Part shown: positions 1 through 64,000 of the stretch, piece by piece | Numbering within the stretch: the first letter of the stretch is position 1 | How the letters are laid out: each line of letters opens with the position of its first letter | IMG/VR virus record: IMGVR_UViG_3300032327_000792 | From: a virus | Lineage: Duplodnaviria; Caudoviricetes | Length of the DNA: 64,000 bases | Strand: one strand, 5' to 3' | Translations under genes and position numbers: made by a program | Notes under the pieces: generated by a model | What the model was told of the DNA's origin: nothing | What the model saw: the letters and a program-made list of their open reading frames with translations, nothing else | Database searches by the model: none

Positions 1-1491
1 ACCTATCCTGATAACTACAGCATTGAGTTTGTAAACGCCAGTCTTGAACAGGCCCTAATCAAAAACAAAGGATCCACTGACAAGAGCAAGGTTTCAAATT
101 CGACCAGTCAGAATGCAGCCAACAAAAAACTTGGCACCAAACAAAGTGTTGACAACAACAGCAAAATTGCCACAATCACAGCAGGTAGTCAAATAGTACA
201 GGTAATTGACCAAGTGGTTAGAAATTCCAGTTATCTTGAAGATCAACAAATTGTGATCTTTGATCCCAACTCACAAAAAGAAAAACCCAACGGTGCTGCT
301 GCTAGTAACTTGGCCTATTTCAAGATTGGACTACAGGCCACACCAACCAAGTACGATCCTTTACGCAATGACTATGCCTACGATATCAAATACTCAGTAA
401 ACATCTATAGAATCAATGAATCCGGCAGTAATTATTTTTATGTACCCACATTCAAAGGCGTACACAAACAATACAATTATTGGTTCACAGGAGAAAATAA
501 TTCTGTTCTAAGCTATGAACAGACCATGAATACCCTGTATACCAGTGTGCTCAGCGGCGGATCCAGTAATCCTGCAACTATAATCAACGATGCAATGAAA
601 TTTAACTTTGATCCTCGCAGTAATCAAAGTAGTCAAGGTGCCGATGGCAAAGTCAACGAAACCAAAGCCAACTTGGCAGACTATTTGTTCAATCCTGGAG
701 ATCTAGCAAATGCTACTTTGACTATAGTAGGAGATCCTGCATGGCTACAACAAGGTGAAGCATTTGCTGGGATTAGAAAAAATGATCCATTTTATTTTAG
801 AAGTTTCTTGGCCGACGGAACCATCAACTTTGACAGTCAACAAATTTGTTTTGAAATATTAATTAATTCTCCGCGAGACTACAATCTTTCAACTGGATTG
901 ATTGATCCAAACGAGCAGACAACCTATTTCTTAAATGGTCGACAACCGGGTGCTGCAAGACAAAGTTATGTGTATCGTGCCAATGAGTGCATCAGCGAAT
1001 TCAATCGAGGCAAATTTACCCAAACACTCAAAGGAACGCTGAACACCTATTATCCAGATCAAACATTCAAAGCCAACCAGTCTATTGCCGCAGGTATACA
1101 ACAAGACACTATTAACTCATTGCTTCAGCAAGCAGCCAGATCCGGATTGTCTGGATCATTTGGTTCGCTAGTGGGAGCATTGTCAACACCGGCCTTTTTG
1201 AATAACCTAGCAGGAACTGGGCTAACTAATCTTGCAGTGAACACTGGATTGAATCTTGTAAGTGGTGCGGTAAACAACATACTTGGCAGTTCTCCCACTA
1301 GACCATCCTCGGTGGCTACAGCACCAACATCGTCGGGCTTACCTGTAGGTACTACCGCAACATTGGTAGTACCAGAATCACAAATTAATCGTGCAGTTGA
1401 TCTTGGGCCAGCACCTCCGCAAACATTGGCAGCAGGCGATGATGCCGGAACAGAAACCAATGGTCCAGAACTGCTCAATAGAGAAACATAA
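1..1491 (+). CDS. Probable tail/baseplate hub-type structural protein, 5'-truncated by the window edge
   Basis: Frame 1 is open from base 1 (TYPDNYSIEF...) into the track ORF at 214. It lies directly upstream of the gp5-like gene and has a 'LTIVGDPAWLQQ' segment and a C-terminal 'FTQTLKG' strand suggestive of hub proteins. Function inferred mainly from position. Confidence 0.55.
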   Translation, partial: TYPDNYSIEFVNASLEQALIKNKGSTDKSKVSNSTSQNAANKKLGTKQSVDNNSKIATITAGSQIVQVIDQVVRNSSYLEDQQIVIFDPNSQKEKPNGAAASNLAYFKIGLQATPTKYDPLRNDYAYDIKYSVNIYRINESGSNYFYVPTFKGVHKQYNYWFTGENNSVLSYEQTMNTLYTSVLSGGSSNPATIINDAMKFNFDPRSNQSSQGADGKVNETKANLADYLFNPGDLANATLTIVGDPAWLQQGEAFAGIRKNDPFYFRSFLADGTINFDSQQICFEILINSPRDYNLSTGLIDPNEQTTYFLNGRQPGAARQSYVYRANECISEFNRGKFTQTLKGTLNTYYPDQTFKANQSIAAGIQQDTINSLLQQAARSGLSGSFGSLVGALSTPAFLNNLAGTGLTNLAVNTGLNLVSGAVNNILGSSPTRPSSVATAPTSSGLPVGTTATLVVPESQINRAVDLGPAPPQTLAAGDDAGTETNGPELLNRET

Positions 1492-1505
1492 TTTTAGGAT
1501 AGGCA

Positions 1506-3152
1506 ATGGCAGAAAATACACAACGCAGTAGAGGACGTCCCGGAAATTATAAATTTGATCGCGGCGGCGCACCTGCGGAGATGGGTCCATATGTGGGCAT
1601 TGTGACCAACAACGTTGATGTTGTGAGAGCTGGCCGTCTACAGGTATACATTGAGGAATTTGGTGCTACCAATTCCGACGGCAGTCCCAATTTAACTGAT
1701 CCAACGCTGTGGCGAACTGTGAGTTATTGTCCGCCCTTTTATGGAGCAACACCAATCAATGTAGGCAGTACCAGCGCCGGTGTAGGAACATATCCTGGTA
1801 ACAGAAACAGTTATGGCATGTGGTTTACTCCACCAGATCTGGGGGTACGTGTTGTTTGTTTTTTCATCGGCGGTGATCCCAGTCAAGGAATATATGTAGG
1901 TTGTCTTCCGGAAACAGGCATCAATCACATGATTCCGGCCATTGGATCCAGTAACAAATATGTTGCCGGAAACAAAACACAGCAAAATTATTTTGTTAAT
2001 ACACCATTGTTGCCAGTGACAGAGATCAACCAACTCAATGAAGCAATCAACGAAAATCCTAGATTTTACGATCAGCCAAAACCTGTGCAAAGTGTAGTGG
2101 CTGGCATATTATTTCAACAAGGATTGAACAACGATCCCATACGCGGACCAATACGATCAAACAGTCAACGAGAATCTCCAAGCACAGTTTACGGAATATC
2201 AACACCGGGCAAAGCAATTTACCAAGGCGGTCTTGATCCTAAAACCATTCGTGCAAAATTAGAAAAAGGCGAAGTAACACCTCAGGAGATAGCAGTAATT
2301 GGACGCATGGGCGGCCACACTTTTGTCATGGATGATGGCGACCTCAGTGGCACAGATACTCTGGTACGAATACGCACGGCTAAAGGTCATCAAATCACCA
2401 TGAGTGATGACGGAGATTGTTTTTACATCACTCATGCCAATGGTCAAACCTGGATGGAGTTTGGCAAACAGGGCACTGTGGATGTTTTCAGCACCAATTC
2501 AATTAACTTACGTACAAAGGGCACACTGAATTTGCACGCTGACAAAAATATCAATATGTACGCGGGCGGCACAATAAAAATCAAAGCTCAAGAAAAAATG
2601 TTTTTAGAAAGTGGTAAAACCATGGTTGTGAGTTCCTTGGACAAACTGGTGTTGTCTAGTACAAAGTTTTTGGGCATACGCTCAGACGGCACACTGGGAA
2701 TCAAAAGCAAAATGGGTGGCTGGGAGGCCACTTCGGCATTGAATTTCAAAGCTAAAGTAATCAATTTAAATGGAGCGCCGACTCCGCCTGTGCCAGAAAT
2801 TCCACCACTGCCAAACTACAAACTATCAGACACAAAATTTGATTCAACCACAGGCTGGACAGTGACTCCAGGAACTTTAGAAACCATTGTAACTAGAGCA
2901 CCTACTCACGAACCCTATCCATATCACAGCAAAGGTGTCAACAACAAAACGGATTTGAATTCAACACCGACCGTTCAAGATCCAACACCATCTTCTACTG
3001 TGGCAACAACAAATACCACACAATCTAATTTACAGACCCGGGCAGCAAATGCAGCAGCCACTGTGTTAAGAGCACCACTGGAGGACCCAATTGATGCCGA
3101 AGATTATATTTCAGAACCGCCGGCAGACATAGGAATTGGAGAAGATCAATGA
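1506..3152 (+). CDS. gp5/VgrG-like baseplate spike protein (OB-fold plus beta-helix repeats)
   Basis: N-terminal 'GPYVGIVTNNVD...GRLQVYI' and 'WFTPPDLGVRVVCFF' OB-fold pattern; 'RESPSTVYGISTPG'; 'GGHTFVMDDG...RIRTAKGHQITMSD' repeats typical of gp5 C-terminal beta-helices. Confidence 0.85.
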   Translation: MAENTQRSRGRPGNYKFDRGGAPAEMGPYVGIVTNNVDVVRAGRLQVYIEEFGATNSDGSPNLTDPTLWRTVSYCPPFYGATPINVGSTSAGVGTYPGNRNSYGMWFTPPDLGVRVVCFFIGGDPSQGIYVGCLPETGINHMIPAIGSSNKYVAGNKTQQNYFVNTPLLPVTEINQLNEAINENPRFYDQPKPVQSVVAGILFQQGLNNDPIRGPIRSNSQRESPSTVYGISTPGKAIYQGGLDPKTIRAKLEKGEVTPQEIAVIGRMGGHTFVMDDGDLSGTDTLVRIRTAKGHQITMSDDGDCFYITHANGQTWMEFGKQGTVDVFSTNSINLRTKGTLNLHADKNINMYAGGTIKIKAQEKMFLESGKTMVVSSLDKLVLSSTKFLGIRSDGTLGIKSKMGGWEATSALNFKAKVINLNGAPTPPVPEIPPLPNYKLSDTKFDSTTGWTVTPGTLETIVTRAPTHEPYPYHSKGVNNKTDLNSTPTVQDPTPSSTVATTNTTQSNLQTRAANAAATVLRAPLEDPIDAEDYISEPPADIGIGEDQ

Positions 3153-3925
3153 TTTCATCTGAACAAGTAACTGCGTTGACTGCACAAGCAGCCAATGCTG
3201 CCTATGTAAATCCCTATGACAATGACGGAAATTTATTGGTTGATTGGCAATTAAATGACAGTGGCAATCCTGTGTATCTTGGAACTGAGATATCGACTCG
3301 AGGAGTTGGTGTCTATGGACAAACACCGGCTGGATTAACACTCACTGGATATCTCAAACCCGGAACCATAAATTTGATTACCGAACCATCACTGACACTG
3401 GCAGTGTTAAACACCCCAGCAGTATGGACTGGACAAAACGGTATCACTAGCTTGCTTGATTATCTCAATGAGCCAATACTTCAAAATCTTGCACAGATTG
3501 ATATAATGACCGGAGCCTTTCAGGGGTTGATTGATGCTGGTATTTTGACAGGTAGAGAATCAGCAAAATTTCAAGCAACTTTTGTGCAACCGGCCGCCAG
3601 ATATGGAGTAACTGCGGTAGTGAGCTGGGTAAATGATACTGCCAGTACTGATCTTGTAAACAATATCTTAATAATAGCACGACAGGCACAGTACGCTATA
3701 GATTTTGTGGACACTTATTCAGCATTGCTAAATGTTGGAATAGGTATTTCAGGATTTGAAAACACAGTGGATCGTCAAGATCTTGACCAAGCAGTGACAG
3801 ATATCATTGGTAACCCTAAAGTTCCTTCAATTGACTATGCTGATGCAAACACAATTGCTGCCGTACCCCCAATCGCCGATGAAGACGGTGTATTCCGTTT
3901 TGCTCCAGGTAAACCAAAGGATTAA
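3149..3925 (+). CDS. Hypothetical baseplate-associated protein
   Basis: 258-aa ORF, ATGA-coupled to the gp5-like gene and followed by the gp25-like gene. Confidence 0.6.
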   Translation: MISSEQVTALTAQAANAAYVNPYDNDGNLLVDWQLNDSGNPVYLGTEISTRGVGVYGQTPAGLTLTGYLKPGTINLITEPSLTLAVLNTPAVWTGQNGITSLLDYLNEPILQNLAQIDIMTGAFQGLIDAGILTGRESAKFQATFVQPAARYGVTAVVSWVNDTASTDLVNNILIIARQAQYAIDFVDTYSALLNVGIGISGFENTVDRQDLDQAVTDIIGNPKVPSIDYADANTIAAVPPIADEDGVFRFAPGKPKD

Positions 3926-3928
3926 ATA
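3923..3928 (+). promoter_or_regulatory. T4-late-like TAAATA box overlapping a stop codon
   Basis: TAAATA ends 7 nt before the gp25-like ATG; the same hexamer precedes several other structural genes. Confidence 0.5.
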
Positions 3929-3935
3929 CTAGACT

Positions 3936-4310
3936 ATGGCCACATTCATTGGATTCAACACACAAGATCAGTTTAAAAAATTTACCCTGGTGGATGATGC
4001 ACTGATCAAGCGCGACTTGCTAAATGCACTAAACATACGTCAAGGGCAACTGGTGGGACGCCCTGGGTATGGCACAGCACTTTGGGACAATTTGTTTGAA
4101 AATCAAACCAACGAAACCGAAGCAGCAATCACTAGAGAAATACAACGTGTTGCAGGTGGAGATCCTCGGTTGCAAATCTCCAGTGTGGACATATTTCCCC
4201 AGGAAAACGGCATGCTAATACAGTTGGAATTAACCATTGTGCCCAGCACCGATGCTGAACGTTTGAGCATATTTTTTGATCAACAAACACGCCAAGCCAG
4301 TTATATTTGA
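3936..4310 (+). CDS. gp25-like baseplate wedge subunit (GPW/gp25 family)
   Basis: 124 aa; 'LIKRDLLNALNIRQGQLVGRPGYGTALWDNLFE...DPRLQI' matches the gp25 pattern; sits between gp5-like and gp6-like genes. Confidence 0.88.
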   Translation: MATFIGFNTQDQFKKFTLVDDALIKRDLLNALNIRQGQLVGRPGYGTALWDNLFENQTNETEAAITREIQRVAGGDPRLQISSVDIFPQENGMLIQLELTIVPSTDAERLSIFFDQQTRQASYI

Positions 4311-4340
4311 CATCTTAAACTGAGCCGTTTTTCACTGCCA

Positions 4341-4346
4341 TAAATA
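4341..4346 (+). promoter_or_regulatory. T4-late-like TAAATA box
   Basis: CATAAATATAAGACCATG upstream of the 1143-aa wedge gene. Confidence 0.55.
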
Positions 4347-4353
4347 TAAGACC

Positions 4354-7300
4354 ATGGCAAAGACTACTAGACAGACAGCAATATTTGGCGTTGAAGATTG
4401 GAAAAGAATCTATCAAACCTATCGTGAAGCAGACTTCCAAAGCTACGATTTTGAAACTCTACGCAAGAGTTTTGTAGACTACTTACGTCTTTACTACCCC
4501 GAAACATTCAATGACTACATTGAATCATCAGAATTTATTGCCATGCTTGACGTTATGGCTTTTATGGGCCAAAGTTTGGCCTTCCGTACAGATTTAAACA
4601 CACGTGAAAACTACATTGACACAGCTGAACGTAGAGATTCGGTAGTACGTCTTGCCAATCTAGTAAGCTATACTCCAAAGCGCAATATTTGCTCATCAGG
4701 ATACTTAAAAATATTCAGTGTACAAACCACAGAAAATGTCACAGATTTCAACGGTATTGATTTGGCCAATGTAACCATAAACTGGGCAGATCCTACAAAT
4801 TTTAATTGGCAAGAACAGTTCACTGCAATTATCAATGCTAGTTTGGTTGATAGTCAACGTATTGGTCGTCCTGGCAATCGTACTACTATTTTAGGAGTAG
4901 ATACCAACGAGTACAGTATCAATCTTGTTCCTGGATTCCTACCAGTAATACCTTATAACTCTACCATTGATGGTATCAACATGCCATTCGAAGCTGTAAA
5001 TGCCAGCACCATTGGTCGAGACTATGTGTACGAACCAAGTCCACGACCCAACGGCATATTCAACATGCTGTTCCGCAACGATCAGTTGGGATTTAACTCG
5101 GCCAACACAGGTTACTTCTTTTTGTTCAAGCAAGGGGTGTTGCAAAATCAAGATTTTAATTTGGCTGACCGTGTGAGTAACCGAGCAGTGAACATCAATA
5201 TTGAAGGCGTCAATAACGATGACCGTTGGTTGTATCAACTTGATAATGTGGGCTCAATTGCCAGCGAGTGGAATTTTGTTGAAAGTGTATACGGCGCGGC
5301 CGCTGAGCAGACTGCTCCAAATTTACGCAAACTTTTTTCTGTGTCATCTCGCACCAACGATCAAATTACATTGAACTTTGGCGATGGTGTGTTTTCTGAA
5401 ATTCCAGTGGGACAGTTTCGTGCATATGTGCGTGCATCCAACGGGTTGGAATACATTATCAACCCAGAAGAAATGCAATCAGTGGTATTGCCAATTAGCT
5501 ATGTAAGTCGAACAGGACAACTCGAAACAATTACATTTACCTGTGGAATTTCTACACCTGTGTCAAACGCCACGGCGCGAGAAAGCATTGACGAAATCAA
5601 ACAACGTGCTCCTGCCAGATATTACACACAAAATCGTATGGTCAACGGGGAAGATTACAATAACTTCCCCTTCACAGCCTACAATTCAATTTTAAAATCC
5701 AAAGCATTGAATCGTGCCTCAATTGGCACCAGTCGTTACCTTGAATTGGTTGACAACACTGGCAAGTACGCCAGCACAAATGTGTTTGGCAGTGACGGTG
5801 CGCTGTATGAATCTTTTAACTTGCCTAGTTTTCAGTTTAGCTTCTTGACCAACAATGAAATTTCCAGTGTAATTACCAACCGGGTTCAACCCTTGCTGAC
5901 ACAAAGTCAAAGCATACAATTTTATTATTCTAAATTTCCTCGTCCTTCATTGATACCGTTGAATGTGGGATGGAATCTAAGTACCAGTTTGGCCAATTCA
6001 ACCACAGGTTACTTTACCAATGCTACCGATGCCGCAGTACCAATTGGTCCATACACCAGCGATAACAAAAAGTATATTGTGATTGGAAGTTTAGTCAAAT
6101 TTGTTCCACCTGCCGGATATTATTTTGATTCCAACAATAGACTTAAAGCAGGCACTCCTACCCGAGCTGACGAGAAGTTGGTTCTATGGGCAAGCCCAAT
6201 TGCAGTGGTATTAGATGGTACCAACAACGGACTAGGCAATTTACCCGATGGGTCTGGACCAGTGGCATTAAACAACTACATACCAACAGGTGCTGTGGCC
6301 ACAGAAGTAATTCCAATTTTTGTTACAGATTTACCAACCACATTTGAGCAGAGTATGGCTGAACAGATTCGATTGAATCGTGACTTTGGTATAGGTTATG
6401 ACAGTATTGGGAGTATTACAGGCACTGCTGGAACATGGTACTTGATTACCAGTACTAACTTGGCAATCAATGCATCATGGAGTCAGACTTTTGCAGGCAG
6501 TACAGCCGGTACAAATCTTGATGCTAGCTGGTTTGTGCAATTTGTCACTGATGGTAGCACATACACAGTGAGTTCTCGAGCCCTGGATTATTATTTTGGT
6601 AGTGTGTTACAAACTAGATTCTTCTACTACGGGGATCAACTGATCTACGACAGTCGTACAGGCACTGTGATCAGCGACTTCGTCAATGTGTTAAAAACAA
6701 ATTCAAGACCAGATTCAGCATTACCGCTGTCTGGTGACACACGCCTTAAAATTGTTGGTCAGCCAGTACAAAGCGATGGATTTGTAGACGACTTTCAAGT
6801 GTTGGTATCGTTTAGCGATGCTGACAGCGACGGTATTCCTGACAATCCAGATTTCTTTGATGAAATTGTGGCACCAACTGCAACTGTTACTTCTACATCG
6901 CCTTGGGTGTTTTTACAAAAAACCGTGGACTTTGACAATCTTGAAAGATATCTTTTGGTCGAACAAGGCATTGTAAATTCTGAATATGCAACACTAGATG
7001 ATATTGAATTGGTCAAAACAGAATATGTTGACGGTCAAGTCTTTTATGCGTACTCCAGTGAAATATTCTATACCCTGGTTATTGACACAACTACTTTTGT
7101 AAGAACGTTGGTAGTAAACAATGAATTTATTGCTAGAACTGGCCGACAAGATCTGTATTTTCAATACAGACACAACAGTCCATTGACCAGTCGTATTGAT
7201 CCTGGCACAACCAACATCATTGATCTCTATGTAGTGACCAACGAGTACTATGTTGCTTATCAGAATTATATTCGAGACGTTACTGGAACAGTTCCAGAAC

Positions 7301-7785
7301 CAACACCTCCGACCATTGATAGTTTAACAACAACCTATGGTGGCCTACAAGATTACAAAATGATTTCTGACAGTGTAATTTTAAATTCGGTTGAGTTCAA
7401 ACCTTTGTTTGGAGAAAAGGCCACAGAAGAATTGCGAGCAACAATCAAAGTAATCAAAGCAGCAAACAGCACTGCCAGCGTGAGTGAAATCAAAAATCTC
7501 ATAGTGCAAAACTTAAACAATTACTTTACACTGGACAAATGGGATTTTGGCGACACGTTCTACTTCTCAGAATTAGCAGCTTATCTCCATGCCGAAATGA
7601 GAGGCATAATTAGTAGTGTGGTCCTAGTTCCTTTGAACCCCCAAAAGAGTTTTGGCGACCTATATGAAATTAGGTCAACACCAAGTCAGATATTTGTAAA
7701 TGCCGCCAATGTCAACAACATTGAGGTTATTGAAGCCTTGACCAGCACCAACATTAGGACAGCACCAGGAAGTGGAGTAATTTAA
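4354..7785 (+). CDS. gp6-like baseplate wedge protein
   Basis: 'ADFQSYDFETLRKSFVDYLR...YPETFNDYIESSEF...ENYIDTAERRDSVVRLANLVSY', 'FGDGVF', 'ESIDEIKQRAP...QNRMVNGEDY' are gp6/baseplate J-like motifs. Confidence 0.88.
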   Translation: MAKTTRQTAIFGVEDWKRIYQTYREADFQSYDFETLRKSFVDYLRLYYPETFNDYIESSEFIAMLDVMAFMGQSLAFRTDLNTRENYIDTAERRDSVVRLANLVSYTPKRNICSSGYLKIFSVQTTENVTDFNGIDLANVTINWADPTNFNWQEQFTAIINASLVDSQRIGRPGNRTTILGVDTNEYSINLVPGFLPVIPYNSTIDGINMPFEAVNASTIGRDYVYEPSPRPNGIFNMLFRNDQLGFNSANTGYFFLFKQGVLQNQDFNLADRVSNRAVNINIEGVNNDDRWLYQLDNVGSIASEWNFVESVYGAAAEQTAPNLRKLFSVSSRTNDQITLNFGDGVFSEIPVGQFRAYVRASNGLEYIINPEEMQSVVLPISYVSRTGQLETITFTCGISTPVSNATARESIDEIKQRAPARYYTQNRMVNGEDYNNFPFTAYNSILKSKALNRASIGTSRYLELVDNTGKYASTNVFGSDGALYESFNLPSFQFSFLTNNEISSVITNRVQPLLTQSQSIQFYYSKFPRPSLIPLNVGWNLSTSLANSTTGYFTNATDAAVPIGPYTSDNKKYIVIGSLVKFVPPAGYYFDSNNRLKAGTPTRADEKLVLWASPIAVVLDGTNNGLGNLPDGSGPVALNNYIPTGAVATEVIPIFVTDLPTTFEQSMAEQIRLNRDFGIGYDSIGSITGTAGTWYLITSTNLAINASWSQTFAGSTAGTNLDASWFVQFVTDGSTYTVSSRALDYYFGSVLQTRFFYYGDQLIYDSRTGTVISDFVNVLKTNSRPDSALPLSGDTRLKIVGQPVQSDGFVDDFQVLVSFSDADSDGIPDNPDFFDEIVAPTATVTSTSPWVFLQKTVDFDNLERYLLVEQGIVNSEYATLDDIELVKTEYVDGQVFYAYSSEIFYTLVIDTTTFVRTLVVNNEFIARTGRQDLYFQYRHNSPLTSRIDPGTTNIIDLYVVTNEYYVAYQNYIRDVTGTVPEPTPPTIDSLTTTYGGLQDYKMISDSVILNSVEFKPLFGEKATEELRATIKVIKAANSTASVSEIKNLIVQNLNNYFTLDKWDFGDTFYFSELAAYLHAEMRGIISSVVLVPLNPQKSFGDLYEIRSTPSQIFVNAANVNNIEVIEALTSTNIRTAPGSGVI

Positions 7786-7786
7786 T

Positions 7787-10700
7787 ATGGCAAGAGTTCG
7801 AACCGTAGATTTTTTACCAGAGATTTTTCAAACCTCTACCAATCGACAGTTTCTTGGCGCCACACTTGATCAATTGGTACAAGAACCTAAGTTCAAAAGC
7901 ATTCAGGGATTTGTGGGACGTAAAGTTGGCCCAGGTATAAATTCTCAAGAAAACTATATCGCAGAACCAACAGCAGTTCGCGCCAACTATCAGCTAGAAC
8001 CTGGTGTGGTTTTTTTAAGTGAAGATCGACAAACAGTTGAAGATGCCGTCACCTATCCTGGTATAACAGATGCTCTAACGGTTCAAGGTGCTATCACCAA
8101 TAATGCAGATAGATTATACACCAGTGACTATTATACCTGGGACCCATTTGTTGATTTTGACAAATTTGTAAACTTCAATCAATACTATTGGTTACCAGCT
8201 GGTCCTGATTCGGTTGACGTATTTGCTGAAGCTGTGGCAACCACTGATGATTTTGATGTGACTCGCGCCAATGGTGTTTATACATTCAGTGGAGTGGCCG
8301 GAGAGAATCCTGTGTTAACTCTAGTACGCGGCGGCAACTACACATTTAATGTAGCACAGAATGCCAAGGAAACTGTTAATTTTCGTGTGACCAATCAAGG
8401 TACCAGTGCCTATGTAATTGATTATCAAAACAACCCAATACTGACATTGACTCGTGGAAATACCTATGTGTTCAACATGATTCTCAATAGAGATTTGCCA
8501 ATGTATATCAAAACTGAGCCAACATTGGGCACAACCAATCAATACAACACTGGCGTCACAAACAACGGCATCAGCGAAGGACTTATAACTTTTGTAGTGC
8601 CACAAGATGCACCCAACACGTTGTATTATGTAAATCCTACACAACCAAACATGCAGGGTCAAATCAACATTGTTGATGGAACCTCGGGCACTGGCCCAGG
8701 ATTTTGGATACAAACCGTTCCTGGTATCAACGGTCGTATTCCTTCAACTCCAAACATCAGTTCAAGAAATGTACTGGGCGTTATCAACAATGGTGAAGAC
8801 CTAGGTACAGTCTCTTTTAATGTACCATTGTCCACAGCACAAAATTTTTATTATACACTAGACACCATTGGTAGTATACCAGGCAAGTCACCCGGCACTG
8901 TTGATTTAATTGTGTCGGATCTCAAGTTCAATGAAATCAACAATCAATACGTGGAGCCATTTTTGAAAAGAACCGGCGGTATTGACGGGTCAACCTCACT
9001 GAATGGCAAAACCATTGTTTTCTTAAATGAAATTACCGATGCACAAGATGGCGGCTGGCAAGTTACTACACAATTTGATCCTTTGCCTAATGCTGGCAAC
9101 GTTGAAAGCGGTGCAGGATCATATGATACCACGCTGTTTGATCAAACAACTGATGTACCAACGGCCCAACGTTATAGTGTTTGGCAGATACAATATGTAA
9201 CCACCAACGACGGATCACAATATATCAAGTTAGTTGATGTACTGTCAGTATCCAATCTGGAAAAATTCACAATCACCAACGGAACACAATATTCCAGCAC
9301 TCAGTGGTACAAAGATGCTGAAGGATATTTTCAACAAATTCCTTTGTTGACTGCGGTACTTGATACACTGTACTATCAAGATGGCACAGATCCTGGTATC
9401 TTTGGTCGAATCAAGCTAATCAATCAAGATCAAGTTGATACACTAGATATCACGGATATTATTGACAAGCAGAACTACACTAGCCCCAATGGTGTGGTAT
9501 TTACAAATGGGTTAAAAGTACAGTTCAATGGATCAGTAAATCCCAGCAGTTATCAAAATCAGGAATATTATGTTGAAGGCGTGGGAACGGCAATTAAATT
9601 GTTGCCTGTTGCTAATTTTGTAACTCCAGAAACATACACACAAAGTGCCACGGTTCCTTACGACAGTACCGGATATGACATAGGTAACTATGATGCCAGT
9701 TTGAATCAGCCGTTGATTCCGGATTACCTCACAATAAATCGTGCCAGCCAAGATCTCAATGCATGGACACGCAGCAATCGTTGGTTCCACATTGATGTGA
9801 TTAATGCCACTGCTGAATACAACAACACCGTTGCAACATTGGACAATAACTTTCGTGCCAAACGCCCAGTGTTGGAATATCGGGCCGGCACAAGATTGTT
9901 TGACTTTGGCACCCAAGGCAAACAGCCAGTAGATATCATTGACTTTGCAGCCACCGATGCTCTCAGTACAATCAATGGCACAACAGGATACAGCACAGAT
10001 GGCTATACATTTATTACCGGCTCCAGAATTATTTTTGCCAATGATTCAGATCCCCAGGTACGAAACAAAATTTATGTAGTGGAATTTATCATTCCTGATT
10101 CTGTGCCTCCGTTGATTGCTCAACCAATTATCAATTTAGTTCCGGCTAGCGATGCCACAGTGCTGGTTGATCAAACCGTGGTTTGTTTGAGCGGAATCAA
10201 ACAACAAGGACTGAGTTTTTACTTTGATGGAGTGGAGTGGCTATCGGCACAAGAAAAAACTCAAACAAATCAGGCACCGTTGTTTGATGTCTATGACCTT
10301 GACGGGGTCAGTTTTAGCAATCGTGCAAAATATCCCAGTACCAATTTTGTAGGCAACAAATTATTTTCCTATGCACAAGTATCAGGAGTCAACGACACAG
10401 TGTTAGGATTTCCTTTGCGCTATCTTAGTTTGGCCAATGTTGGCGATATTGTGTTTGAAAATAATTTATACAATGACACATTTACCTATACCAAAGACAG
10501 CGTAAGCTCTACTGAAAATATCAGTCAAGGACTGGTAAGACAATACAGCAACAGAACTGTGTTTGCAAAAGAAATTGGGTGGCAAACAGCAATTGCCAAA
10601 AGTATAACAAGACAACAATTTAGATTTGTGTATGATGGTCAACCATTGACCATGGACATAGCAGTCAACAATACTTCTCCATTGCCAGCATTGCAAGTAT

Positions 10701-13700
10701 ATGTGTCTGGAGAATTTATTGACCCAACCAACTACAGTTATGCAGTCACAAGTAATTCCACTACACTGACAATCAATGCGGATATTGCCGTCGGTGAAGT
10801 TATTGAAGTTGACGCCATCAGTGATCAGACCAGTAAAGTGGCATTTTATGAAGTTCCTGTGAATCTTGAGAACAATCCACTGAATAAAAACAGTCCAACA
10901 TTCACGTTGGGTACAGTTAGATCTCATTATGAGACCATTGGCCAAAATCTCAAAGACATTGTTGGCCCAATCAACGGAGCAAACAACACACGCGATTTGG
11001 GCGATATAAGTCGCTATGGCACAAATATTCTACAACAAAGCTCGCCAATGACATTGGCCGGGTATTTCATGCGCAGCGAACAATACAATATATTCAACGC
11101 ATTGAATTTCAACAGCAGAGAATACGAGAAGTTCAAAGCTCAATTGTTGGATACCGCAGTTCGCAATGACTATACCAATTACACCATACCTGACATGCTG
11201 ACAGCAGTGATCAGCGACATCACCACTGGTCGTACACAATTCAATCCATTCTACTGGAGTGATATGTTGCCGGCCAGTTCGGTGTTCTCACAAACCACAA
11301 CAACGTACACTCCAATATCTACTCCGGTGTTTGATCTATCAACCACTTATGATTTCTCAAGCTCTAACTATCAAAGTGTATTGGTGTATGTCAACAATGT
11401 GTTGTTGACAGTTGGATACGACTACACCGTAGCGACCGATGGTCCAAGACTCACTGTTACGTCGCCATTGGCAGTGGGGGACGTAATTGTCATTAGAGAA
11501 TATGCCACTACCTACGGAAGTTTTGTTCCAAATACTCCAACCAAGTTGGGATTGTATCCAGCATTCAAACCACAGATATACTTGGACACTACCTATGTCA
11601 CACCAACGCTAGTCATACAAGGACACGACGGCAGCAAGACTGTGGCATTTGATGATTTCCGAGACAGTTTGTTGTTGGAGTTTGAAACCAGAATCTACAA
11701 CAACTTAAAAATTAAGTCGGCTATTCCTTTGCCGGCCGTTGAAGTTATTCCGGGACAATTTAGAACCACGGACTATACGTTAGCCGAAGTAAATCAAATT
11801 TTATCAACTGATTTTTTGAGTTGGATTGGGTGGAACAAGCTAGATTATAAATCTCAAGATTATAATGCATCCAACGAATTTACATGGAACTACATTGCAT
11901 CAGGCAACAAATTATCTGATACCACCGACATTAGAGAAGAAGCACCATTGCCAGCAGGTGCATGGCGTGGAATCTATAGGTACTTCTTTGACACTGATTA
12001 TCCAGACACACGTCCGTGGGAGATGTTGGGATTTACAGAAGAACCCGCCTGGTGGCAAGACATCTACGGTGCAGCACCATATACCAGCGGTAACTTGGTT
12101 CTATGGGATGATTTGGAGCTAGGTCGTGTGGCCGACCCAGCTGGAGAATATATTCTTCCTCAATATGCTCGTCCAGGCTTGAGTCAGGTAATACCAACTG
12201 GCGACGAAGGACAATTGTTGAGCCCGTTTGACACAGTGGTTGGATTGTACGACTCATCACAGTTCCAAAAGTCATGGACGTTTGGTGATGGCGGCCCTGT
12301 AGAAGCCACATGGTTCAAGAGTTCCAGTTATCCATTTGCCGTCATGAGATTGTTGGCGCTGACTCGACCAGCAGAGTTTTTCTCATTGTTTGTTGATAGA
12401 GATCTATACAAATTTGATACTGAGCTAGATCAGTATCTATACAACAATCGATATAGATTGGACGCCAACGGAGTTGAAGTCTACGGCAATGGTGTAAGCA
12501 AGGCCAGTTATATTGACTGGATTGTTGATTACAATCAGTTGTTGGGTCTTGATAGTACCACACGTTTGACAGCAGATTTAGCCAAGTTGGATGTACGTTT
12601 GTGTTATCGTCTAGGAAGTTTTACAGACAAACAATATCTCAAAATTTACACAGAGAAATCAAGTCCTAACAGTTTAAACTCCAGTTTGTTATTGCCCGAC
12701 GAGAGTTACAATTTATTGTTGTACAAAAATCAACCATTTGAAAGAACAGTTTACAGCAGTGTCATTGTTCAAGCAGTTGACGGTGGATATGCAGTGTATG
12801 GCTACAGTATTACTGATCCATACTTTGAAATATTGGCCAGCCGCACTTCAGGAACAAAAATAACCATTGAAGCAGGTGGATCAATTGTACGAGTTCCAAA
12901 CGAATACACAAAAGATGTTGTGCAGGTGCCCTATGGATACGTATTTGCAAATCAGACCGTTGTGGCCGACTTTTTGTTGAGCTATGGAGCATTGCTGGAA
13001 AGTCAAGGATTAATATTTGATAGTAGAGAAAACGGTCGTACTTTGAACTGGAATCAAATGGCCCAAGAGTTTTTGTACTGGGCTAATCAAGGCTGGCAGA
13101 CTGGCAGCGTTATCAATCTCAATCCCACAGCAACTTCATTGACTGCATTCAAGGAGCAGGCCATTGTTGACAGTGTGATTGCACAAACACCAGAAAATCT
13201 TATTTTAGATCAAAATAGAACCACATTGCCAGTTAGAGATCTAGTGGTAGATCGTTTTGAGAACGTATTTAAAATTTCAAGTTTGAGCAACCAAACAATA
13301 TCATACATTGATCTTAAGTATACCAGTTACGAAAGTATGGTAGTACTGGACAATGTCAGTATCTTCAATGATTTGATTTATGATCCGGCCACTGGTGCTC
13401 GTCAAGGTCGTGTTAATGTTTCTGCTGCTGTTAGCGCAGACTGGACTGGTCAATTGGATGCACAAGGATTTATACTTAACAACCGTGCTAGCGTTAAAAA
13501 TTGGGAACCAAATCGCAAGTATGCCAAGGGAGAAATTGTTCTCTATAAAACCAACTATTGGTCAGCACAGACAATTGTTCAACCCAGTGTAGAGTTCCAA
13601 TACAGCAATTGGGTCAAGAGTGACTACACAAAGATTCAAAACGGATTGTTGGAAAACATTCCCAACAAAGCCAATCAGTTGGCCAACAGTTATAACACTG

Positions 13701-16700
13701 TCACAGCAAACCTTGAAAGTGATCAAGACTTACTGAGCTACGGATTAATTGGATTCCGTCCAAGACAATATATGACTGCCCTGAATCTTGATGATGTCAG
13801 TCAGGTCAATGTGTACCAGCAATTCCTCAAAGACAAAGGTACCATCAGAAGTGTGCGTTTGTTGGGCAATGCAAATCTTCAAAAAGAAGTTGCTGAATAT
13901 GATATATTTGAAAATTGGGCCATTCAACGTTCTGCATATGGAGCCAATGCCAATAGAAGTTTCTTTGAGTTGCAATTAAATGAAGCATTGTTGGAATCAG
14001 ATCCAGCGTTGATTCAAGTGATTGAACCTCAACAAACTAGCCAAGCTGATCAAACAGTATTACTTGACAATATTTGGAGAGAAAGTTACAAACTTACTTC
14101 CGTCAACATATTGCCAACCACAACTACATCTGTACAAGATGCAGCATTGCCCACTGCCGGCTATGTAAACATTGATGATGTAGACGTTACAGTGTTCTCA
14201 TTGCTGGGTGATTTAGGAATTTCTCCGGCTGTGTTAGACACTGTGGGTGTGGGTACCACAATCTGGGCAGCCAAGAGCAACAGTTATGATTGGAATATCT
14301 ACAGATGCTCAGGAGTTCCTGGAAGAATTTTAAATATTTCTTCAAATCTTGATACCACAAGCACAGTGACATTCAGTCAACCACACGGGCTGAGTGTTGA
14401 CAGTATTATTATCATACGATATGTCAATGACCAAATCAACAATGTGTATCGTGTGCTGGCAGTGCCAGGAGCAACAGAAATTGTAATTCAATTACCAGTT
14501 ACTGTGCTGACTGGATTGTCAAACATTGCACTTCAGGGCATTGCATATAATTTACAAACAATGCGTGTGACTCAGGCCAGCGATGTTATTGACTTGCCAT
14601 ATGTTGATTCTTTATTGCCCGGGGCAAGAGCTTGGGTTGACAACAACGGTTCTGGACTTTGGGAAGTAATTGAAAAACAGGCACCGTTTACTGCTCACTT
14701 TGAAATGACCCCCAATGCGTTGGTTGCTAATACTCGCTATGGTGCCAGTATTGCACAAGGTATCAACAACATTATTGCGTTAGTTGGAGCACCAGCATAC
14801 AGCTCAACTGGCGCTGTCTATCCGTATCTACGAGACAGCGACAATCAATACGCCCAAAGTTCCTTGTTGCTTTTAGGTGCTACAGCCACAGCTGGCTATG
14901 GTAACGCAGTTGATATTGGCAACCAAGAGTGGTGTGTTATTGGAGCCAGCGAATCAAACAGTCAAACAGGTTACGCTGGAGTTGTTTATCGCGGTGCAAC
15001 TACCAATGCCTTTGAACAACGACAATTGCTTGTTGCACCATTTGGCGACTACAATGATGTATCTGAATTTGGTTATTCGGTAACAATCAGCCGCGATGAG
15101 CGGTGGATGTATATTGGTGCGCCAGCCGAGAACAAAGTATATGCATTTGGCAGAGTTGACACTGAAGACCAATCAGTAAAATACATTACGGACGGAATTT
15201 CTTTTTTGTATAATTACAGTGATTCAATTGTAATTGATAACAATTTACAACTCAATGTGATTTTAAACAATCAACTATTAACATTAGGAGTCGACTACAC
15301 TGTATCAGGAACTAATATTGCATTGGATAACACTCCACTTGCTGGACAAATACTTTTAATTATTCGTAAAACAGCGCAAAGCTATACTGGCAATGGAAGT
15401 ACCACTAATTTTAATTTAGAAAATTACTTGTACACTGTGGATAACAATGATTATTTTTCATTCTCTGTAACTGTCAATGGCGCTCTACAACGTCCTTACA
15501 TTGATTATACATGGGCCAGCGGAAGCATTACATTTATAACCGCGCCTATAAACCAAGCCGCTATTGTTGCAAATGCAAAAACTTATTTCTCACCAGTGGA
15601 AACCATCACTGTTGCTGGTCTAGCATCAGATGCAAGATTTGGACAAAGTGTTGCCACAACCACAGACGGTCGTCAAATTGTCATCGGTTGTCCCAACGAT
15701 ACTGTAGATACCATCAGCGATGCCGGCAGTGTTTACACCGTTGATCGTAGTGTGACTCGTGTGATTGTTTCTGATTCGGATATCACAACCTATACATTGC
15801 CATCAGGATTCCAGGCTCCGGTCAGTGTGTTGTTAAACAACACATTCTTGACCAATGCCGATCAATTTATCAATGGACAATTCACAGTGGTTGGGTCCAA
15901 CGTAGTGTTGGAAAGCAATGTTGAGTTGAATGTTGGAGATATTTTGGAATTTGAAAGCAACATATTCAACTCAATACAGAACTTCTCTGCTGATGCTCCT
16001 TTCCAGGCCTCAAACTTTGGTCAAACTGTAGACGTGTGTCCCAACAATTGCAGCGTGTACATCGGTGCCCCTCAGGATGGCACAGTATTACCAGAAGCAG
16101 GCAGCGTTGATCGTAGAGTCAATCAAGCAAGAATTTATGGAGTAATAACATCTCCATCTATGTCTGCGTATCCAACATTAGTTCCTGGGCAAACCATACG
16201 TATACAAAATACGCCTGTGACAGTGTCAACTCCTGACTCGTGGAACATAAATCTTGCCTGGAACAAAGATGATTTGGTAATCAACGGAGCAACAATTTAC
16301 AAAGCACTTAGAGCAGTGCCAATAGGAACAAACATTTTGGATGCCAGTTATTGGTTATCTGCAAGTTGGACAGATGTGTTGGCCAATGACATAGTATCAG
16401 CTGCGATTCCAAACATCACAGCATCTTCTACCAATGGACTGTTGACTATTAGTGTTGTCAACATTGAAGCTGCAGACGAACTCAATCGATTAACAGTGTT
16501 GCCAGGCACATCCGGCACAGCATTTGCCAATCTCGGATTTGACGTTTATGCATACACGCAAACCATTACAAGTCCTAATCCAGTGCCTAGTGCTGCTTTT
16601 GGCAGTTCTGTGTTTATTGACAGCGAAGCAGACAATTTGGTCGTCGGAGCCCCAGGCGGCAATTTGTATGAGCCTGTGACATTTGATGGCGGTTCAACTT

Positions 16701-19700
16701 ACTTTGACGACAACAGCACTCTGTTTAGTTCTACCATAATACAGAGCGGTGTGGTGTACACATTTGATTATTTGCCTAGCTCAACTGATTCAGTGTCTAA
16801 TCCGGGTCAATTTGTGTTTGGACAACAGGTATATGATAACAGTGTGTCGGCTCTGGATCAATGGGGCACAGCAGTAAACTATACTACTGGTAGATTATTA
16901 ATTGGTAGCCCGGGCAGCGATCTTGGTGACAGTACATTGAGTGAGTTGAATTATGGACGAGTAGGAGTGTTCAACAACATTGATCGTAAACGTGCTTGGA
17001 CAGTGATTCATCAACAACAACCAGTGGTTGACGTTTATTTGTTGAACTCTGTTTATATGTACAACAAACTACAGTCAAGTCAAACTCAGTTTTTTGATTT
17101 TATTGATCCATTGCAGGGAAAGATATTGGGCGCTGCTCGTCAAAACATCAACTACATCAGTGTAGCTGATCCTGCCAAGTATAATGTTGGTACAATTAAC
17201 AACAATGGCAATTTCTGGGCCGAAAGTCACGTGGGTGAAATTTGGTGGAACATTGACCGTGCAAGATTTATCGATCCCAATCAAGATGATATTGTGTATG
17301 CAAGCCGACGGTGGAATCAGTTATTCCCAGGATCAAGTATAGATATCTATCAGTGGATTGAAAGTTCAGTACCTCCGGCGACATACACCGGACCAGGAAC
17401 ACCGTTAGACACAACTAGTTATGTAGTAACCAGCAGATTAACTCCACAAGGCACGTTTGGCACACAATACTATTTCTGGGTCACAGGAATCAATACCATC
17501 AATACTAGTGCTGGAAAAACATTGAGTACCACCGGAATTGCTCGTTATATTGAAAGCCCAAGAAGCAGCGGAATTCCGTACATTGCTGCAATAAATGCCA
17601 GTACTGTGGCAATTTACAACGGGCTTGAGTTTATCTCAGCTCAAGATACAATATTGCACGTTGAGTACGATCGCGAATTCACTGAGAATAATATTCACAC
17701 AGAGTTTGAGTTGATTGCTCAAGATCGTCCCGACAGCTTTTTGAGTGATGGATTGTATCGTAAACTTCAAGACAGTTTTTGCGGAGTCAATACCACAGGA
17801 GCTCGGGTTCCGGATGCTACATTGAGTCCTCCAGAGCAATATGGTGTTCAGTTCCGTCCACGTCAAAGCATGTTTGTAGACCGCTTCTCTGCACTTGAAA
17901 ACTATCTTGTGCGTGCCAACGCAACGTTAAAAAATTACCCAATAGTAGAAACAAGAAAATTCACACTGTTGAACAGTCAAGAGCCAGAACCAACAGTGGC
18001 CTCTGGTGAATGGAACATGCGTCTGGCTAATATTGAACAACTTGGCTATCAGGATCTTCAAGAAGTTCCATTAGGTTACAAATATCTAATTGTCAGCGAC
18101 AGTACCAACAACGGCTTGTGGACAATCTACACAGTGATTGCCGGTTCTACATTGTTAGGTAGCCCAAACGTTACACAACTCAGTCGTGTCCAAACGTACG
18201 ATACACGCAAGTACTGGTATTATATTGACTGGTATCAACCTGGCTACAATTCTGGTATAATTCCAGTGGCAGAAGTTCTTAATTATGCATCATTGGCAAC
18301 TGTGACAGTATCTGTGGGTGCCAGTGTGAAAGTTACAGCAAACGCTCAAGGCAAATTTGAAATATATTTACGCACAGACATAGGATGGGATCGTGTTGGA
18401 TTACAAGACGGAACCATTCAATTCCGTGAAGAACTCTGGAATTATGCTGTGGGTCTCTTTGGTTTTGATGTTGAAGTATTTGATGCTCAGTATTTTGATT
18501 CTGAACCAGTGACCGAAACACGTAAGATTATTCAAGCAATCAACGAAGAATTGTTCATTGATGAACTAGCTATTGAACGTAACAGATTGTTGATCTTGAT
18601 GTTTAATTTTATATTGAGTGAGCAACAAGCACCGGAGTGGTTAATAAAAACCAGTTTGATCGACGTTGAACACAGAATTCGTGAGCTGATTCCTTTCCAG
18701 ATATACAGACAAGACAATCAAGAGTTTGTGCTAGATTATCTTCAGGAAGTTAAACCTTATCATGTACAGGTGCGAGAGTTTAATTTAGCATATAATGGTC
18801 AAGATATCTACTCTGGCATGATGACTGACTTTGATTGTCCGGCGTACTACAACATCAATCTGTTGATACCTCAGTATATAAGTCCAATATTGTTACCATA
18901 CACACAGAGTACAGCCATAGGAACTGGAACACCAAATGCCAACAGCGATACTGCGGCAGATGCGCAAATATGGACAGAGAATCCATGGAGTGAATGGTAC
19001 AACAATTATCTATTGAGTGTACAAGATACAACCGTGGTCGATGGCGGCGCAGGTTACACTGTAGAACCACAGGTAATAGTGACTGGCACAGCTATCACTC
19101 CGGCTGAAATGACAGCAATAATCAACACTGCTGGTGAAGTTATAGGCATCAACATTGTTAATCCGGGTGTGGGATATTCAACTGACGCAGTGATAACCTT
19201 TGTTGGTGGCAATGGTGTTGGAGCAAGAGCTGTGGCCGTGATGGGCAACGAGTTGGTTAGATCTATCAAAACCACAATCAAATACGATAGATATCAGTAC
19301 ACAAGTACCATTGTTGATTGGGAAGCCAACGTAAACTATGACAACGGTACACAGGTTAGATACAACAATGAGGTATGGCAAGCAGACAGCGGTGACAGCT
19401 CTGGAGTACAGAGTGCAACCTTTGATCCAGAAAATTGGTTGTTGGTCAACCCAGGAACACTTAGCGGAGTTGATCGTACACAAGGCTACTACACTCCTGG
19501 ACCCAATGAAATTGGACTAGATCTTCCATTGCTAATTGATGGGTTGGACTATCCGGGAGTGCAGGTATTTGGGCCATTGTTTAGTCAGAACACAGGATAC
19601 GATGTGGGCAACTTTGACATCAATCCGTTTGACAATATTAGTTTTGGTCCAGAAGGACGACCAACATATGATCCTGCTATCTTGGATGCCATCTATGAAA

Positions 19701-21889
19701 GTCCGTATCTTGATCCTTTCCTTGGCACAAGAGCCACAGATGTCAACGTTGATGGTGGCGCATATATTGATACCTATTCAAGTCACGCACCAGAAGAATT
19801 GATTCCAGGCAGTGAGTTTGACACATTGGACATGCGTGTGTACACACGTCCGGGCAGTGACTGGGCAGTAAACGGACACGGATTTGCCGAATATTCTCAA
19901 GGATTTATAGTTGAACAACTGCCACAGGTGTATAGCTTTAGCAACTGGTTTAACTTTGTGCCAGCATTGGTCACTGTTTCGCTGGTCAACCAAACAACTG
20001 GAATTGATTTAATTCCCGGACTTAACTTCACAGTTAATTGGGGAACTCAAACATTGACCGTGTTATCTGGGTGTAATGTTGATGACATCTTGATTGGAAC
20101 AGCGTACGGAGTAGGTGGCGGAAATCAGTTGTTGCAAGCTTCGTATAATGGTGCTGAAGTAGGCAATAGTCTAACTATCAATGTTCAATATAATCAAATT
20201 CAAGAATTGGTATTGTTTGTCAACGGTGTTTATCTTCCGATTGAGTTAAATGATTCAACAGAGAATTATAGTTATGTGGCCAGTGCTAACAATACCACAA
20301 CTATTACTTTCCTTGACACTTACACCACAACTGATTATATTGCATTGTATGTGATTGGGCCAACAACTATCAACGGAACCACAGTTAATTACAGTTGGAG
20401 TTCTCCAGTAACGCAATATATCACTGGAACAACCGGTGTATATACATACAATTTAACCAACAGTCTTGAGTACACTAATCCTGCCAACATGATTGTTAGT
20501 GTAAACGGTAGTCGTGCTAGAACCGCAGGGGGCGCTGAATACATTGGTGATGGAAGTACAGCCTATTTGATTCCAACCCGTCTAGGATTCAGTCAGGCAA
20601 TAATTGCCGACAATGAAGTGTTGGTCTATGTCAATGACATCCCTCAAACACTTGGAGTTGACTTTAGTGTAGAGCCGTGGGACGGCATTACACAGCGCGA
20701 AGTTCTATTTGCAACTACACCAGCAATTGGAGATCGAATCTTGATTGCAGTAACTACAAATACTCAGTGTAGGATCAACAGTGGACAACTGGTATTTGAT
20801 CCAACACGTGGTCTTGTTCCAAACAATGGAGACATTATTTCAGTTACTACATGGAACGACACACGTCAACAAAATATTCTCACACAGGTGTATGTTGGTC
20901 CAGTGACCACTGGCATAACTGTGTCAGAGGGCTACGACGACACTGATTTTGATCGTGCTACAGTATCTGATACTCCGGGCAGTTTTGATTATTCAGCAGG
21001 TGCAACTGTAACGGTCAACAATATACAACTTGGACGAGAAATAATTGATCCTGCAAGACTTTGGGTCACAATCAATATCAATAACACAGGCGGCGGCCGC
21101 CGTTTGTACTACGGACAAGACTTTACTATTTCGGGCGAAGAATTAGTATTATCATCTGGCGTGATAGACTCTACTACCGTGTTGATGATCACAGAATTCA
21201 CAGACAGTGTGGTTCCTTCGGCCATGGCATTCCGCATTTTCCAAGACATGCGCGGAGTTCAAGCTGTGTATCGTATAACTCCAGAAACTACTACACAACT
21301 ATCTCAAGCATTGAGTGCCAGTGACGACATAGTATATGTTGTTGATGCAGGTGCACTTGATCAGCCTGAATTGTCTAACAACATCTGGGGATTGCTGACA
21401 GTCAACGGAGAGCGTATCATGTACCGCGAACGTAATACAGCAAACAACACTGTTAGTAGTCTATTGAGAGGAACTGCCGGTACTGCCATTGCAGATCATG
21501 CTGTAGATGCTGTTGTTTATAATTTAGGTCGTGGTAATTTGATGCCAGAATCTTTCCAAAATTATATTGACAGCAATTCATTTATGGGCAATGGAGTTAC
21601 CACATTATTTGTAGCAACTGATGTCAACGTTGACAGCGAAGACAGCACCACAATTGACGAAGCAGTTGAAGTATATGTAGGGGGCATTCGTCAAACTGCC
21701 GGATATACAATTATTGGTAGCGGACCGGTGCAAATTGAGTTTGATTCGGCGCCAATCAACGGCTACGAAGTTACTATTTTGGTACGCCGTGGTGTAACTT
21801 GGTATGCTCCTGGAGCAGGTACTCCAAGCAATGGTGTAGCATTGCAGGATACTGACACACAGGCCGCAAGGTTCTTAAGGGGGCTGTAA
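7787..21889 (+). CDS. Giant (4700 aa) virion structural protein, probable baseplate wedge/fibre-anchoring protein with FG-GAP-like and small beta-sandwich repeats
   Basis: Uninterrupted 14.1-kb ORF starting 1 nt after the gp6-like stop; T/N/V/G-rich; seven FG-GAP-like blades (14738-16912); repeated 'VxVN(G/N)..(L/Q)..G.DYT' modules. Confidence 0.8.
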   Translation: MARVRTVDFLPEIFQTSTNRQFLGATLDQLVQEPKFKSIQGFVGRKVGPGINSQENYIAEPTAVRANYQLEPGVVFLSEDRQTVEDAVTYPGITDALTVQGAITNNADRLYTSDYYTWDPFVDFDKFVNFNQYYWLPAGPDSVDVFAEAVATTDDFDVTRANGVYTFSGVAGENPVLTLVRGGNYTFNVAQNAKETVNFRVTNQGTSAYVIDYQNNPILTLTRGNTYVFNMILNRDLPMYIKTEPTLGTTNQYNTGVTNNGISEGLITFVVPQDAPNTLYYVNPTQPNMQGQINIVDGTSGTGPGFWIQTVPGINGRIPSTPNISSRNVLGVINNGEDLGTVSFNVPLSTAQNFYYTLDTIGSIPGKSPGTVDLIVSDLKFNEINNQYVEPFLKRTGGIDGSTSLNGKTIVFLNEITDAQDGGWQVTTQFDPLPNAGNVESGAGSYDTTLFDQTTDVPTAQRYSVWQIQYVTTNDGSQYIKLVDVLSVSNLEKFTITNGTQYSSTQWYKDAEGYFQQIPLLTAVLDTLYYQDGTDPGIFGRIKLINQDQVDTLDITDIIDKQNYTSPNGVVFTNGLKVQFNGSVNPSSYQNQEYYVEGVGTAIKLLPVANFVTPETYTQSATVPYDSTGYDIGNYDASLNQPLIPDYLTINRASQDLNAWTRSNRWFHIDVINATAEYNNTVATLDNNFRAKRPVLEYRAGTRLFDFGTQGKQPVDIIDFAATDALSTINGTTGYSTDGYTFITGSRIIFANDSDPQVRNKIYVVEFIIPDSVPPLIAQPIINLVPASDATVLVDQTVVCLSGIKQQGLSFYFDGVEWLSAQEKTQTNQAPLFDVYDLDGVSFSNRAKYPSTNFVGNKLFSYAQVSGVNDTVLGFPLRYLSLANVGDIVFENNLYNDTFTYTKDSVSSTENISQGLVRQYSNRTVFAKEIGWQTAIAKSITRQQFRFVYDGQPLTMDIAVNNTSPLPALQVYVSGEFIDPTNYSYAVTSNSTTLTINADIAVGEVIEVDAISDQTSKVAFYEVPVNLENNPLNKNSPTFTLGTVRSHYETIGQNLKDIVGPINGANNTRDLGDISRYGTNILQQSSPMTLAGYFMRSEQYNIFNALNFNSREYEKFKAQLLDTAVRNDYTNYTIPDMLTAVISDITTGRTQFNPFYWSDMLPASSVFSQTTTTYTPISTPVFDLSTTYDFSSSNYQSVLVYVNNVLLTVGYDYTVATDGPRLTVTSPLAVGDVIVIREYATTYGSFVPNTPTKLGLYPAFKPQIYLDTTYVTPTLVIQGHDGSKTVAFDDFRDSLLLEFETRIYNNLKIKSAIPLPAVEVIPGQFRTTDYTLAEVNQILSTDFLSWIGWNKLDYKSQDYNASNEFTWNYIASGNKLSDTTDIREEAPLPAGAWRGIYRYFFDTDYPDTRPWEMLGFTEEPAWWQDIYGAAPYTSGNLVLWDDLELGRVADPAGEYILPQYARPGLSQVIPTGDEGQLLSPFDTVVGLYDSSQFQKSWTFGDGGPVEATWFKSSSYPFAVMRLLALTRPAEFFSLFVDRDLYKFDTELDQYLYNNRYRLDANGVEVYGNGVSKASYIDWIVDYNQLLGLDSTTRLTADLAKLDVRLCYRLGSFTDKQYLKIYTEKSSPNSLNSSLLLPDESYNLLLYKNQPFERTVYSSVIVQAVDGGYAVYGYSITDPYFEILASRTSGTKITIEAGGSIVRVPNEYTKDVVQVPYGYVFANQTVVADFLLSYGALLESQGLIFDSRENGRTLNWNQMAQEFLYWANQGWQTGSVINLNPTATSLTAFKEQAIVDSVIAQTPENLILDQNRTTLPVRDLVVDRFENVFKISSLSNQTISYIDLKYTSYESMVVLDNVSIFNDLIYDPATGARQGRVNVSAAVSADWTGQLDAQGFILNNRASVKNWEPNRKYAKGEIVLYKTNYWSAQTIVQPSVEFQYSNWVKSDYTKIQNGLLENIPNKANQLANSYNTVTANLESDQDLLSYGLIGFRPRQYMTALNLDDVSQVNVYQQFLKDKGTIRSVRLLGNANLQKEVAEYDIFENWAIQRSAYGANANRSFFELQLNEALLESDPALIQVIEPQQTSQADQTVLLDNIWRESYKLTSVNILPTTTTSVQDAALPTAGYVNIDDVDVTVFSLLGDLGISPAVLDTVGVGTTIWAAKSNSYDWNIYRCSGVPGRILNISSNLDTTSTVTFSQPHGLSVDSIIIIRYVNDQINNVYRVLAVPGATEIVIQLPVTVLTGLSNIALQGIAYNLQTMRVTQASDVIDLPYVDSLLPGARAWVDNNGSGLWEVIEKQAPFTAHFEMTPNALVANTRYGASIAQGINNIIALVGAPAYSSTGAVYPYLRDSDNQYAQSSLLLLGATATAGYGNAVDIGNQEWCVIGASESNSQTGYAGVVYRGATTNAFEQRQLLVAPFGDYNDVSEFGYSVTISRDERWMYIGAPAENKVYAFGRVDTEDQSVKYITDGISFLYNYSDSIVIDNNLQLNVILNNQLLTLGVDYTVSGTNIALDNTPLAGQILLIIRKTAQSYTGNGSTTNFNLENYLYTVDNNDYFSFSVTVNGALQRPYIDYTWASGSITFITAPINQAAIVANAKTYFSPVETITVAGLASDARFGQSVATTTDGRQIVIGCPNDTVDTISDAGSVYTVDRSVTRVIVSDSDITTYTLPSGFQAPVSVLLNNTFLTNADQFINGQFTVVGSNVVLESNVELNVGDILEFESNIFNSIQNFSADAPFQASNFGQTVDVCPNNCSVYIGAPQDGTVLPEAGSVDRRVNQARIYGVITSPSMSAYPTLVPGQTIRIQNTPVTVSTPDSWNINLAWNKDDLVINGATIYKALRAVPIGTNILDASYWLSASWTDVLANDIVSAAIPNITASSTNGLLTISVVNIEAADELNRLTVLPGTSGTAFANLGFDVYAYTQTITSPNPVPSAAFGSSVFIDSEADNLVVGAPGGNLYEPVTFDGGSTYFDDNSTLFSSTIIQSGVVYTFDYLPSSTDSVSNPGQFVFGQQVYDNSVSALDQWGTAVNYTTGRLLIGSPGSDLGDSTLSELNYGRVGVFNNIDRKRAWTVIHQQQPVVDVYLLNSVYMYNKLQSSQTQFFDFIDPLQGKILGAARQNINYISVADPAKYNVGTINNNGNFWAESHVGEIWWNIDRARFIDPNQDDIVYASRRWNQLFPGSSIDIYQWIESSVPPATYTGPGTPLDTTSYVVTSRLTPQGTFGTQYYFWVTGINTINTSAGKTLSTTGIARYIESPRSSGIPYIAAINASTVAIYNGLEFISAQDTILHVEYDREFTENNIHTEFELIAQDRPDSFLSDGLYRKLQDSFCGVNTTGARVPDATLSPPEQYGVQFRPRQSMFVDRFSALENYLVRANATLKNYPIVETRKFTLLNSQEPEPTVASGEWNMRLANIEQLGYQDLQEVPLGYKYLIVSDSTNNGLWTIYTVIAGSTLLGSPNVTQLSRVQTYDTRKYWYYIDWYQPGYNSGIIPVAEVLNYASLATVTVSVGASVKVTANAQGKFEIYLRTDIGWDRVGLQDGTIQFREELWNYAVGLFGFDVEVFDAQYFDSEPVTETRKIIQAINEELFIDELAIERNRLLILMFNFILSEQQAPEWLIKTSLIDVEHRIRELIPFQIYRQDNQEFVLDYLQEVKPYHVQVREFNLAYNGQDIYSGMMTDFDCPAYYNINLLIPQYISPILLPYTQSTAIGTGTPNANSDTAADAQIWTENPWSEWYNNYLLSVQDTTVVDGGAGYTVEPQVIVTGTAITPAEMTAIINTAGEVIGINIVNPGVGYSTDAVITFVGGNGVGARAVAVMGNELVRSIKTTIKYDRYQYTSTIVDWEANVNYDNGTQVRYNNEVWQADSGDSSGVQSATFDPENWLLVNPGTLSGVDRTQGYYTPGPNEIGLDLPLLIDGLDYPGVQVFGPLFSQNTGYDVGNFDINPFDNISFGPEGRPTYDPAILDAIYESPYLDPFLGTRATDVNVDGGAYIDTYSSHAPEELIPGSEFDTLDMRVYTRPGSDWAVNGHGFAEYSQGFIVEQLPQVYSFSNWFNFVPALVTVSLVNQTTGIDLIPGLNFTVNWGTQTLTVLSGCNVDDILIGTAYGVGGGNQLLQASYNGAEVGNSLTINVQYNQIQELVLFVNGVYLPIELNDSTENYSYVASANNTTTITFLDTYTTTDYIALYVIGPTTINGTTVNYSWSSPVTQYITGTTGVYTYNLTNSLEYTNPANMIVSVNGSRARTAGGAEYIGDGSTAYLIPTRLGFSQAIIADNEVLVYVNDIPQTLGVDFSVEPWDGITQREVLFATTPAIGDRILIAVTTNTQCRINSGQLVFDPTRGLVPNNGDIISVTTWNDTRQQNILTQVYVGPVTTGITVSEGYDDTDFDRATVSDTPGSFDYSAGATVTVNNIQLGREIIDPARLWVTININNTGGGRRLYYGQDFTISGEELVLSSGVIDSTTVLMITEFTDSVVPSAMAFRIFQDMRGVQAVYRITPETTTQLSQALSASDDIVYVVDAGALDQPELSNNIWGLLTVNGERIMYRERNTANNTVSSLLRGTAGTAIADHAVDAVVYNLGRGNLMPESFQNYIDSNSFMGNGVTTLFVATDVNVDSEDSTTIDEAVEVYVGGIRQTAGYTIIGSGPVQIEFDSAPINGYEVTILVRRGVTWYAPGAGTPSNGVALQDTDTQAARFLRGL

Positions 21890-21896
21890 ATCCAGC

Positions 21897-21902
21897 TAAA
21901 TA
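21897..21902 (+). promoter_or_regulatory. T4-late-like TAAATA box
   Basis: GCTAAATAAATCATG directly upstream of the 48-aa ORF. Confidence 0.5.
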
Positions 21903-21906
21903 AATC

Positions 21907-22053
21907 ATGACGCAAAATACCACACAAAATCCGCCGGTTGTTCAACAGCCAGCTCCAAAAAAACCCAACGATACAGGATCTATATCAGTTGAAGGCTTTG
22001 TGCGTATTTTTGATCCAGAGACCAAAGAAGTATTTGTGGAGAAACGAGCATGA
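21907..22053 (+). CDS. 48-aa micro-protein resembling the N-terminus of the next gene (not in the ORF track)
   Basis: MTQNTTQNPPVVQQPAPKKPNDTGSISVEGFVRIFDPETKEVFVEKRA*; follows a TAAATA box; stop overlaps the next ATG (ATGA). Confidence 0.8.
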   Translation: MTQNTTQNPPVVQQPAPKKPNDTGSISVEGFVRIFDPETKEVFVEKRA

Positions 22054-22655
22054 TTCAACCCGGGTTGGCCAAAATTGAAGGATTTGTTAAAATTTTCAAT
22101 CCTGAGACAGGCGAAGTATTGGTAGACAAAAAGAATGCTATTCATTATGAGAATATCAGTATTGCAATGGCACAAACATTGAGTGATAGAAATCTAGGCT
22201 ATATTTACTTGATGGCGTTTGGCAATGGTGGCTCAAGTGTGGACCCAACTGGAGTTATTACATACTTGCCCCCAAATACCACAGGTCAAAATGCTGACTT
22301 GTACAACGAAACTTATACCAAAGTAGTTGACGATAACTCAGCTGCCAACACTGATCCTGCCAACAACAAAATGACAGTGTTACACACCACTGGCAAGGTT
22401 TATACTGATATTTTAGTTCAATGTTTGTTGGATTATGGCGAGCCTGTAGGACAACAAGCATTTGACAACAGTACCAATTTCAATGGTGAATTTGTATTTG
22501 ACGAGTTAGGTCTAAAAACCTGGAACGGATCAGCCACAGATTTGCGTTTGATCACACATGTGATTTTTCACCCAGTGCAAAAGAGCTTGAACAGACAGAT
22601 ACAGATTGATTATACATTGCGTATCCAAACGTTGACAAATCTCAGCGCCGCATAA
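22050..22655 (+). CDS. Probable virion structural protein
   Basis: 201 aa within the structural operon; 'MAFGNGGS' and 'FDELGL...HVIFHPVQKSLNR' segments. Function inferred from context. Confidence 0.7.
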   Translation: MIQPGLAKIEGFVKIFNPETGEVLVDKKNAIHYENISIAMAQTLSDRNLGYIYLMAFGNGGSSVDPTGVITYLPPNTTGQNADLYNETYTKVVDDNSAANTDPANNKMTVLHTTGKVYTDILVQCLLDYGEPVGQQAFDNSTNFNGEFVFDELGLKTWNGSATDLRLITHVIFHPVQKSLNRQIQIDYTLRIQTLTNLSAA

Positions 22656-22683
22656 ATATGTGTATATTATTGACGAATAAATA
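22653..22683 (+). promoter_or_regulatory. Two TAAATA boxes (22653-22658 and 22678-22683)
   Basis: The first overlaps the upstream stop codon; both precede a GGAGAG RBS and the ATG at 22709. Confidence 0.45.
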
Positions 22684-22708
22684 AAGATAGGACGGAGAGT
22701 AAAACAAC

Positions 22709-23992
22709 ATGGCATATACAATTAACTTAACCGATGGCACTATATTTGCTACAGTAGCAGATGGTACTATCAACACTTCTAGCTCAATGACGCTGGTGGG
22801 TAAAAACTACGCCGGTTATGGCGAGTTTTTGGATGAAAACTTTATCCACTTGTTGGAGAATTCATCCAACACCACTGCCCCTGGAGCTCCGTTGGAAGGA
22901 CAGTTATGGTGGGATTCTGGAGCAAACGTAATGAAAGCCTGGAACGGATCAACATGGAAAACTATCAGTAGTGCTACTGCTAGTTCAACTGCTCCTACAT
23001 CCAACGTCACAGGCGATTTATGGTACGACACTGTGAACGCTCAGTTAAAGGTATGGACAGGTACTACATTTTTGTTAGTGGGTCCGGCGTTTACTGCCGG
23101 CACAGGCACAACAGGTGCCATTGTTGATACCATCATTGACAACACCAGCACCAGCCACGTTGTAATCAAATTCTATGTTGAAGATGCTGTTATTGCTATC
23201 ATGTCAAAAGACGCAGCATTTACTCCGCAGGCAGCCATTCCAGGATGGGGATCTGGTCAACAGGTTCGACCTGGTATGACCATGAGCTCCGGTAGTGCCA
23301 GTTATTTGTTCCAAGGAACAGCATTAGATGCACAATTACTGGATGGAATTGACTCAACAGGATTTTTAAGTGCAACTACCAACGATACTACATCAGGAAC
23401 GTTGGGAGTGTTAAATGACACAGGTTTGTCAGTGGGAGTAGATTCTGATTTACGAATGAGTGTATCAGGAGTAAACACCACTATTGCCAATCAAACTTCA
23501 AATGGTAACTTGGCATTCTCAGTCAACGTTGGTGGAACACCAACCACAGCATTGACAATTTTTGGCGCAAACGGCACAGTTTCAGGCAATCAAATCAATG
23601 CCAACTACGCTGACGTTGCAGAGCGTTTTGAATCAGACTTGATCTATGATGCTGGCACAGTGGTCGAACTAGGTGGTACAGCAGAAATCACCAAAGTCAG
23701 TGCCGAACTAAGCGATAAAGTGCTTGGTGTGATAAGTACTAGAGCAGCATATTTGATGAACAGCAACGCAGGCACAGACGCCACACATCCACCAGTTGCA
23801 ATGACTGGACGTGTGCCAGTTAACACAATTGGTACAATTCGCAAAGGCGATCGTCTTGTTTCAGCTGGCAACGGATTAGCAAGAGCAGCACAACCAGGAG
23901 AAGCTACTGCATTTAACGTTATTGGTCGTGCGTTGGCAGATAAGACAAGCGCAGAACAGGGAACTGTAGAAGCAATTGTAACAATTAAGTAA
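22709..23992 (+). CDS. Tail fibre/short fibre protein with a C-terminal intramolecular-chaperone-like domain
   Basis: N-terminal 'LVGKNYAGYGEFLDENFIHLLEN...GQLWWD...GDLWYD' anchor repeats; C-terminal 'ANYADVAE...GVIS...PVAMTGRVPV...IRKGDRLVS...VIGRAL'. Confidence 0.72.
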   Translation: MAYTINLTDGTIFATVADGTINTSSSMTLVGKNYAGYGEFLDENFIHLLENSSNTTAPGAPLEGQLWWDSGANVMKAWNGSTWKTISSATASSTAPTSNVTGDLWYDTVNAQLKVWTGTTFLLVGPAFTAGTGTTGAIVDTIIDNTSTSHVVIKFYVEDAVIAIMSKDAAFTPQAAIPGWGSGQQVRPGMTMSSGSASYLFQGTALDAQLLDGIDSTGFLSATTNDTTSGTLGVLNDTGLSVGVDSDLRMSVSGVNTTIANQTSNGNLAFSVNVGGTPTTALTIFGANGTVSGNQINANYADVAERFESDLIYDAGTVVELGGTAEITKVSAELSDKVLGVISTRAAYLMNSNAGTDATHPPVAMTGRVPVNTIGTIRKGDRLVSAGNGLARAAQPGEATAFNVIGRALADKTSAEQGTVEAIVTIK

Positions 23993-24022
23993 AGAAAAGA
24001 AGAAAAATAATTGATTAACCCA

Positions 24023-24115
24023 GCTATAGCATTAACAATGACGCCAATGGTACAACCATTTTACTGCTGTTTAACAGTAGAACGCCGTTGAGTTATAGCG
24101 TTGAGATCGATCAAC
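24023..24115 (+). ncRNA. Candidate structured 5' leader (motif copy A)
   Basis: Outer stem GCTATAGC/GTTATAGC; inner hairpins AATGGT/ACCATT and CTGTT/AACAG; core TGACGC...TTACT-N15-AACGCC; hairpin GTTGA/TCAAC just before the RBS. Confidence 0.5.
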
Positions 24116-24136
24116 TAATACAAAGGGAAACAAAAA

Positions 24137-25120
24137 ATGACATATTCAGTAGGCGGATTAATACAAGCAACAGATTACAATGGATTTGCATCCACCACCG
24201 CAGGAGCAAACGCTAATAGCATTTGGGGCACCGGCGCCACGGACATTGGATACGGACAATCAACAATATTAGACACTGTGGCTGCAGGTGCAATAGTGTC
24301 TGCTACCCAGTGGGCCAGTTTAAACAGTCGTATCAGCACAATAGCCAGTCATCAAGGCACTGCAATCACATCAAGAACCAATCCAGTAGCAGGAGGTACC
24401 ATTGCTATTTTGGCGGCACTCAACACAGACTTGACTAACCTTACAACCAACCGTGGTAGTGCTGCTGCAAGTGGCACCCAGTATACAGCGTGGACAGGCA
24501 CATCAAGCAAAGACTCGGCCACTGGTTCTGGAGGCGATCCTTGGACCATAACATTCACACACACAATCACATTTGCCAATGCTGCCAGTGCCAGATATTT
24601 CTTCAACGCAGGCGGACGTATCAAGTGGGAAACATCAAAAACATCCACAGGCACAACAGCTGATGACGAGTGGAATGATTTGGCCAATACATTGGTAGGT
24701 GATATCTATATCACCGGCGGAACAGCCACACAGACCATTGCAGGTACAGCATACACCGGCACCACTAGCATAGGTGGCACTGGAACTCCAACTACCTTGG
24801 CCACCACAACCGGATTCTATGATTTGACAACAACGCCAACAACTATTTACAAACAGTTTGCCGATACATATTTGTACACTGATCAATTTATTCAAATCAA
24901 TGCCAGTGTCAACGCAGGCGGCACTGCGATTACGTTAACAACACTCTGGACTGATCCAGGCGGCGGCTTCTTTCCAAACGACAATATTTCAGGCGGCACA
25001 ACTACAACAGGTATTTCATTTGGTACAGCACCCGCAACAGTGGTCACATATTTTCCACCAAGCACAAACAATCTAACCAATACTTGGGGCACACCAACTG
25101 TAGCAGCCACTGTAGCGTAA
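24137..25120 (+). CDS. Thr/Gly/Ala-rich virion structural protein
   Basis: 327 aa, strongly T/G/A-rich, 'ARYFFNAGGRIK' segment; last gene of the structural block before a terminator. Confidence 0.65.
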   Translation: MTYSVGGLIQATDYNGFASTTAGANANSIWGTGATDIGYGQSTILDTVAAGAIVSATQWASLNSRISTIASHQGTAITSRTNPVAGGTIAILAALNTDLTNLTTNRGSAAASGTQYTAWTGTSSKDSATGSGGDPWTITFTHTITFANAASARYFFNAGGRIKWETSKTSTGTTADDEWNDLANTLVGDIYITGGTATQTIAGTAYTGTTSIGGTGTPTTLATTTGFYDLTTTPTTIYKQFADTYLYTDQFIQINASVNAGGTAITLTTLWTDPGGGFFPNDNISGGTTTTGISFGTAPATVVTYFPPSTNNLTNTWGTPTVAATVA

Positions 25121-25138
25121 TCAACCTCAGCTTTACCA

Positions 25139-25166
25139 AAAGGGCGTTCGCGCCCTTTACTTTTTT
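25139..25166 (+). terminator. Intrinsic terminator closing the structural block
   Basis: AAAGGGCG-TTCG-CGCCCTTT hairpin followed by ACTTTTTT. Confidence 0.8.
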
Positions 25167-25184
25167 CAAAATATGTTGTACAAT
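25156..25184 (+). promoter_or_regulatory. sigma70-type promoter for the tailoring operon
   Basis: TTTACT-17 nt-TACAAT ending 6 nt before the ATG at 25191, so the mRNA would be nearly leaderless. Confidence 0.55.
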
Positions 25185-25190
25185 TAATCT

Positions 25191-25496
25191 ATGAATACTG
25201 ATCAACTAGTTTCTCACTCACGAGCTCGATTTGAGCACGTTGCTACTCGTCGACTGCTCAAAGAAAAATACCAAGGCAAAATGACATTTGCATGGAATGG
25301 CGGCATGTTTCGAGCAACTCCTGAAATGATAACATTTTTAAGTTTGTACGGCGACAAGCCAATTGTTGTACAAGATTTATACGAAAATCCCGTTGAAGTA
25401 AATGCCAAGCAAGTGTGCGAGTTTATGAAGGAACGATTGCAAGAGCAAATGAATGCATGGTTAGTGGAATTTCAAGAAGCCAACAAAAACAGATGA
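25191..25496 (+). CDS. Hypothetical protein (101 aa)
   Basis: First gene after the promoter; ATGA-coupled to the next gene. Confidence 0.7.
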   Translation: MNTDQLVSHSRARFEHVATRRLLKEKYQGKMTFAWNGGMFRATPEMITFLSLYGDKPIVVQDLYENPVEVNAKQVCEFMKERLQEQMNAWLVEFQEANKNR

Positions 25497-26299
25497 CCCA
25501 AGGTGCATTGATTTTTGCATTCAACAATGATCAACTTGATTATTTGAGTATGGCCAATTGGAGTGCTCAAAACATTCGCAGACATCTTGGATTGCCAACT
25601 TGTGTGGTCACTGACATTGAACATATTCCGTCACACTATAATTTTGAACAAATAGTATTGGCCACAGCTCGCGAACCCAGCATGCGGCACTTTGGCGACA
25701 TTGACCAAGTAGTTACCTGGTACAATGGCAATAGAGTGGATGCCTATGACATCAGTCCCTGGGATCATACCTTGGTTTTGGATGCCGACTATGTGGTGGC
25801 CAGTGACCAATTAAGGGTATTGTTTTCATGTTCGGAAGATTTTTTAGCACATCAACAAGCCTACGATATAACAGGGCTACAATCATTTGACGATTTAAAT
25901 CAATTTGGTAAGTATCGAATGCCCATGTGGTGGGCCACTGTGATGTTATTTCGACGTAGCACTGGCGTCAAACTACTGTTTGATTCAATGAAAATGATTA
26001 GAGAAAATTGGTCGCACTATAGACAAGTTTATCAAATTCCTAGATCTACCTATCGCAACGATCATGCACTGAGTATTGCATTGGGCATGGTCAATGGACA
26101 CGCACTCGATCACGCACAAATTCCCTGGGATCTGGCATCGTTGACTTCGGGACAAACGTTAGAATACATTGAGCAAGATTGCTATAAAATTAATTTTATC
26201 AATTCTCAAAATCAGCTCAAATGGATACATATAAAAAATCAAGATTTTCATGCCATGGGCAAACGACATTTGGGGAACCTAATTGCCAATTCAAAGTGA
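25493..26299 (+). CDS. GT-A-fold glycosyltransferase-like protein
   Basis: Start moved to the ATGA-coupled ATG at 25493. 'ALIFAFN...DYLSMA' N-terminus, DxD motif 'TLVLDADY', 'WWATVMLF', 'RNDHALSIA'. Confidence 0.65.
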   Translation: MTQGALIFAFNNDQLDYLSMANWSAQNIRRHLGLPTCVVTDIEHIPSHYNFEQIVLATAREPSMRHFGDIDQVVTWYNGNRVDAYDISPWDHTLVLDADYVVASDQLRVLFSCSEDFLAHQQAYDITGLQSFDDLNQFGKYRMPMWWATVMLFRRSTGVKLLFDSMKMIRENWSHYRQVYQIPRSTYRNDHALSIALGMVNGHALDHAQIPWDLASLTSGQTLEYIEQDCYKINFINSQNQLKWIHIKNQDFHAMGKRHLGNLIANSK

Positions 26300-27071
26300 A
26301 CGTGGGTACCTAATACCAGCGGTCAACACCCGAGATGTTGACTACGTGGCATGTGCTCGACAGCTGGCACAAAGTATTAAATTATGGCATCCAACTGCAC
26401 AAATATGCTTGCTCACTGACCAACCATACAGTGATCCAGTGTTTGACTTTGTAAAAATATTGCCGTACGGAGATTGTAGCAATAATCATAGTTGGAAATT
26501 AAGCAATGACTGGCAATGTTTTGCTGGTAGTCCATTTAGACAAACAATCAAACTAGAAGCAGACATGATTGCCGCTGGTCCAGTGGATCATTGGTGGACC
26601 TTGTTTGAAAAAAAGGACCTTGTGATCAGCAAGGGTTGTAGAGATTTTTACGACAATATCAGTGATTGCAGATTTTATAGAAAACTGTTTGATAAAAATC
26701 AATTGCCTGACGTATACAATGCTATAACCTATTGGAGAGTCAGTCCATTGGCCAAACAGTTTTTTCAACATGTAAAAAATATTTTTGAACACTGGGACAG
26801 TTATAAAACATTGTTGAAGTTTCCAGATGCAGAACCTACTACAGACGTGGTATATGCCATGGCCGCAACAATTATGGGAGAGGAACATTGTACATTGCCA
26901 GACAATCTAGGCCCCAGTATAGTCCACATGAAACGCCATGTTATACCAACACTGACCTCAGATTGGACTCAAGAATTGATCTGGGAAAACACCGACCCGG
27001 GGCTAAGAATCAACACAGTGGCACAATGGGGATTTGTTCACTACCATAACAAACAATGGCGAGTAGAATGA
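26283..27071 (+). CDS. GT-A-fold glycosyltransferase-like protein, paralogue of the preceding gene
   Basis: 'RGYLIPAVN...DYVACARQLA', 'SPFRQTIKLEADM' (ExD in place of DxD), 'TTDVVYAMA', C-terminal 'HYH'. Confidence 0.62.
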   Translation: MPIQSERGYLIPAVNTRDVDYVACARQLAQSIKLWHPTAQICLLTDQPYSDPVFDFVKILPYGDCSNNHSWKLSNDWQCFAGSPFRQTIKLEADMIAAGPVDHWWTLFEKKDLVISKGCRDFYDNISDCRFYRKLFDKNQLPDVYNAITYWRVSPLAKQFFQHVKNIFEHWDSYKTLLKFPDAEPTTDVVYAMAATIMGEEHCTLPDNLGPSIVHMKRHVIPTLTSDWTQELIWENTDPGLRINTVAQWGFVHYHNKQWRVE

Positions 27072-27415
27072 GCAAAGATACAACAGATAATTTTTGGTCA
27101 GCATGGGGTCAGCAAATTGAATCAACGTTGCCAATATTCTATAGACTATACCATGATGATCAAGGATATCCTTTATTTTACAGCATGGAAGATTTACCAG
27201 GTAATTACATTGACATTGATCAAGAAACATATGCACTGTCGTCATCCAAAGTGCGAGTAGTCAATGGAAAATTAAAAAATAATACTGTGGCACTCACTGC
27301 TAAACTAAGACCCGGTACTATAGGAACAGCATGTCATTACAAAGATATTTGTATAGTTGTGTCCGAAGATCAAAAACATATTAAATGGAGGTTTAAGCAG
27401 AATGACCAAGATTGA
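27068..27415 (+). CDS. Hypothetical protein
   Basis: ATGA-coupled start at 27068; 115 aa. Confidence 0.65.
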   Translation: MSKDTTDNFWSAWGQQIESTLPIFYRLYHDDQGYPLFYSMEDLPGNYIDIDQETYALSSSKVRVVNGKLKNNTVALTAKLRPGTIGTACHYKDICIVVSEDQKHIKWRFKQNDQD

Positions 27416-28328
27416 CATAGCAGATTTGGACTGCATATATCTCTCCTACGACGAACCACAGAAGGAAGAATTCTGGGTAAAGATACGCAACATGGTGCCA
27501 TGGGCCCGACGTGTGGATGGAGTCAAAGGCAGTGATGCCGCACACAAGGCAGCAGCTGCGGCCAGTGACACTGAACGATTTGTTTTGATTGATGGTGACA
27601 ACTTGCCTGACGAGAAGTTTTTTAACTTGACTTTAGAGTTAAAGGATGATCGGTATGAATCAGCGGTGTTTCGCTGGAGAGCTCGTAATCATGTCAATGG
27701 CTTGATGTACGGCAACGGTGGACTGAGTTCATGGACACGGTCATTTGTGAACACTATGAAAACACATGAAATCACTGACGGCAGAGACGAAACTGTGGTG
27801 GAGTTTTGTTTTGATCCATTGTACTGGGCCATGCACGATTGCTATTCAACCACATATCCCAATGGATCGGCTCGTCATGCTTGGCGTGCAGGATTCCGCG
27901 AAGGTGTCAAGATGTGCTTGAACAAAGGCTCGAAACCCACAGTCACAGAGTTTCGAGATCGTGTGCATCAACGCAACTTAGACCATTTGACCATATGGCA
28001 CAATGTGGGTGCAGATGTAGATTACGGATTATGGTCCATTGCTGGCGCAAGAATGGGCACATACATGACCATGCTCACTGATTGGGATTATCGACAGGTG
28101 CAGAGTTTTGATGCCTTGGAAGAATTATGGTCAACAGTGGCAGAACAAGATCCGGAGTTATTGGCCAACCGTGTGGCTGAGGATTTGTCTACACAACTGG
28201 ATTTACCTGTGATGTCAATGTTTGCAGAACAAAGTTGCTTCTTCAAGAGACACTATCGTAGTAATTGGCACAATCAAGGTGTGATGGTTAGAGAAATTGA
28301 TGTTATTAGACAACAGGAAGGTTGGTAA
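27402..28328 (+). CDS. GT-A-like glycosyltransferase
   Basis: GGAGG RBS before the ATG at 27402; 'DCIYLSYDEP...RVDGVKGSDAAHKAAA...FVLIDGDN' with DxD; 'AWRAGFREGVKM'. Confidence 0.6.
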   Translation: MTKIDIADLDCIYLSYDEPQKEEFWVKIRNMVPWARRVDGVKGSDAAHKAAAAASDTERFVLIDGDNLPDEKFFNLTLELKDDRYESAVFRWRARNHVNGLMYGNGGLSSWTRSFVNTMKTHEITDGRDETVVEFCFDPLYWAMHDCYSTTYPNGSARHAWRAGFREGVKMCLNKGSKPTVTEFRDRVHQRNLDHLTIWHNVGADVDYGLWSIAGARMGTYMTMLTDWDYRQVQSFDALEELWSTVAEQDPELLANRVAEDLSTQLDLPVMSMFAEQSCFFKRHYRSNWHNQGVMVREIDVIRQQEGW

Positions 28329-28329
28329 A

Positions 28330-29427
28330 TTGAGTTGGACATGCGCCGCCATTGATCACGGTGTAACAGTTTTCCCTAACGGTAAAATTGGTCCTTGTTG
28401 TCAAGTTGCCAGCGACTATTTAAAACCTATATCAGAATTATCAAATCCTAATAGATTTATAGACTTAAAAACACAAGATTGCCCTCAGGAACACCCATGC
28501 AGTAAATGTGCTGCCGCGGAATATAACGGATTAAAAAGTTACAGAAGCATGTTCAATGAAACAGTAACACCTGCTGCAGGACTACAATTTGTTGATATTA
28601 GAAATACCAATTTTTGTAATTTAAAATGTAGATATTGTGGACCACATTTTAGCAGCCAATGGGCAGAAGAACTTGATAGATTTCCTATAATACAAAGTCA
28701 AGACCTATTTGATTATAAAAAGTTGTTGATTACCGATTCACTGCACTGGATGTACTTTACCGGCGGTGAACCCTTGATATCCAGCGACCACTGGAAATTA
28801 CTTGAGGAATTGATTGATGCCGGGAAATCCTTTCAGATATCACTGATGTATAATACTAATTTAACTACAATAAAGTATAAAGATAAAAATATCATTGATA
28901 TTTGGAAAAAGTTCAAAAATGTTAACATACAATGCAGCATTGATGCTGTTGGTGAACCATTGGAATACATCAGATCCGGAACCAGTTGGCCTAAAATAAA
29001 ATCAAATCTAGAACAACTATTAGAAAACTCACAAAATAATATTAATATTGGCTTATCTCCAGTATTAAGTATTTTAAATATTTGGTTCATTGACGAATTA
29101 TACAAGTATGCCAAGTCAAATAATATCAAAGTTTACCCGATAGTACTGACTGGTCCAGACTATCTAGCATTAAATGTAGTGCCAGACAATTTAAAATCAT
29201 TGGCACTGGATAAAATCAATGCCATTGAATCTAGTTACAACATTGATAAAGAGATGGTACTACAAATTAAAAATTTAATCAATAACAATATTAACCAATG
29301 TCTATTTGCACAAACTATATCACATATACTACTATTAGACAATCTACGAGGTGAAAAATTGTTTGATCTACTGCCTTTTAAATCTATAGCCATTGACAAT
29401 ATTTTGAAAAATCACGAATATGAATAA
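28330..29427 (+). CDS. Radical SAM enzyme #1 with N-terminal Twitch/SPASM-like domain
   Basis: 'CAAIDHGVTVFPNGKIGPCC', 'CSKC', CxxxCxxC 'CNLKCRYC', 'FTGGEPL'. Start placed at TTG 28330 after AGGAAGG; the track start is 28297. Confidence 0.88.
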   Translation: MSWTCAAIDHGVTVFPNGKIGPCCQVASDYLKPISELSNPNRFIDLKTQDCPQEHPCSKCAAAEYNGLKSYRSMFNETVTPAAGLQFVDIRNTNFCNLKCRYCGPHFSSQWAEELDRFPIIQSQDLFDYKKLLITDSLHWMYFTGGEPLISSDHWKLLEELIDAGKSFQISLMYNTNLTTIKYKDKNIIDIWKKFKNVNIQCSIDAVGEPLEYIRSGTSWPKIKSNLEQLLENSQNNINIGLSPVLSILNIWFIDELYKYAKSNNIKVYPIVLTGPDYLALNVVPDNLKSLALDKINAIESSYNIDKEMVLQIKNLINNNINQCLFAQTISHILLLDNLRGEKLFDLLPFKSIAIDNILKNHEYE

Positions 29428-30835
29428 CAAAGACGACAATGTTACAACGGATTTTAAATCTATATTCCTAAGTTCAGCAGAGCAAATGAAATCCAATCTA
29501 GGATCAGCACTCTGTTTGGCCAAATGGAAACAAGTTAGCCTACATCTACCAACTGGACTCAACAACAGTTGTTATCATCCACCATTGCACGTAATTGATG
29601 CCAATGTATTAAAAGATAATCCCAGTGCTTTGCATAACACAGCACACAAAAAAGAGCAACGCAAGATCATGCTCAAGCAAGAGCGTCCACAAGAGTGCTC
29701 TTACTGCTGGACAATGGAGGATAACGGCAAACTAAGTGATAGACACTATCGATCAGGTGAACCATGGGCGGCCAAAGACTTTGATGCAATAACCAATTCC
29801 AACGGAGATGAAGATGTTATACCTAGTTATGTGGAAGTTAATTTTAATCACGCTTGCAATCTTAAATGTAGTTACTGTAGTCCTCAATTTAGCAGTTCCT
29901 GGCAACAGGAAGTGGATCAGTTTGGCGGTTATCCTACTAGCACTGAACACAATGCTCCTAGTCACTTCACTGGTCGTAACAGGCCAATACCTGTAAGAGA
30001 AGAGAACCCCTATGTGGATGCATTTTGGCAATGGTGGCCCACGCTGTATCCAGAATTAGCACACTTCCGTATGACTGGCGGTGAGCCCATGCTGGACAAA
30101 AACACCTATAGAGTATTTGATTATGTGTTGGCCAATCCCAAACCAGACCTACATCTAAATGTAACATCAAACTTTTCTGTGGATGAACGTTCATGGAACC
30201 GATACTTGGGCTATGTAAAGCAGTTGTGTGAGGGTCAAAAGATTGAACACTTTATGCAGTTTGTGAGTCTGGACTCGTGGATGGAGCAAGCGGAATACAT
30301 TCGTGACGGGTTGGATTTTGATTTGCTTTGGGACAGAGTGAATCAATTCTTAACTGAAATTCCAGGACGTAATTCAATTACTTTTATTGTGACCATGAAC
30401 AATCTCAGTGTCACTGGACTGGGTAAGTTGATGGCTGGTATACTGGGACTACGTAAAATATATTCACAAACATATCAACGTGTGTGGTTCGACACTCCGG
30501 TGTTACGTACACCCACATGGCAAAGCCTGCAATTGTTGCCCGAAAGCTACGTGGACCAACTGGAACAAACATGGGCGTGGATGATGAAAAACTTAGAAAC
30601 TGTCGATGATCCATTTCACGGATTCAAAGATTATGAATTGTCTAGATTGGACAGAGACATTGCCTGGATGCGAGATGGGCAGAAATTAGATGCGCAATAT
30701 GTTCAACAAAACAAAGCAGACTTTTACCGTTTCTTTGCAGAACACGATCGTAGACGTGGTACTGATTTTTTAGCAACATTTCCAGAAATGACTGCATGGT
30801 GGAAAGAATGTGAGTACCATGCTAGGCAAGCGTAA
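29420..30835 (+). CDS. Radical SAM enzyme #2 (CxHPP subtype)
   Basis: 'LCLAKW...NSCYHPP', 'CSYCW', 'CNLKCSYC', 'MTGGEPM'. Confidence 0.9.
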   Translation: MNNKDDNVTTDFKSIFLSSAEQMKSNLGSALCLAKWKQVSLHLPTGLNNSCYHPPLHVIDANVLKDNPSALHNTAHKKEQRKIMLKQERPQECSYCWTMEDNGKLSDRHYRSGEPWAAKDFDAITNSNGDEDVIPSYVEVNFNHACNLKCSYCSPQFSSSWQQEVDQFGGYPTSTEHNAPSHFTGRNRPIPVREENPYVDAFWQWWPTLYPELAHFRMTGGEPMLDKNTYRVFDYVLANPKPDLHLNVTSNFSVDERSWNRYLGYVKQLCEGQKIEHFMQFVSLDSWMEQAEYIRDGLDFDLLWDRVNQFLTEIPGRNSITFIVTMNNLSVTGLGKLMAGILGLRKIYSQTYQRVWFDTPVLRTPTWQSLQLLPESYVDQLEQTWAWMMKNLETVDDPFHGFKDYELSRLDRDIAWMRDGQKLDAQYVQQNKADFYRFFAEHDRRRGTDFLATFPEMTAWWKECEYHARQA

Positions 30836-31955
30836 GTTAATAGTTGACACATTTAGTGAAATATATGACTTAATAGAATCCCAAGCAGATGATTGTTTTT
30901 GGGAGTTAAAAGAGCATGAAACTGTGCCCGGAGCAATATATGTTATTGGGCGTAATCAGTTTGCCGGCTATCGCTCACGCATTCAAGACATGATGGATAA
31001 TCATGGTTGCCGCATTGTACACAGTAATCCAATGGAAGGATCCGAAACCATTCGCGCCAAGTGTTATGCTCAGGACATGGCACAAGATGTACAATCCGGT
31101 AAGATTTTACTTGTGGGCGGAGGAGATATTGAGCCGGGATGGCCATGTTTAACATATGAAAACTTTCTGCCCAAAGTATTGGACTACGAAGAAAATATTC
31201 AAGCACAAGCTCGTACAGAAGAAATATACGCTAAAACATGCAAGCCTTATAAGTTCTTATTTTTAAACGGACGTGCTAGGCCCACACGCAAGTATCTAAT
31301 AGAACGATTTAAACTGAGTAAGCTGTTGGATCAAGCAGTGTGGACCAACCTAGACTGTAGACTCACACGCTCTACTGATATTCAACTGATGGTCGATAAC
31401 AAGAACTTAATGTATACCGACACGGAAATCAAGTACTTGCCTAAGCAATACGAAGTTGACCGCTACGCTGATCGTGTGGGTCAGGCAAACGCCAGCTTTG
31501 TCAAACTTGATCTATTTGACAACAACTGGGGTGAAATATACTTAAAAGCCGAACCCTATGTCGACACTTACTTTAGTCTGGTAACCGAAACTGTATTTGA
31601 ATATCCTTACAGTTTCCGCACAGAAAAGATAGCCAAACCATTGGCCATGGGCCACCCATGGATAGCTGTGGCCAATGCTGGCTATTATAGAGATATTCGC
31701 AATTTGGGATTTCAAACATTTGATGGTATAATCGATGAATCATTTGACACCATTGATAACAATCAGCAACGAATAGATCGTATAGCTGACATAGTAGAGG
31801 ATTTATGTCAACAAGATCTTGCAAGTTTCTTAAAAGAATGTTATACTGTGTGTAAATACAATCAGCAACATCTCGCGGAAATAAGACTCCAAATACGCAA
31901 AGAATTTCCTGATCGTTTTGCCCAATTTATCCGAAAGCATCGTTTTGATGAATGA
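30819..31955 (+). CDS. Putative glycosyltransferase (GT10-like C-terminal motif), paralogue 1
   Basis: 'FLFLNGRARPTR', 'FSLVTET...RTEKIAKPLAMGHPW...GFQTFDGIIDESFD'. Family assignment is an inference. Confidence 0.5.
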   Translation: MLGKRKLIVDTFSEIYDLIESQADDCFWELKEHETVPGAIYVIGRNQFAGYRSRIQDMMDNHGCRIVHSNPMEGSETIRAKCYAQDMAQDVQSGKILLVGGGDIEPGWPCLTYENFLPKVLDYEENIQAQARTEEIYAKTCKPYKFLFLNGRARPTRKYLIERFKLSKLLDQAVWTNLDCRLTRSTDIQLMVDNKNLMYTDTEIKYLPKQYEVDRYADRVGQANASFVKLDLFDNNWGEIYLKAEPYVDTYFSLVTETVFEYPYSFRTEKIAKPLAMGHPWIAVANAGYYRDIRNLGFQTFDGIIDESFDTIDNNQQRIDRIADIVEDLCQQDLASFLKECYTVCKYNQQHLAEIRLQIRKEFPDRFAQFIRKHRFDE

Positions 31956-33273
31956 TTTAGAATTTCGTAAACAAGTGCTAGACACCAAGAGTGATAGCTT
32001 CTGTGCAGCCAAGTGGTACAATGCCACTATATGGCTAGGATCAGGTATGACCACTAGCTGTCATCATCCCCCTGCACATCGTGTAGACGCAGATGCTGTA
32101 CAAAAGAATCCTAAGTTGTTGCATAACACACAACAAAAGAAGCATGACCGTGAGTTGATGTTAAAGGGCGAACGCCCAGCTGGTTGCGAATACTGTTGGA
32201 AAATTGAAGACATGGGCAGTGATGCTATCAGTGACCGTGTTTACAAATCAAAAATTTATCCTATACAAGCATTGGATCAAGCATTTGCAACTCCGGTTGA
32301 AACAGATGTGGATTTACGCACATTGGAAATTGCGTTTGATCGCACTTGTCAGTTTGCCTGCAGTTATTGTAATCCAGCTTTCTCTAGTACATGGGTTCGA
32401 GATATTGATCGTAATGGTGCTTATACTGGTCTTGTCAGCGACGGCCGCAATCATTTTACTCACAGTCATAGCTCAGCGCAATTGTACCGGTTTGGGGAAA
32501 CAAATCCCTATGCCAAAGCCTTTTTTGCATGGTGGGAATCGGACCTACATAGCACATTAGAAGAACTACGTATCACCGGCGGAGAACCTTTGATGTCTGG
32601 AGAAACCTGGAAGTTGTTGGATTGGTTTAAAGCTAACAAAGGCAAGAGTCAAACAAGACTTGCCATTAACTCAAATCTTGGAGCGGGGGTTGATGTAGAT
32701 CGTTTGATTGACTCAATCGAAGGGTTGGAAGTAGATATCTATACATCAAACGAATCCGTGGGTCTACAAGCAGAGTACATACGCGATGGGCTGGACTGGT
32801 CAGCTTGGTTGGTCAATGTACACAAAATACTCAACAGCAATGTACGCAGATTACACATAATGAATACTATCAACGCATTGTGCTTGGACAGTTTACCAGA
32901 ATTTTTGCAGTTGTTGATTGAATTAAAACATCAATATCAAGACCGTATCAGTTTCACGCTCAACATACTGCGTTTTCCTAGTTTTCAATCACCGTTAGTG
33001 CTCAGTGACGAACTACGCACACATTATCGTGGTCGATTGAACGATGTTTTTGTATGTATGAAAGAATCCAACGTGCTGGAAGAGCATGAGCACAATCATA
33101 TACAACGCTTGATTGACTATTTGGACATTGTTAAAACCCCACACTTGGAAGCATTTGATCGACCAAAATTGCTCAACGATTTTCGAGAGTTCTTTGCCCA
33201 ATATGATCAGCGCAGAGGCAAGAATTTTGCAGAAACATTTCCCAATTTAAAAGAATGGTACAATGGCCTATAA
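31948..33273 (+). CDS. Radical SAM enzyme #3 (CxHPP subtype)
   Basis: 'FCAAKW...TSCHHPP', 'CEYCW', 'CQFACSYC', 'ITGGEPL'; ATG at 31948 preferred. Confidence 0.9.
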   Translation: MNDLEFRKQVLDTKSDSFCAAKWYNATIWLGSGMTTSCHHPPAHRVDADAVQKNPKLLHNTQQKKHDRELMLKGERPAGCEYCWKIEDMGSDAISDRVYKSKIYPIQALDQAFATPVETDVDLRTLEIAFDRTCQFACSYCNPAFSSTWVRDIDRNGAYTGLVSDGRNHFTHSHSSAQLYRFGETNPYAKAFFAWWESDLHSTLEELRITGGEPLMSGETWKLLDWFKANKGKSQTRLAINSNLGAGVDVDRLIDSIEGLEVDIYTSNESVGLQAEYIRDGLDWSAWLVNVHKILNSNVRRLHIMNTINALCLDSLPEFLQLLIELKHQYQDRISFTLNILRFPSFQSPLVLSDELRTHYRGRLNDVFVCMKESNVLEEHEHNHIQRLIDYLDIVKTPHLEAFDRPKLLNDFREFFAQYDQRRGKNFAETFPNLKEWYNGL

Positions 33274-34522
33274 TTACAACAGTACAGAACTGGTACGGAA
33301 TATAGAGTTAACTGAGCGTGAAGAATTCTTATTAAAGGAATCCAAAACATTCTGTATCTATCCTTGGATTCATTTACATGCCTATCCTACCGGCGAAGCC
33401 TATCCATGCTGTCATGCCGAAATGGGTGTGGGTCAAGTTGGAAACTGCCGTGATAAAACACTGGAACAAATATGGTATGACGACCCCATGAACGAATTGC
33501 GTGTGAACATGTTGCAAGAGCGCAAAAGTTCTGCATGCCAACGTTGTTATGAACAGGAAGAAGCAGGATTCTTTTCAGGACGTCGCAGCGCCAACAAGCA
33601 CCACGGACACCATATAAGCAATCTTCAAGGCACACCTTTTCAAATGTCATACTGGGACATACGGTTCAGTAATTTGTGCAATCTAAGCTGTCGTAGTTGC
33701 GGGCATATTTTTAGCTCAAGCTGGCATCAAGATCAGGCTCAATTGGCCGGCGGTGATTGGGCCATAAAAAACCCAGTGTTGAATTACGCAGGACGCACAG
33801 AAATAGACATGTGGGACCAACTAATACCGCACTTGGATTATGTAGAGCAAATATACTTTGCAGGTGGCGAACCTCTGATGATGAAAGAACACTACAACAT
33901 CTTGGATGAACTAGAACGTCGCGGACGCTTTGATGTACGACTAATATACAACACAAACTTTACGCATACCCGACTAAAAGATCGTGAAGTATTTGATTAC
34001 TGGCGCAAGTTCCGATTTGTAGCAGTGGGCGCCAGTTTGGATGCTGAAGGTCCAAGAGCCGAATATATTAGAAAAGGCACCCATTGGGATCAGGTCGAAC
34101 GCAATAGACGTACCATGATGGAGATTTGCCCTAACGTGGACTTTTATATTTCACCTACCTTGAGCATATTGAATGCTCTGCATCTTCCGGACTTTCACAG
34201 AGACTGGGTAGAAAAAGGTTTAATAAAAGCGCAGGATTTAAACGTCAACATCCTACAAGATCCTGCTCATTTACGCATAGACATCGCCACAACAGAATAC
34301 AAACAAAAGATCAACAGTAAATTACAGGATCATTTGGCGTGGTTACGTCCGCAAGATTCTTTGAACCGTGCTACAGTGGGATTTGAGGCAGCTGTTAACT
34401 TTATGATGACCACAGACAACACAGCACTGATACCTAAGTTTTGGCAAAAAATGACTGAACTTGACCGTATACGCAAAGAAGAGTTGTTGTCGGTAATTCC
34501 TGAATTGTCGGAATTAAAATGA
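33263..34522 (+). CDS. Radical SAM enzyme #4 with N-terminal Twitch-like domain
   Basis: 'FCIYPWIHLHAYPTGEAYPCC', 'CQRCY', 'CNLSCRSC', 'FAGGEPL'. Confidence 0.9.
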   Translation: MAYNYNSTELVRNIELTEREEFLLKESKTFCIYPWIHLHAYPTGEAYPCCHAEMGVGQVGNCRDKTLEQIWYDDPMNELRVNMLQERKSSACQRCYEQEEAGFFSGRRSANKHHGHHISNLQGTPFQMSYWDIRFSNLCNLSCRSCGHIFSSSWHQDQAQLAGGDWAIKNPVLNYAGRTEIDMWDQLIPHLDYVEQIYFAGGEPLMMKEHYNILDELERRGRFDVRLIYNTNFTHTRLKDREVFDYWRKFRFVAVGASLDAEGPRAEYIRKGTHWDQVERNRRTMMEICPNVDFYISPTLSILNALHLPDFHRDWVEKGLIKAQDLNVNILQDPAHLRIDIATTEYKQKINSKLQDHLAWLRPQDSLNRATVGFEAAVNFMMTTDNTALIPKFWQKMTELDRIRKEELLSVIPELSELK

Positions 34523-35721
34523 ACGTACCACACGCAAAATTCTGTGTATTGCCTTGGGTCAGCTTAGAAACCAGTCCCATTGGTACTGTACGTCCTTGTT
34601 GTTTGGCCGATGACGAGATTGTGGACAATAACGGCCACAAGTTCCGACTGTTGAACAGCACGTTTGCTGACATACAGTCTAGCAAGCACATGCAACAGCT
34701 CAGACAGGAGTTTTTACAAGGACAACAACCACAAACATGCCGTAAATGTTGGGCAGTAGAAGATGCCGGCGGAACCAGCAAACGTATGCACACCTTGGAC
34801 AGACTAAAACACATGGGTATTAGTCCAGACTGGACTGCAGATGCCAAATCCTTGATGTTTTTGGATCTAAAACTAGGCAATATATGTAATTTAAAATGTC
34901 GTATATGCGGGTCATGGTCATCGAGTCAATTTGCCACTGAAGAATTAAAATTTGTTAACGATAGTAAAAAAGAATCATTTCATTATGAAATGTTAAAGGC
35001 AGGTGCATGGCCCAGAGAAAACAGTCAATTTTGGACAGAATTAAACAACTCACTGACAGACATACGTTACTTGGAATTTACCGGAGGAGAGCCGTTTTTA
35101 ATTCAGGAACATTTTGATTTGTTACAGACACTGGTAGATCAAGGAGTAGCTGACCAAATTGAAATACATTACAACACCAATGGTACACAGTATCCTGAGC
35201 ATGCTGAATCTATTTGGCGTCATTTTAAGCATGTTGAAATAGCATTCAGCATAGATGACGTGGAGTCTAGATTTGAATATCAGCGTACCAATGCTGTGTG
35301 GACAGAAGTATGTGCTAATATTGAACGGTTCCGACAAATGCGAGCACGCAACACAAATATCTCCCTGCAAGTATGTTGCACGGTCAATGTATTCAATGTC
35401 ATGTATCTTGCGGATGTAGCTGTGTGGATTGATCAACAAAACTTTGATTATGTATATTGGAATATGTTACATGATGCGCCATGGTTAAGTATAGCACATT
35501 TACCTCAAGATGCTAAAATAGCAATAGCCAATCGTTTGAACATTGAACCGTTTCCAGACAAATATCTCACGGAATTAAAAAAGATTATTGAATTTATGTA
35601 CCTTGGTCAAAGTCATGCCAAAGAAAATATGATAAAAAATATACAACAGTTGGATTTACGTAGAAATGAATCATTAAAAACAGTGGCTCCAGAATTGGCG
35701 GATATATTAAATTATGACTAA
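34519..35721 (+). CDS. Radical SAM enzyme #5 with N-terminal Twitch-like domain
   Basis: 'FCVLPWVSLETSPIGTVRPCC', 'CRKCW', 'CNLKCRIC', 'FTGGEPF'. Confidence 0.9.
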   Translation: MNVPHAKFCVLPWVSLETSPIGTVRPCCLADDEIVDNNGHKFRLLNSTFADIQSSKHMQQLRQEFLQGQQPQTCRKCWAVEDAGGTSKRMHTLDRLKHMGISPDWTADAKSLMFLDLKLGNICNLKCRICGSWSSSQFATEELKFVNDSKKESFHYEMLKAGAWPRENSQFWTELNNSLTDIRYLEFTGGEPFLIQEHFDLLQTLVDQGVADQIEIHYNTNGTQYPEHAESIWRHFKHVEIAFSIDDVESRFEYQRTNAVWTEVCANIERFRQMRARNTNISLQVCCTVNVFNVMYLADVAVWIDQQNFDYVYWNMLHDAPWLSIAHLPQDAKIAIANRLNIEPFPDKYLTELKKIIEFMYLGQSHAKENMIKNIQQLDLRRNESLKTVAPELADILNYD

Positions 35722-37027
35722 ACAAGTACCTGACTCACTGTGTCTAGCACCTTGGACTCACACATATCTGAGCCCGCAAACAGAACGCAGAATGTGCTGT
35801 GCCAGTCGTGAACCTGCGCAATCATTTCGCCAATACATTGACACAGAATCTGGCACAGGTGTTTATGCGCCCATCACGCTGGAACAACACTGGAATTCTG
35901 AACACATGCGTTCAGTGCGTCGTCGCATGATTGCAGGTGAAACTTTGCCCGAATGTGAAGTATGCAACAACAAACTGTTGAACACCGATGTTTACCGTAG
36001 CTATTTTTGGAATATGTTCAAAGACCAGTACGATCAGCTGATGTCAGCCACTGACAGCGATACAGGACATTATAATGGAAAACCCATCAGCTGGGACTAT
36101 CGTTTCAGCAACTTATGTAACTTTAAATGCCGTATGTGCGGCGACATGTTGAGCAGTTCATGGGAAACAGAACAGCGACAAAACAACATGGTCAATTGGG
36201 AAGATCCTAAGAATAATTGGCAACTGCCCGAGGTAAGATCAGCCATAACTAAGTTTCAAGATGAACAGATTGAACAAGAATTTGCCGAGGCAGTAGAACA
36301 AGGTCGAGTTGAAGAAGTATATTGGGTAGGAGGCGAACCCTTGATGTACGAACAACACTGGCGCTACATGCGTAGAATCATTGAATTAGGACACGGCCGA
36401 CGTGTGTATGCAAGATACAACACAAACTTATCTCGAGTATATTACAAAGGCATTAACTTGTTTCGAGATATTCTGGATCATGTTCGTGACTATCAAATTT
36501 GTGCTAGTTTGGATGGCACCGGCGTAATTGGAGAGTATATACGCACAGGACTTGACTATGAGCAATGGCTCTCCAACTACAGACTGGCCTGCAAACATCG
36601 ACGCTACAGTCGACAGTGTAGAATTGACTTCACACTGACATTGCCCGGATTGTTCGACATTGAAAACATGGTGAAACTTGCTGAAGAAACTAATTCTGAA
36701 ATATTGGCCAAAGTTGTGTTTGGGTTTTCGCCAGACATTATACTGAGCCCACTGGCACTGCCGCGAGAATTGCTGGACACAGAAGTAGATCGTTTGGTAA
36801 ACAACATGCCAACAGGTGCACTGCGCGATGTATTGCTACAGTTAAAAACACGTCCTACATTTGAGGAACAATGGCCAGATACTTATCAACAAGGACTTGC
36901 ACGTGGCAAAGCTCGTGTGTTACAATTAGAATATATTAGAAAAGACTCTGTTACTCTTGCAAATATATTAAACAAAAATCCAAAAATATCGGAATGGTAT
37001 GAAAATATTAGAACAAATACAAATTAA
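35714..37027 (+). CDS. Radical SAM enzyme #6 with N-terminal Twitch-like domain
   Basis: 'LCLAPWTHTYLSPQTERRMCC', 'CEVC', 'CNFKCRMC', 'WVGGEPL'. Confidence 0.9.
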   Translation: MTKQVPDSLCLAPWTHTYLSPQTERRMCCASREPAQSFRQYIDTESGTGVYAPITLEQHWNSEHMRSVRRRMIAGETLPECEVCNNKLLNTDVYRSYFWNMFKDQYDQLMSATDSDTGHYNGKPISWDYRFSNLCNFKCRMCGDMLSSSWETEQRQNNMVNWEDPKNNWQLPEVRSAITKFQDEQIEQEFAEAVEQGRVEEVYWVGGEPLMYEQHWRYMRRIIELGHGRRVYARYNTNLSRVYYKGINLFRDILDHVRDYQICASLDGTGVIGEYIRTGLDYEQWLSNYRLACKHRRYSRQCRIDFTLTLPGLFDIENMVKLAEETNSEILAKVVFGFSPDIILSPLALPRELLDTEVDRLVNNMPTGALRDVLLQLKTRPTFEEQWPDTYQQGLARGKARVLQLEYIRKDSVTLANILNKNPKISEWYENIRTNTN

Positions 37028-38075
37028 TCTTAGACACAAAGATGGACAACTATTGCCAATTTATATCGACGTCTACGATAATTCTTTGAGTCGTAAATGG
37101 TTGCCGGCACTGAGTCGGATTATTGATAAAAAATATTTGTTAGAAAAACATTATTGTTTTTTAGGGTTTGAGCAAAACTGTCGCAATGCTAAATTTCTAA
37201 TAGATCAAATCAATTACAGTATTGAACAGATTAATTTGGCAGATCTAGGTTATCAAATCAACGATTACTTTACTTTAGAAAATTCATTGGTAGAAGGCCC
37301 AATTGAGCCGGAACAGCCCGGACAACGGCCTAACCAAGAGCATTTCAATAATCTTCACAGATATTTTGAAGACTTGCAAGGAACCAGCGGAAATATTAGT
37401 CCGTACTATAACAAAGCCAATTCAACAACAAGATATCATATACGACAACTCAATCTTTTGTGTCACGAATTTGAGACCTGGAATCTCAGTAATCGGCGAG
37501 CCATCACTGCTCCTGATTGGCGAAGACCTAGCCAATTGATGTGCTGGCTCAATGCTCCAAGATTTACACTAGAGACAGCGGATTTTGAGTTGTTTGGCGT
37601 TGATACTTTAAATAGGCCTCTAGGTGGAGTATTTGTTGGAGTCAACAAAGCAGTTGGAAAACATCACTGGGAAGTATTCAATGACGAAGGACGCGACAGC
37701 AGAATAGGCGAACTTACTACTACATCTTTAAGACCGCAGACTGAAGCAGCAGCAGATTTTGATATTGAATGGGGTTTAGATCCGTCGGACGGACCTTGGC
37801 AAAAAGAAAATTTAAATAATTTTCGCCAATGGTTAGTCAACAATGGATTTGATCCTGCCGACAAAAGTCTTACAATTGGTCATCCCCAGATTGGACAGGT
37901 CGATCTCATGAGATCTTTTGGAACAACAGATCATAATATCATTTGGAAAATGTTAAATGAGCACCTAGATGTGGGTTCTATTGTATTCGCTGGCCATCAA
38001 GTTGTTTACGACTATAATTGGACCGATGATAACTATATAGAGTTACAGATTGAACGAATTCGACAAGGAAATTAA
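36999..38075 (+). CDS. Hypothetical protein in the radical SAM operon
   Basis: 358-aa ORF overlapping the upstream stop; no motif recognised. Confidence 0.7.
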   Translation: MKILEQIQINLRHKDGQLLPIYIDVYDNSLSRKWLPALSRIIDKKYLLEKHYCFLGFEQNCRNAKFLIDQINYSIEQINLADLGYQINDYFTLENSLVEGPIEPEQPGQRPNQEHFNNLHRYFEDLQGTSGNISPYYNKANSTTRYHIRQLNLLCHEFETWNLSNRRAITAPDWRRPSQLMCWLNAPRFTLETADFELFGVDTLNRPLGGVFVGVNKAVGKHHWEVFNDEGRDSRIGELTTTSLRPQTEAAADFDIEWGLDPSDGPWQKENLNNFRQWLVNNGFDPADKSLTIGHPQIGQVDLMRSFGTTDHNIIWKMLNEHLDVGSIVFAGHQVVYDYNWTDDNYIELQIERIRQGN

Positions 38076-38077
38076 TT

Positions 38078-38179
38078 ATGAAGTGGATTAAAAATTTATA
38101 CAACCGTATTCGATTAGAAATACGCTACAGAAAAAAATTAAAAGAACTTCGCAAACGAGATCCGTTTATCTACAAATGA
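38078..38179 (+). CDS. 33-aa basic peptide ending RKRDPFIYK (not in the ORF track)
   Basis: MKWIKNLYNRIRLEIRYRKKLKELRKRDPFIYK*; AAGGA RBS; exactly fills the gap and is ATGA-coupled to the carbamoyltransferase. Confidence 0.78.
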   Translation: MKWIKNLYNRIRLEIRYRKKLKELRKRDPFIYK

Positions 38180-39669
38180 AATTAAAGCATATACTGGGCG
38201 TCAGCGCCGGATTCCATGACGCAGCTGCCACTGTGATTCGCAACGACGGAGAAATTATATTTGCCGGACACAGTGAGCGTTATTCAAAACAAAAGAATGA
38301 TGCCAATTTAAGTCCAGGCTTACTTGCTGAGTTAGTTAATTATAGTATACAACATGTTGCGTATTATGAAAGACCTTGGATGAAACAACTACGTAATTTT
38401 CGTGCTGGACAAGGTGTTGAGTGGGACAAATTAACAGTGATGCAAATACTCAAACAACAAATTGGACGAGAATTTGGTACATTTCCGGGCAAGATTACCA
38501 CACACAATCATCATTTAAGTCACGCGGCTGCTGGATTTCAAACTTCACCTTACAACCGTGCCACAGTAGTGGTCATAGATGCCATCGGCGAATTTGATAC
38601 CGTATCAATCTGGGGAGCAGAATACGATTCGACGGGTCGAGCAACTTATCAACGACTTTGGGGACAACAGTATCCTCACTCAATCGGACTGTTTTATAGT
38701 GCAATCACTCAGCGAGTTGGTCTACACCCACTAGACGAAGAATATATCACCATGGGAATGTCAGGTTGGGGAAAACCTGCATGGTATCAACGCATGCATA
38801 GAGATCTTGTTGCTGATGACTACAATATTGAATTTCAAGATAATTTACACTTAGGTATCAGCAATGAATATTTAAACATGGCTACCAACGAGGATCTAGC
38901 TGCTAGTGCGCAGATGCTGGCAGAAACTTTAATAGGGCAAGTAATGGCTCGTGCTCGTGGATTTGGATTCAGCACTAATTTGGTCTATATGGGCGGTGTT
39001 GCACTCAACTGTTTGGCCAATAGAAATTTAGGAAATCATTTTGATAATATATGGATTATGCCTTGTCCTGGCGATGCTGGTTCTAGTCTTGGTGCCGCAG
39101 CTCTTGCACTGGGTAAAAAAATACATTGGCGTGATGCGTACTTGGGACACTGTATACCGGGGCCGTATCCTGTTAACCAGTTGTTGGATCATCTTGTTAC
39201 TACTGGTATTGTGGGTGTTGCTTCCGGCAGAGCCGAGTTTGGACCCAGAGCCTTGGGCAACAGAAGTTTGCTCGCAGACCCAAGAGGACCAGAAATAAAG
39301 GATCGGGTAAATGAAATCAAGCGCAGACAAAAATTTAGACCGTTTGCCCCAGTCATTCTTGCTGAGCACGTACACAAGTACTTTGATGTGCCCACTGGGT
39401 TTAGTGATACCAGTTACATGCAAGTTGTGGCTACTTGCCGTAGGCCTGATCTATTTCCTGCTATTGTGCATGTGGACGGTACTTCAAGAATACAAACAGT
39501 GCCTGCAAATGGTTCGGGCATCAGAGAACTACTAGAAAAATGGTATGTGATGACCGGGTGTCCTATGTTGCTCAACACCAGTTTGAACATCAGAGGCGAA
39601 CCCATGGTCAACGATCGCGCAGATGCTGATCGCTTTGAACAACTATATGGTGTTGAGGTCTGTAGCTAA
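38176..39669 (+). CDS. O-carbamoyltransferase (NodU/CmcH/TobZ family)
   Basis: 'SAGFHDAAA', 'HHLSHAA', 'DAIGE', 'GGVALNC', 'GDAG', 'EFGPRALGNRS', 'RPFAP', 'HVDGTSRIQTV', 'LNTSLN'. Confidence 0.95.
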   Translation: MKLKHILGVSAGFHDAAATVIRNDGEIIFAGHSERYSKQKNDANLSPGLLAELVNYSIQHVAYYERPWMKQLRNFRAGQGVEWDKLTVMQILKQQIGREFGTFPGKITTHNHHLSHAAAGFQTSPYNRATVVVIDAIGEFDTVSIWGAEYDSTGRATYQRLWGQQYPHSIGLFYSAITQRVGLHPLDEEYITMGMSGWGKPAWYQRMHRDLVADDYNIEFQDNLHLGISNEYLNMATNEDLAASAQMLAETLIGQVMARARGFGFSTNLVYMGGVALNCLANRNLGNHFDNIWIMPCPGDAGSSLGAAALALGKKIHWRDAYLGHCIPGPYPVNQLLDHLVTTGIVGVASGRAEFGPRALGNRSLLADPRGPEIKDRVNEIKRRQKFRPFAPVILAEHVHKYFDVPTGFSDTSYMQVVATCRRPDLFPAIVHVDGTSRIQTVPANGSGIRELLEKWYVMTGCPMLLNTSLNIRGEPMVNDRADADRFEQLYGVEVCS

Positions 39670-40833
39670 TTGCTTTAACCTATCATACTTACTGCCAACA
39701 AACAATTCTTGATTGTGCCTGGCATCTTCTGCCAATTGTTCGAACCATACATGTAAATCTTGATTACTAAGATTGCGTACTGTATCAATTAGTTTGATAA
39801 AGCGTTTGGTGTTGTCGGTTACTGTATCGTAACTGTTGTCAATGTATTGATCGTAGGTTCTATATCCAAGTTTGCGTAATGTAGCAAGACTGTGTGGTGC
39901 GCCAAAAATCACAAATGGTTGTCCGTGACGTATGGGTTTGAACGTTTTTTCTGTTAAAAAAGCTCCGCCCGATCCGTCGGCATCAAAAAATGTTTCTAAT
40001 ACCAAGTGACAATAGCTGTCTTCAAAATGCTCCGGAACCAATGTCCAGTGACTGTTGTGTTCGTCTGGAGTCAGGGTATCACAGGTATATGGACCACGAT
40101 CTAAAAATTCATCCATGTAAACATCAAGTCCTGGAAATTGATGTATTTGTATAGGATTATCCAAATATTGATCTCCTATACATTGATTGCCGTAACTCCA
40201 GTAACTGTTGTTCAGCAGTTGTTCACGGTGAAAATAACTGACTATGGTACTACGCCACCATTTGTGTATGCGACTCAACAAGGTAAACTGACGACTGCGA
40301 GGACGATTATGTACGTGACATCCTGCTTGCGGACGGTTGTTCCAAACAACGCCATTGCGCCAGTAAAATAATTCGTGGTCTGGAAAATAAACAAAGTTTG
40401 ACAATGCCTTGCATGCAGTGTTGCCGCTGACAAATCTATAGCAGTCTGCGGGTAATTGGTGTTGTTGACATAATTGATCTAGGCGTGTTTTTTCGTGGGC
40501 AGGGTTGTCGCCCTCATGATAATAAAACAACACTCTCATCTGTTGTTTCTGCAACAATGTCCGCACCTGCTCACTCATCAACGCAAAATAATCTTGATCA
40601 AAATCAAACCATCCAATGCCCACTGGGTAGTATGCATTGTCAGGAACAGGTTGATCGATGTAGCTCACGGACATTGGATAATCATGATCCTGGCAGAAAT
40701 ACAATAACCTACACGGCACAATGTATGGAAATGTGTCTCCCATACCATGATAACCGTTTGATGCATCCATCATTGGTGCCAGATTAGGATAAGGTCTGCC
40801 CAGATGTTTTTGATCGAATACAAAGTTAAACAC
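39643..40833 (-). CDS. Putative glycosyltransferase (GT10-like C-terminal motif), paralogue 2
   Basis: 'FTLLSRIHKWWR', 'HLVLET...FLTEKTFKPIRHGQPF...LGYRTYDQYIDNSYD'. Confidence 0.5.
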   Translation of the reverse strand: MFNFVFDQKHLGRPYPNLAPMMDASNGYHGMGDTFPYIVPCRLLYFCQDHDYPMSVSYIDQPVPDNAYYPVGIGWFDFDQDYFALMSEQVRTLLQKQQMRVLFYYHEGDNPAHEKTRLDQLCQQHQLPADCYRFVSGNTACKALSNFVYFPDHELFYWRNGVVWNNRPQAGCHVHNRPRSRQFTLLSRIHKWWRSTIVSYFHREQLLNNSYWSYGNQCIGDQYLDNPIQIHQFPGLDVYMDEFLDRGPYTCDTLTPDEHNSHWTLVPEHFEDSYCHLVLETFFDADGSGGAFLTEKTFKPIRHGQPFVIFGAPHSLATLRKLGYRTYDQYIDNSYDTVTDNTKRFIKLIDTVRNLSNQDLHVWFEQLAEDARHNQELFVGSKYDRLKQLATDLNTI

Positions 40834-41908
40834 CCATGCCCTCCAACATACCAGTTAATTCTGTCCATAATATCTGTTCAAATCCGCCGCCGTAAAAGTG
40901 ATCAAAGTTGTGTTGTGAAATCTCACTGGCATGACGAAATAACAGTTGCTTTTCTTGTTGGGACAGTTGATCTAACTCTTTTAACAGTTGACCAATCTTT
41001 TGTATACGAGCAACATTGTTGATCTCATGATCATAGCTTTCGTCCCATAAGTCCCCAAATGTTTTAAATCCGTAGCGTCGGATATATTCTAGACTGCCAG
41101 CAGTACCTACAATCACAAATGGCATGTTCAAACAAATAGGTTTGAATGTTTTTTCAGTTAGATGTTGCCGGACACCGTCGGCCACAGTTTCTGTAACCAC
41201 ATACAACAAACTTTCAGCACATTCGTCAAACAAACTTAGTTGATAACTGTGCATGGGACTGTTGGATTCGCCTGGGAAACATTTTGGAAAATTTGTTTGG
41301 GCAAACACTGACTCAATGTCTGGATAAATGTGTTTTAATTTAGTCACAGCGTCGTACACACTGATATTTTCTGCTGGGCATGTTTGAGGGCAACTAATCC
41401 AATTGTCATGTAAGTTATGTTTGAACATATGATACAACATCAACAGTCTATGTTCACGATTGCCTGCTATGATTCTGTTGGGTGCTATAAATGTTTTAGA
41501 GATAGTTCTTTGTTGAGGTTTGGGCATTAGAAAACTTCTATGATAGCCTCTAAACCAATCTAGTGCAGCCCATCCGTGAAAGAAGTAATAGTGTGGCTGG
41601 AATCCATAAGTACGTTGGACATAATCCACATTGGCACTGTTGTATTCACTGGTAATAATATGTCGTTGTCCTTGATCAAACATATCAATAAATTTAATCA
41701 AAGTTTGATCGACTAGTTCTTTATGCAACGGTTCTTGATCCCAAAACAAATATCTCACAGAGTTATGACCACTATTGATCGGCGGAACACTACACAAGTC
41801 TTCAAACTTTACACTACCAAAAGGATCAAACCAATGTGCGCCGTGAGCCAACTTTGCTTGCACTCTTGGTACAATTATGTTATAATAAAGTTCATCGATT
41901 CTAATCAT
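40826..41908 (-). CDS. Putative glycosyltransferase (GT10-like C-terminal motif), paralogue 3
   Basis: 'FIAPNRI...REHR', 'YVVTET...HLTEKTFKPICLNMPF...YGFKTFGDLWDESYD'. Confidence 0.5.
   Translation of the reverse strand: MIRIDELYYNIIVPRVQAKLAHGAHWFDPFGSVKFEDLCSVPPINSGHNSVRYLFWDQEPLHKELVDQTLIKFIDMFDQGQRHIITSEYNSANVDYVQRTYGFQPHYYFFHGWAALDWFRGYHRSFLMPKPQQRTISKTFIAPNRIIAGNREHRLLMLYHMFKHNLHDNWISCPQTCPAENISVYDAVTKLKHIYPDIESVFAQTNFPKCFPGESNSPMHSYQLSLFDECAESLLYVVTETVADGVRQHLTEKTFKPICLNMPFVIVGTAGSLEYIRRYGFKTFGDLWDESYDHEINNVARIQKIGQLLKELDQLSQQEKQLLFRHASEISQHNFDHFYGGGFEQILWTELTGMLEGMGV
41858..41886 (+). promoter_or_regulatory. sigma70-type promoter embedded in the opposite-strand gene
   Basis: TTGCAC-17 nt-TATAAT ending 20 nt before the ATG at 41907. 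Confidence 0.6.
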
Positions 41909-43502
41909 GTTTGATATATTCTACCTAGGCCCAAAACCCAATCTGTTTCCACATGAACAGGCAGTAAATTCTATTGAGCAAGCACAGGAGTTAAGTAGTA
42001 CAAGATACTGTTGGATTGTAAACTATTTAACTGATTATTCTGGGTTTGATTTTCTTTGGGAGCCAACACCGTGGGAAAGCAATCAAACTCATATATGGCC
42101 CAGTCAGCATCAAGCCAATGGTGGCACATATCTTGTGCCCAAAATTGGTGGCACGGAATCTAACCGAACGCATCACGTACTACCTCGCCAAGTCAGTGTG
42201 CCTGTTGTGGGTATTGACCATGGAAATGGACTAACAGTTGATTGCGATTACAGCACACGATTTATCAGTGATTATCTCGGTACATTGAAACGTGTATTGA
42301 GCAAAGTGCAGGAAGAATATGTTTGGGTAGTCAGCAGTGTATGTGATTACTCCGACTTTGATTTCACTTGGCATCCCAGCGAATGGCAACAGGACATGTT
42401 GCATGTGTTTGCCAGCAATGAACAAAAGTTTGGCGACACATTTTATGTGCATGTTCCTAGCTTCCTGGAGAAAACCAAAACTCTAGCTTTGTTAGAATGG
42501 TTTGACACCATACACTTTGTGGGAAATTGCACAGTACCTAGGCACCCAGTACCTCGGGTACATCATACCCATGACAGTCAAGTTGACGCTATTATGAAAT
42601 ACGACTTTGTATCTCCTGTGGTACAGTTTTCTGTCAGCGATGCTGAATATTCGCAGACGCCCACATTGAACCTATGGCGACAAGAAACTCGCGCAGTAAC
42701 AACATTGAGTCCCGGTGGCAGCACAGTGCTAATTCCACGTGAAGCCAAAAACTTTATACACACTCAAGTCTATGATTATCCTGTGGTAGATAAAAGTCAC
42801 AGTAATCTATCAAAAGATCAACCATTGGACATTGTGTTTATCAGCAACGGCGAAGTCAATGCTGACTATAATTATGAAAGATTAAAGTTTTTAGTAGGGG
42901 AGCGTAATCGCGTACAACGAGTGGATCGTGTACCGGGACGTGTGGCAGCTTATCATGCAGCTGCCAACGCCAGTACCACACCATGGTTCTTTGCTGTGTT
43001 TGCCAAGCTAGCAGTCGATTCGTTGTTTGATTGGGCATGGCAACCAGATAGACTACAACAACCCAAGCACTATATCTTTCATGCACGAAATCCTGTGAAC
43101 GGGCTGGAGTACGGCCATCAAGCCATGATTGCCTATAACAAGCAGTTGACTCTGAACAACACAGGGAAAGGATTGGACTTCACTTTAGATTCAGCGCACG
43201 AAGTTGTGCCCATACTGAGTGGCACAGCCTATTATCATATGGATTCATGGATGTGTTGGAGAACTGCATTTCGAGAAACATTGAAATTGCGTTCAGCCAC
43301 AGATATAGAAAGCCAATATCGACTCAAACAATGGTGTACTGTGGATAATACTGAATCTAAATGGAGTATGAAAGGCGCCGAAGATGCCGTGGAATACTAT
43401 GAATCAGTGGGCGGAGCTATGGAGGAGCTAAGGAAAAGTTACGACTGGGCTTGGTTAGCTAGTTATGCTTTGATCAAGCACAATCTAAAACCTGATCAAT
43501 GA
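41907..43502 (+). CDS. Multi-domain GT-A-like protein (three related units)
   Basis: C-terminal unit 'DIVFISNGE...RVDRVPGRVAAYHAAA...WRTAFRETLKL' resembles 27402-28328; two earlier units share 'W(I/V)V..DYS.FDF.W.P..W'. Confidence 0.6.
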   Translation: MFDIFYLGPKPNLFPHEQAVNSIEQAQELSSTRYCWIVNYLTDYSGFDFLWEPTPWESNQTHIWPSQHQANGGTYLVPKIGGTESNRTHHVLPRQVSVPVVGIDHGNGLTVDCDYSTRFISDYLGTLKRVLSKVQEEYVWVVSSVCDYSDFDFTWHPSEWQQDMLHVFASNEQKFGDTFYVHVPSFLEKTKTLALLEWFDTIHFVGNCTVPRHPVPRVHHTHDSQVDAIMKYDFVSPVVQFSVSDAEYSQTPTLNLWRQETRAVTTLSPGGSTVLIPREAKNFIHTQVYDYPVVDKSHSNLSKDQPLDIVFISNGEVNADYNYERLKFLVGERNRVQRVDRVPGRVAAYHAAANASTTPWFFAVFAKLAVDSLFDWAWQPDRLQQPKHYIFHARNPVNGLEYGHQAMIAYNKQLTLNNTGKGLDFTLDSAHEVVPILSGTAYYHMDSWMCWRTAFRETLKLRSATDIESQYRLKQWCTVDNTESKWSMKGAEDAVEYYESVGGAMEELRKSYDWAWLASYALIKHNLKPDQ

Positions 43503-44568
43503 CATAGTCAACTTCGAGATCGCTGAGTTCTGGATAGATAGGCAAACTCAACACACGTCTACTCAATGCACTGGCTCTGCTGAGAATATCTGGTCCTGGC
43601 CACTGTCTAAACACACCCAATTCATGCAATGGCAAATTGTAGTGTATGCGTGTTTCAATTTTCTTCAATGCTAGATTTTGTTTGAGAATATCACGCTGAT
43701 CTAGATCAATCACAAACTTGTGAAACGAATGATCATTGAAGTTCTTTGCATCAACCAAACAACGTATATTACTTTTGTTTAAACGTTCCATCCAATACGC
43801 AGCAATATCTCGTCTACGATCTTGCCATTGATCTAGGTAGTGTGTTTTGACCATCATTTGCGCACAGTCTATTTCACTCATGCGACTGTTGGTTCCTATC
43901 AATTGATGTGTGCTTTTGCCATTGTCTCGCCAAGCTCTAGCATATTCCAACAGATCTATGTCGTTGGTTACTACTGCGCCGCCATTGCCATAACAAGCAA
44001 GGTTCTTCATAGGATCAAAGCTGATAGCAGACGCACTGCCAAATCGGATACCTTTGTCAGAAAGCCAATGCTGTGCAGCGTCTTCAATCCAGACCACATC
44101 ATTGGCAACACTGCGTACAGGCCAGCGCCGATCGCTGAGATTTTTGACACTGGCACCATACAGGCCTACCATTACTATGGCTTGATAACTTAGTTCATTG
44201 GGAATTGATTCTGGATCAATAATGCCATAGTGATCTGTGTCCACAAAGTGTATGTCCCAACCTGCTCGCATAAATGCATTGGCCGTGGCCGCATAGGTCA
44301 TACTGGGTATCAACACACGTGGAGGATGAACTACAGTTTGATCAGCATAGTAACTGGCAATGATTTCTAATGCATGAGTACCTGAATGACAAGTGACAGC
44401 GTACTTACAGGAGTTCTTTTTGGCCAGCCAGTTTTCAAACTCAGCTGTGTAGTTGCTGTTCATTAACTGCCCACTGCGTAGCACTTCATCAGTGGCTTCC
44501 AGTATTTCTGTTCTTAAGTTATTGTATTGCTTCTTAAGACCAGTAAAAGGTATGGTCAGTCCTGACAT
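43474..44568 (-). CDS. DegT/DnrJ/EryC1/StrS-family PLP-dependent sugar aminotransferase
   Basis: 'SGTHALEI', 'TYAATANA', 'IEDAAQH', 'SFDPMKNLACYGNGGAV' with the catalytic Lys, 'NSRMSEI', 'LSLPIYPEL'. Confidence 0.95.
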   Translation of the reverse strand: MSGLTIPFTGLKKQYNNLRTEILEATDEVLRSGQLMNSNYTAEFENWLAKKNSCKYAVTCHSGTHALEIIASYYADQTVVHPPRVLIPSMTYAATANAFMRAGWDIHFVDTDHYGIIDPESIPNELSYQAIVMVGLYGASVKNLSDRRWPVRSVANDVVWIEDAAQHWLSDKGIRFGSASAISFDPMKNLACYGNGGAVVTNDIDLLEYARAWRDNGKSTHQLIGTNSRMSEIDCAQMMVKTHYLDQWQDRRRDIAAYWMERLNKSNIRCLVDAKNFNDHSFHKFVIDLDQRDILKQNLALKKIETRIHYNLPLHELGVFRQWPGPDILSRASALSRRVLSLPIYPELSDLEVDYVIDQVLDCA

Positions 44569-45536
44569 TGAGATTTCCAATAGGTTGAGTTGTTAAACCA
44601 ATTGAAATATTCCCGGAAGCCTTCTTCTATATCAACCTGCGGGAAGTATCCAAAGTCTTGACGTGCTCGATCTATATTCAATGCTCCACGACTAGGGAAG
44701 TCTGAATCTTTGTCTCTTACTTCTATTGTACCGCGTCCTGCAAGGTTAACCACAAGGTTGGCAGCATCCAACAAACTACGACCATGGCTTTTTGTGATGT
44801 TATAGGTCTGATTATTGGCACGATCACTTAGAGCAGCGGCCACAATACCTGCAGCTGTATCATCTACGTAGGTAAAATCCAATGACTCTGCGGCTCCATT
44901 TACTTTTAGTATACCACCACACATGGCTGTGGACATAAACTTGGCAATCACACGATCGTTCACATCCAATGGACCATACACAGCACTGGGACGAATAATA
45001 ACGTGTGTCATGCCTGAGCTACGAGTGTAGTCACGAGTCAGCCATTCACCAGCCAACTTCATGATACCATATTGCCCTTGTGGACAACAAACAGCATCTT
45101 CTGCAACGTTATCCTCAAAGTTACCGTAGACCATTGAGCTTGAAATATAAAGGAACTTGCTGACTTTGTGTTTTTTGGAATTTTCCAACAAGTTTAGCAG
45201 ACCCTCGCTCATAGTGCGTGAGCCAAGGGCCGGATTAGCATTGACTACTTTTTGTCTGGGAAAACTAGCAAGGTGTATAATAGTGTCTGGATTAAATTTA
45301 CGCAACAAGAAGTCAATGCCATTGGAATCAGCAATATCAATGCGATATATTTCCTTGGTTTGAATCTTCTTCAGACGTTCAGCCATCAAGTAATCGATTT
45401 CTTCTTGTGGAACTAGTCCGTAATTGGTTCTGATATCTGTGACAACAACTGTGTGACCCAGTGCTTCCAATTGAGCAACAACATTGTGACCTATCAGTCC
45501 CAGACCACCTGTGACTAGGATTGTACGTTTTTCCAT
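44556..45536 (-). CDS. NAD-dependent NDP-sugar epimerase/dehydratase (extended SDR)
   Basis: 'LVTGGLGLIG' Rossmann motif, 'YISSSMVYG', YxxxK 'YGIMK', 'IRPSAVYGP', 'DFTYVDD'. Confidence 0.95.
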   Translation of the reverse strand: MEKRTILVTGGLGLIGHNVVAQLEALGHTVVVTDIRTNYGLVPQEEIDYLMAERLKKIQTKEIYRIDIADSNGIDFLLRKFNPDTIIHLASFPRQKVVNANPALGSRTMSEGLLNLLENSKKHKVSKFLYISSSMVYGNFEDNVAEDAVCCPQGQYGIMKLAGEWLTRDYTRSSGMTHVIIRPSAVYGPLDVNDRVIAKFMSTAMCGGILKVNGAAESLDFTYVDDTAAGIVAAALSDRANNQTYNITKSHGRSLLDAANLVVNLAGRGTIEVRDKDSDFPSRGALNIDRARQDFGYFPQVDIEEGFREYFNWFNNSTYWKSQCQD

Positions 45537-45763
45537 CGTAATAAAAACTCCGTTGCTAATTTATCTTCCATATCACCTGTGATGGTAATGCGGTATCCGT
45601 ATCCACTTGGATCAAATCCTGTAAGGTAATGTAAATTGCTGGCATGTTCTGTGCACCAACGACCTGCTGGTGTTTGTTGCCATTCATAAATGGGTTGGGC
45701 AACATAGATTTCAACATCATCTACATCGCCCATATTGAATTGATGTAATACTACTTGTTTCAT
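45515..45763 (-). CDS. Hypothetical protein (82 aa)
   Basis: First gene after the promoter at 45769-45797; overlaps the epimerase start. Confidence 0.65.
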   Translation of the reverse strand: MKQVVLHQFNMGDVDDVEIYVAQPIYEWQQTPAGRWCTEHASNLHYLTGFDPSGYGYRITITGDMEDKLATEFLLRWKNVQS

Positions 45764-45768
45764 ACTGT

Positions 45769-45797
45769 ATTATAACAGTATTATTGATTTTTTGCAA
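45769..45797 (-). promoter_or_regulatory. sigma70-type promoter
   Basis: TTGCAA-17 nt-TATAAT on the minus strand, 5 nt from the ATG at 45763. Confidence 0.6.
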
Positions 45798-45887
45798 CCA
45801 ACTCAGAGGCAATGAGCTTTTGTGTATTGTCAATGCCCACTGCTGTGAATTCTGCAGTGGGTTGACTATAACTTACTAATTTTAGTT

Positions 45888-46190
45888 TCAAAGTTTACCT
45901 AGCAATTTGTCAGTTTCGGGTTGAACCATCTCTGCCACAGAGCCAATGTCTACAACAAAGTCTACATCAACTATTTCTGGATCTAGCTGTGTAAATGTTC
46001 TTGTAAGCAGTGCTTCAATTTCTTCTATGGCGAGTCCTTGTTTCTGTAGGGTATGTATGTTGATAGTACGCTGACGTTTGCCTTGAAGTTTGATTACTAC
46101 TTTCTTAATACACTCCAATGGCACATCAGTTTTGTTTACATCAGCGACTATACGTTCCCATCGATCTAAGAAATCATCACTGAGTTGCAT
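45888..46190 (-). CDS. Hypothetical protein (100 aa)
   Basis: Overlaps the upstream gene's stop; co-oriented with its neighbours. Confidence 0.7.
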   Translation of the reverse strand: MQLSDDFLDRWERIVADVNKTDVPLECIKKVVIKLQGKRQRTINIHTLQKQGLAIEEIEALLTRTFTQLDPEIVDVDFVVDIGSVAEMVQPETDKLLGKL

Positions 46191-46893
46191 CCGCTACCGC
46201 CTTAGATACTTTACTAGGACGACCGCGTTTGGCTGGTTGCTCAGTAGGAATCTTTGTGGCAGTCACAGTTGGATCCATACGTTCGGCTTCTTTCTTCATA
46301 CGTGCAGCTTCAGCAATAAGACCTTTGGCCTCAGCTTCCATACGTGTGGCTTGTGCCAACATATTGCCGGCAATAGCACGATCATCTAGGGCACTATCTT
46401 GTGAAGCTTGTGCTCTTGATACTTGTGCTTGTGCTTGGCGACCTTCTTTAAATGCTTGTTCAGCAGCACGTTTGGTAGGCGCATCAACCATGCCACGTGA
46501 GGCATCATTTTGTGCCATACGCTTGATAGCATCTTCACCTTGCTTCATTTCATTCAACATCTTGTTTAGTTCATCAAGACGGATTTTTGAGTCTGACCTT
46601 GGGGTTACAATGACGTCAGCTGTGCGAACCTTCTTGATCATGTTTTCTCTGTGTAGAGTTTCAAGTACTGCGCGACCATCTGGTAACAATGTACGATGCA
46701 ATGCATTGGCAAACTCTTCTGCTTGTTGACCCATGTCACTTTCTAATGCTCGCATAATTGCATCTTCCCATGGTGCTGGCAATACGTCTGGATAGATTAC
46801 CAAACACATATGACCTTCGTTGGGTACTTCTCTAAACAAAATAACCGTTCTACGGTCGCCGTGTTTGCCTACGTGTTTTAAAAAATTACTCAT
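46177..46893 (-). CDS. Hypothetical protein with a predicted coiled-coil C-terminus
   Basis: AGGAGA RBS before the ATG at 46893 (MSNFLKHVGKH...); A/E/K/Q-rich helical C-terminus. Confidence 0.75.
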   Translation of the reverse strand: MSNFLKHVGKHGDRRTVILFREVPNEGHMCLVIYPDVLPAPWEDAIMRALESDMGQQAEEFANALHRTLLPDGRAVLETLHRENMIKKVRTADVIVTPRSDSKIRLDELNKMLNEMKQGEDAIKRMAQNDASRGMVDAPTKRAAEQAFKEGRQAQAQVSRAQASQDSALDDRAIAGNMLAQATRMEAEAKGLIAEAARMKKEAERMDPTVTATKIPTEQPAKRGRPSKVSKAVADATQ

Positions 46894-47101
46894 TTGTTTC
46901 TCCTGTTGGATCATCTGATTGCTCAGAATCTGTTTGCTCTGCTTGAGCTATTACTGCTTCTAAAAATTGACTCAGCTTGTTGTAAAGCAAGCCTATGTCG
47001 GCCAACTCGTTGGCTCGGAATGCGCCACGTGTGCTGGCAAGATCAATGATGTTTCTGATGGCATCAAGGTCTTGTACTGTGATTTGTTGTTGATTTTCCA
47101 T
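46886..47101 (-). CDS. Hypothetical acidic protein (71 aa)
   Basis: Preceded by a minus-strand TAAATA box at 47107-47112; 'DLASTRGAFRANEL' segment. Confidence 0.7.
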   Translation of the reverse strand: MENQQQITVQDLDAIRNIIDLASTRGAFRANELADIGLLYNKLSQFLEAVIAQAEQTDSEQSDDPTGETNE

Positions 47102-47114
47102 ATAGATATTTAAT

Positions 47115-47149
47115 AAAAAAATATGCTGTGATAAAATAAATCACAGCAT
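47115..47149 (-). terminator. Intrinsic terminator
   Basis: 10-bp perfect stem ATGCTGTGAT/ATCACAGCAT followed by a T run on the minus strand. Confidence 0.75.
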
Positions 47150-47175
47150 TTTGTTACCAAATCTGGGAAGTTTGG

Positions 47176-47358
47176 TTAGATTGATCCACCTTTGTTGTAG
47201 AACAAGTAGTTAATATAGGCAACACCAAAATAAACAACAGCACCTACATAGTCACCTCTGCCCAATGAAAGCAATCCACTGTAACACAAGAATCCAATAA
47301 GGAACCAAGTAATTTCAATATGATTTGTCAAATACCACGATCTAAATTTTTGTAACAT
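47176..47358 (-). CDS. Small membrane protein (60 aa, about two TM segments)
   Basis: MLQKFRSW...TWFLIGFLCYSGLLSLG...GAVVYFGVAYINYLFY; start moved from the track's 47424. Confidence 0.6.
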   Translation of the reverse strand: MLQKFRSWYLTNHIEITWFLIGFLCYSGLLSLGRGDYVGAVVYFGVAYINYLFYNKGGSI

Positions 47359-47476
47359 TTTTATTTTCAATCTTGTGTTTGCGAAAATCGCATAGTTTAT
47401 GATAGCCCATTTGATAACAGGCACAATGTTTTCCCAGAATCTTCTTGGCCAGCCACTGTCTAAATTTTACAATCAT
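47342..47476 (-). CDS. 44-aa Cys/His-containing basic micro-protein (not in the ORF track)
   Basis: MIVKFRQWLAKKILGKHCACYQMGYHKLCDFRKHKIENKNVTKI*; ATGA-coupled to the upstream ORF. Confidence 0.62.
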   Translation of the reverse strand: MIVKFRQWLAKKILGKHCACYQMGYHKLCDFRKHKIENKNVTKI

Positions 47477-47640
47477 GGCGGAGAACACTGAGCAGAGTTG
47501 GTCATTGGATAGCACATTTTTTCACCATCCCACGTTTGTCCACACCAGCATTTACCTTCGGGATCAATTACACAGGCGTCACTGCCACAGCAACGAGTGT
47601 CCATGTATTCACCTACGGTAGTAAATTTTAAATCGTTCAT
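47473..47640 (-). CDS. 55-aa micro-protein with seven cysteines (not in the ORF track)
   Basis: MNDLKFTTVGEYMDTRCCGSDACVIDPEGKCWCGQTWDGEKMCYPMTNSAQCSPP*; its ATG abuts the upstream TAA. Confidence 0.72.
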   Translation of the reverse strand: MNDLKFTTVGEYMDTRCCGSDACVIDPEGKCWCGQTWDGEKMCYPMTNSAQCSPP

Positions 47641-47820
47641 TTAGGCTCCGTAGTATCCTTGAGAATTTTCAAGATTTCGATCTTGCAACAGTTGATCTAC
47701 TTTAAGTACAGCTTCGGCTCGTTCTTGATCAGTCATTTCGTAGCACTTGGGCTGGCGAGCAAGATCACGCATCAAAGGATAGCTAAAATTTGGTTGTGGC
47801 TGAAACAATCGTCGGATCAT
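47641..47820 (-). CDS. Hypothetical protein (59 aa)
   Basis: ATGA-coupled start at 47820 (MIRRLFQPQ...). Confidence 0.6.
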   Translation of the reverse strand: MIRRLFQPQPNFSYPLMRDLARQPKCYEMTDQERAEAVLKVDQLLQDRNLENSQGYYGA

Positions 47821-49100
47821 TTGAATTCCTCGTAGTAAGCATGCTGTCCCCATGGCGGAACCACGTTTGTATTGCCATGTATGATAAACACAGTATCACA
47901 ATAGTTTTCATCACCCCACGATCCAAATGGATAACCGTCAGTGAACATAATATGACGCTTGGGCTGGATATCATTTTCTTTGAAATATTCAAACACACAG
48001 TCAAAGTCAGTGCCACCACCACCGTGAATTTCATAATCCACTAGATTGTCCAAGTTCTCTGAATCGTAGGTAGCTGGATTGTACACAGCAGTATCAAACG
48101 AAATCACATGCAGTTTAAAAGCCGGAAAACTATCCATGATACCTTGAGTTTCCGATAGTATATCTTTGAGTACAGCTTCTCCCATGGATCCGGACGCATC
48201 AATACTGATAGCAAGATCAATCATTTCATCATTCTTTGTGCCCGGCATGATAGCATCCATGTGCCAACCACGTCTGCTGGCACGCATCCAGGTATAGTCT
48301 GACTTGATGGTTGACTCTAATTGCATACGCAACAGTTCACGCCAGTTCATCTTAGGCTCAGTCATGTCTTGAATGAGACGTTTGACACCTGCTGGTAAAT
48401 TGCCTGCACCGTCTGATGCTGCAACCGCCGCTAGTACAGCTTCTTTGATTTCGTCACGGATAGCGGCCTTGTCTGCAGCACTGAGTTTGGGACGACCTTT
48501 GCCATCTTTGCCTTCCCCTTCTCCGCCGGATCCTTTACCGTCTTCATCGCCGTCCATGTGCTCGTCCAACAACTTGTTGATCAGGTCGTCAATATTGATC
48601 TTTTCGGCGTTTTCATACAACTTGTCGTAGATTTCTTCGGAACTCATACCGTCGTATTTTGAATCATGCAAGCAAGGCACTGAAGTAATTTTTTCACCTA
48701 CTCTGTGTTTGACCAAGTCTGCGTTCACACAATAATCGTTGGCAATGTTCCAAAGCTGTGGGTCTCGATCACCCCTACGACCAAAGTGATCATACACACA
48801 ATGCAACACTTCGTGACCAAACAAGAACTCCAATTCTTTGGGACGAAGCATGTTTACAAAACGAGTATTGTAGTAGAAGTTACGACCGTCTGTGGCAGCA
48901 GTAGGACACCATTCGTCGGCATTGACCAATTTCAAACGAGTGGCCAAGTTACCAAAGAAACTGGCTCGTAGCAACAAACCCACACGAGCAGTGATCAGCT
49001 TTTCGCGTACATCACGATCTTCTGCAGGATCAGTTGGACCAATCAAATTGGCAAACTTGTCTGCTTCTTTGGAATCTGCTGTGGTACCTTTTGCGCTCAT
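47817..49100 (-). CDS. Putative metallopeptidase-vWA domain protein (DUF2201-type)
   Basis: 'TAATDG', HExxH 'GHEVLH', Gly/acidic linker, MIDAS 'IDASGS', 'GGGGTDF', 'FTDG'. Confidence 0.88.
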   Translation of the reverse strand: MSAKGTTADSKEADKFANLIGPTDPAEDRDVREKLITARVGLLLRASFFGNLATRLKLVNADEWCPTAATDGRNFYYNTRFVNMLRPKELEFLFGHEVLHCVYDHFGRRGDRDPQLWNIANDYCVNADLVKHRVGEKITSVPCLHDSKYDGMSSEEIYDKLYENAEKINIDDLINKLLDEHMDGDEDGKGSGGEGEGKDGKGRPKLSAADKAAIRDEIKEAVLAAVAASDGAGNLPAGVKRLIQDMTEPKMNWRELLRMQLESTIKSDYTWMRASRRGWHMDAIMPGTKNDEMIDLAISIDASGSMGEAVLKDILSETQGIMDSFPAFKLHVISFDTAVYNPATYDSENLDNLVDYEIHGGGGTDFDCVFEYFKENDIQPKRHIMFTDGYPFGSWGDENYCDTVFIIHGNTNVVPPWGQHAYYEEFK

Positions 49101-49127
49101 ATAAGTCCTTATTTCTTAATATAGTAT

Positions 49128-49156
49128 ATTATACTGTATGTACCATTTCTGGTCAA
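49128..49156 (-). promoter_or_regulatory. sigma70-type early promoter (TTGACC class)
   Basis: TTGACC-17 nt-TATAAT; AAGGA RBS downstream. Confidence 0.75.
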
Positions 49157-49161
49157 CCATG

Positions 49162-49187
49162 AAAAAGCCCACTCACAGTGGGCTTTT
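49162..49187 (-). terminator. Intrinsic terminator after the porin gene (possibly bidirectional)
   Basis: AAAAGCCCAC-TCACA-GTGGGCTTTT hairpin with A and T runs on either side. Confidence 0.8.
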
Positions 49188-49206
49188 CTTCTTCTAAATC
49201 AGCAAC

Positions 49207-50298
49207 TTAGAATGCGTGACGAATGCCAAATCCAAATTGTTCAACTTCGGTTTTTGCCAATGAATCTTTAGTTTCAGTGTTGGATGCACCATAAGCAACA
49301 TAACCGGTTGTACGCTTGCTAAAAGCATATAGAGCAGCAACTTGATATCCGCTCAAGTCTTGTTTGGTTGTTGTGGTAGGTTTATTCTCGCCACTGAAGT
49401 AAGAGGTCTGGAGAGTCGTCTTACCGAATGGAATAGCAACGCCAACTTCTGCTACCTTCTTGTTGTTGATAACGTTGCTTGACCCATTGAGGTCTTTGCC
49501 TTGTGCGTAAGTAACAAAAGCCTTGGCCACTGTAAAGTCGTAGTTGGCACCAAACACCAACTGCTCCGGATTGCTACCGGTTGTTGCGCCAGCAATTCTT
49601 GCACCATCCAAAGTTTTATCTTCTTTGGAATAACCAATCATGGCATTCAGCTGGCCAGCTGAATAAGCAATACCCAGACCTGTTTCTTTTGCCTGATCTG
49701 CGGTTGTAACAGTAGTGGCTTGATTGTTACGCTCGCCAAATGCTGCTTGAATTGTAAATCCAGCAAAGTTTGGTGAGGTGTAGTTAATCAAGCGATCGCT
49801 ACGTGTGTTATTCAATTTTGTTGAGCTTGTGTAAGCACGACCAATAAAATTATTGCCTGCGCCAACGTCACCAACAAACCATGCTTTTTCAGAAATAGTT
49901 GTTTGACGGCCAATGTCCAACGAACCAAAAGAACCTGACAAACCAACAGTGGCAATACGAGTAGTCATATTACCAGCGGCATCAGTGCCCGAGTCTACGT
50001 CGGTAGCAGTACCATCAGTGTCGGACAAACCAAACTCATAGACAAAATTAGCTTTTAAACCACTACCTAGGTCTTCGGTACCTCTAAAACCCAAACGGCT
50101 TGATGTATAAGCACCGCCATTGCCTGTGGTTTTATCTTTGACTGATGTGGTTACACCAGCTGTACTGGTCGTATCAGTGGTTGTTGAGGTAATACCGCCG
50201 TCAACAATGCCGTATATGGTAATTGTGGATTGAGCGTGTGCTGTTGTTACAAACAATGACGATACCAAAACCGCCATTAACATTTTATTAAACTTCAT
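49207..50298 (-). CDS. Gram-negative general diffusion porin (Burkholderiales/Neisseria-type)
   Basis: Signal peptide ending AHA; 'ITIYGIVDGG', 'SRLGFRGTEDLGSGLKANF', 'YAFSKRTTGYVAY'; C-terminal 'GIRHAF' ending in Phe. Confidence 0.92.
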   Translation of the reverse strand: MKFNKMLMAVLVSSLFVTTAHAQSTITIYGIVDGGITSTTTDTTSTAGVTTSVKDKTTGNGGAYTSSRLGFRGTEDLGSGLKANFVYEFGLSDTDGTATDVDSGTDAAGNMTTRIATVGLSGSFGSLDIGRQTTISEKAWFVGDVGAGNNFIGRAYTSSTKLNNTRSDRLINYTSPNFAGFTIQAAFGERNNQATTVTTADQAKETGLGIAYSAGQLNAMIGYSKEDKTLDGARIAGATTGSNPEQLVFGANYDFTVAKAFVTYAQGKDLNGSSNVINNKKVAEVGVAIPFGKTTLQTSYFSGENKPTTTTKQDLSGYQVAALYAFSKRTTGYVAYGASNTETKDSLAKTEVEQFGFGIRHAF

Positions 50299-50403
50299 AG
50301 TTTTCCTTATTAAGAGTGTATATTAATGTCACAGAGACTGGACCTCATTGTCAATGTTTCTGTAAAGGTTAATAAGCTGAGTAGAAAGGGTCTACCTACA
50401 GAT

Positions 50404-50501
50404 GGCGTTCTGAACGTATCACGTTAGTAAATGAGTAGTTACTCAAAGCGTCAATTTGAAGTCTGACGTCAACAGATTGTCGGCGTTGCTAATATTATTT
50501 A
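50404..50501 (-). ncRNA. Candidate structured 5' leader of the porin gene (motif copy B) with a TAAATA box
   Basis: Minus strand: TAAATA-N5-AGCAACGCC...TGACGC-[TGAGT/ACTCA]-TTTACT-[AACGT/ACGTT]-CAGAACGCC. Confidence 0.5.
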
Positions 50502-50537
50502 GTCCAGCAATATCAGCAGAAATATTTTGGTTATACG

Positions 50538-50804
50538 TTATAGCTCACGAGCCTGTAGTTTGATCCAGGTCATTTGTTTTGGTGGGCATTTTTCATGAAT
50601 CTCACGTCCATGTTCTCGGGCCAACACAAGACCATTGGCATTTTCTATCCATGTACGTATGGACATTCGATAACAGTGGTTATGTATAATTTTCATACCA
50701 GTACTACTTTCATCTGGATGGTAACCACGTAGGAAAGCATATCTACCAATGGGTCGATCAAACAGCGTGATACCTTCTGGAAACTCGTAATAGTAATCAA
50801 TCAT
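50538..50804 (-). CDS. Hypothetical protein (88 aa)
   Basis: Overlaps the upstream gene's stop by 8 nt. Confidence 0.6.
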   Translation of the reverse strand: MIDYYYEFPEGITLFDRPIGRYAFLRGYHPDESSTGMKIIHNHCYRMSIRTWIENANGLVLAREHGREIHEKCPPKQMTWIKLQAREL

Positions 50805-51135
50805 CTACATAACCGGGTTGATTTGGATGGCTCAGCACAAACCAGTTTAGTTCCTGATCCGATCGTACATAGATTCTGTATTCATTGTACTTGATTGAGT
50901 ATGCCCAATGCAGGTTAAAATCGGTGGCTTGAGTGCGACCTATTTGCGAACGAGTTTCAACGTCCTGACTCCATCCGTAGGTTTCGTTGAACCAGCGACG
51001 ACTACGATCAAATTCCAACACACCTTGATTGCTTCTGATGTACATGGATTCGTGAGTTTTCTTGAACTCAATCATGTAAGCAAACTGATCGTTCCAAGCG
51101 TGTCTGCGATCTAGTTGGGTCATTTCATAATTCAT
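50797..51135 (-). CDS. Hypothetical protein (112 aa)
   Basis: Co-oriented ORF after the AAA gene. Confidence 0.65.
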   Translation of the reverse strand: MNYEMTQLDRRHAWNDQFAYMIEFKKTHESMYIRSNQGVLEFDRSRRWFNETYGWSQDVETRSQIGRTQATDFNLHWAYSIKYNEYRIYVRSDQELNWFVLSHPNQPGYVDD

Positions 51136-51147
51136 CTCTTACCTTGC

Positions 51148-51203
51148 AAAAAGAAGGAAGGCAGTGCGAACACAGCCTGTGAATACAACCACACCACCCT
51201 CCT
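51148..51203 (-). terminator. Long hairpin with a T run after the AAA gene
   Basis: Minus strand AGGAGGGTGGTGT...GCACTGCCTTCCT (about 13 bp including G-U pairs, large loop), then TCTTTTT. Confidence 0.45.
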
Positions 51204-51211
51204 GTAACCTA

Positions 51212-52297
51212 TTAGGCAGATGCCTGTAAAATGTACTTGCCATAACGCTGATGGAATTCATCAAAGTTTTTCAGCTTAGTAGGCTGGAACGGTAAGTTAT
51301 AAGTGGTAAGAGCAATTCTAGCACCCATTACAACCAACTCAGTTTCAAAGTTCTTCATCATGTAAGCAAAGAAGCGGTCTGCCATTTCGTGGAACTGTTT
51401 GTCTGCAACCTTCTTCTCCACAGCACCTTTTAGTTCGTAGCACATAGAGATCACCAATGAGTACATGGCCGATACTTCTTTGACATCCAAGGTATCAACC
51501 TTGCCTGCCAAGATATCTTCTGGCCGGGGCATACGTCCAGCAATCTTACGATGAGCCATAAACTTCACAGCCAGGCCTTCGCCTACTGTGCCTGCTACCA
51601 AGTTGGTGATAGTGTCATCGTCGCCATCTTCGTCCTCCAACAATTCACTTACGAATGTCCATGAACGTGGTGTAGCAAAAGCGCGACTAGCAGATTTGGC
51701 ATCAAATTCATACAAGTCTTGTTTGGCAAAACTCAAATAACCCACCACATCCTTGTGGATGTTGTTTTGAACTGCCCACTCTTGCCAAGAAGCAAAGTCT
51801 ACCTTCATTTCTTGGTGCACAAAACGATTGGCCAACGGCGTGGGCATACGATATGTAACGCCACGGTCGCTTTCACGGTTACCTGCAGCCACCATGACCA
51901 CATTCTCGGGCAAGACGTATTTGCCAACTCGGCGATTCAAGATCAGTTGATAGGCAGCGGCCTGTACTGACGGAGCCGCAGAGTTCATTTCGTCCAAGAA
52001 CAATATCACAACTGGATAGTCTTTGGCAAATTCTTCTGTAGGCAAATCCACTGGTTCAGCCCAGTCCATTTTGCCTGAGTCCTTGTTGTAGAAAGGAATA
52101 CCACGAATGTCAGTGGGCTCCATTTGACCCAAACGTAAGTCAATCATGTAACCACCTAGTTCTTTGGCCAAGTCGGCAACCAACTCAGACTTACCAATAC
52201 CAGGAGGACCCCATAGGAACAATGGGCGTTGTTTTTTAAATGCTTTGAGCAAACTCTTACGAGCTTGAACCGAAGTAACTGTTCTTGTTTCTGACAT
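51212..52297 (-). CDS. MoxR-type AAA+ ATPase
   Basis: Walker A 'GPPGIGKS', 'EPTDIRGIP', Walker B 'LFLDEMN', 'AAGN', 'PLANRF', 'TPRSW'. Confidence 0.9.
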   Translation of the reverse strand: MSETRTVTSVQARKSLLKAFKKQRPLFLWGPPGIGKSELVADLAKELGGYMIDLRLGQMEPTDIRGIPFYNKDSGKMDWAEPVDLPTEEFAKDYPVVILFLDEMNSAAPSVQAAAYQLILNRRVGKYVLPENVVMVAAGNRESDRGVTYRMPTPLANRFVHQEMKVDFASWQEWAVQNNIHKDVVGYLSFAKQDLYEFDAKSASRAFATPRSWTFVSELLEDEDGDDDTITNLVAGTVGEGLAVKFMAHRKIAGRMPRPEDILAGKVDTLDVKEVSAMYSLVISMCYELKGAVEKKVADKQFHEMADRFFAYMMKNFETELVVMGARIALTTYNLPFQPTKLKNFDEFHQRYGKYILQASA

Positions 52298-52344
52298 GGC
52301 TGTGTCCTTAATCAAAGTTTAACAAAATTTAATACTGTAGAACT

Positions 52345-52373
52345 ATTGTACTGCAAACTGCAATACTGGTCAA
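52345..52373 (-). promoter_or_regulatory. sigma70-type early promoter (TTGACC class)
   Basis: TTGACC-17 nt-TACAAT. Confidence 0.72.
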
Positions 52374-52476
52374 CTGTGCTGGTTTTATTTTAGAGTCTAA
52401 AACCAGCAAAATTTGACTGCTTCGGTTCTGGGGTATCAAGGCTCCCCAAGGCAGGCACCTGCCCATTACGGCCTGT

Positions 52477-52821
52477 TTAATCTAGTCGGCTACCTGCGTA
52501 GGCACGGAAACCGTATTTCTCAAACACCTTCTGAGCGGCCAAGGCACCGGCTTCTTTGGTGTCAACGTTCTGAGCACCGTGTTCTGAAGGATTCCAAATT
52601 GAGAAACATTTCTTGTAGTCTGATCGTTCAATACCAGCGGCTTTTAGTGTTTTGCCTAGTTTGGTGTTGCCTTTGATACCGTAGATATCAACCCAAGCAA
52701 AACCACAGGCATACTGATCTTGTCCACCTAATCGGGTTTGAAAGTATTCATCAGCGGCCTTGCGAGCTTCTGCTTTGGCTTCTGCAACAATGTTTCGAAC
52801 TTGTTCTACTGTGTATTCCAT
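52477..52821 (-). CDS. Hypothetical early protein (114 aa)
   Basis: Has its own promoter and an AGGAG RBS; 'YACGFAWV' segment. Confidence 0.75.
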   Translation of the reverse strand: MEYTVEQVRNIVAEAKAEARKAADEYFQTRLGGQDQYACGFAWVDIYGIKGNTKLGKTLKAAGIERSDYKKCFSIWNPSEHGAQNVDTKEAGALAAQKVFEKYGFRAYAGSRLD

Positions 52822-52851
52822 TTTAGCTCCTAATGTTTAACTATATGTAAT

Positions 52852-52880
52852 ATTGTAACAAATTGGGTATTTTTGGTCAA
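52852..52880 (-). promoter_or_regulatory. sigma70-type early promoter (TTGACC class)
   Basis: TTGACC-17 nt-TACAAT; the leader TTAAACATTAGGAGC is shared with the promoter at 53422-53450. Confidence 0.75.
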
Positions 52881-52911
52881 CCTAACTGTTTGGGTTGCTA
52901 AGTCATTGATT

Positions 52912-53082
52912 TTAAACAGTTTTTTTACGGCTGGCATCCATAAAAGTTATCAATGCCTGTTGTTCTGTTTTGTTTAACTGTTTAAAATGACCCACCATGA
53001 GTTCCATGCCCTTTAATGGGTCTTCGATTTGATTGGCACCAAAAAAATCTTCAATGATTTCAAAGGCTTGCTCTATGATCAT
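52912..53082 (-). CDS. 56-aa hypothetical protein (not in the ORF track)
   Basis: MIIEQAFEIIEDFFGANQIEDPLKGMELMVGHFKQLNKTEQQALITFMDASRKKTV*; ATGA-coupled. Confidence 0.68.
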   Translation of the reverse strand: MIIEQAFEIIEDFFGANQIEDPLKGMELMVGHFKQLNKTEQQALITFMDASRKKTV

Positions 53083-53390
53083 AGGTAACGGGCTCCGTAC
53101 ACTGTGACCGCTGTACCTACACCACAGTTGGTGTCAAAAATACTGCCACGTGCTGTTTTGGCCGGAGCATTCCATCCTGCAGCCATCAAAATATCACCGT
53201 TGGATAAATCTACAAAGCTGTGAACAGTACGCTGATTGGATTCTTTGACAATCTTGGCATACTTGCGACCTTTGCTTAAGGTCATCTTTGGAACTTCTAG
53301 GTTTGGAAATCTGGTTTGATAATGTGTTTCAACCAGTCCTGTGAGTTTACGCATAAACAACTCTAATTGACGTTCTACATTCTTTTCCAT
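53079..53390 (-). CDS. Hypothetical early protein (103 aa)
   Basis: 'GRKYAKIV...VHSFVD...GDILMAAGWNAPAKTARGSIF'; own promoter and RBS. Confidence 0.75.
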   Translation of the reverse strand: MEKNVERQLELFMRKLTGLVETHYQTRFPNLEVPKMTLSKGRKYAKIVKESNQRTVHSFVDLSNGDILMAAGWNAPAKTARGSIFDTNCGVGTAVTVYGARYL

Positions 53391-53421
53391 TTTGGCTCCT
53401 AATGTTTAACTGTATAACAAC

Positions 53422-53450
53422 ATTATACCGTTTTAGGACTTTCTGGTCAA
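53422..53450 (-). promoter_or_regulatory. sigma70-type early promoter (TTGACC class)
   Basis: TTGACC-17 nt-TATAAT. Confidence 0.75.
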
Positions 53451-53471
53451 CCTTTTATAAAACGTCAAATA

Positions 53472-54602
53472 TCAAAGACTATCATTGGTCGGTAACTGAA
53501 TTAGATGGCTAAATTGATCTTGTTCGCCGGTGAATTGTATGTTTAGAATATAACGATCAACATTGCTATCATTAACAACAGCATGTGCAAAATTTTTATT
53601 GTTGATTATGGCATCGCCGTCTGGAAGTAATCCAAACCCTGAAAACTTCATCATATGCCCTGGGCTTTCATTTAATTTTATGTACAGACCACGTAACCCA
53701 GTGTCAGCATCCAGTCTTGATTTTGAGTAACCGTCTATGTGTGGATACAGGCAACATCCAGCTGGAAGATAGCCAACCCAGGCTGAGAATATATTGGTAA
53801 CAGGCAGAGATGAAATAAAAGAATAAATTTCCGGTATATCACCGGGATCACAAGTGAGTCTCTGTTGCCATGATTTTGTGTTGTTGCATTCAGGATCAAC
53901 AATAAACCATAGTTGCCAATTACGAGGTTCGCCATCTATCACAGTCATAGTGAGCTCTCCTAGGGTCTTGTCTTCGATACAGGAAAATTTTTCTTGGTTG
54001 ATTGCACGTACAGCTTCGGTTAACATGAGTTTTTTTTGCGAACAATCTAATCCAGAGTTGTAAGATAGCCATGGTATGTTGTGGTTGTGTAACCAGTGGT
54101 CGAGATGTACATTGTCGTAACATCCAAAATCAGTGTTGAATTTAAAAAAGTCCTTTATTATCTTGGGCCACTTCTCAGATAAACTTATGGATTGCGGCCA
54201 AAAAATTTGTCGATGTTCACTGATATCTAGTCCAAGTAATCCATTGAAATGTTTAGTAGCTGTCAATCCAACCCAGGAGGCCAATGGAGACATAAAAGGC
54301 AAGGTCCATGTTTTTAAATATGAGTTAAGTTCTATACATGGTTGTATTTTAGACCCTTGGATAAGTTCTCCCCAAGAAAGATACAGTAAATTGTTTAAAC
54401 CCAAGCTATCCCCGTCTATTAAAACATCAACAATCTTATAGTCATTCAATGAATCAATTGTTAGATAACTTAAATTAAACAGTGTATAGTCAGCATCTAT
54501 CTGTACGTGGGTGTCATTGACTTGACAAACAATTGCAGGTTGTCCATTGATTTTAAATTTCAAATCATGTTGATAAGCACGGTCAAATATAATAGTAATC
54601 AT
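53472..54602 (-). CDS. Protein with a C-terminal 2OG-Fe(II) oxygenase-like (Asp/Asn beta-hydroxylase-like) domain
   Basis: 'YLPAGCCLYPHIDG' (HxD)...'FAHAVVN' (distal His)...'DRYIL' (Arg); roughly 200-aa N-terminal region of unknown function. Confidence 0.65.
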   Translation of the reverse strand: MITIIFDRAYQHDLKFKINGQPAIVCQVNDTHVQIDADYTLFNLSYLTIDSLNDYKIVDVLIDGDSLGLNNLLYLSWGELIQGSKIQPCIELNSYLKTWTLPFMSPLASWVGLTATKHFNGLLGLDISEHRQIFWPQSISLSEKWPKIIKDFFKFNTDFGCYDNVHLDHWLHNHNIPWLSYNSGLDCSQKKLMLTEAVRAINQEKFSCIEDKTLGELTMTVIDGEPRNWQLWFIVDPECNNTKSWQQRLTCDPGDIPEIYSFISSLPVTNIFSAWVGYLPAGCCLYPHIDGYSKSRLDADTGLRGLYIKLNESPGHMMKFSGFGLLPDGDAIINNKNFAHAVVNDSNVDRYILNIQFTGEQDQFSHLIQLPTNDSL

Positions 54603-55297
54603 AGATCAACTTGAATTATTCGATCACTATTATTTTCTAACAAAAATTTTTGTGTTTTTTCAGTCACGGTACCCGAAATTTGCAACATGGGTCTTGGCCA
54701 CCACCCCATGTTGCAGGTACTATGAGGTATGTCTCGATATTCCCAAGTGATACAATCCCCAGCTTTCCACTGAGTCCAGTTGGCATTGCCTAGTTGAAAA
54801 ATCTGTCCCCATCTCCAGTCCTCGAGCATGACAGCAAATCTACGACCTGGGTTGCCATCTCGTTCAAATCCGTCAAGATAGTCCATGTGGGTGACCAACA
54901 AATGACCAGTCTGTTGTAAATTAAAACGAATGTCGTTGTTTTCCATACCGATAATTGCGGACATTTTTTTAAACAATGGTTCATCATCTCCAAATGCTCG
55001 ATCAAACATAATTTGGTCAGGATCAAATCCAGCTTGTTTGTGATCCAGTTGTTCAGCTAGTGCGTTTTTTAACGGATCGTTGGCTGGGTATTGTTTTCGA
55101 ACACCAGTTGCCCACGTAATAGATTCTACTTGTTTTTTGTATTTTTCAATTATAGGGGCAAAGTCAGCAATAAATCTTCCAACAGGACTATAGCTATCAA
55201 TCCCCAGTTCAGGAGGACGAAACGGATCAAAGTGCCAGTTACTTCGGTCACGGGTGAATTGCCACCGCGACCCTTTGTATTCATTGTTTTTTTGCAT
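54599..55297 (-). CDS. 2OG-Fe(II) oxygenase-like protein
   Basis: 'QQTGHLLVTHMD'...'WKAGDCITW...IPHST...PRPML'; start could be 55297 or 55336. Confidence 0.7.
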   Translation of the reverse strand: MQKNNEYKGSRWQFTRDRSNWHFDPFRPPELGIDSYSPVGRFIADFAPIIEKYKKQVESITWATGVRKQYPANDPLKNALAEQLDHKQAGFDPDQIMFDRAFGDDEPLFKKMSAIIGMENNDIRFNLQQTGHLLVTHMDYLDGFERDGNPGRRFAVMLEDWRWGQIFQLGNANWTQWKAGDCITWEYRDIPHSTCNMGWWPRPMLQISGTVTEKTQKFLLENNSDRIIQVDL

Positions 55298-56828
55298 GAT
55301 TGAGTTTGTTTGATTTATATTGGTTGATAAATTCAAGAGTAGTTTTTAACAACATGGATTTTGGTACATTGGGTATCACATTGTGATATCCCCAGGTACG
55401 CATTTCGTCAACTGTTAGTCCAGTGTAAGAATGTTCAAATATAGCCCACGGACTCCACTTTCTAGTAACACTTTTTTCATTCAATGACATTGCTTGTTTA
55501 CTGGCATCAAAGTAATTTTTACCAGTGCTAGAATTTTTCCAAAGTATAAGTTTTTTTCTTACAGTGTCTCTTGCAAATGATGCCTGTTGAATAGTTGAAT
55601 CTCCCAATTCTTGTTTTTCTTTTTCGGCCAGTTCGCTAATTTCACGATCTGATAGCTCAACATATCCATACATAAGAGCATTTCTACTGAACTCGCTGTT
55701 GTGAATAGTAAATTTAGGATTAGGCAAATACAAAGGTTGCCACGACCAATGGTCTATGCCGCTTTCTTTTTCATACCATTCGTTGGCGTCCCAACACTCT
55801 TCGTCGCGTTGATACGGCAAGCCAACAATGTTGGAACAAGTTATATGAGTACGTGGCAAATCTTCACGGCATCGAATAATGCCTTCTTTGATACGATTTG
55901 GATCCATGCCCTTGCCTATTGCTCGGCCTGCTTGTTGATTAAAAGTTTCTATGCCAAAGTGAACACCCCGCATACCCATTTCCCCCATGAGTTTGGCCAT
56001 GGTGGGGTTTGAGATCATTAACTCCATTTTAGCGTAGCACATAAACTCAATGTTGAATGGCAATTTTTCCAATGCAGAATGAAGACTCTCAATCTTGATA
56101 AGACTATCGTTGAACGTGTCTTCGCTGATAAAATATTTGTTTACTCCCCATGTTTCGTAGTTGAATTTTATTTCATCTACCAAACTCTGAATGTCGCGTA
56201 GATAGTCTAGTTTTTTCTTGCCTATCAATGGATAGGTACAAAATTTACATTTGAACAAACATCCTCTTGCAGTTTCTAACGCTACTGCTTCATTTGGCTG
56301 TATGTAATCACTGTCGAGATAAGAAATAGTAAGATCACTGGTATCAATCTCTTTGTAATCTTCATTGCAAGAAATAAAATTTTTGTCAGTTCTAAACGTA
56401 CTCCATCGAACACCTTCTCTGGGTATTTGTTTTTTGAGATAGCGTATAAAATCCAAAATTGCCTGCTCGGCGTAACCTTCAATGTAGTAGTCAATATTCT
56501 GTGAGGTGCGACTCAACAAATTATTTCCGCCAATTACCACAGGCTTGTCAGGATAAAGTTCTTTCCATTTAGAGGTCAACGGATCCACAGCCGAGTCATT
56601 GGTGATAAGGTTGGCTGCTATGCCCAAAAACAGTGTTTCGGGCCCAACAAACATATCCATGGCCTGACACCACTCATCCATAGTCCAGTGAGTAACAAAG
56701 TCAATGACCTCTACGGTGTATCCATGTTGTCTAAGATGAGTGGCAATTCTATGGGCACCACTGGCACGAGAAATACCACTACCGCCATCTATAAAATTGT
56801 TGTCGCCAATGATCAGTATGTCGGCCAT
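55281..56828 (-). CDS. Radical SAM enzyme with an N-terminal cobalamin-binding-like domain (class B methyltransferase-like)
   Basis: N-terminal 'GAHRIATHLRQHGYTVEVID...PVVIGG', 'ETARGCLFKCKFC', 'SEDTFN', 'FGIETFN', 'IVGLP'. Confidence 0.85.
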   Translation of the reverse strand: MADILIIGDNNFIDGGSGISRASGAHRIATHLRQHGYTVEVIDFVTHWTMDEWCQAMDMFVGPETLFLGIAANLITNDSAVDPLTSKWKELYPDKPVVIGGNNLLSRTSQNIDYYIEGYAEQAILDFIRYLKKQIPREGVRWSTFRTDKNFISCNEDYKEIDTSDLTISYLDSDYIQPNEAVALETARGCLFKCKFCTYPLIGKKKLDYLRDIQSLVDEIKFNYETWGVNKYFISEDTFNDSLIKIESLHSALEKLPFNIEFMCYAKMELMISNPTMAKLMGEMGMRGVHFGIETFNQQAGRAIGKGMDPNRIKEGIIRCREDLPRTHITCSNIVGLPYQRDEECWDANEWYEKESGIDHWSWQPLYLPNPKFTIHNSEFSRNALMYGYVELSDREISELAEKEKQELGDSTIQQASFARDTVRKKLILWKNSSTGKNYFDASKQAMSLNEKSVTRKWSPWAIFEHSYTGLTVDEMRTWGYHNVIPNVPKSMLLKTTLEFINQYKSNKLNHAKKQ

Positions 56829-56830
56829 TT

Positions 56831-57703
56831 TTATTGTCCGTAAATGTTTCGGAAAATTTCTCTACGCTGTAGGTACTCTTTCCAAAGATCCTTTCTAGTT
56901 CCTGTGTTGGTTTGAAAATAACCAGAATCAAGTTGAGTTTTCAACGGTGCGCCAGATTTAAGCATGGCCGAGAAATCTTTGTGTAACTGATCTGCTGATC
57001 CATTTTTTATCACAGCGGTGTACATAAACTGGAAATCCACAAATTTTCCTTTTGGAATCATTGTTTTAATACCAGGAAAATGTCGATCACTGTCCCCCAT
57101 TTTAGCCAAGCAACTCATACGACCTTCTTGTACCATTGGTACAACTCGAGACTCCGCCGTGGCAATCCAATCAATTTCTCCACTCAACAGTCCAGTGGTC
57201 ACTTTTCCTCCGGTGGTGTATGGCACTGGCTGAAGATTACTGCCAATGTTTTTGTTGATATCTTTGACTACTTCAGTCCAAAAATCATGTGGAAATGGGA
57301 ATCCAAAGGTTTTGCCATTTTTAAAACTGCCAAGATCAGCATTGGCATTTCCTCGGGTGCAAATAACCTGCGCCTGACTGGTCAAAAACACCAAATTTGT
57401 TTGTGTAATCGGAACACCGCAGTTGTGCTTGTCAAGTTCATTGCTGAGCCAGTGGTCGCCGTAAAACACAAACAAAAGATTTTCTCCTTTGAATTTATGG
57501 TAGATTTCCACAGCTTTGGTACAGTTACCCGCATTAATAACTTCAACTGTGTCGTATTTGGTCTTGAGTTCAGTGACCACAGTGTTGATAAATTCGTGTG
57601 CAATGCTCCCGGGACTTTCGCCCTGAAGCACGGTGATTTTTGTTCCGGCCCAGACAGCACTGGCCATAAAAAACGAAAGCATAATAGTAAAAATTTTAAA
57701 CAC
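56831..57703 (-). CDS. Bug/TctC-like periplasmic solute-binding protein
   Basis: Signal peptide ending AVWA; 'VPYTTGGKVTTGLLSGEID' resembles the Bug/TctC motif VPYKGGAPAxxDLLGGxVD. Confidence 0.7.
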   Translation of the reverse strand: MFKIFTIMLSFFMASAVWAGTKITVLQGESPGSIAHEFINTVVTELKTKYDTVEVINAGNCTKAVEIYHKFKGENLLFVFYGDHWLSNELDKHNCGVPITQTNLVFLTSQAQVICTRGNANADLGSFKNGKTFGFPFPHDFWTEVVKDINKNIGSNLQPVPYTTGGKVTTGLLSGEIDWIATAESRVVPMVQEGRMSCLAKMGDSDRHFPGIKTMIPKGKFVDFQFMYTAVIKNGSADQLHKDFSAMLKSGAPLKTQLDSGYFQTNTGTRKDLWKEYLQRREIFRNIYGQ

Positions 57704-57786
57704 AGATATTCCTCCAATAAAAATATATATTACACTATTTTTCCATGATAGTCAATCTAAATGGCTTGCAATATCTTGCTACGGAC

Positions 57787-57877
57787 GGCGTTAGGGATTT
57801 CCCATACAAGTGTCGAACTTTTGCGTCGTTTGGATTCCGGCGTCACTGACAAATGGCGCTGCTCACAAATATTTATA
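57787..57877 (-). ncRNA. Candidate structured 5' leader of the TctC-like gene (motif copy C) with an exact TATAAATA box
   Basis: Minus strand: TATAAATA-N6-AGCAGCGCC...TGACGCC...ACT-[GGG-AAAT-CCC]-AACGCC; GC-rich relative to its flanks. Confidence 0.4.
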
Positions 57878-59192
57878 ATAAAAATTTCAGCCTTATCAAA
57901 TTTTCTACTGCATGATTACTGATGGCAAACGCAAATATCAAAATATAAAAATTAGTGCGCCAAAAAATTGTAGCTATGGTTAGGCCAAAGATCAATGTTC
58001 CAACATATTCTGGCAAACTGTATTCATTGATACCAGTCCAAATCACAGCAAACAACAATAAAACACCAATTAGCCACATGGTTTTGTGCCTTAGCCACAG
58101 ATAAAATTTAACCAGCAGTTGACTCAATGAGCCACTGATCACATAACTCAATATGCCCACCGCAGTTAACCCTATCAGCAGATTGACAATCAACTCGGTA
58201 TTAAAATTATAAAGAGAAAACACATGCCCTTTGCTAGAAATAATAGAATACAACAAACTTTCGCTGACTGTGATAGGAACACCAAACAACAACAACGGCA
58301 ACATGCAACTTATGGCTGCTGCATTATTGGCTGTTTCTGCGGCAGTGACACAGCCTACACTGCCATTGGCATCATATGTTTTTTTGCGTTTTTCAATGTA
58401 TTGTTGAAGTTTGTAACTGACATTGCTGGCAATGTCAGTGGTCAGCCCTGGCGTAAGTCCAAATAAAAATCCCACAAAACTGTAAAAAATTGCTGTGGTC
58501 CAATGAGTAAATTTTTCAACTTTGTTTTGCACTTGTTCGACCACAGCAACAGCAATAGTTTGGTGATTGCGTACAAGGTTGGGCATTATGTACAATCCAG
58601 CCAACAATGGTATCAATGGCAAAGATTGATCAATTTTGATAATTTCTAGATCAACGGTAAAATCATACATAGAACGCTGACCAATGGTGCCCAGCAGTAG
58701 TCCAGTTGCAATTTGCAAAATTCTACTGAGCCAACTTTTTTCCGGGCTTATAAAACACACCGCTATCAGCACAACCACAACAATCAAAACTTGAAAACTG
58801 GTGCGATACCAGGATGCAATCCAGTCTACAGCGATGTTAACTGAACTAAAAATTATCAATGCTATTACCGTGGCAATTAAACTGCCAATTGCAGCAGATT
58901 TAATTGCAATAGGTCCTCGTCCTTGCTGAAAAAGACGAAATCCTTCAACCGTGGCAGTGTAGCTACTGGTTTCTCCTAATATGCCAAAATGTGTGGCCAC
59001 AACACTGCCCACAAATTGTGAAGTCAACATCACTGCCATGAACCAACTCAGACACTGTATAACAGTCCAGTCATTCAACAATGGCCAACACAGTATAGTA
59101 AAACTCAATATACCTACACCGGGCAACAGTCCACTTACAATGCCTGTTGCAAATCCAAACAACAAAGGCAATACTATATCAGGACTGATCAT
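57873..59192 (-). CDS. tctA: TctA-like large membrane subunit of a tripartite tricarboxylate transporter
   Basis: Many hydrophobic segments; 'SGLLPGVG', 'GLTPGL', 'AAETANNAAAISCMLPLLLFGVPIT' resemble TctA signature segments. Confidence 0.8.
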   Translation of the reverse strand: MISPDIVLPLLFGFATGIVSGLLPGVGILSFTILCWPLLNDWTVIQCLSWFMAVMLTSQFVGSVVATHFGILGETSSYTATVEGFRLFQQGRGPIAIKSAAIGSLIATVIALIIFSSVNIAVDWIASWYRTSFQVLIVVVVLIAVCFISPEKSWLSRILQIATGLLLGTIGQRSMYDFTVDLEIIKIDQSLPLIPLLAGLYIMPNLVRNHQTIAVAVVEQVQNKVEKFTHWTTAIFYSFVGFLFGLTPGLTTDIASNVSYKLQQYIEKRKKTYDANGSVGCVTAAETANNAAAISCMLPLLLFGVPITVSESLLYSIISSKGHVFSLYNFNTELIVNLLIGLTAVGILSYVISGSLSQLLVKFYLWLRHKTMWLIGVLLLFAVIWTGINEYSLPEYVGTLIFGLTIATIFWRTNFYILIFAFAISNHAVENLIRLKFLL

Positions 59193-60367
59193 AAATCAAA
59201 GCCTTGTGGGAAAAGATCGTCCACTGTGGAAACTTTGTGTTGGTCCAACGACCAAAAATGACTGAATATACCTGTGCTATTTTTAACAATGTTACCAGTG
59301 TTAAAAAACTGAGATTTTTGAGACCACAGTTCACGATCCAGTAATTTTCTGTAATGGTCATAATAAAATCCATTGCTGTGATCTAAAAATCGCTGAGCCA
59401 TTACGTTGAATCCATGATCGCCGTGTTGATCAAACAATTTGCCGTGTTGCCATTGTAGCCAACTGATATTGTTCAAATCAAACTCATTGCCACGTTCAAG
59501 AGCAAGATTCTTGCTGGTCAAATCGTGATTTAGTTGCCATATTTGTTTTTCATCAAGGCCGTGAGTTTTTTGTTGAAATGCTTTTTTCAGCATGTGACAT
59601 TGTTTGACAAATAGGTCAGGCGCAGAAGGAGACAAATGAAACATCTGTAGTCCTGGCACACCGTGCATGCCGGCAATTTGACTGTCAATTATGGTAGCCC
59701 ACCATTCACCATTGCGGTGTAATATGTTGGGCTTGGGCTCTCCTGTGACATTGGCCACTGTGGCATATTTTTGATAAGCATCCAGTAATTGTGGATCAAT
59801 GTCGTGACTGACTGATATGTTTCTGGCAAACATAGCATTGAACTCATGTTTGAACATGTACAAATACCAATCTTGATTCATGTTGCGCTGAAACCAATCG
59901 TTGTGATATTCAATGGTTCTAAACCGAGTACGAGGGAACATCTCTTGCAACTGACCCAACAAAGGAGTTACCAATTGATCAGTTTCAATATTTACAGGAT
60001 TGCCTTGCTGAGTCATTCCTGACCAACGCATGGTTATTACTTCGTCTGGTGCGCACCCAGCATGGTAAAAACTCATTAGAGCAGTGTGACTATCTGCGCC
60101 TCCACTGTACCATAGCCTGACCCAGTCGTGTGAATCTCGTATTTCTCGGGCACGCTGTCTGCATAGTTCTTGATAAGTTTCGGAGGGTTCAATACTCCAG
60201 TTTATGGCATCAAGCGAGCTGTGAAAACAATCATATTTGATCATTCCAACATCGGTGGTAGACAGAATGGCCGACAGCTTGTGATAAAAAATCTGATCGT
60301 GTACTCGCCATATTGGCAATTGGGAGTTACCGATTAGACTTTGCCAATTTTTTGGATCAATTATCAC
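59189..60367 (-). CDS. PP-loop (N-type ATP pyrophosphatase-like) enzyme
   Basis: 'WVRLWYSGGADSHT' contains the SGGxDS P-loop; substrate unknown. Confidence 0.7.
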   Translation of the reverse strand: MIIDPKNWQSLIGNSQLPIWRVHDQIFYHKLSAILSTTDVGMIKYDCFHSSLDAINWSIEPSETYQELCRQRAREIRDSHDWVRLWYSGGADSHTALMSFYHAGCAPDEVITMRWSGMTQQGNPVNIETDQLVTPLLGQLQEMFPRTRFRTIEYHNDWFQRNMNQDWYLYMFKHEFNAMFARNISVSHDIDPQLLDAYQKYATVANVTGEPKPNILHRNGEWWATIIDSQIAGMHGVPGLQMFHLSPSAPDLFVKQCHMLKKAFQQKTHGLDEKQIWQLNHDLTSKNLALERGNEFDLNNISWLQWQHGKLFDQHGDHGFNVMAQRFLDHSNGFYYDHYRKLLDRELWSQKSQFFNTGNIVKNSTGIFSHFWSLDQHKVSTVDDLFPQGFDL

Positions 60368-60585
60368 AGAATTGTCTGGGTTGTCAAATTCAATTGCATG
60401 ATTTCAAAACTGGCATTAAATGCACGAACAACATCACCGGGTACACATAGTTGGTGTCCGTGTATTTCTTTATCGGCCGGAAGCAAGAAACATTGTTGTC
60501 CAAATGCTTGTTTTTCAAAAAATATTGTTTGACGGTGCGTGATGTTGACGTCTGTCCAACATCCTGGTTGTAAGATTATTTCCAT
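60364..60585 (-). CDS. Hypothetical protein (73 aa)
   Basis: Overlaps both neighbours; ATGA-coupled downstream. Confidence 0.55.
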   Translation of the reverse strand: MEIILQPGCWTDVNITHRQTIFFEKQAFGQQCFLLPADKEIHGHQLCVPGDVVRAFNASFEIMQLNLTTQTIL

Positions 60586-61301
60586 ATTTTGTGCGCTAGG
60601 TTTGGGTTGAGTCTTGGATCTACTGAAATCATCAAATTGTATCTGACAGTGTTGCTAAAATTGCAAGCATGGTGCGGAGTTCCCCAGTCCCAAGTAAAGG
60701 CCTGACCTTGTTGCCATGGGTGAAAATTATGATTACCTATGTTGAAATATTGTCCCGGAACATGATCTTCTAAAAAAACCACAATTTTTCTTTCAAACGG
60801 CTCGTCAAACCTGCTGGGTCGTTCCGGGGTGTGACCATAGATATGGTCAATGTGATTCATAGTAATACACCCAGGTCTTTGCACAGCCAATCGCATGCCC
60901 GACAAGTTGGCCTTCAGAGCATGTTGACTGGTCTGGGAAGTAATCACAATGTTCAGTTGATTTTCAATTTTGCTGACCAGCTCCGGGCACTGATCAATAT
61001 CAATATACACAATGTTGAACCATTCTTTGTCAGTGTCAATAATTTTGTCAACAAATCGTTCGGCTATTTCTTGTTTGTCCACAATAACTTCAGGATCTGG
61101 GTGCGGCAAAAGATATAACCCAGTGGTAAATGCAGTGCGTTTGTCCCAGGTTTGCTTGCCTAGTTGTATAATATCTCTGCACAGATCCGCCGACAGGCAA
61201 TGAGCCAATGTGGTATAATCCTGGCCAGAGATTGTTGGATCAAAGTGCCAGTGCCCTCGTTCAAGATGGCCACGCTCTCTTTTGTTTAGGAAAAAAGACA
61301 T
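60576..61301 (-). CDS. 2OG-Fe(II) oxygenase-like protein
   Basis: 'QRPGCITMNHID'...'WQQGQAFTW...TPHHA...VRYNL'. Confidence 0.7.
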   Translation of the reverse strand: MSFFLNKRERGHLERGHWHFDPTISGQDYTTLAHCLSADLCRDIIQLGKQTWDKRTAFTTGLYLLPHPDPEVIVDKQEIAERFVDKIIDTDKEWFNIVYIDIDQCPELVSKIENQLNIVITSQTSQHALKANLSGMRLAVQRPGCITMNHIDHIYGHTPERPSRFDEPFERKIVVFLEDHVPGQYFNIGNHNFHPWQQGQAFTWDWGTPHHACNFSNTVRYNLMISVDPRLNPNLAHKIWK

Positions 61302-61326
61302 TTATAAACTCCAATGATAAGATTAT

Positions 61327-61355
61327 ATTATACTGTGTTGATTACACAGTGTCAA
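61327..61355 (-). promoter_or_regulatory. Consensus sigma70 promoter
   Basis: TTGACA-17 nt-TATAAT upstream of the operon starting at 61301. Confidence 0.78.
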
Positions 61356-61400
61356 CAGATATATTTTGAATTGAGATATAAGATAATTTACAGTGACCCG

Positions 61401-62057
61401 TTACAGTGGAACGCCGGTAATACGTAAGATCCATCGAGAATCAAATCCAAAATTGGCACTGCCATGAGGAACATCTCGCTGATTCCAAGTGTATACATCC
61501 CCAGCTTTCCATTTAATAAATTCTTTGCCCATTTGAAAAGCCTGCCCATATTGCCAATCATCACAAAAAATTAAAATTTTGGTTGATACTGGGTCTTGCT
61601 GTAGATCCGTCAGTGGTATTTTGTAATCTTGAAATTTAGGCCTATCAATGTGAAGCAGTACAAATTGACCCGGATGTTGCAATTGAATGCCCATACTTAC
61701 TGTGCCTGGGCGTAGATTGAATTTTTTATAACTGAGCTCTTCAATTTCTCGGCGAATGTCTGCCGGAATAATCGGCCGATCAATATTACTGTTATCAACT
61801 ACATCTTTGTATTCCGAATCAAAAAATAATTTTTTAATTTCTTCGGAATCTAGCCCAGGACATTCTATAGTATCTACGTACTCTTTACTAAAGAAATTAC
61901 CATCTTCCTTGTCAAGTTCTCCGCGACTATATCTTAGTTTGAGCTCTGTAATCAGTGATTCAAGATCATGTTTTATGTTGGCGATTGGTTTTGTAGCGGC
62001 ATGCCAATCAAAATTAACAACCTGATTTTTAATTTGATAATCATACCAATACTTCAC
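61401..62057 (-). CDS. 2OG-Fe(II) oxygenase-like protein
   Basis: GTG start after AGGAGA; 'QHPGQFVLLHID'...'WKAGDVYTW...VPHGS...SRWIL'. Confidence 0.7.
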   Translation of the reverse strand: MKYWYDYQIKNQVVNFDWHAATKPIANIKHDLESLITELKLRYSRGELDKEDGNFFSKEYVDTIECPGLDSEEIKKLFFDSEYKDVVDNSNIDRPIIPADIRREIEELSYKKFNLRPGTVSMGIQLQHPGQFVLLHIDRPKFQDYKIPLTDLQQDPVSTKILIFCDDWQYGQAFQMGKEFIKWKAGDVYTWNQRDVPHGSANFGFDSRWILRITGVPL

Positions 62058-62087
62058 AAAAATCTCCTCATGACTTTTCTGTAAACA

Positions 62088-62095
62088 TATTTATA
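62088..62095 (-). promoter_or_regulatory. Exact T4 late-promoter consensus TATAAATA
   Basis: 30 nt upstream of the GTG at 62057. Confidence 0.55.
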
Positions 62096-62119
62096 TGTTT
62101 GTATGAAACACTACAACTT

Positions 62120-62722
62120 TTACATTGTAGGTCCGTTACCGTTCCTAAATCCTATTACACCGCCTTCGGCCTCTATCCGTTTGATAACATCTTCGAACAG
62201 GATGGGTGCAAAGTCAGTATGTTCCACGCACACACAATGATAACGAACGTCGTTTTCATCACTGTACAATACTTCACCTGTGTGGGCATCAACACCGCGA
62301 GCTTTTTTAACACGGTTGGCGTGTAAGTGTCCGTGGATGTTTACACCAAACCGTCCCAACGATTCTGCGTGAACAGGAATATGACTGAGAATCATACCGT
62401 TCATGACATGGTAAGCTCTAAGCTCACGGAAGTATTCACGATATTCATCATCACGGAAGATATCGTGGTTACCTCGGATCAACACTTTATCCCCGTTTAA
62501 CCGAGCCAATGTAGGTAATGCCCGTCGGTTAATGACTACATCGCCCAAGTGATAGACTTTGTCTGTGGGCCGGACCCGCTCGTTCCAGGCTGCTATCATG
62601 AACTCATCCATTTCGTCTGGGTCTGTCCATGGGCGCAACTTTGTAACTCCATCGTTGCGTGTGAAGCGGCAGACGCCAGCGTGTCCGAAATGCGTGTCGC
62701 TTACTAAAAATACACTAGGCAT
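62120..62722 (-). CDS. Calcineurin-like metallophosphoesterase
   Basis: 'SDTHFGH', 'HLGDV', 'GNHD', 'SHIP', 'HGHLH'. Confidence 0.92.
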   Translation of the reverse strand: MPSVFLVSDTHFGHAGVCRFTRNDGVTKLRPWTDPDEMDEFMIAAWNERVRPTDKVYHLGDVVINRRALPTLARLNGDKVLIRGNHDIFRDDEYREYFRELRAYHVMNGMILSHIPVHAESLGRFGVNIHGHLHANRVKKARGVDAHTGEVLYSDENDVRYHCVCVEHTDFAPILFEDVIKRIEAEGGVIGFRNGNGPTM

Positions 62723-62750
62723 CTTGCCCTCCTTTCTGATTTAACATTGT

Positions 62751-62779
62751 ATTATACCAGAAAAGCCATTTCTGGTCAA
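62751..62779 (-). promoter_or_regulatory. sigma70-type early promoter (TTGACC class)
   Basis: TTGACC-17 nt-TATAAT; AGGAGG RBS downstream. Confidence 0.75.
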
Positions 62780-62783
62780 CTAC

Positions 62784-62951
62784 TTATCGCCCTCGACCAG
62801 CGGCCTTTTTCATGGGTCTGCCAGCAGCGCCCATAGGTGGTGCTGTTTTTTTGGCTTTGTTGTCTACTGTGGCACCATCTTCGTTCTCGATGTGATGCTT
62901 GCCCTGTTTTTTGGCCAATGCGGCCTTTAATGTGTCAGTGAGTTTGCTCAT
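62784..62951 (-). CDS. 55-aa Lys/Ala-rich basic micro-protein (not in the ORF track)
   Basis: MSKLTDTLKAALAKKQGKHHIENEDGATVDNKAKKTAPPMGAAGRPMKKAAGRGR*; ATGA-coupled. Confidence 0.68.
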   Translation of the reverse strand: MSKLTDTLKAALAKKQGKHHIENEDGATVDNKAKKTAPPMGAAGRPMKKAAGRGR

Positions 62952-63109
62952 GATTGGTTTGTCTTTTCTCTACGTGCTGGACGGATCTGAGCAGCAGCTT
63001 CTGCACTGACCAGGGCCTTCTTCCAGGCTCCGTGTTGATCAGGATTGGTAATGATAGCCAATGCTCGCTTGGCAGTTTTTGATAGTTTGAATGCTGATGA
63101 TGTTTTCAT
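62948..63109 (-). CDS. 53-aa basic micro-protein
   Basis: MKTSSAFKLSKTAKR...; AAGGA RBS. Start moved because the track ORF runs through the tRNA. Confidence 0.68.
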   Translation of the reverse strand: MKTSSAFKLSKTAKRALAIITNPDQHGAWKKALVSAEAAAQIRPARREKTNQS

Positions 63110-63136
63110 TCTGTTTCCTTTGGTTGGATTGAAATC

Positions 63137-63210
63137 TGGTGCCCCCACACAGAATCGAACTGCGAATTGATGATTACAAATCAACTGTTATGCCATTTAA
63201 CTATGGGGGC
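63137..63210 (-). tRNA. trnT: tRNA-Thr (anticodon UGU) with encoded CCA
   Basis: Acceptor stem GCCCCCA/TGGGGGC plus ACCA; D-stem GTTA/TAAC; anticodon loop TTTGTAA; T-arm CGCAG-TTCGATT-CTGTG; one U-U mismatch in the anticodon stem. Confidence 0.93.
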
Positions 63211-63250
63211 ATACATAGCTATTATACAGCAGAATCAGTACTTACGTCAA

Positions 63251-63505
63251 CTATTCTTCTGTCCATTTTTTTGTTTGGTCAAACGACTTTTCTTGCACAG
63301 TGGGTTCTTTAAAAAACTTACGTGGATTACCGCACATATAACAATTTGAGTTCCCGCATGTGACAGCATGAATCTTGCTTAGTCGATGTTCTGGTTTCCC
63401 CATAGGGAAACCGTGAGCCTTGGCTATTCTTGTTTGCTTCTTGATAGCACGTATTTTCCGTTGAAGTCTTTTGCTGTGTTTGAAACGTTCTACTTGATTG
63501 CTCAT
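63251..63505 (-). CDS. Basic protein with a Cx4CxxC motif (84 aa)
   Basis: 'HAVTCGNSNCYMCGNPRK'; K/R-rich. Confidence 0.72.
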   Translation of the reverse strand: MSNQVERFKHSKRLQRKIRAIKKQTRIAKAHGFPMGKPEHRLSKIHAVTCGNSNCYMCGNPRKFFKEPTVQEKSFDQTKKWTEE

Positions 63506-63540
63506 GGTGCCTCTCGAGTTGCGATAACATTAGTATACAG

Positions 63541-63849
63541 TCAAGGCATGCTAAGAACAACAGTCAGTCCTGCTCCCTTTTGCCAAAAAGCCCAGTACCA
63601 TTGTCCATGTGTGTCTCGTTCCAAAAAGATTGCTTCCGTCCTAAAGCCGCGTCCTTGAATAAAACCGTCGGTATATTCCCAAGCACGGCCACGATAGCCC
63701 AATTTTTTGTGTATTTGATTGATACGGTGTGATGCACCGACACAAAGAACTTCAGCGGGTGTATCCCGCTGATATATAGTTCTCAGCCTTTCGGCTTCGT
63801 AGTAAGGTATGTGTTGGTCGAGCCAAGTTGCCCAGTCCACGACCAACAT
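63541..63849 (-). CDS. Hypothetical protein (102 aa)
   Basis: Starts 9 nt after the rubrerythrin stop; AAGG RBS. Confidence 0.55.
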   Translation of the reverse strand: MLVVDWATWLDQHIPYYEAERLRTIYQRDTPAEVLCVGASHRINQIHKKLGYRGRAWEYTDGFIQGRGFRTEAIFLERDTHGQWYWAFWQKGAGLTVVLSMP

Positions 63850-63858
63850 CGTATTGCC

Positions 63859-64000
63859 TTATTGATTTGCGTTGAGAGCGTCCAAAGCCTTCTGGTAACG
63901 GTTAGCGTGTGAACGCTCAGCCTTTGCCAATGTCTCGAACCAATCAGCAACTTCGTCAAAGCCTTCGTCACGTGCTGTCTTAGCCATACCTGGGTACATA
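63859..64000 (-). CDS. rbr: Rubrerythrin C-terminal portion (5'-truncated by the window edge; not in the ORF track)
   Basis: ...[46 protein letters not shown]; 'MYP..A..A..EG' and ExxH ('ERSH') di-iron motifs; no C-terminal rubredoxin domain. Confidence 0.88.

Follow-up and report, generated by a model that had tools for sequence, protein, structure and literature searches.

Introduction

Structured leader RNAs as conserved and covarying as the one described here have usually proved to be riboswitches or other sensors, new classes of which are rare, and most riboswitch classes, but not all, occur in cells too. In translational riboswitches, such as the add adenine ON switch, a helix that sequesters the Shine-Dalgarno (SD) sequence is in competition with the closing helix. 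Phages reportedly carry orphan cis-regulatory motifs of their own before auxiliary genes: the manA, wcaG, PhotoRC-II and glnA (glutamine-II) motifs of cyanophages, said to have been described by Weinberg and colleagues in 2010 and to be held in Rfam. Examples of translational control by a bound protein are T4 RegA and the gene 32 leader, and the T4 late promoter, TATAAATA, is read by gp55 and gp33 with the sliding clamp. Arbiol and colleagues are said to have described in 2010 the promoter-stem-loop (PeSL) cassettes of T4-type phages, in which an early sigma-70 promoter accompanies a simple stem-loop and which are thought to be recombination anchors.

The window analysed here is a stretch of 64,000 nt from the 74.6-kb record of an uncultured tailed phage (IMGVR_UViG_3300032327_000792). 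A preliminary description had proposed one structured leader motif in three of its gaps, before a virion gene (copy A), a porin gene (copy B) and a TctC-like gene (copy C). Our results show that the three sites are copies of one RNA family.

Results

The letters of the common words are present in all three gaps as described, and a covariance model picks the same gaps. Over the whole record the word pair TGACGC-N20-60-AACGCC occurs exactly three times, against about 0.15 expected from word frequencies, and all three occurrences are intergenic and in the orientation of the next gene. The model was seeded with IMG/VR relatives and copies B and C, copy A being left out. When the window was searched with cmsearch, copies B and C scored 91.3 and 59.1 bits, both over model positions 1-111, and copy A scored 31.6 bits (E about 2e-5) as a local match to positions 33-86, while the best other place reached 14.7 bits. 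The search of the full 74.6-kb record, which had been suggested as a check, returned the same copies and nothing else (91, 59 and 32 bits; next score 15).

Stringent local alignment could not separate the copy pairs from dinucleotide shuffles. The relationship of the copies is settled only by the external family, which is decisive, and by permissive scoring. Under permissive scoring the B and C leaders aligned better than 1000 of 1000 shuffles and A with B better than about 93-99% of them; the A-C pair was not significant. Word counts showed no enrichment of the motif words in the record, and a reading as DNA-uptake sequence or genome-wide repeat was dropped for that reason.

The anatomy of the copies (Table 1) revises the earlier account in several respects. 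The positions of the words stand, but not the lengths: B and C are full motifs of about 100-116 nt and A is the core only. The alignment of copy C was one module out of register, since TGACGCC at 57845 corresponds to the P1 3' strand plus the long-range helix and is not homologous to the TGACGC of A and B; its true junction word is CGACGC, and the ACT assigned to it falls within P2. The string TAAATA-N5/6-AGCA(A/G)CGCC common to B and C is present, but is better read as a box resembling a late promoter and, after it, the 5' strands of P0 and P1.

Table 1. Positions of the three copies, their parts and the adjoining genes in the window.
Feature	Position	Strand	Basis or detail
Type III leader carrying copy A	24019..24127	+	MFE fold z = -3.8
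Type III pairing, CCC with Shine-Dalgarno GGG	24019-21 with 24125-27	+	
Type III closing stem, closes copy A	24023-36 with 24087-99	+	13 bp
Copy A, three-way-junction core only	24037..24088	+	AAUGACGCC / P2 24046-60 / UUACU / P3 24064-80 / AGAACGCC
Type III hairpin GUUGA/UCAAC	24100-15	+	
Conserved phage protein gene after copy A	24137..25120	+	tail-fibre/baseplate block
TAAATA box resembling T4-type late promoter	50496..50501	-	5 nt before copy B
Copy B, full type I motif	50375..50490	-	cmsearch
Copy B P0	50490-88 with 50377-75	-	
Copy B P1	50486-66	-	
Copy B long-range helix CAG:CUG	50465-63 with 50401-399	-	compensatory variant of family CGG:CCG
Copy B junction word UGACGC	50453-48	-	
Copy B P2	50445-32	-	
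Copy B UUUACU	50431-26	-	
Copy B P3	50425-13	-	
Copy B AGAACGCC	50411-04	-	
Copy B P4	50395-81	-	
UUAAUAAG, overlaps porin Shine-Dalgarno AAGGA (50308-04)	50306..50313	-	sequence reading
Porin gene after copy B	49207..50298	-	Pfam Porin_4, E 1e-44
TATAAATA, perfect T4 late-promoter consensus	57870..57877	-	6 nt before copy C; overlaps TctA stop codon
Copy C, full divergent type I motif	57763..57863	-	cmsearch; P2, P3 and P4 present with different stem sequences
Copy C junction words CGACGC and AACGCC	57828-23 and 57792-87	-	
Sigma-70-type promoter TTGACT-17-TAATAT	57727..57755	-	consensus scan; between copy C and TctC-like gene
TctC-like binding-protein gene after copy C	56831..57703	-	Pfam TctC, E 4e-4, below curated cut-off

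Relatives were gathered by two independent IMG/VR pattern scans with non-overlapping patterns, which gave at least about 120 distinct sequences. The RNA of about 110 bases has six helices: P0, P1, a long-range CGG:CCG helix, P2, P3 and P4. Its conserved core is a three-way junction, enclosed by the long-range 3-bp helix, with near-invariant single-stranded joints (UGACGCY, UUUACU and AGAACGCC) and with P2 and P3 varying freely. Of 54 distinct sequences among the matches listed in one set, 96.4% of positions in the helices were paired, with double changes in 20 of 24 pairs and 314 compensatory cells; for the 69 distinct sequences among the matches listed in the second set, pairing was 93.2% and double changes affected 25 of 27 pairs. 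None of 500 shuffles equalled the observed pairing or covariation in these sets, and slid structures used as a control were 27-50% paired. Positions left free as R/Y in the search pattern covary as well (A-U 31, G-C 12, A-C 1). The covariation expected of homologues is thereby present, and the argument that conserved linkers with swapped stems betray an RNA structure is borne out by compensatory changes in relatives. In P0 most pairs show little variation. A screen for further covarying columns or pseudoknots returned G-U-inflated noise and one additional P3 pair only, and copies B and C taken singly fold no better than shuffles (z = -1.45 and +1.6). The conserved, covarying, aptamer-like structure is a real structured RNA.

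The same junction is found in three scaffolds, which we call types I, II and III; in one case it is duplicated in tandem. Copy A, which consists of the core alone and is inserted in the leader of a virion gene, is a variant that recurs: the type III architecture precedes the orthologous gene in seven other phage contigs, and its closing stem, P2 and P3 show compensatory changes. The CCC:GGG pairs are invariant and hence have no covariation support. The protein encoded after copy A has 138 relatives in IMG/VR and is 34% identical, over 57% of its length, to a protein of Pseudomonas phage PA5oct whose annotation reads virion structural or baseplate wedge/tail pin. It matched no family in Pfam or PHROG, and the Atlas look-up returned viral hypothetical proteins only.

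In 109 of the 114 distinct full members among the matches listed, a TAA[AG]TA box lies upstream, its end 3-7 nt from model position 1. TAAATA is enriched about 5-fold in the record's non-coding DNA, stands 11-57 nt ahead of several late genes and, in the window, also precedes baseplate, fibre and late structural genes. The phage has T4-like baseplate genes. In form the box matches the T4-type late promoter: it sits immediately ahead of late genes and consists of a -10 element like TATAAATA, with no -35 element. The motif always has the orientation of the downstream gene; its median distance to the next reading frame is 27.5 nt, most members ending 20-30 nt before the start codon with no terminator between. 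Judged from sequence, this is riboswitch-type placement, in cis and in the 5' leader before a gene. What stands of the proposed leader RNA of late genes is the structured RNA, its 5' leader position and its T4-type late-promoter box. Because a good sigma-70-type promoter lies downstream of copy C, the TctC-like gene can probably be transcribed without the leader as well.

The 109 distinct proteins encoded downstream of the listed relatives include 28 TctC, 26 DctP, 6-10 NMT1-like, five porin and three TctA proteins, so that solute-binding proteins of three transporter families make up about 64 of the 109. Whereas the Pfam match of the gene after copy C is weak, the TctC genes behind the 28 other members are clear ones. 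The remainder includes the virion protein, hexapeptide acyltransferases and unknowns, which would be odd for a single metabolite. The suggestion that the motif co-regulates envelope and virion genes is accordingly only partly apt, the family cargo being mainly periplasmic solute-binding proteins and the virion-gene copy a separate core-only subtype.

The preliminary description had recognised no known family, and Rfam 15 (4227 models) agrees. At the gathering threshold the window gave a tRNA and nothing else, and 14 canonical relatives gave tRNA and tmRNA only; Polynucleobacter-1, manA, wcaG, PhotoRC and the known riboswitch and ribozyme classes did not reach that threshold. At permissive E-values (up to 5-10), seven relatives and copy B had no match on the motif. 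It was not found in 151 evenly sampled Burkholderiales genomes or in a separate set of five; one 28.6-bit match in the larger sample was dropped, as the core is missing from it and the site, between fliD and fliS, is antisense to fliS. All 120 matches listed in a 5'-pattern scan of genome contigs were chance, nearly all in high-GC DNA, and have no bearing on bacterial occurrence. A blastn search of GenBank phages, of low sensitivity for a 124-nt RNA, gave no match, and no prior description was found in the full-text literature, including discovery papers from the Breaker laboratory. By these searches the RNA family is previously undescribed. Its carriers are uncultured T4-related jumbo phages of fresh water, and it seems restricted to such large lake phages. 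Their host group is probably freshwater Betaproteobacteria.

In type II, the P0 3' strand (CUCCUUUC, CUUCUUUA or CUCCUUCUU) pairs with a 5'-end GGAGC, GAAGC or GGAGU, and alternatively with the SD flank (GAAAGGAG, UAAAGGAG or GAGAAGGAG), in helices of 8-9 bp and -12 to -16 kcal/mol with matching changes. In copy B, CUUAUUAA (50376-50369), which overlaps the P0 3' strand, is perfectly complementary to UUAAUAAG (RNAduplex, -6.0 kcal/mol), and this weakly suggests an alternative 8-bp helix between that strand and the porin ribosome-binding site. No tail-to-SD alternative pairing was found for copy C, and family-wide tail-to-SD complementarity was not significantly above controls (p = 0.06 and 0.5). 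Mutually exclusive structures can be recognised clearly, with covariation, in type II, and are plausible for copy B and type III. The ability of the P0 3' strand to pair with the ribosome-binding site in type II and copy B points to a translational switch, support for which is confined to type II and a small number of type I subgroups, with weak support from copy B.

Discussion

The best explanation of these results, to which we give a probability of roughly 45%, is a new family of leader RNAs at the start of late messages, in which the junction would act as an effector sensor that controls translation. Transcription from the T4-type late promoter (TAAATA) would start at the first base of the RNA, within a base or two, and the leader folds into the outer helix P0, hairpin P1, the long-range 3-bp helix around the junction and hairpin P4. 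The three-way junction would be the sensor domain for an effector acting in trans, somewhat more probably a small molecule or ion than a protein, and binding would stabilise P0. In part of the family the P0 3' strand may double as an anti-Shine-Dalgarno sequence, so that folding would decide access to the ribosome-binding site of the late message.

A more specific version, which we consider possible but doubtful, is a phage-exclusive new riboswitch class: a late-infection readout of a host metabolite or ion through a three-way-junction aptamer, gating translation of solute-binding proteins, porins and one virion protein. If it is true, the virus senses the nutritional state of the cell that it has taken over. 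A ligand sensor would give a handle on the purpose of phage-borne uptake genes and on how phages tune auxiliary genes, and a protein-binding element would reveal a new circuit for late control of translation in T4-related jumbo phages. The motif is abundant (at least about 120 distinct sequences), is tied to the late promoter of the phage itself and has unexpected cargo (binding proteins of the TctC, TRAP-DctP and NMT1 types, and porins), and its compact core of about 50 nt, in three scaffolds, is attractive for probing and structure determination.

A serious competitor, although on balance an unlikely one, is a protein operator, in which a phage or host RNA-binding protein recognises the repeated ACGCC and the leader serves a late translational repressor or activator, not a small-molecule sensor. 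Two ACGCC words lie in the core, at J1 and J3, and type I has two more in its P1, a repetition to be expected if the protein is multimeric; types II and III, however, do not have the two P1 boxes, and the analysis turned up no candidate protein. The motif has so far been seen in phage contigs only and is tightly coupled to a phage-specific promoter, and a protein would also suit the heterogeneous cargo; its six-helix fold with invariant joints, however, exceeds most operators in elaborateness, and 0-2 copies per related 340-kb genome are few for a dedicated regulator.

It is rather improbable that the element belongs to a mobile late-expression cassette as its constitutive 5' module, analogous to the PeSL cassettes, its structure merely stabilising the message or raising translation and travelling with the promoter before acquired cargo. 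Such a module would begin, like this RNA, at the predicted +1, and the same promoter and leader do stand ahead of many unrelated cargo genes, in variable regions and in 0-3 copies per genome; a close IMG/VR search, made for a comparison of orthologous leaders, found no relatives of the porin or TctA of this phage. However, the unpaired joints hardly change and three scaffolds use one and the same junction, which argues for selection on more than a protective hairpin; the anti-SD helix that competes in type II, too, shows covariation.

A stand-alone small late RNA that acts in trans and merely lies beside these genes is very improbable, given the short, terminator-free distance to the start codon in most members, the constant orientation and the position of type III within a conserved mRNA leader. 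What speaks for it is that 15 of 112 members, copy C among them, have a sigma-70-type promoter downstream of P4 and ahead of the gene, such promoters lying only after the motif, that a few members have a terminator-like hairpin with a U-run before the gene, and that the motif is often located in the tRNA/tmRNA region of related phages, whose tmRNA is of betaproteobacterial type. Members with their own sigma-70-type promoter or terminator-like hairpin could conceivably make a separate small RNA. What can be dismissed is a chance resemblance, or a standard sigma-70 promoter (TTGACG-N16/17-TTTACT) whose hairpins are accidental: stringent pairwise alignments are not significant and the two words loosely resemble -35 and -10 boxes, but the consensus promoter scan does not accept them, massive covariation in at least about 120 distinct relatives makes them joints of an RNA junction, and the model finds only the three copies in the window.

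Among described systems, Polynucleobacter-1 RNA (RF01718), which is freshwater betaproteobacterial or phage-associated, shares the habitat and probably the host group of the lake motif, but its model gave no match on any copy or relative scanned. Like PeSL cassettes, the lake motif joins a promoter to a structured element repeated before exchangeable cargo in variable genome regions; unlike the early sigma-70 promoter and simple stem-loop that flank shuffled genes there, it has a late promoter and an RNA of six helices, with joints that do not vary and with compensatory evolution, and so is not a PeSL. It shares with T4 late transcription the TATAAATA or NTAAATA box 4-6 nt before its first base, but in the lake phages this predicted promoter is the driver only and not the novel element. 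The likeness to add-type riboswitches lies in a P0 3' strand that is an anti-SD in type II and copy B and in an aptamer-like three-way-junction core with conserved joints and variable stems, whereas the competing helix is not general in the lake family, which has no sequence or structural homology to the purine or other known classes. The lake motif resembles the manA, wcaG, PhotoRC-II and glnA motifs, whose effectors were unknown at discovery, as a covarying leader structure of phage-carried host-like genes known mainly from aquatic metagenomes, and it differs from them in belonging to freshwater jumbo phages, in its fixed place behind a T4-type late box, in the use of one junction in three scaffolds and in its mainly solute-binding cargo.

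Results

Aligning copies B and C, which precede the porin and TctC-like genes, brought out four ACGCC-like boxes, and the pattern of the first three was scanned in IMG/VR. At least 91 stretches matched, and about 46 unique AT-rich ones form a single family among the matches listed; the non-AT-rich remainder were rejected as coding accidents in high-GC DNA. Outside the search pattern the members share an upstream TAAATA box, UUUACY, AGAACGCC, CCGUA and a terminal AGCU, and their hairpin stems differ in sequence from member to member. RNAalifold gave compensatory changes at 13 of the 19 predicted pairs, also at the R and Y positions that the pattern allowed to vary (A-U 31, G-C 12, G-U 3, A-C 1). 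A covariance model (R1; 111 positions, 24 pairs), run without filters, recovered all three copies in the window (see table), with the next-best place at 14.7 bits, which is noise. Across the whole record, a search that the preliminary description had proposed, the model found only the same three sites, and five related records (317-364 kb, three rated 99-100% complete) carry 0-2 copies each.

The fold was examined in alignments A4 (54 distinct sequences recovered through the 5' pattern) and A6 (69 distinct sequences from a second scan with core words only). In A4, 96.4% of cells pair, with both-side changes at 20 of 24 pairs and 314 compensatory cells; in A6, 93.2% pair, with compensatory change at 25 of 27 pairs. 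None of 500 shuffles reached these values, and sliding the structures by 1-3 columns left merely 27-50% pairing in A4 and A6. Since each scan fixed its own words only, either set independently validates the part fixed in the other, and the covariation in homologues that had been named as a check is abundant in both.

From 5' to 3' the motif consists of P0, P1, a long-range helix around a three-way junction, P4 and the 3' strand of P0. P0 has 2-3 bp (NGC with GCN), covaries between AC:GU and GU:AC, and is extended in type II to GGAGC:GCUCC. The long-range helix, CGG:CCG (CAG:CUG in copy B and several others), encloses the junction, which reads UGACGCY, P2, UUUACU, P3, AGAACGCC. Scanning for further covarying pairs did not find a pseudoknot. 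A variant subtype carries one more hairpin in the linker that precedes the core; in it neither P4 nor the 3' strand of the long-range helix can be recognised.

The words shared by the three copies are present where the preliminary description placed them, and the entire record has three occurrences of TGACGC-N20-60-AACGCC, all of them intergenic and aimed at the next gene; single words of the pattern are not enriched there. Stringent pairwise alignment of the copies gave nothing significant. With permissive scoring B-C beat 1000 of 1000 shuffles and A-B 93-99% of them, and A-C was not significant; pairwise alignment by itself is weak evidence for their kinship. Leader A folds clearly better than its shuffles (z = -3.8), and leaders B (z = -1.45) and C (z = +1.6) have no clear folding advantage. 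Copy B is complete and belongs to type I, and copy C is complete but divergent, with P2, P3 and P4 all there on new stems. The register first assigned to copy C was displaced by one module: TGACGCC at 57845 represents the 3' strand of P1 plus the long-range helix, and the true junction word, CGACGC, lies at 57828-23. Covariation, leader position and the scan of Rfam 15, in which no family matched whether gathering thresholds or E-values up to 5-10 were applied, support the original reading of an unrecognised structured cis-acting leader, and the family of A, B and C is almost certainly a real structured RNA.

Features in the window and in related contigs
Feature	Location	Strand	Remark
Single reading frame, 4700 aa	7787-21889	+	within baseplate/fibre block
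Copy A	24037-24088	+	31.6 bits, E ~2e-5; local match, positions 33-86; not in R1 seed
Copy B	50375-50490	-	91.3 bits; in R1 seed
Copy C	57763-57863	-	59.1 bits; in R1 seed
Near-consensus sigma-70 promoters	49101-49206, 52316-52476, 52822-52911, 53391-53471, 61302-61400, 62723-62783, 63185-63250	-	intergenic gaps
Weak TctC-like gene	56831-57703	-	after TctA, copy C in between
Sigma-70-type promoter	57755-57727	-	after copy C
TctA gene	57873-59192	-	upstream of copy C
Duplicated core	L159:200-348	-	tandem, single scaffold
Variant subtype	L358:6478-6595, L364:3622-3728		additional linker hairpin
Two-piece tmRNA	L140:1984-2337, L090:5391-5775, L142:3408-3764, L089:1542-1865		near motif; also L083, L106, L128
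DctP-family cargo	L141:8695-9639, L114:3796-4731		examples from A7

Most relatives of the virion-type gene after copy A have a gap of 15-25 nt before the gene. In one subclade the gene is preceded by a conserved leader composed of CCCAGC, a variable covarying hairpin, GCGUUGAAAUUGAUCAAC and then AAAGGGAAA, which occurs without the junction core in L023, L048, L057, L058, L059, L063, L077 and L080 (~100 nt before position 3001) and is thus conserved independently of the core; it has a CCC with the potential to pair with the Shine-Dalgarno (SD) GGG. In copy A and seven other contigs (L304, L332, L337, L340, L362, L371, L373) the junction core stands in place of the hairpin tip, and the closing stem, P2 and P3 all show compensatory changes. 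The same core is thus found in three scaffolds: type I in B, C and most relatives, type II, with other P0 and P1, before NMT1-like binding proteins, and type III in A. In one contig (L159) the core, GACGC-P2-UUUUAA-P3-UUAACGCC, is tandemly duplicated within a single scaffold. This modularity marks the junction as the likely functional unit of the RNA.

The record (74.6 kb, of which the window covers 64 kb; CheckV completeness 22%) is part of the genome of a T4-related jumbo myovirus: PHROG matches identify genes for baseplate hub and wedge, one reading frame spans 4700 aa, and relatives of its genes sit on viral contigs of 175-365 kb. Late virion genes occupy the plus-strand half of the window. 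Genes of the minus-strand half lie behind near-consensus sigma-70 promoters (GTTGACC-N17-TATAAT), a series that marks this half as an early region read by the host polymerase. Within it lie the porin and TctC-like genes with their late-type leaders.

A TAA[AG]TA box whose end lies 3-7 nt (mostly 4-5) upstream of model position 1 is present in 109 of the 114 distinct full-length members, and copy C has a perfect TATAAATA box overlapping the TctA stop codon. TAAATA is about five-fold enriched in the record's non-coding 5.5% and lies 11-57 nt upstream of genes for baseplate and fibres; going by what is established for T4, we take it to be a gp55-type late promoter. T4 late promoters initiate about 6 nt downstream, so the RNA would begin at P0. 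From the end of the motif to the following reading frame the median distance is 27.5 nt. A sigma-70-type promoter lies between P4 and the gene in 15 of 112 members, copy C among them, so that such genes may be expressed early from messages lacking the leader and late from messages that include it. Between motif and ribosome-binding site, L305, L341 and L369 (type II) have a terminator-like hairpin and U-run, and L307, L352 and L388 (type II) have a sigma-70-type promoter and no such hairpin. Related contigs have a two-piece (permuted) betaproteobacterial-type tmRNA and several tRNAs near the motif, and in L140 the tmRNA terminator is followed directly by the TAAATA box and motif. The tmRNA type suggests betaproteobacterial hosts for these phages.

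Pfam matches for 109 distinct downstream proteins gave TctC (28), DctP (26), NMT1-like (6-10), Porin_4 (5), hexapeptide transferases (5), TctA (3) and DUF2061 (2); eight more proteins are orthologues of the gene after copy A, and the rest are unknowns. The gene after A has viral-only relatives and is distant kin of a PA5oct protein whose annotation is virion structural or baseplate. No TctB was seen at the TctA/TctC-like locus. Downstream of the motif, the 26 phage TRAP solute-binding proteins of the DctP family (alignment A7) start at profile position 10-12 (MKPIHIKWVLAHEP...) and have no signal peptide, so they would be cytoplasmic, which is unusual for the family.

Discussion

A multi-helix fold with invariant joints, free stems and a leader position is the signature of a sensor RNA, and the type II members provide direct evidence of switching at the sequence level. 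In these, the 3' strand of P0 has two possible partners, the 5' end and the SD flank: CUCCUUUC with GGAGC or GAAAGGAG, CUUCUUUA with GAAGC or UAAAGGAG, and CUCCUUCUU with GGAGU or GAGAAGGAG. The SD-flank helix has 8-9 bp (-12 to -16 kcal/mol), is in the MFE structure, and changes in step in the three variants. On this reading, sensor folding would free the ribosome-binding site. For copy B there is a comparable alternative, a perfect 8-bp helix (50376-69 with 50313-06) that overlaps the porin SD. In type III the CCC is predicted to pair with the SD GGG, which would give a polarity opposite to that of type II, and copy C has no alternative helix with its SD. Across the whole family, tail-to-SD complementarity did not significantly exceed that of controls (p = 0.06 and 0.5). 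Given the uneven window copies and this family-wide result, we propose the switch tentatively, at a probability of about 0.45; its effector would be a small molecule with somewhat greater likelihood than a protein.

The repetition of ACGCC words and a phage-only distribution keep in contention a protein operator, in which the leader is bound by a protein, and we consider this unlikely though the nearest competitor. As to distribution, blastn gave zero matches in GenBank phages, five Burkholderiales genomes gave none, and an even sample of 151 gave zero true matches, its sole match being false and antisense to fliS; in a genome-wide pattern scan the matches listed were all chance hits, and the scan is uninformative on occurrence in genomes. 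Below both the switch and the protein operator we place a purely constitutive cassette, which is improbable, and a trans-acting small RNA, which is more improbable still.

Full-text literature searches and discovery papers yielded no earlier description of the motif. In kind it comes nearest to orphan leader motifs of phages (manA, wcaG and PhotoRC-II) and to translational ON switches such as the add adenine riboswitch; it belongs to none of these groups.

Follow-up and report, generated by a model that had tools for sequence, protein, structure and literature searches.

An ordered set of N-twitch radical SAM paralogues in an uncultured giant T4-like phage, with a gene context that points to a sugar substrate

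Six intact radical SAM (rSAM) genes, R1-R6, lie on the + strand of an uncultured giant T4-like phage, between positions 28297 and 37027 of the 64,000-nucleotide stretch of DNA analysed here (the window). New here are the recognition of R2-R6 as stable, ordered orthologous groups, the accessory status of R1, which is a lineage-specific add-on, and the presence of the CxH subtype, to which R2 and R3 belong, in Bdellovibrionales arrays as well. The gene context in both phage and bacteria points to a sugar substrate, and we put the probability at roughly 0.55 that the enzymes of the array carry out successive radical modifications of a sugar or glycan that is built on an acceptor in the cytoplasm, which may be virion proteins.

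Results

Layout of the array and its transcription unit

The arrangement is near-tandem, as the preliminary description had it, since only X1, a 381-aa protein unrelated to the rSAM enzymes, interrupts it between R2 and R3 (Table 1). The start given there for the first copy, 28330, lies 33 nt inside R1 and had to be moved upstream. The ATG at 27402, behind a GGAGG, is probably the true start of X0. Overlaps of 4-38 nt link neighbouring cassette genes, and between 25200 and 39669 there is no + strand terminator comparable to the strong hairpin behind the fibre-like gene 24137-25120, so the array is read as one unit (25.2-39.7 kb), with this hairpin as its likely upstream boundary. Four genes with no assigned function belong to the same unit; related phages keep the last three (25415-27415) upstream of X0, and the 119-aa ORF among them (27056-27415) was found in 70 loci at ~50% identity. 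The only promoter-like signal ahead of the unit is a weak sigma-70-like site; the word TAAATA, found upstream of nearby structural genes (4341, 21897, 22653, 22678), is missing there. The cassette sits behind tail-fibre genes and a giant 4700-aa protein, that is, in the fibre/host-recognition block. A Kyte-Doolittle scan predicts no membrane helix in any of its proteins, since all 19-residue windows stay under 1.6, and the cassette contains no flippase, polymerase or membrane protein.

Table 1. Features of the array, its transcription unit and adjacent genes in the window
Feature	Position	Strand	Description	Role or context
Intrinsic-terminator-like hairpin	25139-25158	+	strong; 8 pairs, 5 GC, T run	behind fibre-like gene; likely upstream boundary
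Four upstream genes	25191-25496, 25415-26299, 26283-27071, 27056-27415	+	no assigned function	same unit as array
X0	27402-28328	+	GT-A/GT2-like, DGD motif	core
R1	28297-29427	+	376 aa; N-twitch rSAM, CC subtype; NF033640 246 bits	accessory
R2	29420-30835	+	471 aa; N-twitch rSAM, CxH subtype; NF033640 310 bits	core
X1	30810-31955	+	GT-B fold glycosyltransferase, ET..TEK..K motif	core, between R2 and R3
R3	31918-33273	+	451 aa; N-twitch rSAM, CxH subtype; NF033640 299 bits	core
R4	33263-34522	+	419 aa; N-twitch rSAM, CC subtype; NF033640 383.5 bits	core
R5	34519-35721	+	400 aa; N-twitch rSAM, CC subtype; NF033640 342 bits	core
R6	35714-37027	+	437 aa; N-twitch rSAM, CC subtype (C-x17-CC); NF033640 280 bits	core
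X2	36999-38075	+	conserved protein	core
Micro-protein	38078-38179	+	33 aa, basic, ends ..ELRKRDPFIYK	
O-carbamoyltransferase, NodU/CmcH-type	38176-39669	+	Pfam Carbam_trans_N and Carbam_trans_C; phrog_1601	last gene of unit
Y1 and Y2	39643-41908	-	X1 GT-B family; X1 profile E 8e-26 (Y1), 2e-22 (Y2)	
Y3	41907-43502	+	531 aa; residues 307-461 match X0 profile, E 6e-12	
DegT/DnrJ/EryC1 sugar aminotransferase and NAD-dependent NDP-sugar epimerase/dehydratase	43474-45536	-	E 6e-61 and 7e-41	

R1-R6 belong to the NF033640 family

All six are genuine members of NF033640 (N_Twi_rSAM): they score 245-383 bits against a curated cut-off of 170 bits, a result repeated on the genome record, and the matches run from model positions 1-3 to 387-398 of 398. 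The motifs follow the same order in every copy (C-x13-18-C(C), CxxC, CX3CX2C, GGEP). The proposed division into two subtypes holds, with CYH/CHH-PP in R2 and R3 where R1, R4, R5 and R6 carry CC. R2 and R3 are also the mutually closest paralogues (32% identity), and the 17.5-28% identity of the other pairs agrees with the old duplications suggested earlier. That an auxiliary Cys module precedes CX3CX2C was likewise borne out in all six copies, in their orthologues and in 112 family members, but this placement is not the novelty it was taken for, because NF033640 in NCBIfam already catalogues exactly this. The model shares with R1-R6 the N-terminal Cys module, CX3CX2C and GGEP; it is an annotation subfamily without an attached function, and neither a fixed set of five phage paralogues nor the CxH subtype nor the partner genes figure in it. 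In the literature we found no member with a tested reaction and no paper on the family.

The Pfam SPASM model (PF13186) matches N-terminally in R4 (residues 31-96, 39.8 bits) and R5 (residues 9-78, 26.9 bits) and scores 17.6 bits in R6, under the gathering score of 21.5; the Radical_SAM domain comes after the SPASM match. Pfam reports no SPASM match in R1, R2 or R3, yet these align to the same Cys columns. PF04055 is over its gathering score in R1, R5 and R6 and under it in R2, R3 and R4. The full SPASM pattern (CX2CX5CX3C and further Cys, two auxiliary clusters) is not present in any of R1-R6; with only 4-5 Cys ahead of the core and a lone CxxC after the helix, the module agrees with a twitch with a single cluster, not with a SPASM domain.

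Essentially every one of the 58-66 distinct orthologues of each core copy retains the Cys positions and GGEP (C-x15-20-CC in 58/58 R6 orthologues), and the Cys positions are invariant or >90% conserved in an alignment of 112 family sequences, so they are not there by chance. Conserved across these 112 members are C31, C49, C92, C95, C139, C143, C146, GGEP, N232, S258, D260, R270 and R404. R4 is the copy nearest to the family consensus and to the bacterial members. R1-R6 are probably active enzymes, in each of which CX3CX2C would bind the [4Fe-4S] cluster that cleaves SAM and the N-terminal Cys module a single auxiliary cluster.

Structure of R4

The AF2 model of R4 (pLDDT 95, pTM 0.91) matches the cores of solved rSAM enzymes with Z 11-13 over ~210-220 residues at 13-18% sequence identity. 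The closest is BlsE (7vob), a sugar-nucleoside decarboxylase (Z 13.1, rmsd 3.6, 218 residues); DesII, viperin and MoaA (1tv7) are also among the matches, as are the peptide-modifying enzymes anSME (4k36; Z 12.9), CteB (12.6), SkfB (12.0) and SuiB (11.7). Because these neighbours are tied within ~1 Z and mix sugar or nucleotide enzymes with peptide enzymes, the fold leaves the substrate class undecided. R4 shares its rSAM core sub-group with anSME, BtrN, BlsE, MoaA, SkfB and CteB, and the Pfam SPASM model fits the auxiliary Cys module of R4 and R5, but in the C-terminal SPASM/twitch enzymes that module comes after the core and in R4 before it. In the 50 structural matches listed for R4, which do not include BtrN, the alignments begin at about residue 127 and no solved chain aligns to the auxiliary part (~27-110).

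A conserved core of five copies

The order X0-R2-X1-R3-R4-R5-R6-X2-micropeptide-carbamoyltransferase is fixed in the 80 viral contigs fetched, at 60-85% identity, and the core five, R2-R6, are common to well over a hundred related phage contigs. R2, R4, R5 and R6 each form a single clade in the tree, with support of 98-100 (99 for R2), and R3 forms one clade except for one row; R2 orthologues are 67-85% identical. The phylogeny thus yields the stable orthologous groups that had been anticipated, and copy number among the phages does not vary at random: the 54 full loci hold five rSAM copies in 38 cases, six in 12 and seven in 4. The six-copy set of the preliminary description is accordingly reduced to a fixed R2-R6, with R1 a rare accessory in a variable slot; it was found in only about ten related contigs, always between X0 and R2. 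In other phages the variable slots hold GT-B-like genes, epimerase-like genes or extra rSAMs, and are mostly filled by glycosyltransferases.

Partner genes

Within the cassette, conservation is highest for X0 (72-86% identity); the Atlas clusters of this protein are named 'Glycosyltransferase 2-like' with a score of 0.99, and it has weak Glyco_tranf_2_3 matches. The AF2 model of X1 (pLDDT 94, pTM 0.91) has only GT-B enzymes as its top Foldseek and VIA matches, with Z 10.6-13.1 over residues 1-381. These include T4 DNA beta-glucosyltransferase (Z 12.6), T4 alpha-glucosyltransferase (Z 11.1) and H. pylori FucT (Z 12.5, 13% identity, tied with other GT-B enzymes). The donor-binding motif of the GT10 alpha-1,3-fucosyltransferases, as we take it to be, ends in TEK, as in the ET..TEK..K of X1; Pfam Glyco_transf_10 gives no match to X1 even at E 1. 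Relatives of Y1 and Y2 occupy variable slots in other phages.

X2 has no match in Pfam, PHROG, PDB sequences or the Atlas and no assignable family or fold; it has 642 cluster representatives elsewhere, some of them fused behind a half of ~400 aa without assigned function. The micro-protein, whose stop overlaps the start of the carbamoyltransferase gene, shows a coding pattern of substitution, and its last 20 residues are invariant. A carbamoyltransferase adjoins it at 58 of 75 loci, 44 of which are without an N-twitch rSAM.

Relatives in bacteria and other phages

Members over the NF033640 cut-off occur in 31 of 151 Bdellovibrionota genomes, one of which has 16 copies, and bacterial copy number ranges from 1 to 16 per genome. 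CxH and CC subtypes occur together in Bdellovibrionales chromosomal arrays, and the cultured Vibrio phage K566 has four genes with the same N-terminal motif. The copies in K566 and Bdellovibrionota are only 22-30% identical to R1-R6, and homologues of X0, X1 and X2 were not found beside these arrays. In a raw tally, with no matched control, of 126 genes neighbouring bacterial arrays at 15 loci, there were 9 GT2, 6 PhyH, 3 GT1, 3 NAD-epimerase/GDP-mannose dehydratase, 3 FkbM methyltransferase, 3 ABC-2 exporter, 2 Acyl_transf_3 and 2 NTP_transferase genes. A carbamoyltransferase homologue lies near bacterial arrays at 7 loci; the micro-protein is missing from the bacterial arrays searched.

Discussion

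A sugar substrate is suggested by the GT-B proteins X1, Y1 and Y2, by X0 and Y3, by the carbamoyltransferase, aminotransferase and epimerase/dehydratase, by the independent bacterial neighbours and by BlsE as the closest core. Nucleotide sugars would be made or amended by the DegT aminotransferase and the epimerase/dehydratase, glycosyltransferases would move them and the carbamoyltransferase would carbamoylate the product, while individual rSAM paralogues may edit different positions or act at different steps, in a presumed order. Candidate edits are oxidation, epimerisation, deoxygenation and C-C bond formation, initiated by H-abstraction. Orthologous groups in a fixed order fit such non-redundant, sequential roles. 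Since the cassette lacks a flippase, a polymerase and any membrane protein and lies behind tail-fibre genes, the acceptor is probably cytoplasmic, and our leading guess is a virion surface or fibre protein. Phage-encoded glycosylation of virions occurs in mycobacteriophages, and the T4 DNA glucosyltransferases (1c3j, 1y6f) are soluble phage GT-B enzymes with a cytoplasmic acceptor and a fold like that of X1; unlike the array cassette, these systems are not known to include rSAM enzymes or a carbamoyltransferase. Counting against a sugar, we know of no precedent for a single sugar structure that undergoes five to six radical steps, and the scheme gives the core gene X2 no role.

The place of the cassette after the giant protein and the fibre genes would also suit enzymes that mature a protein. 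The paralogues would, as SPASM/twitch enzymes mostly do, cross-link, epimerise or oxidise a protein, in this case a virion fibre protein or the micro-protein, the latter as precursor or scaffold. Several of the closest solved cores are those of peptide-modifying enzymes (anSME, CteB, SkfB, SuiB, ChlB, EpeE), the operon includes a micro-gene with an invariant C-terminus, and in a few contigs (L186, L216, L228, L246) this gene lies beside rSAM genes with no adjacent carbamoyltransferase. However, it generally accompanies carbamoyltransferases, mostly where there is no N-twitch rSAM, and the bacterial arrays searched do not have it; Pfam and NCBIfam report no PqqD-like recognition domain in R1-R6, although divergent elements can escape HMMs, and the genes nearby, in phage as in bacterial genomes, encode enzymes that work on sugars, with neither peptidases nor peptide-product exporters. 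We therefore consider peptide or protein maturation unlikely. That paralogues such as the CxH pair R2/R3 and the CC copies form one multi-subunit enzyme with a single reaction seems very improbable to us. Neither the composition of the five-gene set nor its order varies, overlaps couple the genes translationally, and the two subtypes co-occur in Bdellovibrionales (L129, L139), all of which would suit a hetero-oligomer, but each copy retains the full SAM-cluster motif, GGEP and the auxiliary Cys set, as independent catalysts would, bacterial copy number is far from constant, and solved twitch/SPASM enzymes are known to work as monomers or homodimers.

With T4 beta-glucosyltransferase among the best matches of X1, the transferases of the cassette could act on DNA, where they and the carbamoyltransferase would decorate a modified base whose appendage the rSAMs tailor, shielding the genome from host nucleases. 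X1 fits the two T4 enzymes as well as any other GT-B enzyme, all cassette proteins are soluble, and jumbo T4-like phages often modify their own DNA. DNA hypermodification is nevertheless quite unlikely: the unit belongs to the fibre/host-recognition block and is not embedded in genes for replication or nucleotide metabolism, the window showed no gene for a base hydroxymethylase or kinase and none of glycosylase type, and the neighbours of the bacterial family members are genes of polysaccharide type, exporters and acyltransferases among them. Solubility would equally suit a free small molecule made during infection (aminoglycoside-, nucleoside- or cofactor-like) in place of a polymer-bound glycan. 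Twitch rSAMs, DegT, an NDP-sugar dehydratase, a TobZ/NodU-type carbamoyltransferase and glycosyltransferases together resemble aminoglycoside and nucleoside-antibiotic clusters, and BlsE and DesII are structural neighbours of R4. For a similar enzyme mix, a cyanophage paper speculated on 'antibiotic synthesis genes' (PMC12801897). Against this, the unit has no exporter or resistance genes, in the 80 contigs it invariably comes straight after the fibre genes, and the mostly glycosyltransferase content of the variable slots is the usual route of glycan diversification, so we regard a small-molecule product, too, as having a low probability.

Within the sugar reading, it is possible, though at well below even odds, that R2-R6 work as an assembly line towards a heavily rearranged sugar (for example carbocyclic, branched or C-C cross-linked) that is carbamoylated and displayed on the virions of very abundant freshwater and marine jumbo phages. 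If so, every core paralogue would perform a new radical SAM reaction on a carbohydrate, and the enzyme family would serve the surface glycans of predatory Bdellovibrionota in a similar way. Radical SAM cassettes in a host-recognition cluster have been mentioned for pelagimyophages, in a single sentence (Zaragoza-Solas et al. 2020, PMC7029224) that does not say what family they belong to, how the copies are arranged or what they do. By description they are like the present one: they occur in T4-like aquatic myophages, adjoin tail-fibre genes and glycosyltransferases, and vary between close relatives.

Results

The six radical SAM (rSAM) genes R1–R6 encode proteins of 376–471 aa, and adjoining genes overlap by 4–38 nt. 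The window is part of the genome of an uncultured T4-like jumbo phage, and the IMG/VR record is rated as ~22% complete. All sizeable genes between 1 and 39669 are on the + strand; by PHROG and Pfam matches, the first 24 kb contain genes for the baseplate hub and wedge and for fibre-like proteins, together with an ORF of 4700 aa. Each of the six has the same order of motifs, namely an N-terminal C, 13–18 residues, C or CC, and a CxxC ~35–50 residues on, followed by the SAM-cluster motif CX3CX2C and the SAM-binding motif GGEP. Pfam places a SPASM domain ahead of Radical_SAM at the N-termini of R4 and R5 and, weakly, R6. In R2 and R3 the CC is swapped for CYH/CHH-PP; these two are 32% identical, and the remaining pairs 17.5–28%. 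The preliminary description of near-tandem rSAM paralogues with an N-terminal Cys module, in two subtypes, is borne out by these features, and "near-tandem" is accurate because a 381-aa non-rSAM gene, X1, sits between R2 and R3.

Features of the cassette and its surroundings
Feature	Position	Strand	Description
TAAATA	4341, 21897, 22653, 22678	+	just upstream of structural genes (gene starts 4354, 22050, 22709)
Giant ORF	7787-21889	+	single ORF, directly after baseplate wedge gene
Hairpin	25139-25158	+	strong, terminator-like; directly 3' of fibre-like gene
Sigma-70-like site	within 25139-25190	+	weak; TTTACT-17-TACAAT, ahead of ATG 25191
X0	27402-28328	+	GT-A/GT2-like
R1–R6	28297-37027	+	N-twitch rSAM genes
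X1	30810-31955	+	GT-B
X2	36999-38075	+	core partner
Micro-gene	38078-38179	+	33-aa ORF
Carbamoyltransferase	38176-39669	+	NodU/CmcH-type O-carbamoyltransferase
Y1, Y2	39643-41908	-	relatives of X1
Y3	41907-43502	+	carries X0-like domain
DegT, epimerase	43474-45536	-	sugar aminotransferase; NDP-sugar epimerase/dehydratase
DUF2201	47817-49100	-	metallopeptidase/VWA-like
Porin	49207-50298	-	Gram-negative type
MoxR	51212-52315	-	AAA ATPase

The N-terminal placement of the auxiliary domain had been proposed as novel, a claim that does not hold, since the architecture is already catalogued as NCBIfam NF033640 (N_Twi_rSAM, twitch domain-containing radical SAM protein). R1–R6 match this model end to end at 245–383 bits, against a cut-off of 170 that was reached in 0 of 14 control genomes. 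Judged by these matches they are bona fide members, with enzyme activity predicted. NF033640 is a large rSAM family, with at least 7464 significant relatives of R4 among 8000 candidates scored from a protein collection. Literature searches on the family name and on N-terminal twitch or SPASM domains returned nothing that names NF033640 or describes an N-terminal twitch, those on links between rSAM enzymes and polysaccharides returned nothing relevant, and no member with a tested reaction was found in the literature searched.

An AlphaFold2 model of R4, built from 112 family sequences, has a pLDDT of 95.1 and a pTM of 0.91. Comparison with solved structures (Foldseek and exhaustive VIA-align) returned only rSAM cores, aligned from ~residue 127 on: BlsE (Z 13.1), anSME (12.9), CteB (12.6), SkfB (12.0), viperin (11.8), MoaA (11.3) and DesII (11.0). 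These top matches are ~1–2 Z apart and mix sugar and nucleotide enzymes with peptide-modifying ones, so the fold leaves the substrate undecided. Neither program aligned any solved chain to the N-terminal module, and sequential aligners gave no alignment between this module and C-terminal SPASM domains.

We confirmed 179 relatives of R4 among viral contigs. In the best 80 of these (70–78% identical; longest contig 353 kb), the gene order is constant, X0-R2-X1-R3-R4-R5-R6-X2-(33-aa gene)-carbamoyltransferase, with orthologues 60–85% identical. The 54 loci with full flanks have five rSAM copies in 38 cases, six in 12 and seven in 4. A tree of 248 family members, made with FastTree only and with long-branch warnings at deeper nodes, recovers R2, R4, R5 and R6 each as a single clade with local support of 98–100, and R3 as a single clade bar one genome-database row. 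R1 forms a small clade with a long branch and has orthologues in only ~10 contigs, always between X0 and R2, and is therefore accessory. Other phages fill the X0|R2, R4|R5 and R5|R6 slots with GT-B-like genes, epimerase-like genes or additional rSAMs. The Cys motifs, CX3CX2C and GGEP are retained in essentially all of the 58–66 distinct orthologues per core copy. Copy number thus does not vary at random, and R2–R6 form stable orthologous groups in fixed order, which supports the earlier idea that the enzymes act as a sequential line. That five enzymes stay together as a fixed set, 60–85% identical, across well over a hundred phage contigs strongly suggests a selected, specific product that takes several steps to make. 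Megablast found no match to the array region among deposited phages.

The model of X1 (pLDDT 94.2) has whole-length matches only to GT-B glycosyltransferases (Z 10.6–13.1), the best of which include an Actinobacillus glucosyltransferase, T4 beta-glucosyltransferase and H. pylori alpha-1,3-fucosyltransferase, and Y1 and Y2 belong to the X1 family (E 8e-26 and 2e-22 against the X1 profile). X0, better conserved than any other cassette gene (mean column identity 75%), has a DGD motif, Atlas clusters named "Glycosyltransferase 2-like" and weak Glyco_tranf_2_3 matches; an X0-like domain recurs in Y3. The O-carbamoyltransferase is the last gene of the unit, followed on the other strand by the sugar aminotransferase and epimerase/dehydratase genes. 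X1, X2, Y1, Y2 and Y3 matched no family at E 0.01 in Pfam, PHROGs or NCBIfam, a relaxed scan of 98 orthologues gave weak GT2 matches only, and PDB sequences searched with the X0, X1 and X2 profiles gave nothing meaningful. For X2 we found no recognisable family or fold and no usable protein-atlas match, and its Atlas model is poor. It has 642 cluster representatives elsewhere and forms the C-terminal half of 712–775-aa proteins (P0209, P0213, P0218, P0223, P0224, P0244, P0263), behind an N-terminal half of ~400 aa that matched no Pfam family and no gene of the window.

Between X2 and the carbamoyltransferase gene, whose start its stop overlaps, lies a very basic ORF ending in ..ELRKRDPFIYK. 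This micro-gene is present in 70 of 80 related loci, and the last 20 residues of its product are invariant over 57 distinct nucleotide versions while third codon positions vary (entropy 15.8/9.3/36.1 at positions 1/2/3; 18678 synonymous and 8943 non-synonymous codon differences). Such a coding-type substitution pattern marks it as a real gene. Its product has no match in Pfam.

With the hairpin upstream and no comparable + strand site from there to the end of the carbamoyltransferase gene, the array is probably part of one ~14.5-kb unit. The weak sigma-70-like site overlaps the hairpin. The T4-type late promoter TATAAATA does not occur near the array and has two occurrences in the window, which is chance level. 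TAAATA is strongly depleted window-wide (24 found against 47.7 +/- 6.4 expected), and several + strand copies lie just upstream of structural genes, the pattern that a promoter word would show if it were avoided at other sites. It is absent ahead of the rSAM unit, and the timing of the cassette may therefore differ from that of the fibres.

A scan with an alignment of three paralogues found 79 loci in species-representative genomes. The best few (L088–L091, L093, L159) are evidently the phage cassette binned into metagenome-assembled genomes (MAGs). Four of these, L088 and L089 (Haliscomenobacter sp. MAG contigs of 183 and 148 kb), L159 (labelled Pacearchaeota) and L090 (a Legionellales MAG), carry R4 orthologues 52–74% identical together with the micro-gene and carbamoyltransferase and are probably phage contigs; the name Haliscomenobacter may point to the host or may stem from faulty binning. 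The remaining loci are bacterial, mostly from Bdellovibrionota, with Bacteroidota, Acidobacteriota and others, and these chromosomes carry NF033640 arrays of up to 7 copies. One 1.9-Mb Bdellovibrionales genome (L131/L139) has 16 NF033640 genes above cut-off in a few arrays, for example C1:792852-803016 and C1:1068646-1092743, and 31 of 151 Bdellovibrionota genomes sampled have at least one such copy, often many. The family has thus expanded in predatory bacteria. Chromosomal arrays of Bdellovibrionales (L129, L139) also include the CxH subtype of R2 and R3, so the division into two subtypes is old within the family and no phage peculiarity.

Discussion

The function best supported for the cassette, at odds that we would set slightly better than even (about 0.55), is to tailor a sugar structure of phage make, step by step and by radical chemistry, on an acceptor in the cytoplasm. 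In none of the cassette proteins does a 19-residue window attain a hydrophobicity of 1.6 (Kyte-Doolittle), and we saw no flippase, polymerase or polyprenyl-phosphate transferase-like gene in the cassette, which argues for a cytoplasmic acceptor. The giant ORF may encode a fibre or host-recognition protein and is a possible acceptor of the cassette product. The bacterial arrays provide an independent pointer to carbohydrate biosynthesis: with further rSAM genes set aside, the families most often met among 126 neighbour ORFs from 15 bacterial loci are, as raw counts without a matched control, 9 GT2, 6 PhyH dioxygenases, 3 each of GT1, NAD-epimerase/GDP-mannose dehydratase, FkbM methyltransferase and ABC-2 exporter components, and 2 each of Acyl_transf_3 and NTP_transferase, with carbamoyltransferases near the arrays at 7 loci.

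The rivals to sugar tailoring are maturation of a protein or peptide by the rSAM set, DNA hypermodification and a small-molecule product. Peptide maturation draws on the peptide-modifying enzymes among the closest cores of the R4 model, and the micro-protein would be a candidate precursor. Small peptides are frequent substrates of SPASM/twitch enzymes, and we therefore tested whether the micro-gene co-occurs with rSAMs. With a degenerate DNA pattern we located it in at least 120 viral contigs; in a few of them it lies next to rSAM or GT-B genes rather than in its usual place directly before the carbamoyltransferase gene (..FIYNH variants lie directly after). A carbamoyltransferase adjoins it in 58 of 75 loci, however, and 44 of those 58 have no N-twitch rSAM. 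The micro-protein is mainly a carbamoyltransferase companion, and we have accordingly demoted it as an rSAM substrate or RiPP precursor. Conceivable roles are an SxtK-like accessory to an enzyme, a leader peptide that arrests ribosomes or a Tyr-based primer for a glycan.

Should the product prove to be a glycan of the virion or the infected cell, it would matter for host recognition, for superinfection exclusion and for the self-presentation of abundant lake and ocean phages, and it would give access to several novel radical reactions with sugar substrates. Function is testable in cultured carriers of the family such as Vibrio phages K566 and K567 and Ralstonia phage RsoM2USA. In K566, VPHK566_0308 (L298 14451-15713, -), annotated "hypothetical protein", adjoins three annotated radical SAM genes and is itself a fourth N-twitch rSAM, with CX3CX2C at residue 148 and C..CC and CxxC before it. 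Downstream of the cassette, the window encodes a phage-borne outer-membrane porin (Porin_4, E 1e-44), flanked by the DUF2201 and MoxR-type genes.

Follow-up and report, generated by a model that had tools for sequence, protein, structure and literature searches.

A recurrent phage gene cassette pairs a TctA/TctC-type transporter with a PP-loop enzyme of predicted AsnB shape

The locus

The DNA considered here is a 64,000-nt window, the whole stretch that was analysed, from a 74.6-kb IMG/VR record of an uncultured giant lake phage. CheckV puts the completeness of this record at 22% of a ~310-345 kb genome. The first-pass annotation had treated the DNA as phage, and the IMG/VR record, the CheckV result, and the tail and baseplate genes inside the window all agree. 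The virus is a T4-like freshwater jumbo phage of the lytic type. At positions 53472-62057, nine minus-strand genes had been read as a single cassette; all nine open reading frames are present at these coordinates, and the family of each was checked. In reading order (g1 to g9), the block holds four 2OG-Fe(II) oxygenase paralogues (g1, g2, g8 and g9), a 73-aa protein (g3), a PP-loop enzyme (g4), a short TctA (g5), a divergent TctC (g6), and a cobalamin-type radical SAM enzyme (g7). The genes are mostly coupled: g2/g3, g3/g4, g4/g5, and g8/g9 overlap by 4-10 nt, g7 overlaps g8, and g6 and g7 are separated by a gap of 2 nt. The g4/g5 overlap measures 4 nt both here and in close relatives. The shared orientation is unremarkable, since every large open reading frame from ~43.5 kb to the end of the window lies on the minus strand.

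A consensus sigma-70-type promoter precedes g2 (61327-61355, minus strand). Its TTGACA-17-TATAAT pattern, already noticed at first reading, scores 12/12 in a promoter scan, and the spacer contains a perfect 6+6 palindrome that is unique in the window. The 169-nt intergenic region ahead of g6 (57704-57872, minus strand) carries a promoter-like TTGACT-17-TAATAT at 57755-57727, a GGAGG ahead of the GTG start, and TATAAATA. The “leader” motif proposed for this region survives as a conserved sequence (77% column identity with lineages L002 and L006), but not as a structured element: no Rfam family matches, and the region folds no better than shuffled sequences (z +1.76). One copy of TATAAATA is found 30 nt upstream of the g1 start and another spans the g5 stop codon. 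As the window would be expected to hold 2.9 copies by chance and holds 2, the motif is no evidence by itself.

The PP-loop enzyme

Gene g4 (59189-60367, minus strand) encodes a 392-aa enzyme of the PP-loop ATP-pyrophosphatase type. The SGGxDS motif that first drew attention to it is SGGADS (residues 88-93), set within a PP-loop fold in the AF2 model (pLDDT 82.8). When this model was compared with known structures using VIA-align, the best five matches all belonged to the AsnB family: AsnB (E. coli, 1ct9; Z 10.3), human ASNS (9.7), beta-lactam synthetase (1jgt; 8.9), TsnB9 (7ylz; 7.3), and carbapenam synthetase (1q15; 7.2), over aligned lengths of 258-286 residues; the calibration of the tool rates Z values of 7-10 as moderate. 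The SGGxDS motif and the shape of the synthetase domain are thus common to g4 and this family. Unlike its members, g4 has neither the N-terminal Ntn glutaminase domain nor the N-terminal Cys, and its sequence has no Pfam (including Asn_synthase), NCBIfam, or PDB-chain match. It belongs instead to an unnamed, essentially virus-only family that forms 1651 clusters at 50% identity and has viral sequences as its neighbours in the Atlas. The Y-S-G-G-x-D-S signature is invariant across 15 homologues, and the genes often come as tandem paralogue pairs with the motif kept in each copy.

Judging by the model, g4 is closer to carboxylate-adenylating amide synthetases such as asparagine and beta-lactam synthetase than to tRNA-modifying PP-loop enzymes, and this resemblance makes a small molecule a likelier substrate than RNA. 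The chemistry of AsnB, BLS, and CarA is well established, with amides or lactams formed through carboxylate adenylation. By analogy, g4 would be expected to adenylate a carboxylate, which would then be attacked by a nitrogen nucleophile.

The transporter pair

The permease gene g5 (57873-59192, minus strand; 439 aa) was correctly recognized as TctA-like. It matches Pfam TctA with an E-value of 1.8e-51 over model positions 4-412 of 423, and retains the G-LPG-G, PGE-SS, and AETANNA-type motifs that are conserved in TTT systems (TctA/Bug/TctC). The protein belongs to a clade of 420-451-aa sequences on metagenome contigs, separate from the ~500-aa bacterial TctA proteins, relative to which ~15 N-terminal and ~55 C-terminal residues are missing.

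The TctC-like assignment of g6 (56831-57703, minus strand; 290 aa) also holds, by a longer route. Alone, the protein matches Pfam TctC weakly (E 3.7e-4, below the cut-off) and a profile limited to its own clade reaches E 0.008, while a profile that includes bridging phage sequences connects it to solved TTT binding proteins with an E-value of 4.6e-23. In addition, TctC-bearing sets account for 76 of its 100 Atlas neighbours. The N-terminus is hydrophobic with a predicted signal peptide, as suits a secreted, highly divergent solute-binding protein. TctC proteins carry a carboxylate “pincer” signature, P-F-x-A-G-G-x-x-D (PMC5812351), which is degenerate in both loops of g6. Therefore the ligand need not be citrate-like or any classical carboxylate.

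As previously suggested, the third component of the classical system is missing: there is no small TM-rich open reading frame near the block and no TctB match across the 74.6-kb record, and the 73-aa g3 product, having no TM segment, is not a TctB. The pair therefore resembles TTT systems in its nearly full-length TctA match and in the secreted Bug/TctC homologue encoded beside it, but differs from them in several ways. It comes without TctB, the permease is ~60 residues shorter, counting both ends, and neither the signature nor the second pincer loop survives in the binding protein. It also belongs to a lytic-type phage and, in the contexts sampled, always has a PP-loop enzyme as its partner.

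Oxygenases, g3, and the radical SAM enzyme

Four oxygenases had been proposed from the sequence, and structural modelling and alignment bear this out. The AF2 model of g2 (60576-61301, minus strand; 241 aa; pLDDT 79.4) is of the AspH/prolyl-hydroxylase type. Its best Foldseek matches are AspH (E 9.4e-8), PHD2, and bacterial P4H, among 390 matches at E<=1e-3. With the AspH/prolyl-4-hydroxylase oxygenases (PF05118, PF13640; AspH 6yyy, PHD2, Pseudomonas P4H 4j25) it has in common a double-stranded beta-helix and an HxD...H triad (HxD at 150-152), the latter invariant across 16 homologues. Unlike those proteins, the phage sequences stay below Pfam thresholds (for g2, a weak Asp_Arg_Hydrox match at E 0.002), and four paralogues stand in one block, one of them fused to an additional N-terminal domain. 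The other three are g1 (61401-62057, minus strand; 218 aa; HxD 136-138), g8 (54599-55336, minus strand; 245 aa; HxD 150-152), and the C-terminal part of g9 (53472-54602, minus strand; 376 aa; HxD 288-290). In the alignment of all four, H, D, H, N, and R are invariant, and the metal ligands are kept in the C-terminal half of g9. The ~230 N-terminal residues of g9 have no assigned family, and the gene has neither a family match nor a counterpart in any relative examined. The true start of g8 is probably an internal ATG near residue 14.

Orthologues of g2 in lineages L002-L008 are 58-65% identical, and those of g8, at 67% identity, directly follow the radical SAM gene there. A second ~235-aa gene downstream of that radical SAM gene is 26-28% identical to g1. 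The small gene g3 (60364-60585, minus strand) encodes a conserved soluble protein with no assigned fold, no family match, and no Atlas lead. It is 51-60% identical in L002-L008, recognisable after a g2-like gene in L015, and always paired with g2; on the P0004 contig, a 69-aa gene occupies its position. Both the g2-g3 pair and g1 shift position and strand among relatives.

The g7 protein (55281-56828, minus strand; 515 aa) was described as a B12-type radical SAM enzyme, and several lines of evidence point the same way. It matches Pfam Radical_SAM (E 4.6e-17), carries CxxxCxxC at residues 190-197, and its best NCBIfam matches are all B12-binding radical SAM families, led by PhpK (E 5.5e-22, aligned from residue 25), although all are far below the cut-offs. 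Its orthologues show a weak match to the B12-binding domain. We class g7 as a cobalamin-type, class B-like enzyme.

Recurrence in other phages

On the first-pass reading, transporter and enzyme genes should occur together in relatives, and they do: transporter genes neighbour the PP-loop enzyme in many lineages. Genes for the PP-loop enzyme, TctC, and a short TctA lie side by side, as a trio, in at least seven phage lineages, with their order shuffled and identities falling as low as 25%. Starting from the enzyme, the trio was found in L002-L008 (60-70% identity), in L015 and the P0004 contig (35-38%), in L009 and L014, and in L013 (25-28%). Starting from the short TctA, all three sampled contexts (the marine L037, L039, and L041) have a PP-loop gene within two genes. 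L009, L013, L014, and L037 have the trio without an adjacent oxygenase. It is the PP-loop enzyme, not the oxygenases, with which the transporter is conservedly associated. The reverse dependence is looser: among 23 IMG/VR loci of the PP-loop family, TctC is absent from the flanks in 12 and TctA is present in 2, so the enzyme family is not obligatorily tied to transport.

Radical SAM and oxygenase-like genes recur with the trio in some distant lineages. In L039, a distant B12-binding radical SAM gene (Pfam B12-binding E 2.4e-10) follows TctC just as g7 does, and in L023 such a gene abuts the PP-loop gene. In L015 a g2-like oxygenase and a g3-like gene come after TctA, L017 has six oxygenase paralogues behind its PP-loop gene, and L010 has an oxygenase ahead of two PP-loop genes. 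Rubrerythrin, DUF3501, MoxR AAA, and DUF2201 genes are other neighbours in relatives. Phage accessory islands are mosaics, and a shared neighbourhood may partly reflect common insertion sites.

A possible role in solute uptake and modification

Building on the gene families, folds, catalytic motifs, and recurrent neighbourhood established here, we propose an auxiliary module that would take up a small acid and then modify it chemically, a reading to which we give about an even chance. A small anionic solute would be captured in the periplasm by g6 and carried over the inner membrane by g5 without a TctB subunit. In the cytoplasm, g4 would adenylate a carboxyl group of the solute and join it to ammonia, an amine, or the amine of the solute itself, yielding an amide or a lactam; this step would also trap the solute in the cell. 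The remaining genes could be lineage-specific additions, with g1, g2 (plus g3), g8, and g9 hydroxylating and g7 methylating the same scaffold. We infer the direction of transport, the action of g4 on the imported solute, the chemistry, and the sharing of one substrate by the oxygenases and the radical SAM enzyme; a carboxylate importer beside a putative carboxylate-adenylating enzyme would at least be chemically coherent.

A modification pathway with its own transporter had been the central idea of the first-pass annotation. The phage origin, the co-occurrence of transporter and PP-loop genes, and the recurring radical SAM and oxygenase genes all sustain it. The suggestion that the transporter supplies 2-oxoglutarate now looks unlikely, and RNA has become the less favoured target in view of the AsnB-like g4. 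Phages are known to supply envelope uptake components during infection, as proposed here: cyanophage pstS is one example, and viral tctA has been listed among the auxiliary genes of SUP05 viruses without an assigned role (PMC4164917, PMC6359870). What sets the present cassette apart is that its binding protein and permease are accompanied by a dedicated cytoplasmic enzyme as well as tailoring enzymes, in many cases with a porin nearby. Our literature search found no description of an uptake-plus-PP-loop module, and viral tctA only named, with no role assigned. The core of binding protein, short permease, and PP-loop enzyme recurs in many uncultured aquatic phages; if the reading is true, it would couple solute uptake to an essentially virus-only, amide-synthetase-like enzyme.

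The nine neighbours might instead serve two or more unrelated functions within a mosaic island, the TctC/TctA pair and the porin boosting nutrient uptake like cyanophage PstS while the PP-loop enzyme, oxygenases, and radical SAM enzyme act on other targets. The three likely transcription units, each with a promoter-like site, would suit such an island, as would the inversion of g2-g3 in close relatives, the displacement of g1, the restriction of g9 to this phage, the many PP-loop loci without transporter genes, and the miscellaneous neighbours in relatives. Against this stand the persistence of the trio in at least seven lineages despite shuffling and divergence to 25% identity, the PP-loop gene beside every sampled short TctA, and the post-TctC position kept by the B12 radical SAM gene in distant L039. 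We regard this explanation as unlikely, though worth keeping in mind. A modified protein or peptide is less probable again. Here a RiPP-like pathway would act on g3 or on a virion protein, introducing an AsnB-like isopeptide or macrolactam, Asp/Asn or Pro hydroxylation, and C-methylation. Lasso-peptide cyclases belong to the AsnB family, and peptides are among the substrates that class B radical SAM enzymes methylate, which by analogy would fit, as do the protein hydroxylases (AspH, PHD2, and EF-Tu prolyl hydroxylase) that are the best fold matches of g2 and the constant coupling of the small conserved g3 to g2. Yet this reading does not account for a periplasmic binding protein and a permease as strict partners, g3 is conserved along its full length without a leader/core pattern and is absent from most loci, and no RiPP-typical protease or exporter is seen among the nine genes.

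Import of 2-oxoglutarate as co-substrate for the four oxygenases is suggested by their position beside a transporter of the dicarboxylate/tricarboxylate family, and 2-oxoglutarate is a dicarboxylate of the kind that TTT systems can carry. We consider this very improbable, however, given the lineages that have the trio without adjacent oxygenases, the conserved partnership of the transporter with the PP-loop enzyme, and the loss of the canonical pincer in g6; 2-oxoglutarate is moreover an abundant central metabolite, so the need to import it is doubtful. The slimmest chance goes to a beta-lactam-like or other bioactive secondary metabolite, in which g4 would serve as a synthetase of the beta-lactam or carbapenam kind, with tailoring of the ring left to the oxygenases and radical SAM enzyme, as for clavulanate, carbapenem, and thienamycin. 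Both synthetases rank in the top five structural matches for g4, and the same three enzyme superfamilies occur together in thienamycin-type clusters, an analogy that might support this route. But the likeness lies at the superfamily level, with AsnB scoring higher than either synthetase. Among the nine genes there is no Pfam crotonase (CarB/ThnE-type) or other scaffold-building enzyme and no resistance or export gene, and the transporter suggests import.

Flanking genes and wider uptake context

Directly upstream of the cassette, g0 (62120-62722, minus strand) encodes a 200-aa metallophosphoesterase (Pfam Metallophos E 1.1e-6) and is possibly an accessory gene. A homologue adjoins the PP-loop gene in L041, another follows a porin in L022, and one in L027 is 67% identical. 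A 363-aa porin (49207-50298, minus strand; Pfam Porin_4 E 9.7e-45) encoded 3 kb downstream of the cassette could form the outer-membrane leg of the same uptake route. The PP-loop/TctC genes of L016, L019-L021, and L022 likewise have porins 2-5 kb away. In distant jumbo phages, genes for canonical TctC proteins, a DctP, a porin, a metallophosphoesterase, and a PstS-like protein are interspersed among pairs of PP-loop genes.

Conserved Linkage of the Transporter and Enzyme Genes

The nine minus-strand ORFs of the cassette (53472-62057) lie at exactly the positions assigned to them in the first-pass annotation. Most are coupled through 4-10-nt overlaps, and the two real gaps both carry promoter-like sites. 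In order, the products are a 2OG-Fe(II) oxygenase (g1), its paralogue g2, a soluble 73-aa protein (g3), a 392-aa PP-loop enzyme (g4), a short TctA permease (g5), a divergent TctC (g6), a probable cobalamin-type radical SAM enzyme (g7), and two further oxygenase paralogues (g8 and g9). The same annotation had proposed a modification pathway equipped with its own transporter, and the transporter and enzyme genes do travel together in relatives, whether one starts from g4 or from TctA. In close relatives (60-70% identity, seven contigs, two lineages), the order is g4-TctA-TctC-radical SAM-oxygenase-oxygenase, with the g2-g3 pair inverted and located upstream. At 35-38% identity, in the cassette-related loci L009, L014, and L015 and in the P0004 contig, it becomes g4-TctC-TctA. 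In L015 and P0004 this trio is followed by a gene of ~236-265 aa and then by one of ~69 aa, and in L015 these are recognizably g2-like and g3-like. At 25-28% identity, L013 has the order TctC-TctA-fragment-g4. The PP-loop gene was also present in three of three short-TctA contexts sampled independently from TctA. The marine locus L037 reads TctA-TctC-PP, and L041 reads metallophosphoesterase-PP-x-x-TctA-280 aa-PP. In the distant L039, PP-TctA-TctC is followed, in the position of g7, by a radical SAM gene with a B12-binding domain (Pfam B12-binding, PF02310, E 2.4e-10) and next by one for a 248-aa HxD-containing protein.

Three further features were seen in these loci. In L013, a 122-aa ORF (2787-3152) separates TctA from the PP-loop gene; it corresponds to the N-terminal third of the PP-loop enzyme, YSGGTDS included, and is a truncated duplicate or split gene. 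In the 35-38% lineage (the P0004 contig, and L009 at 7180-8472), a radical SAM protein with an N-terminal SPASM/twitch domain adjoins the trio. A close relative, L006, additionally encodes (4014-5504) a 496-aa protein that is a canonical full-length member of Pfam Asn_synthase, 4 kb upstream of its cassette.

A Virus-Restricted PP-Loop Family

Clustered at 50% identity, the family to which g4 belongs numbers 1651 clusters, with E<=1e-30 for 597, and every one of its Atlas neighbours is viral. In 50,697 cultured and deposited phage records, neither megablast with the cassette nor tblastn with g4 and two distant family members produced a match. A profile and pattern scan of 185,579 species genomes gave a single one, an 8.2-kb MAG contig binned as Bdellovibrionales (L043, JAYQON010000124.1) that holds no other cassette gene and may be a mis-binned phage fragment. 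The family profile located 23 loci in IMG/VR, most of them with two or three tandem paralogues, all of which keep the motif. A TctC-type gene occurs in the flank at 11 of the 23, and TctA at only two. Elsewhere the enzyme is accompanied by six oxygenases (L017), an ATP-grasp ligase (L018), or a methyltransferase and a hydrolase (L027). A pairing of one active with one degenerate, non-catalytic subunit was rejected, as SGGxDS or SGGxDT is kept in both copies. One jumbo-phage contig has the order TctC-PP-PP-TctC-porin-metallophosphoesterase-GT2-PstS, and a second has PP-PP-TctC-x-DctP-TctC-PP-porin. Dense envelope/uptake islands surround tandem PP-loop genes on 209- and 349-kb jumbo-phage contigs (L020 8665-17105 and L022 5075-16445), with two or three TctC genes, TRAP DctP, a porin, and genes for a PstS-like protein, a Bax-inhibitor-1 membrane protein, and a CMD-family protein.

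In g4 itself the SGGADS motif occupies residues 88-93, and Y-S-G-G-x-D-S is invariant in 15 homologues. In the predicted model (pLDDT 82.8), which has a Rossmann-like fold, the motif sits at the turn from the first strand into the helix. Foldseek and VIA-align matched this model to LarE, NAD and NMN synthetases, TtuA, GMP synthetase, and AsnB. The best five of 48,161 chains in VIA-align were AsnB (Z 10.3), human ASNS (9.7), beta-lactam synthetase (8.9), TsnB9 (7.3), and carbapenam synthetase (7.2), generic PP-loop proteins scoring at or below 7.1. The ESM Atlas shape search agreed, with Asn_synthase clusters at TM 0.50-0.59 over residues 4-364. The predicted shape thus resembles the synthetase domain of asparagine synthetase B, a PP-loop core with a helical C-terminal part, the Z values being moderate and the likeness one of shape only. 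At the sequence level, g4 has no Pfam or NCBIfam match at E<=0.01, the Asn_synthase model (PF00733) included, and a profile of the 15 homologues reached no PDB chain at E<=1. The Ntn glutaminase domain is absent: only ~60 of the 392 residues precede the synthetase core, and there is no N-terminal Cys. A role as a sulfur transferase of the LarE/TtuA type was rejected, the family having no invariant Cys.

A Short TctA and a Divergent TctC

The identity of g5 as TctA is unambiguous from its sequence: it matches Pfam TctA (PF01970) at 175.5 bits (cut-off 28.9; E 1.8e-51) over model positions 4-412 of 423. Its clade, of 420-451 aa and found on metagenomic contigs only, is separate from the ~500-aa bacterial TctA. 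In alignment it lacks ~15 N-terminal and 55 C-terminal residues relative to these and retains the conserved motifs. A TctA-only pattern scan of viral contigs gave no match, and tblastn against the 50,697 phage records gave only four weak ones, apparently TctA of the bacterial type from records that are contaminated or short.

The first-pass annotation had noted the absence of TctB, and this holds: between 47.8 and 63.8 kb no small ORF contains a TM segment, and in relatives no TM-rich small ORF lies next to TctA. The TctB model PF07331 has no match at E<=1 in the 74.6-kb IMG/VR virus record whose positions 1-63995 form the window. Since this record is just ~22% of the genome (CheckV completeness 22%), a distant TctB copy, or that of the host, may be in use. 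Archaeal TctA without TctB or TctC is known, and has been cited as an argument that TctA is the core transporter (PMC5812351).

By itself, g6 matches Pfam TctC (PF03401) at E 3.7e-4 and 20.5 bits, under the cut-off of 27. A profile of its clade alone finds a solved TctC in the PDB at E 0.008, and once bridging phage TctC sequences are added the match extends to full length, at E 4.6e-23, with 7ndr, BugE, BugD, and Bug27. All clade members have a signal peptide. These alignments indicate a TctC/Bug-type binding protein, albeit a very divergent one. In TctC proteins, the signature P-F-x-A-G-G-x-x-D positions the waters that hold the ligand carboxylate (PMC5812351). It is missing from g6: the aligned stretch in the window clade is Q-G-E-S-P-G-S-I-A-H, with the Asp lost, and L009 has ...P-G-G-G-G-V. 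The second pincer loop is also altered, G-F-P-F-P-H-D replacing G-x-G-S-G.

Oxygenases and the Radical SAM Enzyme

The model of g2 (pLDDT 79.4) is a double-stranded beta-helix. Foldseek gave 390 matches at E<=1e-3; the best 50 of the 390 are nearly all 2OG-type oxygenases, with AspH first (E 9.4e-8) and PHD2 and a bacterial prolyl hydroxylase among the best. The HxD...H triad (H150, D152, and H210 in g2) is invariant in 16 homologues and is also found in g1, g8, and g9; g1, g8, and the C-terminal half of g9 align with g2 as paralogues. Against Pfam Asp_Arg_Hydrox, g2 scores 18.5 bits, under the gathering score of 22.6, and the other three have no match. For g7, the CxxxCxxC motif is formed by C190, C194, and C197, and Pfam Radical_SAM matches at E 4.6e-17. 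The NCBIfam entries it matches best are without exception cobalamin-binding families, each scoring far under its cut-off, with alignments that begin at residues 24-25, and it falls into no named subfamily (PhpK, HpnJ, BzaD, and others; best 77.8 bits against a cut-off of 600). By itself, g7 gives no Pfam match for B12 binding at E<=0.01, and its orthologues match PF02310 weakly. The soluble g3 is conserved along its entire length in an alignment of four homologues, too small a sample to discount a RiPP-type precursor with leader and core. The Atlas offered no usable lead for it, and none of the nine proteins drew a useful match from PHROGs.

A Proposed Model: Uptake and Tailoring

The simplest account, in which we place about even confidence, is that the cassette is an uptake-and-tailoring module; for this we infer the direction of transport, the shared substrate, and the chemistry alike. 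A small anionic solute would be imported by TctC and the short TctA, possibly through a phage porin. The AsnB-like g4 would then adenylate a carboxyl group, leading to an amide or lactam. Hydroxyl and methyl groups would come from the oxygenases and cobalamin radical SAM enzyme found in this lineage. The product could be a new small molecule. There are two real cautions: the carboxylate pincer of g6 is degenerate, and many PP-loop loci have no transporter genes.

Other readings were weighed against this one. A functionally mixed accessory island is unlikely, though it deserves some weight; against it, the trio keeps together down to 25-28% identity. Protein or peptide modification seems quite improbable; the closest folds to g2, which include AspH and prolyl hydroxylases, would fit it, but Pfam detects neither a protease nor an ABC exporter among the nine genes. 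It was earlier suggested that the transporter supplies 2OG, of which four oxygenases could make use, and this idea has become very improbable because the trio is found without oxygenases. A beta-lactam-like metabolite is scarcely to be expected: two of the five best structural matches of g4 are beta-lactam and carbapenam synthetases, but the likeness to clavulanate/thienamycin logic exists at the superfamily level only.

A bolder extension of uptake and tailoring, admittedly a long shot, would make the short TctA and the virus-only enzyme a single machine. It is proposed because the enzyme lies beside every short TctA sampled, the genes often overlap, and TctB is missing. The enzyme would be docked on the cytoplasmic face of the TctB-less, C-terminally shortened permease, adenylating and amidating the solute as it emerges. 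Such “vectorial amidation” would amount to group translocation by way of a secondary transporter, a phage invention that has since been passed around among T4-like and jumbo phages of aquatic habitats.

What is known of auxiliary nutrient uptake by phages consists mainly of lone binding proteins like PstS. By comparison, the phage described here encodes periplasmic and inner-membrane legs of an uptake route, and perhaps an outer-membrane one in the nearby porin; to these it adds an ATP-dependent enzyme from a large virus-restricted family, oxygenases, and a cobalamin radical SAM enzyme. The parts belong to known superfamilies; the novelty lies in how they are combined, in a short permease that lacks TctB, and in an enzyme family restricted to viruses. 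In the literature searched, viral tctA appears as an auxiliary gene of unknown role, and nothing further (PMC4164917, PMC6359870); a comparative survey of jumbo phages mentions neither TctA, tricarboxylate, PP-loop, nor porin (PMC7824862). If the module does import and convert a specific dissolved compound, it would represent a new viral means of reshaping the metabolism of hosts in lakes and oceans, would assign a function to over 1600 clusters of uncharacterized sequences, and would provide a natural test of TctB-independent TctA in the poorly studied TTT family.

Candidate Regulatory Sites and Flanking Genes

A perfect sigma-70 consensus promoter, TTGACA-17-TATAAT, precedes g2 (61327-61355, minus strand). 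Its 17-nt spacer is filled by a perfect 6+6 palindrome (CTGTGT-5 nt-ACACAG) that looks like an operator, although a repeated operator was rejected, with only one copy in the window. Because the g2-g3 pair is inverted in relatives, this region cannot be aligned with theirs. A weaker promoter-like site, TTGACT-17-TAATAT, precedes g6 on the minus strand. The idea that TATAAATA is a late promoter of T4 type was rejected: with 2.9 copies expected by chance, the window has two, neither of them on the plus strand, the strand of the tail-fibre genes. The 169-nt TctA-TctC spacer before g6 (57704-57872, minus strand) is 77% conserved with those of L002 (5695-5869) and L006 (12369-12546), while the flanking proteins are just 64-70% identical, a level that would predict less. 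Among the blocks it shares with them are GCAGCGCC, TGCAAGCC, and the -35 box, and it may be a regulatory element. It has no stable fold and no Rfam match; over 53-63 kb as a whole, Rfam likewise identified neither a riboswitch nor any other family.

Elsewhere, the window contains sugar-tailoring genes, genes resembling those of baseplates and spikes, and a fibre-like ORF of 4700 aa; in relatives, T4 baseplate, gp46/47-like, UvsX-like, and T4 RNase H genes adjoin the cassette. A protein encoded here is also present, as the same protein, on a 310-kb contig. Upstream of the cassette is a metallophosphoesterase gene, which is also seen at distant PP-loop loci. Two minus-strand genes downstream encode a MoxR-type AAA ATPase (51212-52315) and a metallopeptidase/VWA protein with DUF2201 (47817-49100); both are syntenic in L002-L007, at 70-77% identity. 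In the window the porin (49207-50298, minus strand), 3 kb downstream of the cassette, is inserted between them. That the MoxR/DUF2201 pair might link the cassette to cobalamin metabolism is only a thought, and was set aside. Finally, a 114-aa protein (52477-52821, minus strand) shares 62-66% identity with ORFs of L023 and L024, loci that are otherwise distant, and is far more conserved with these than are the genes around it.
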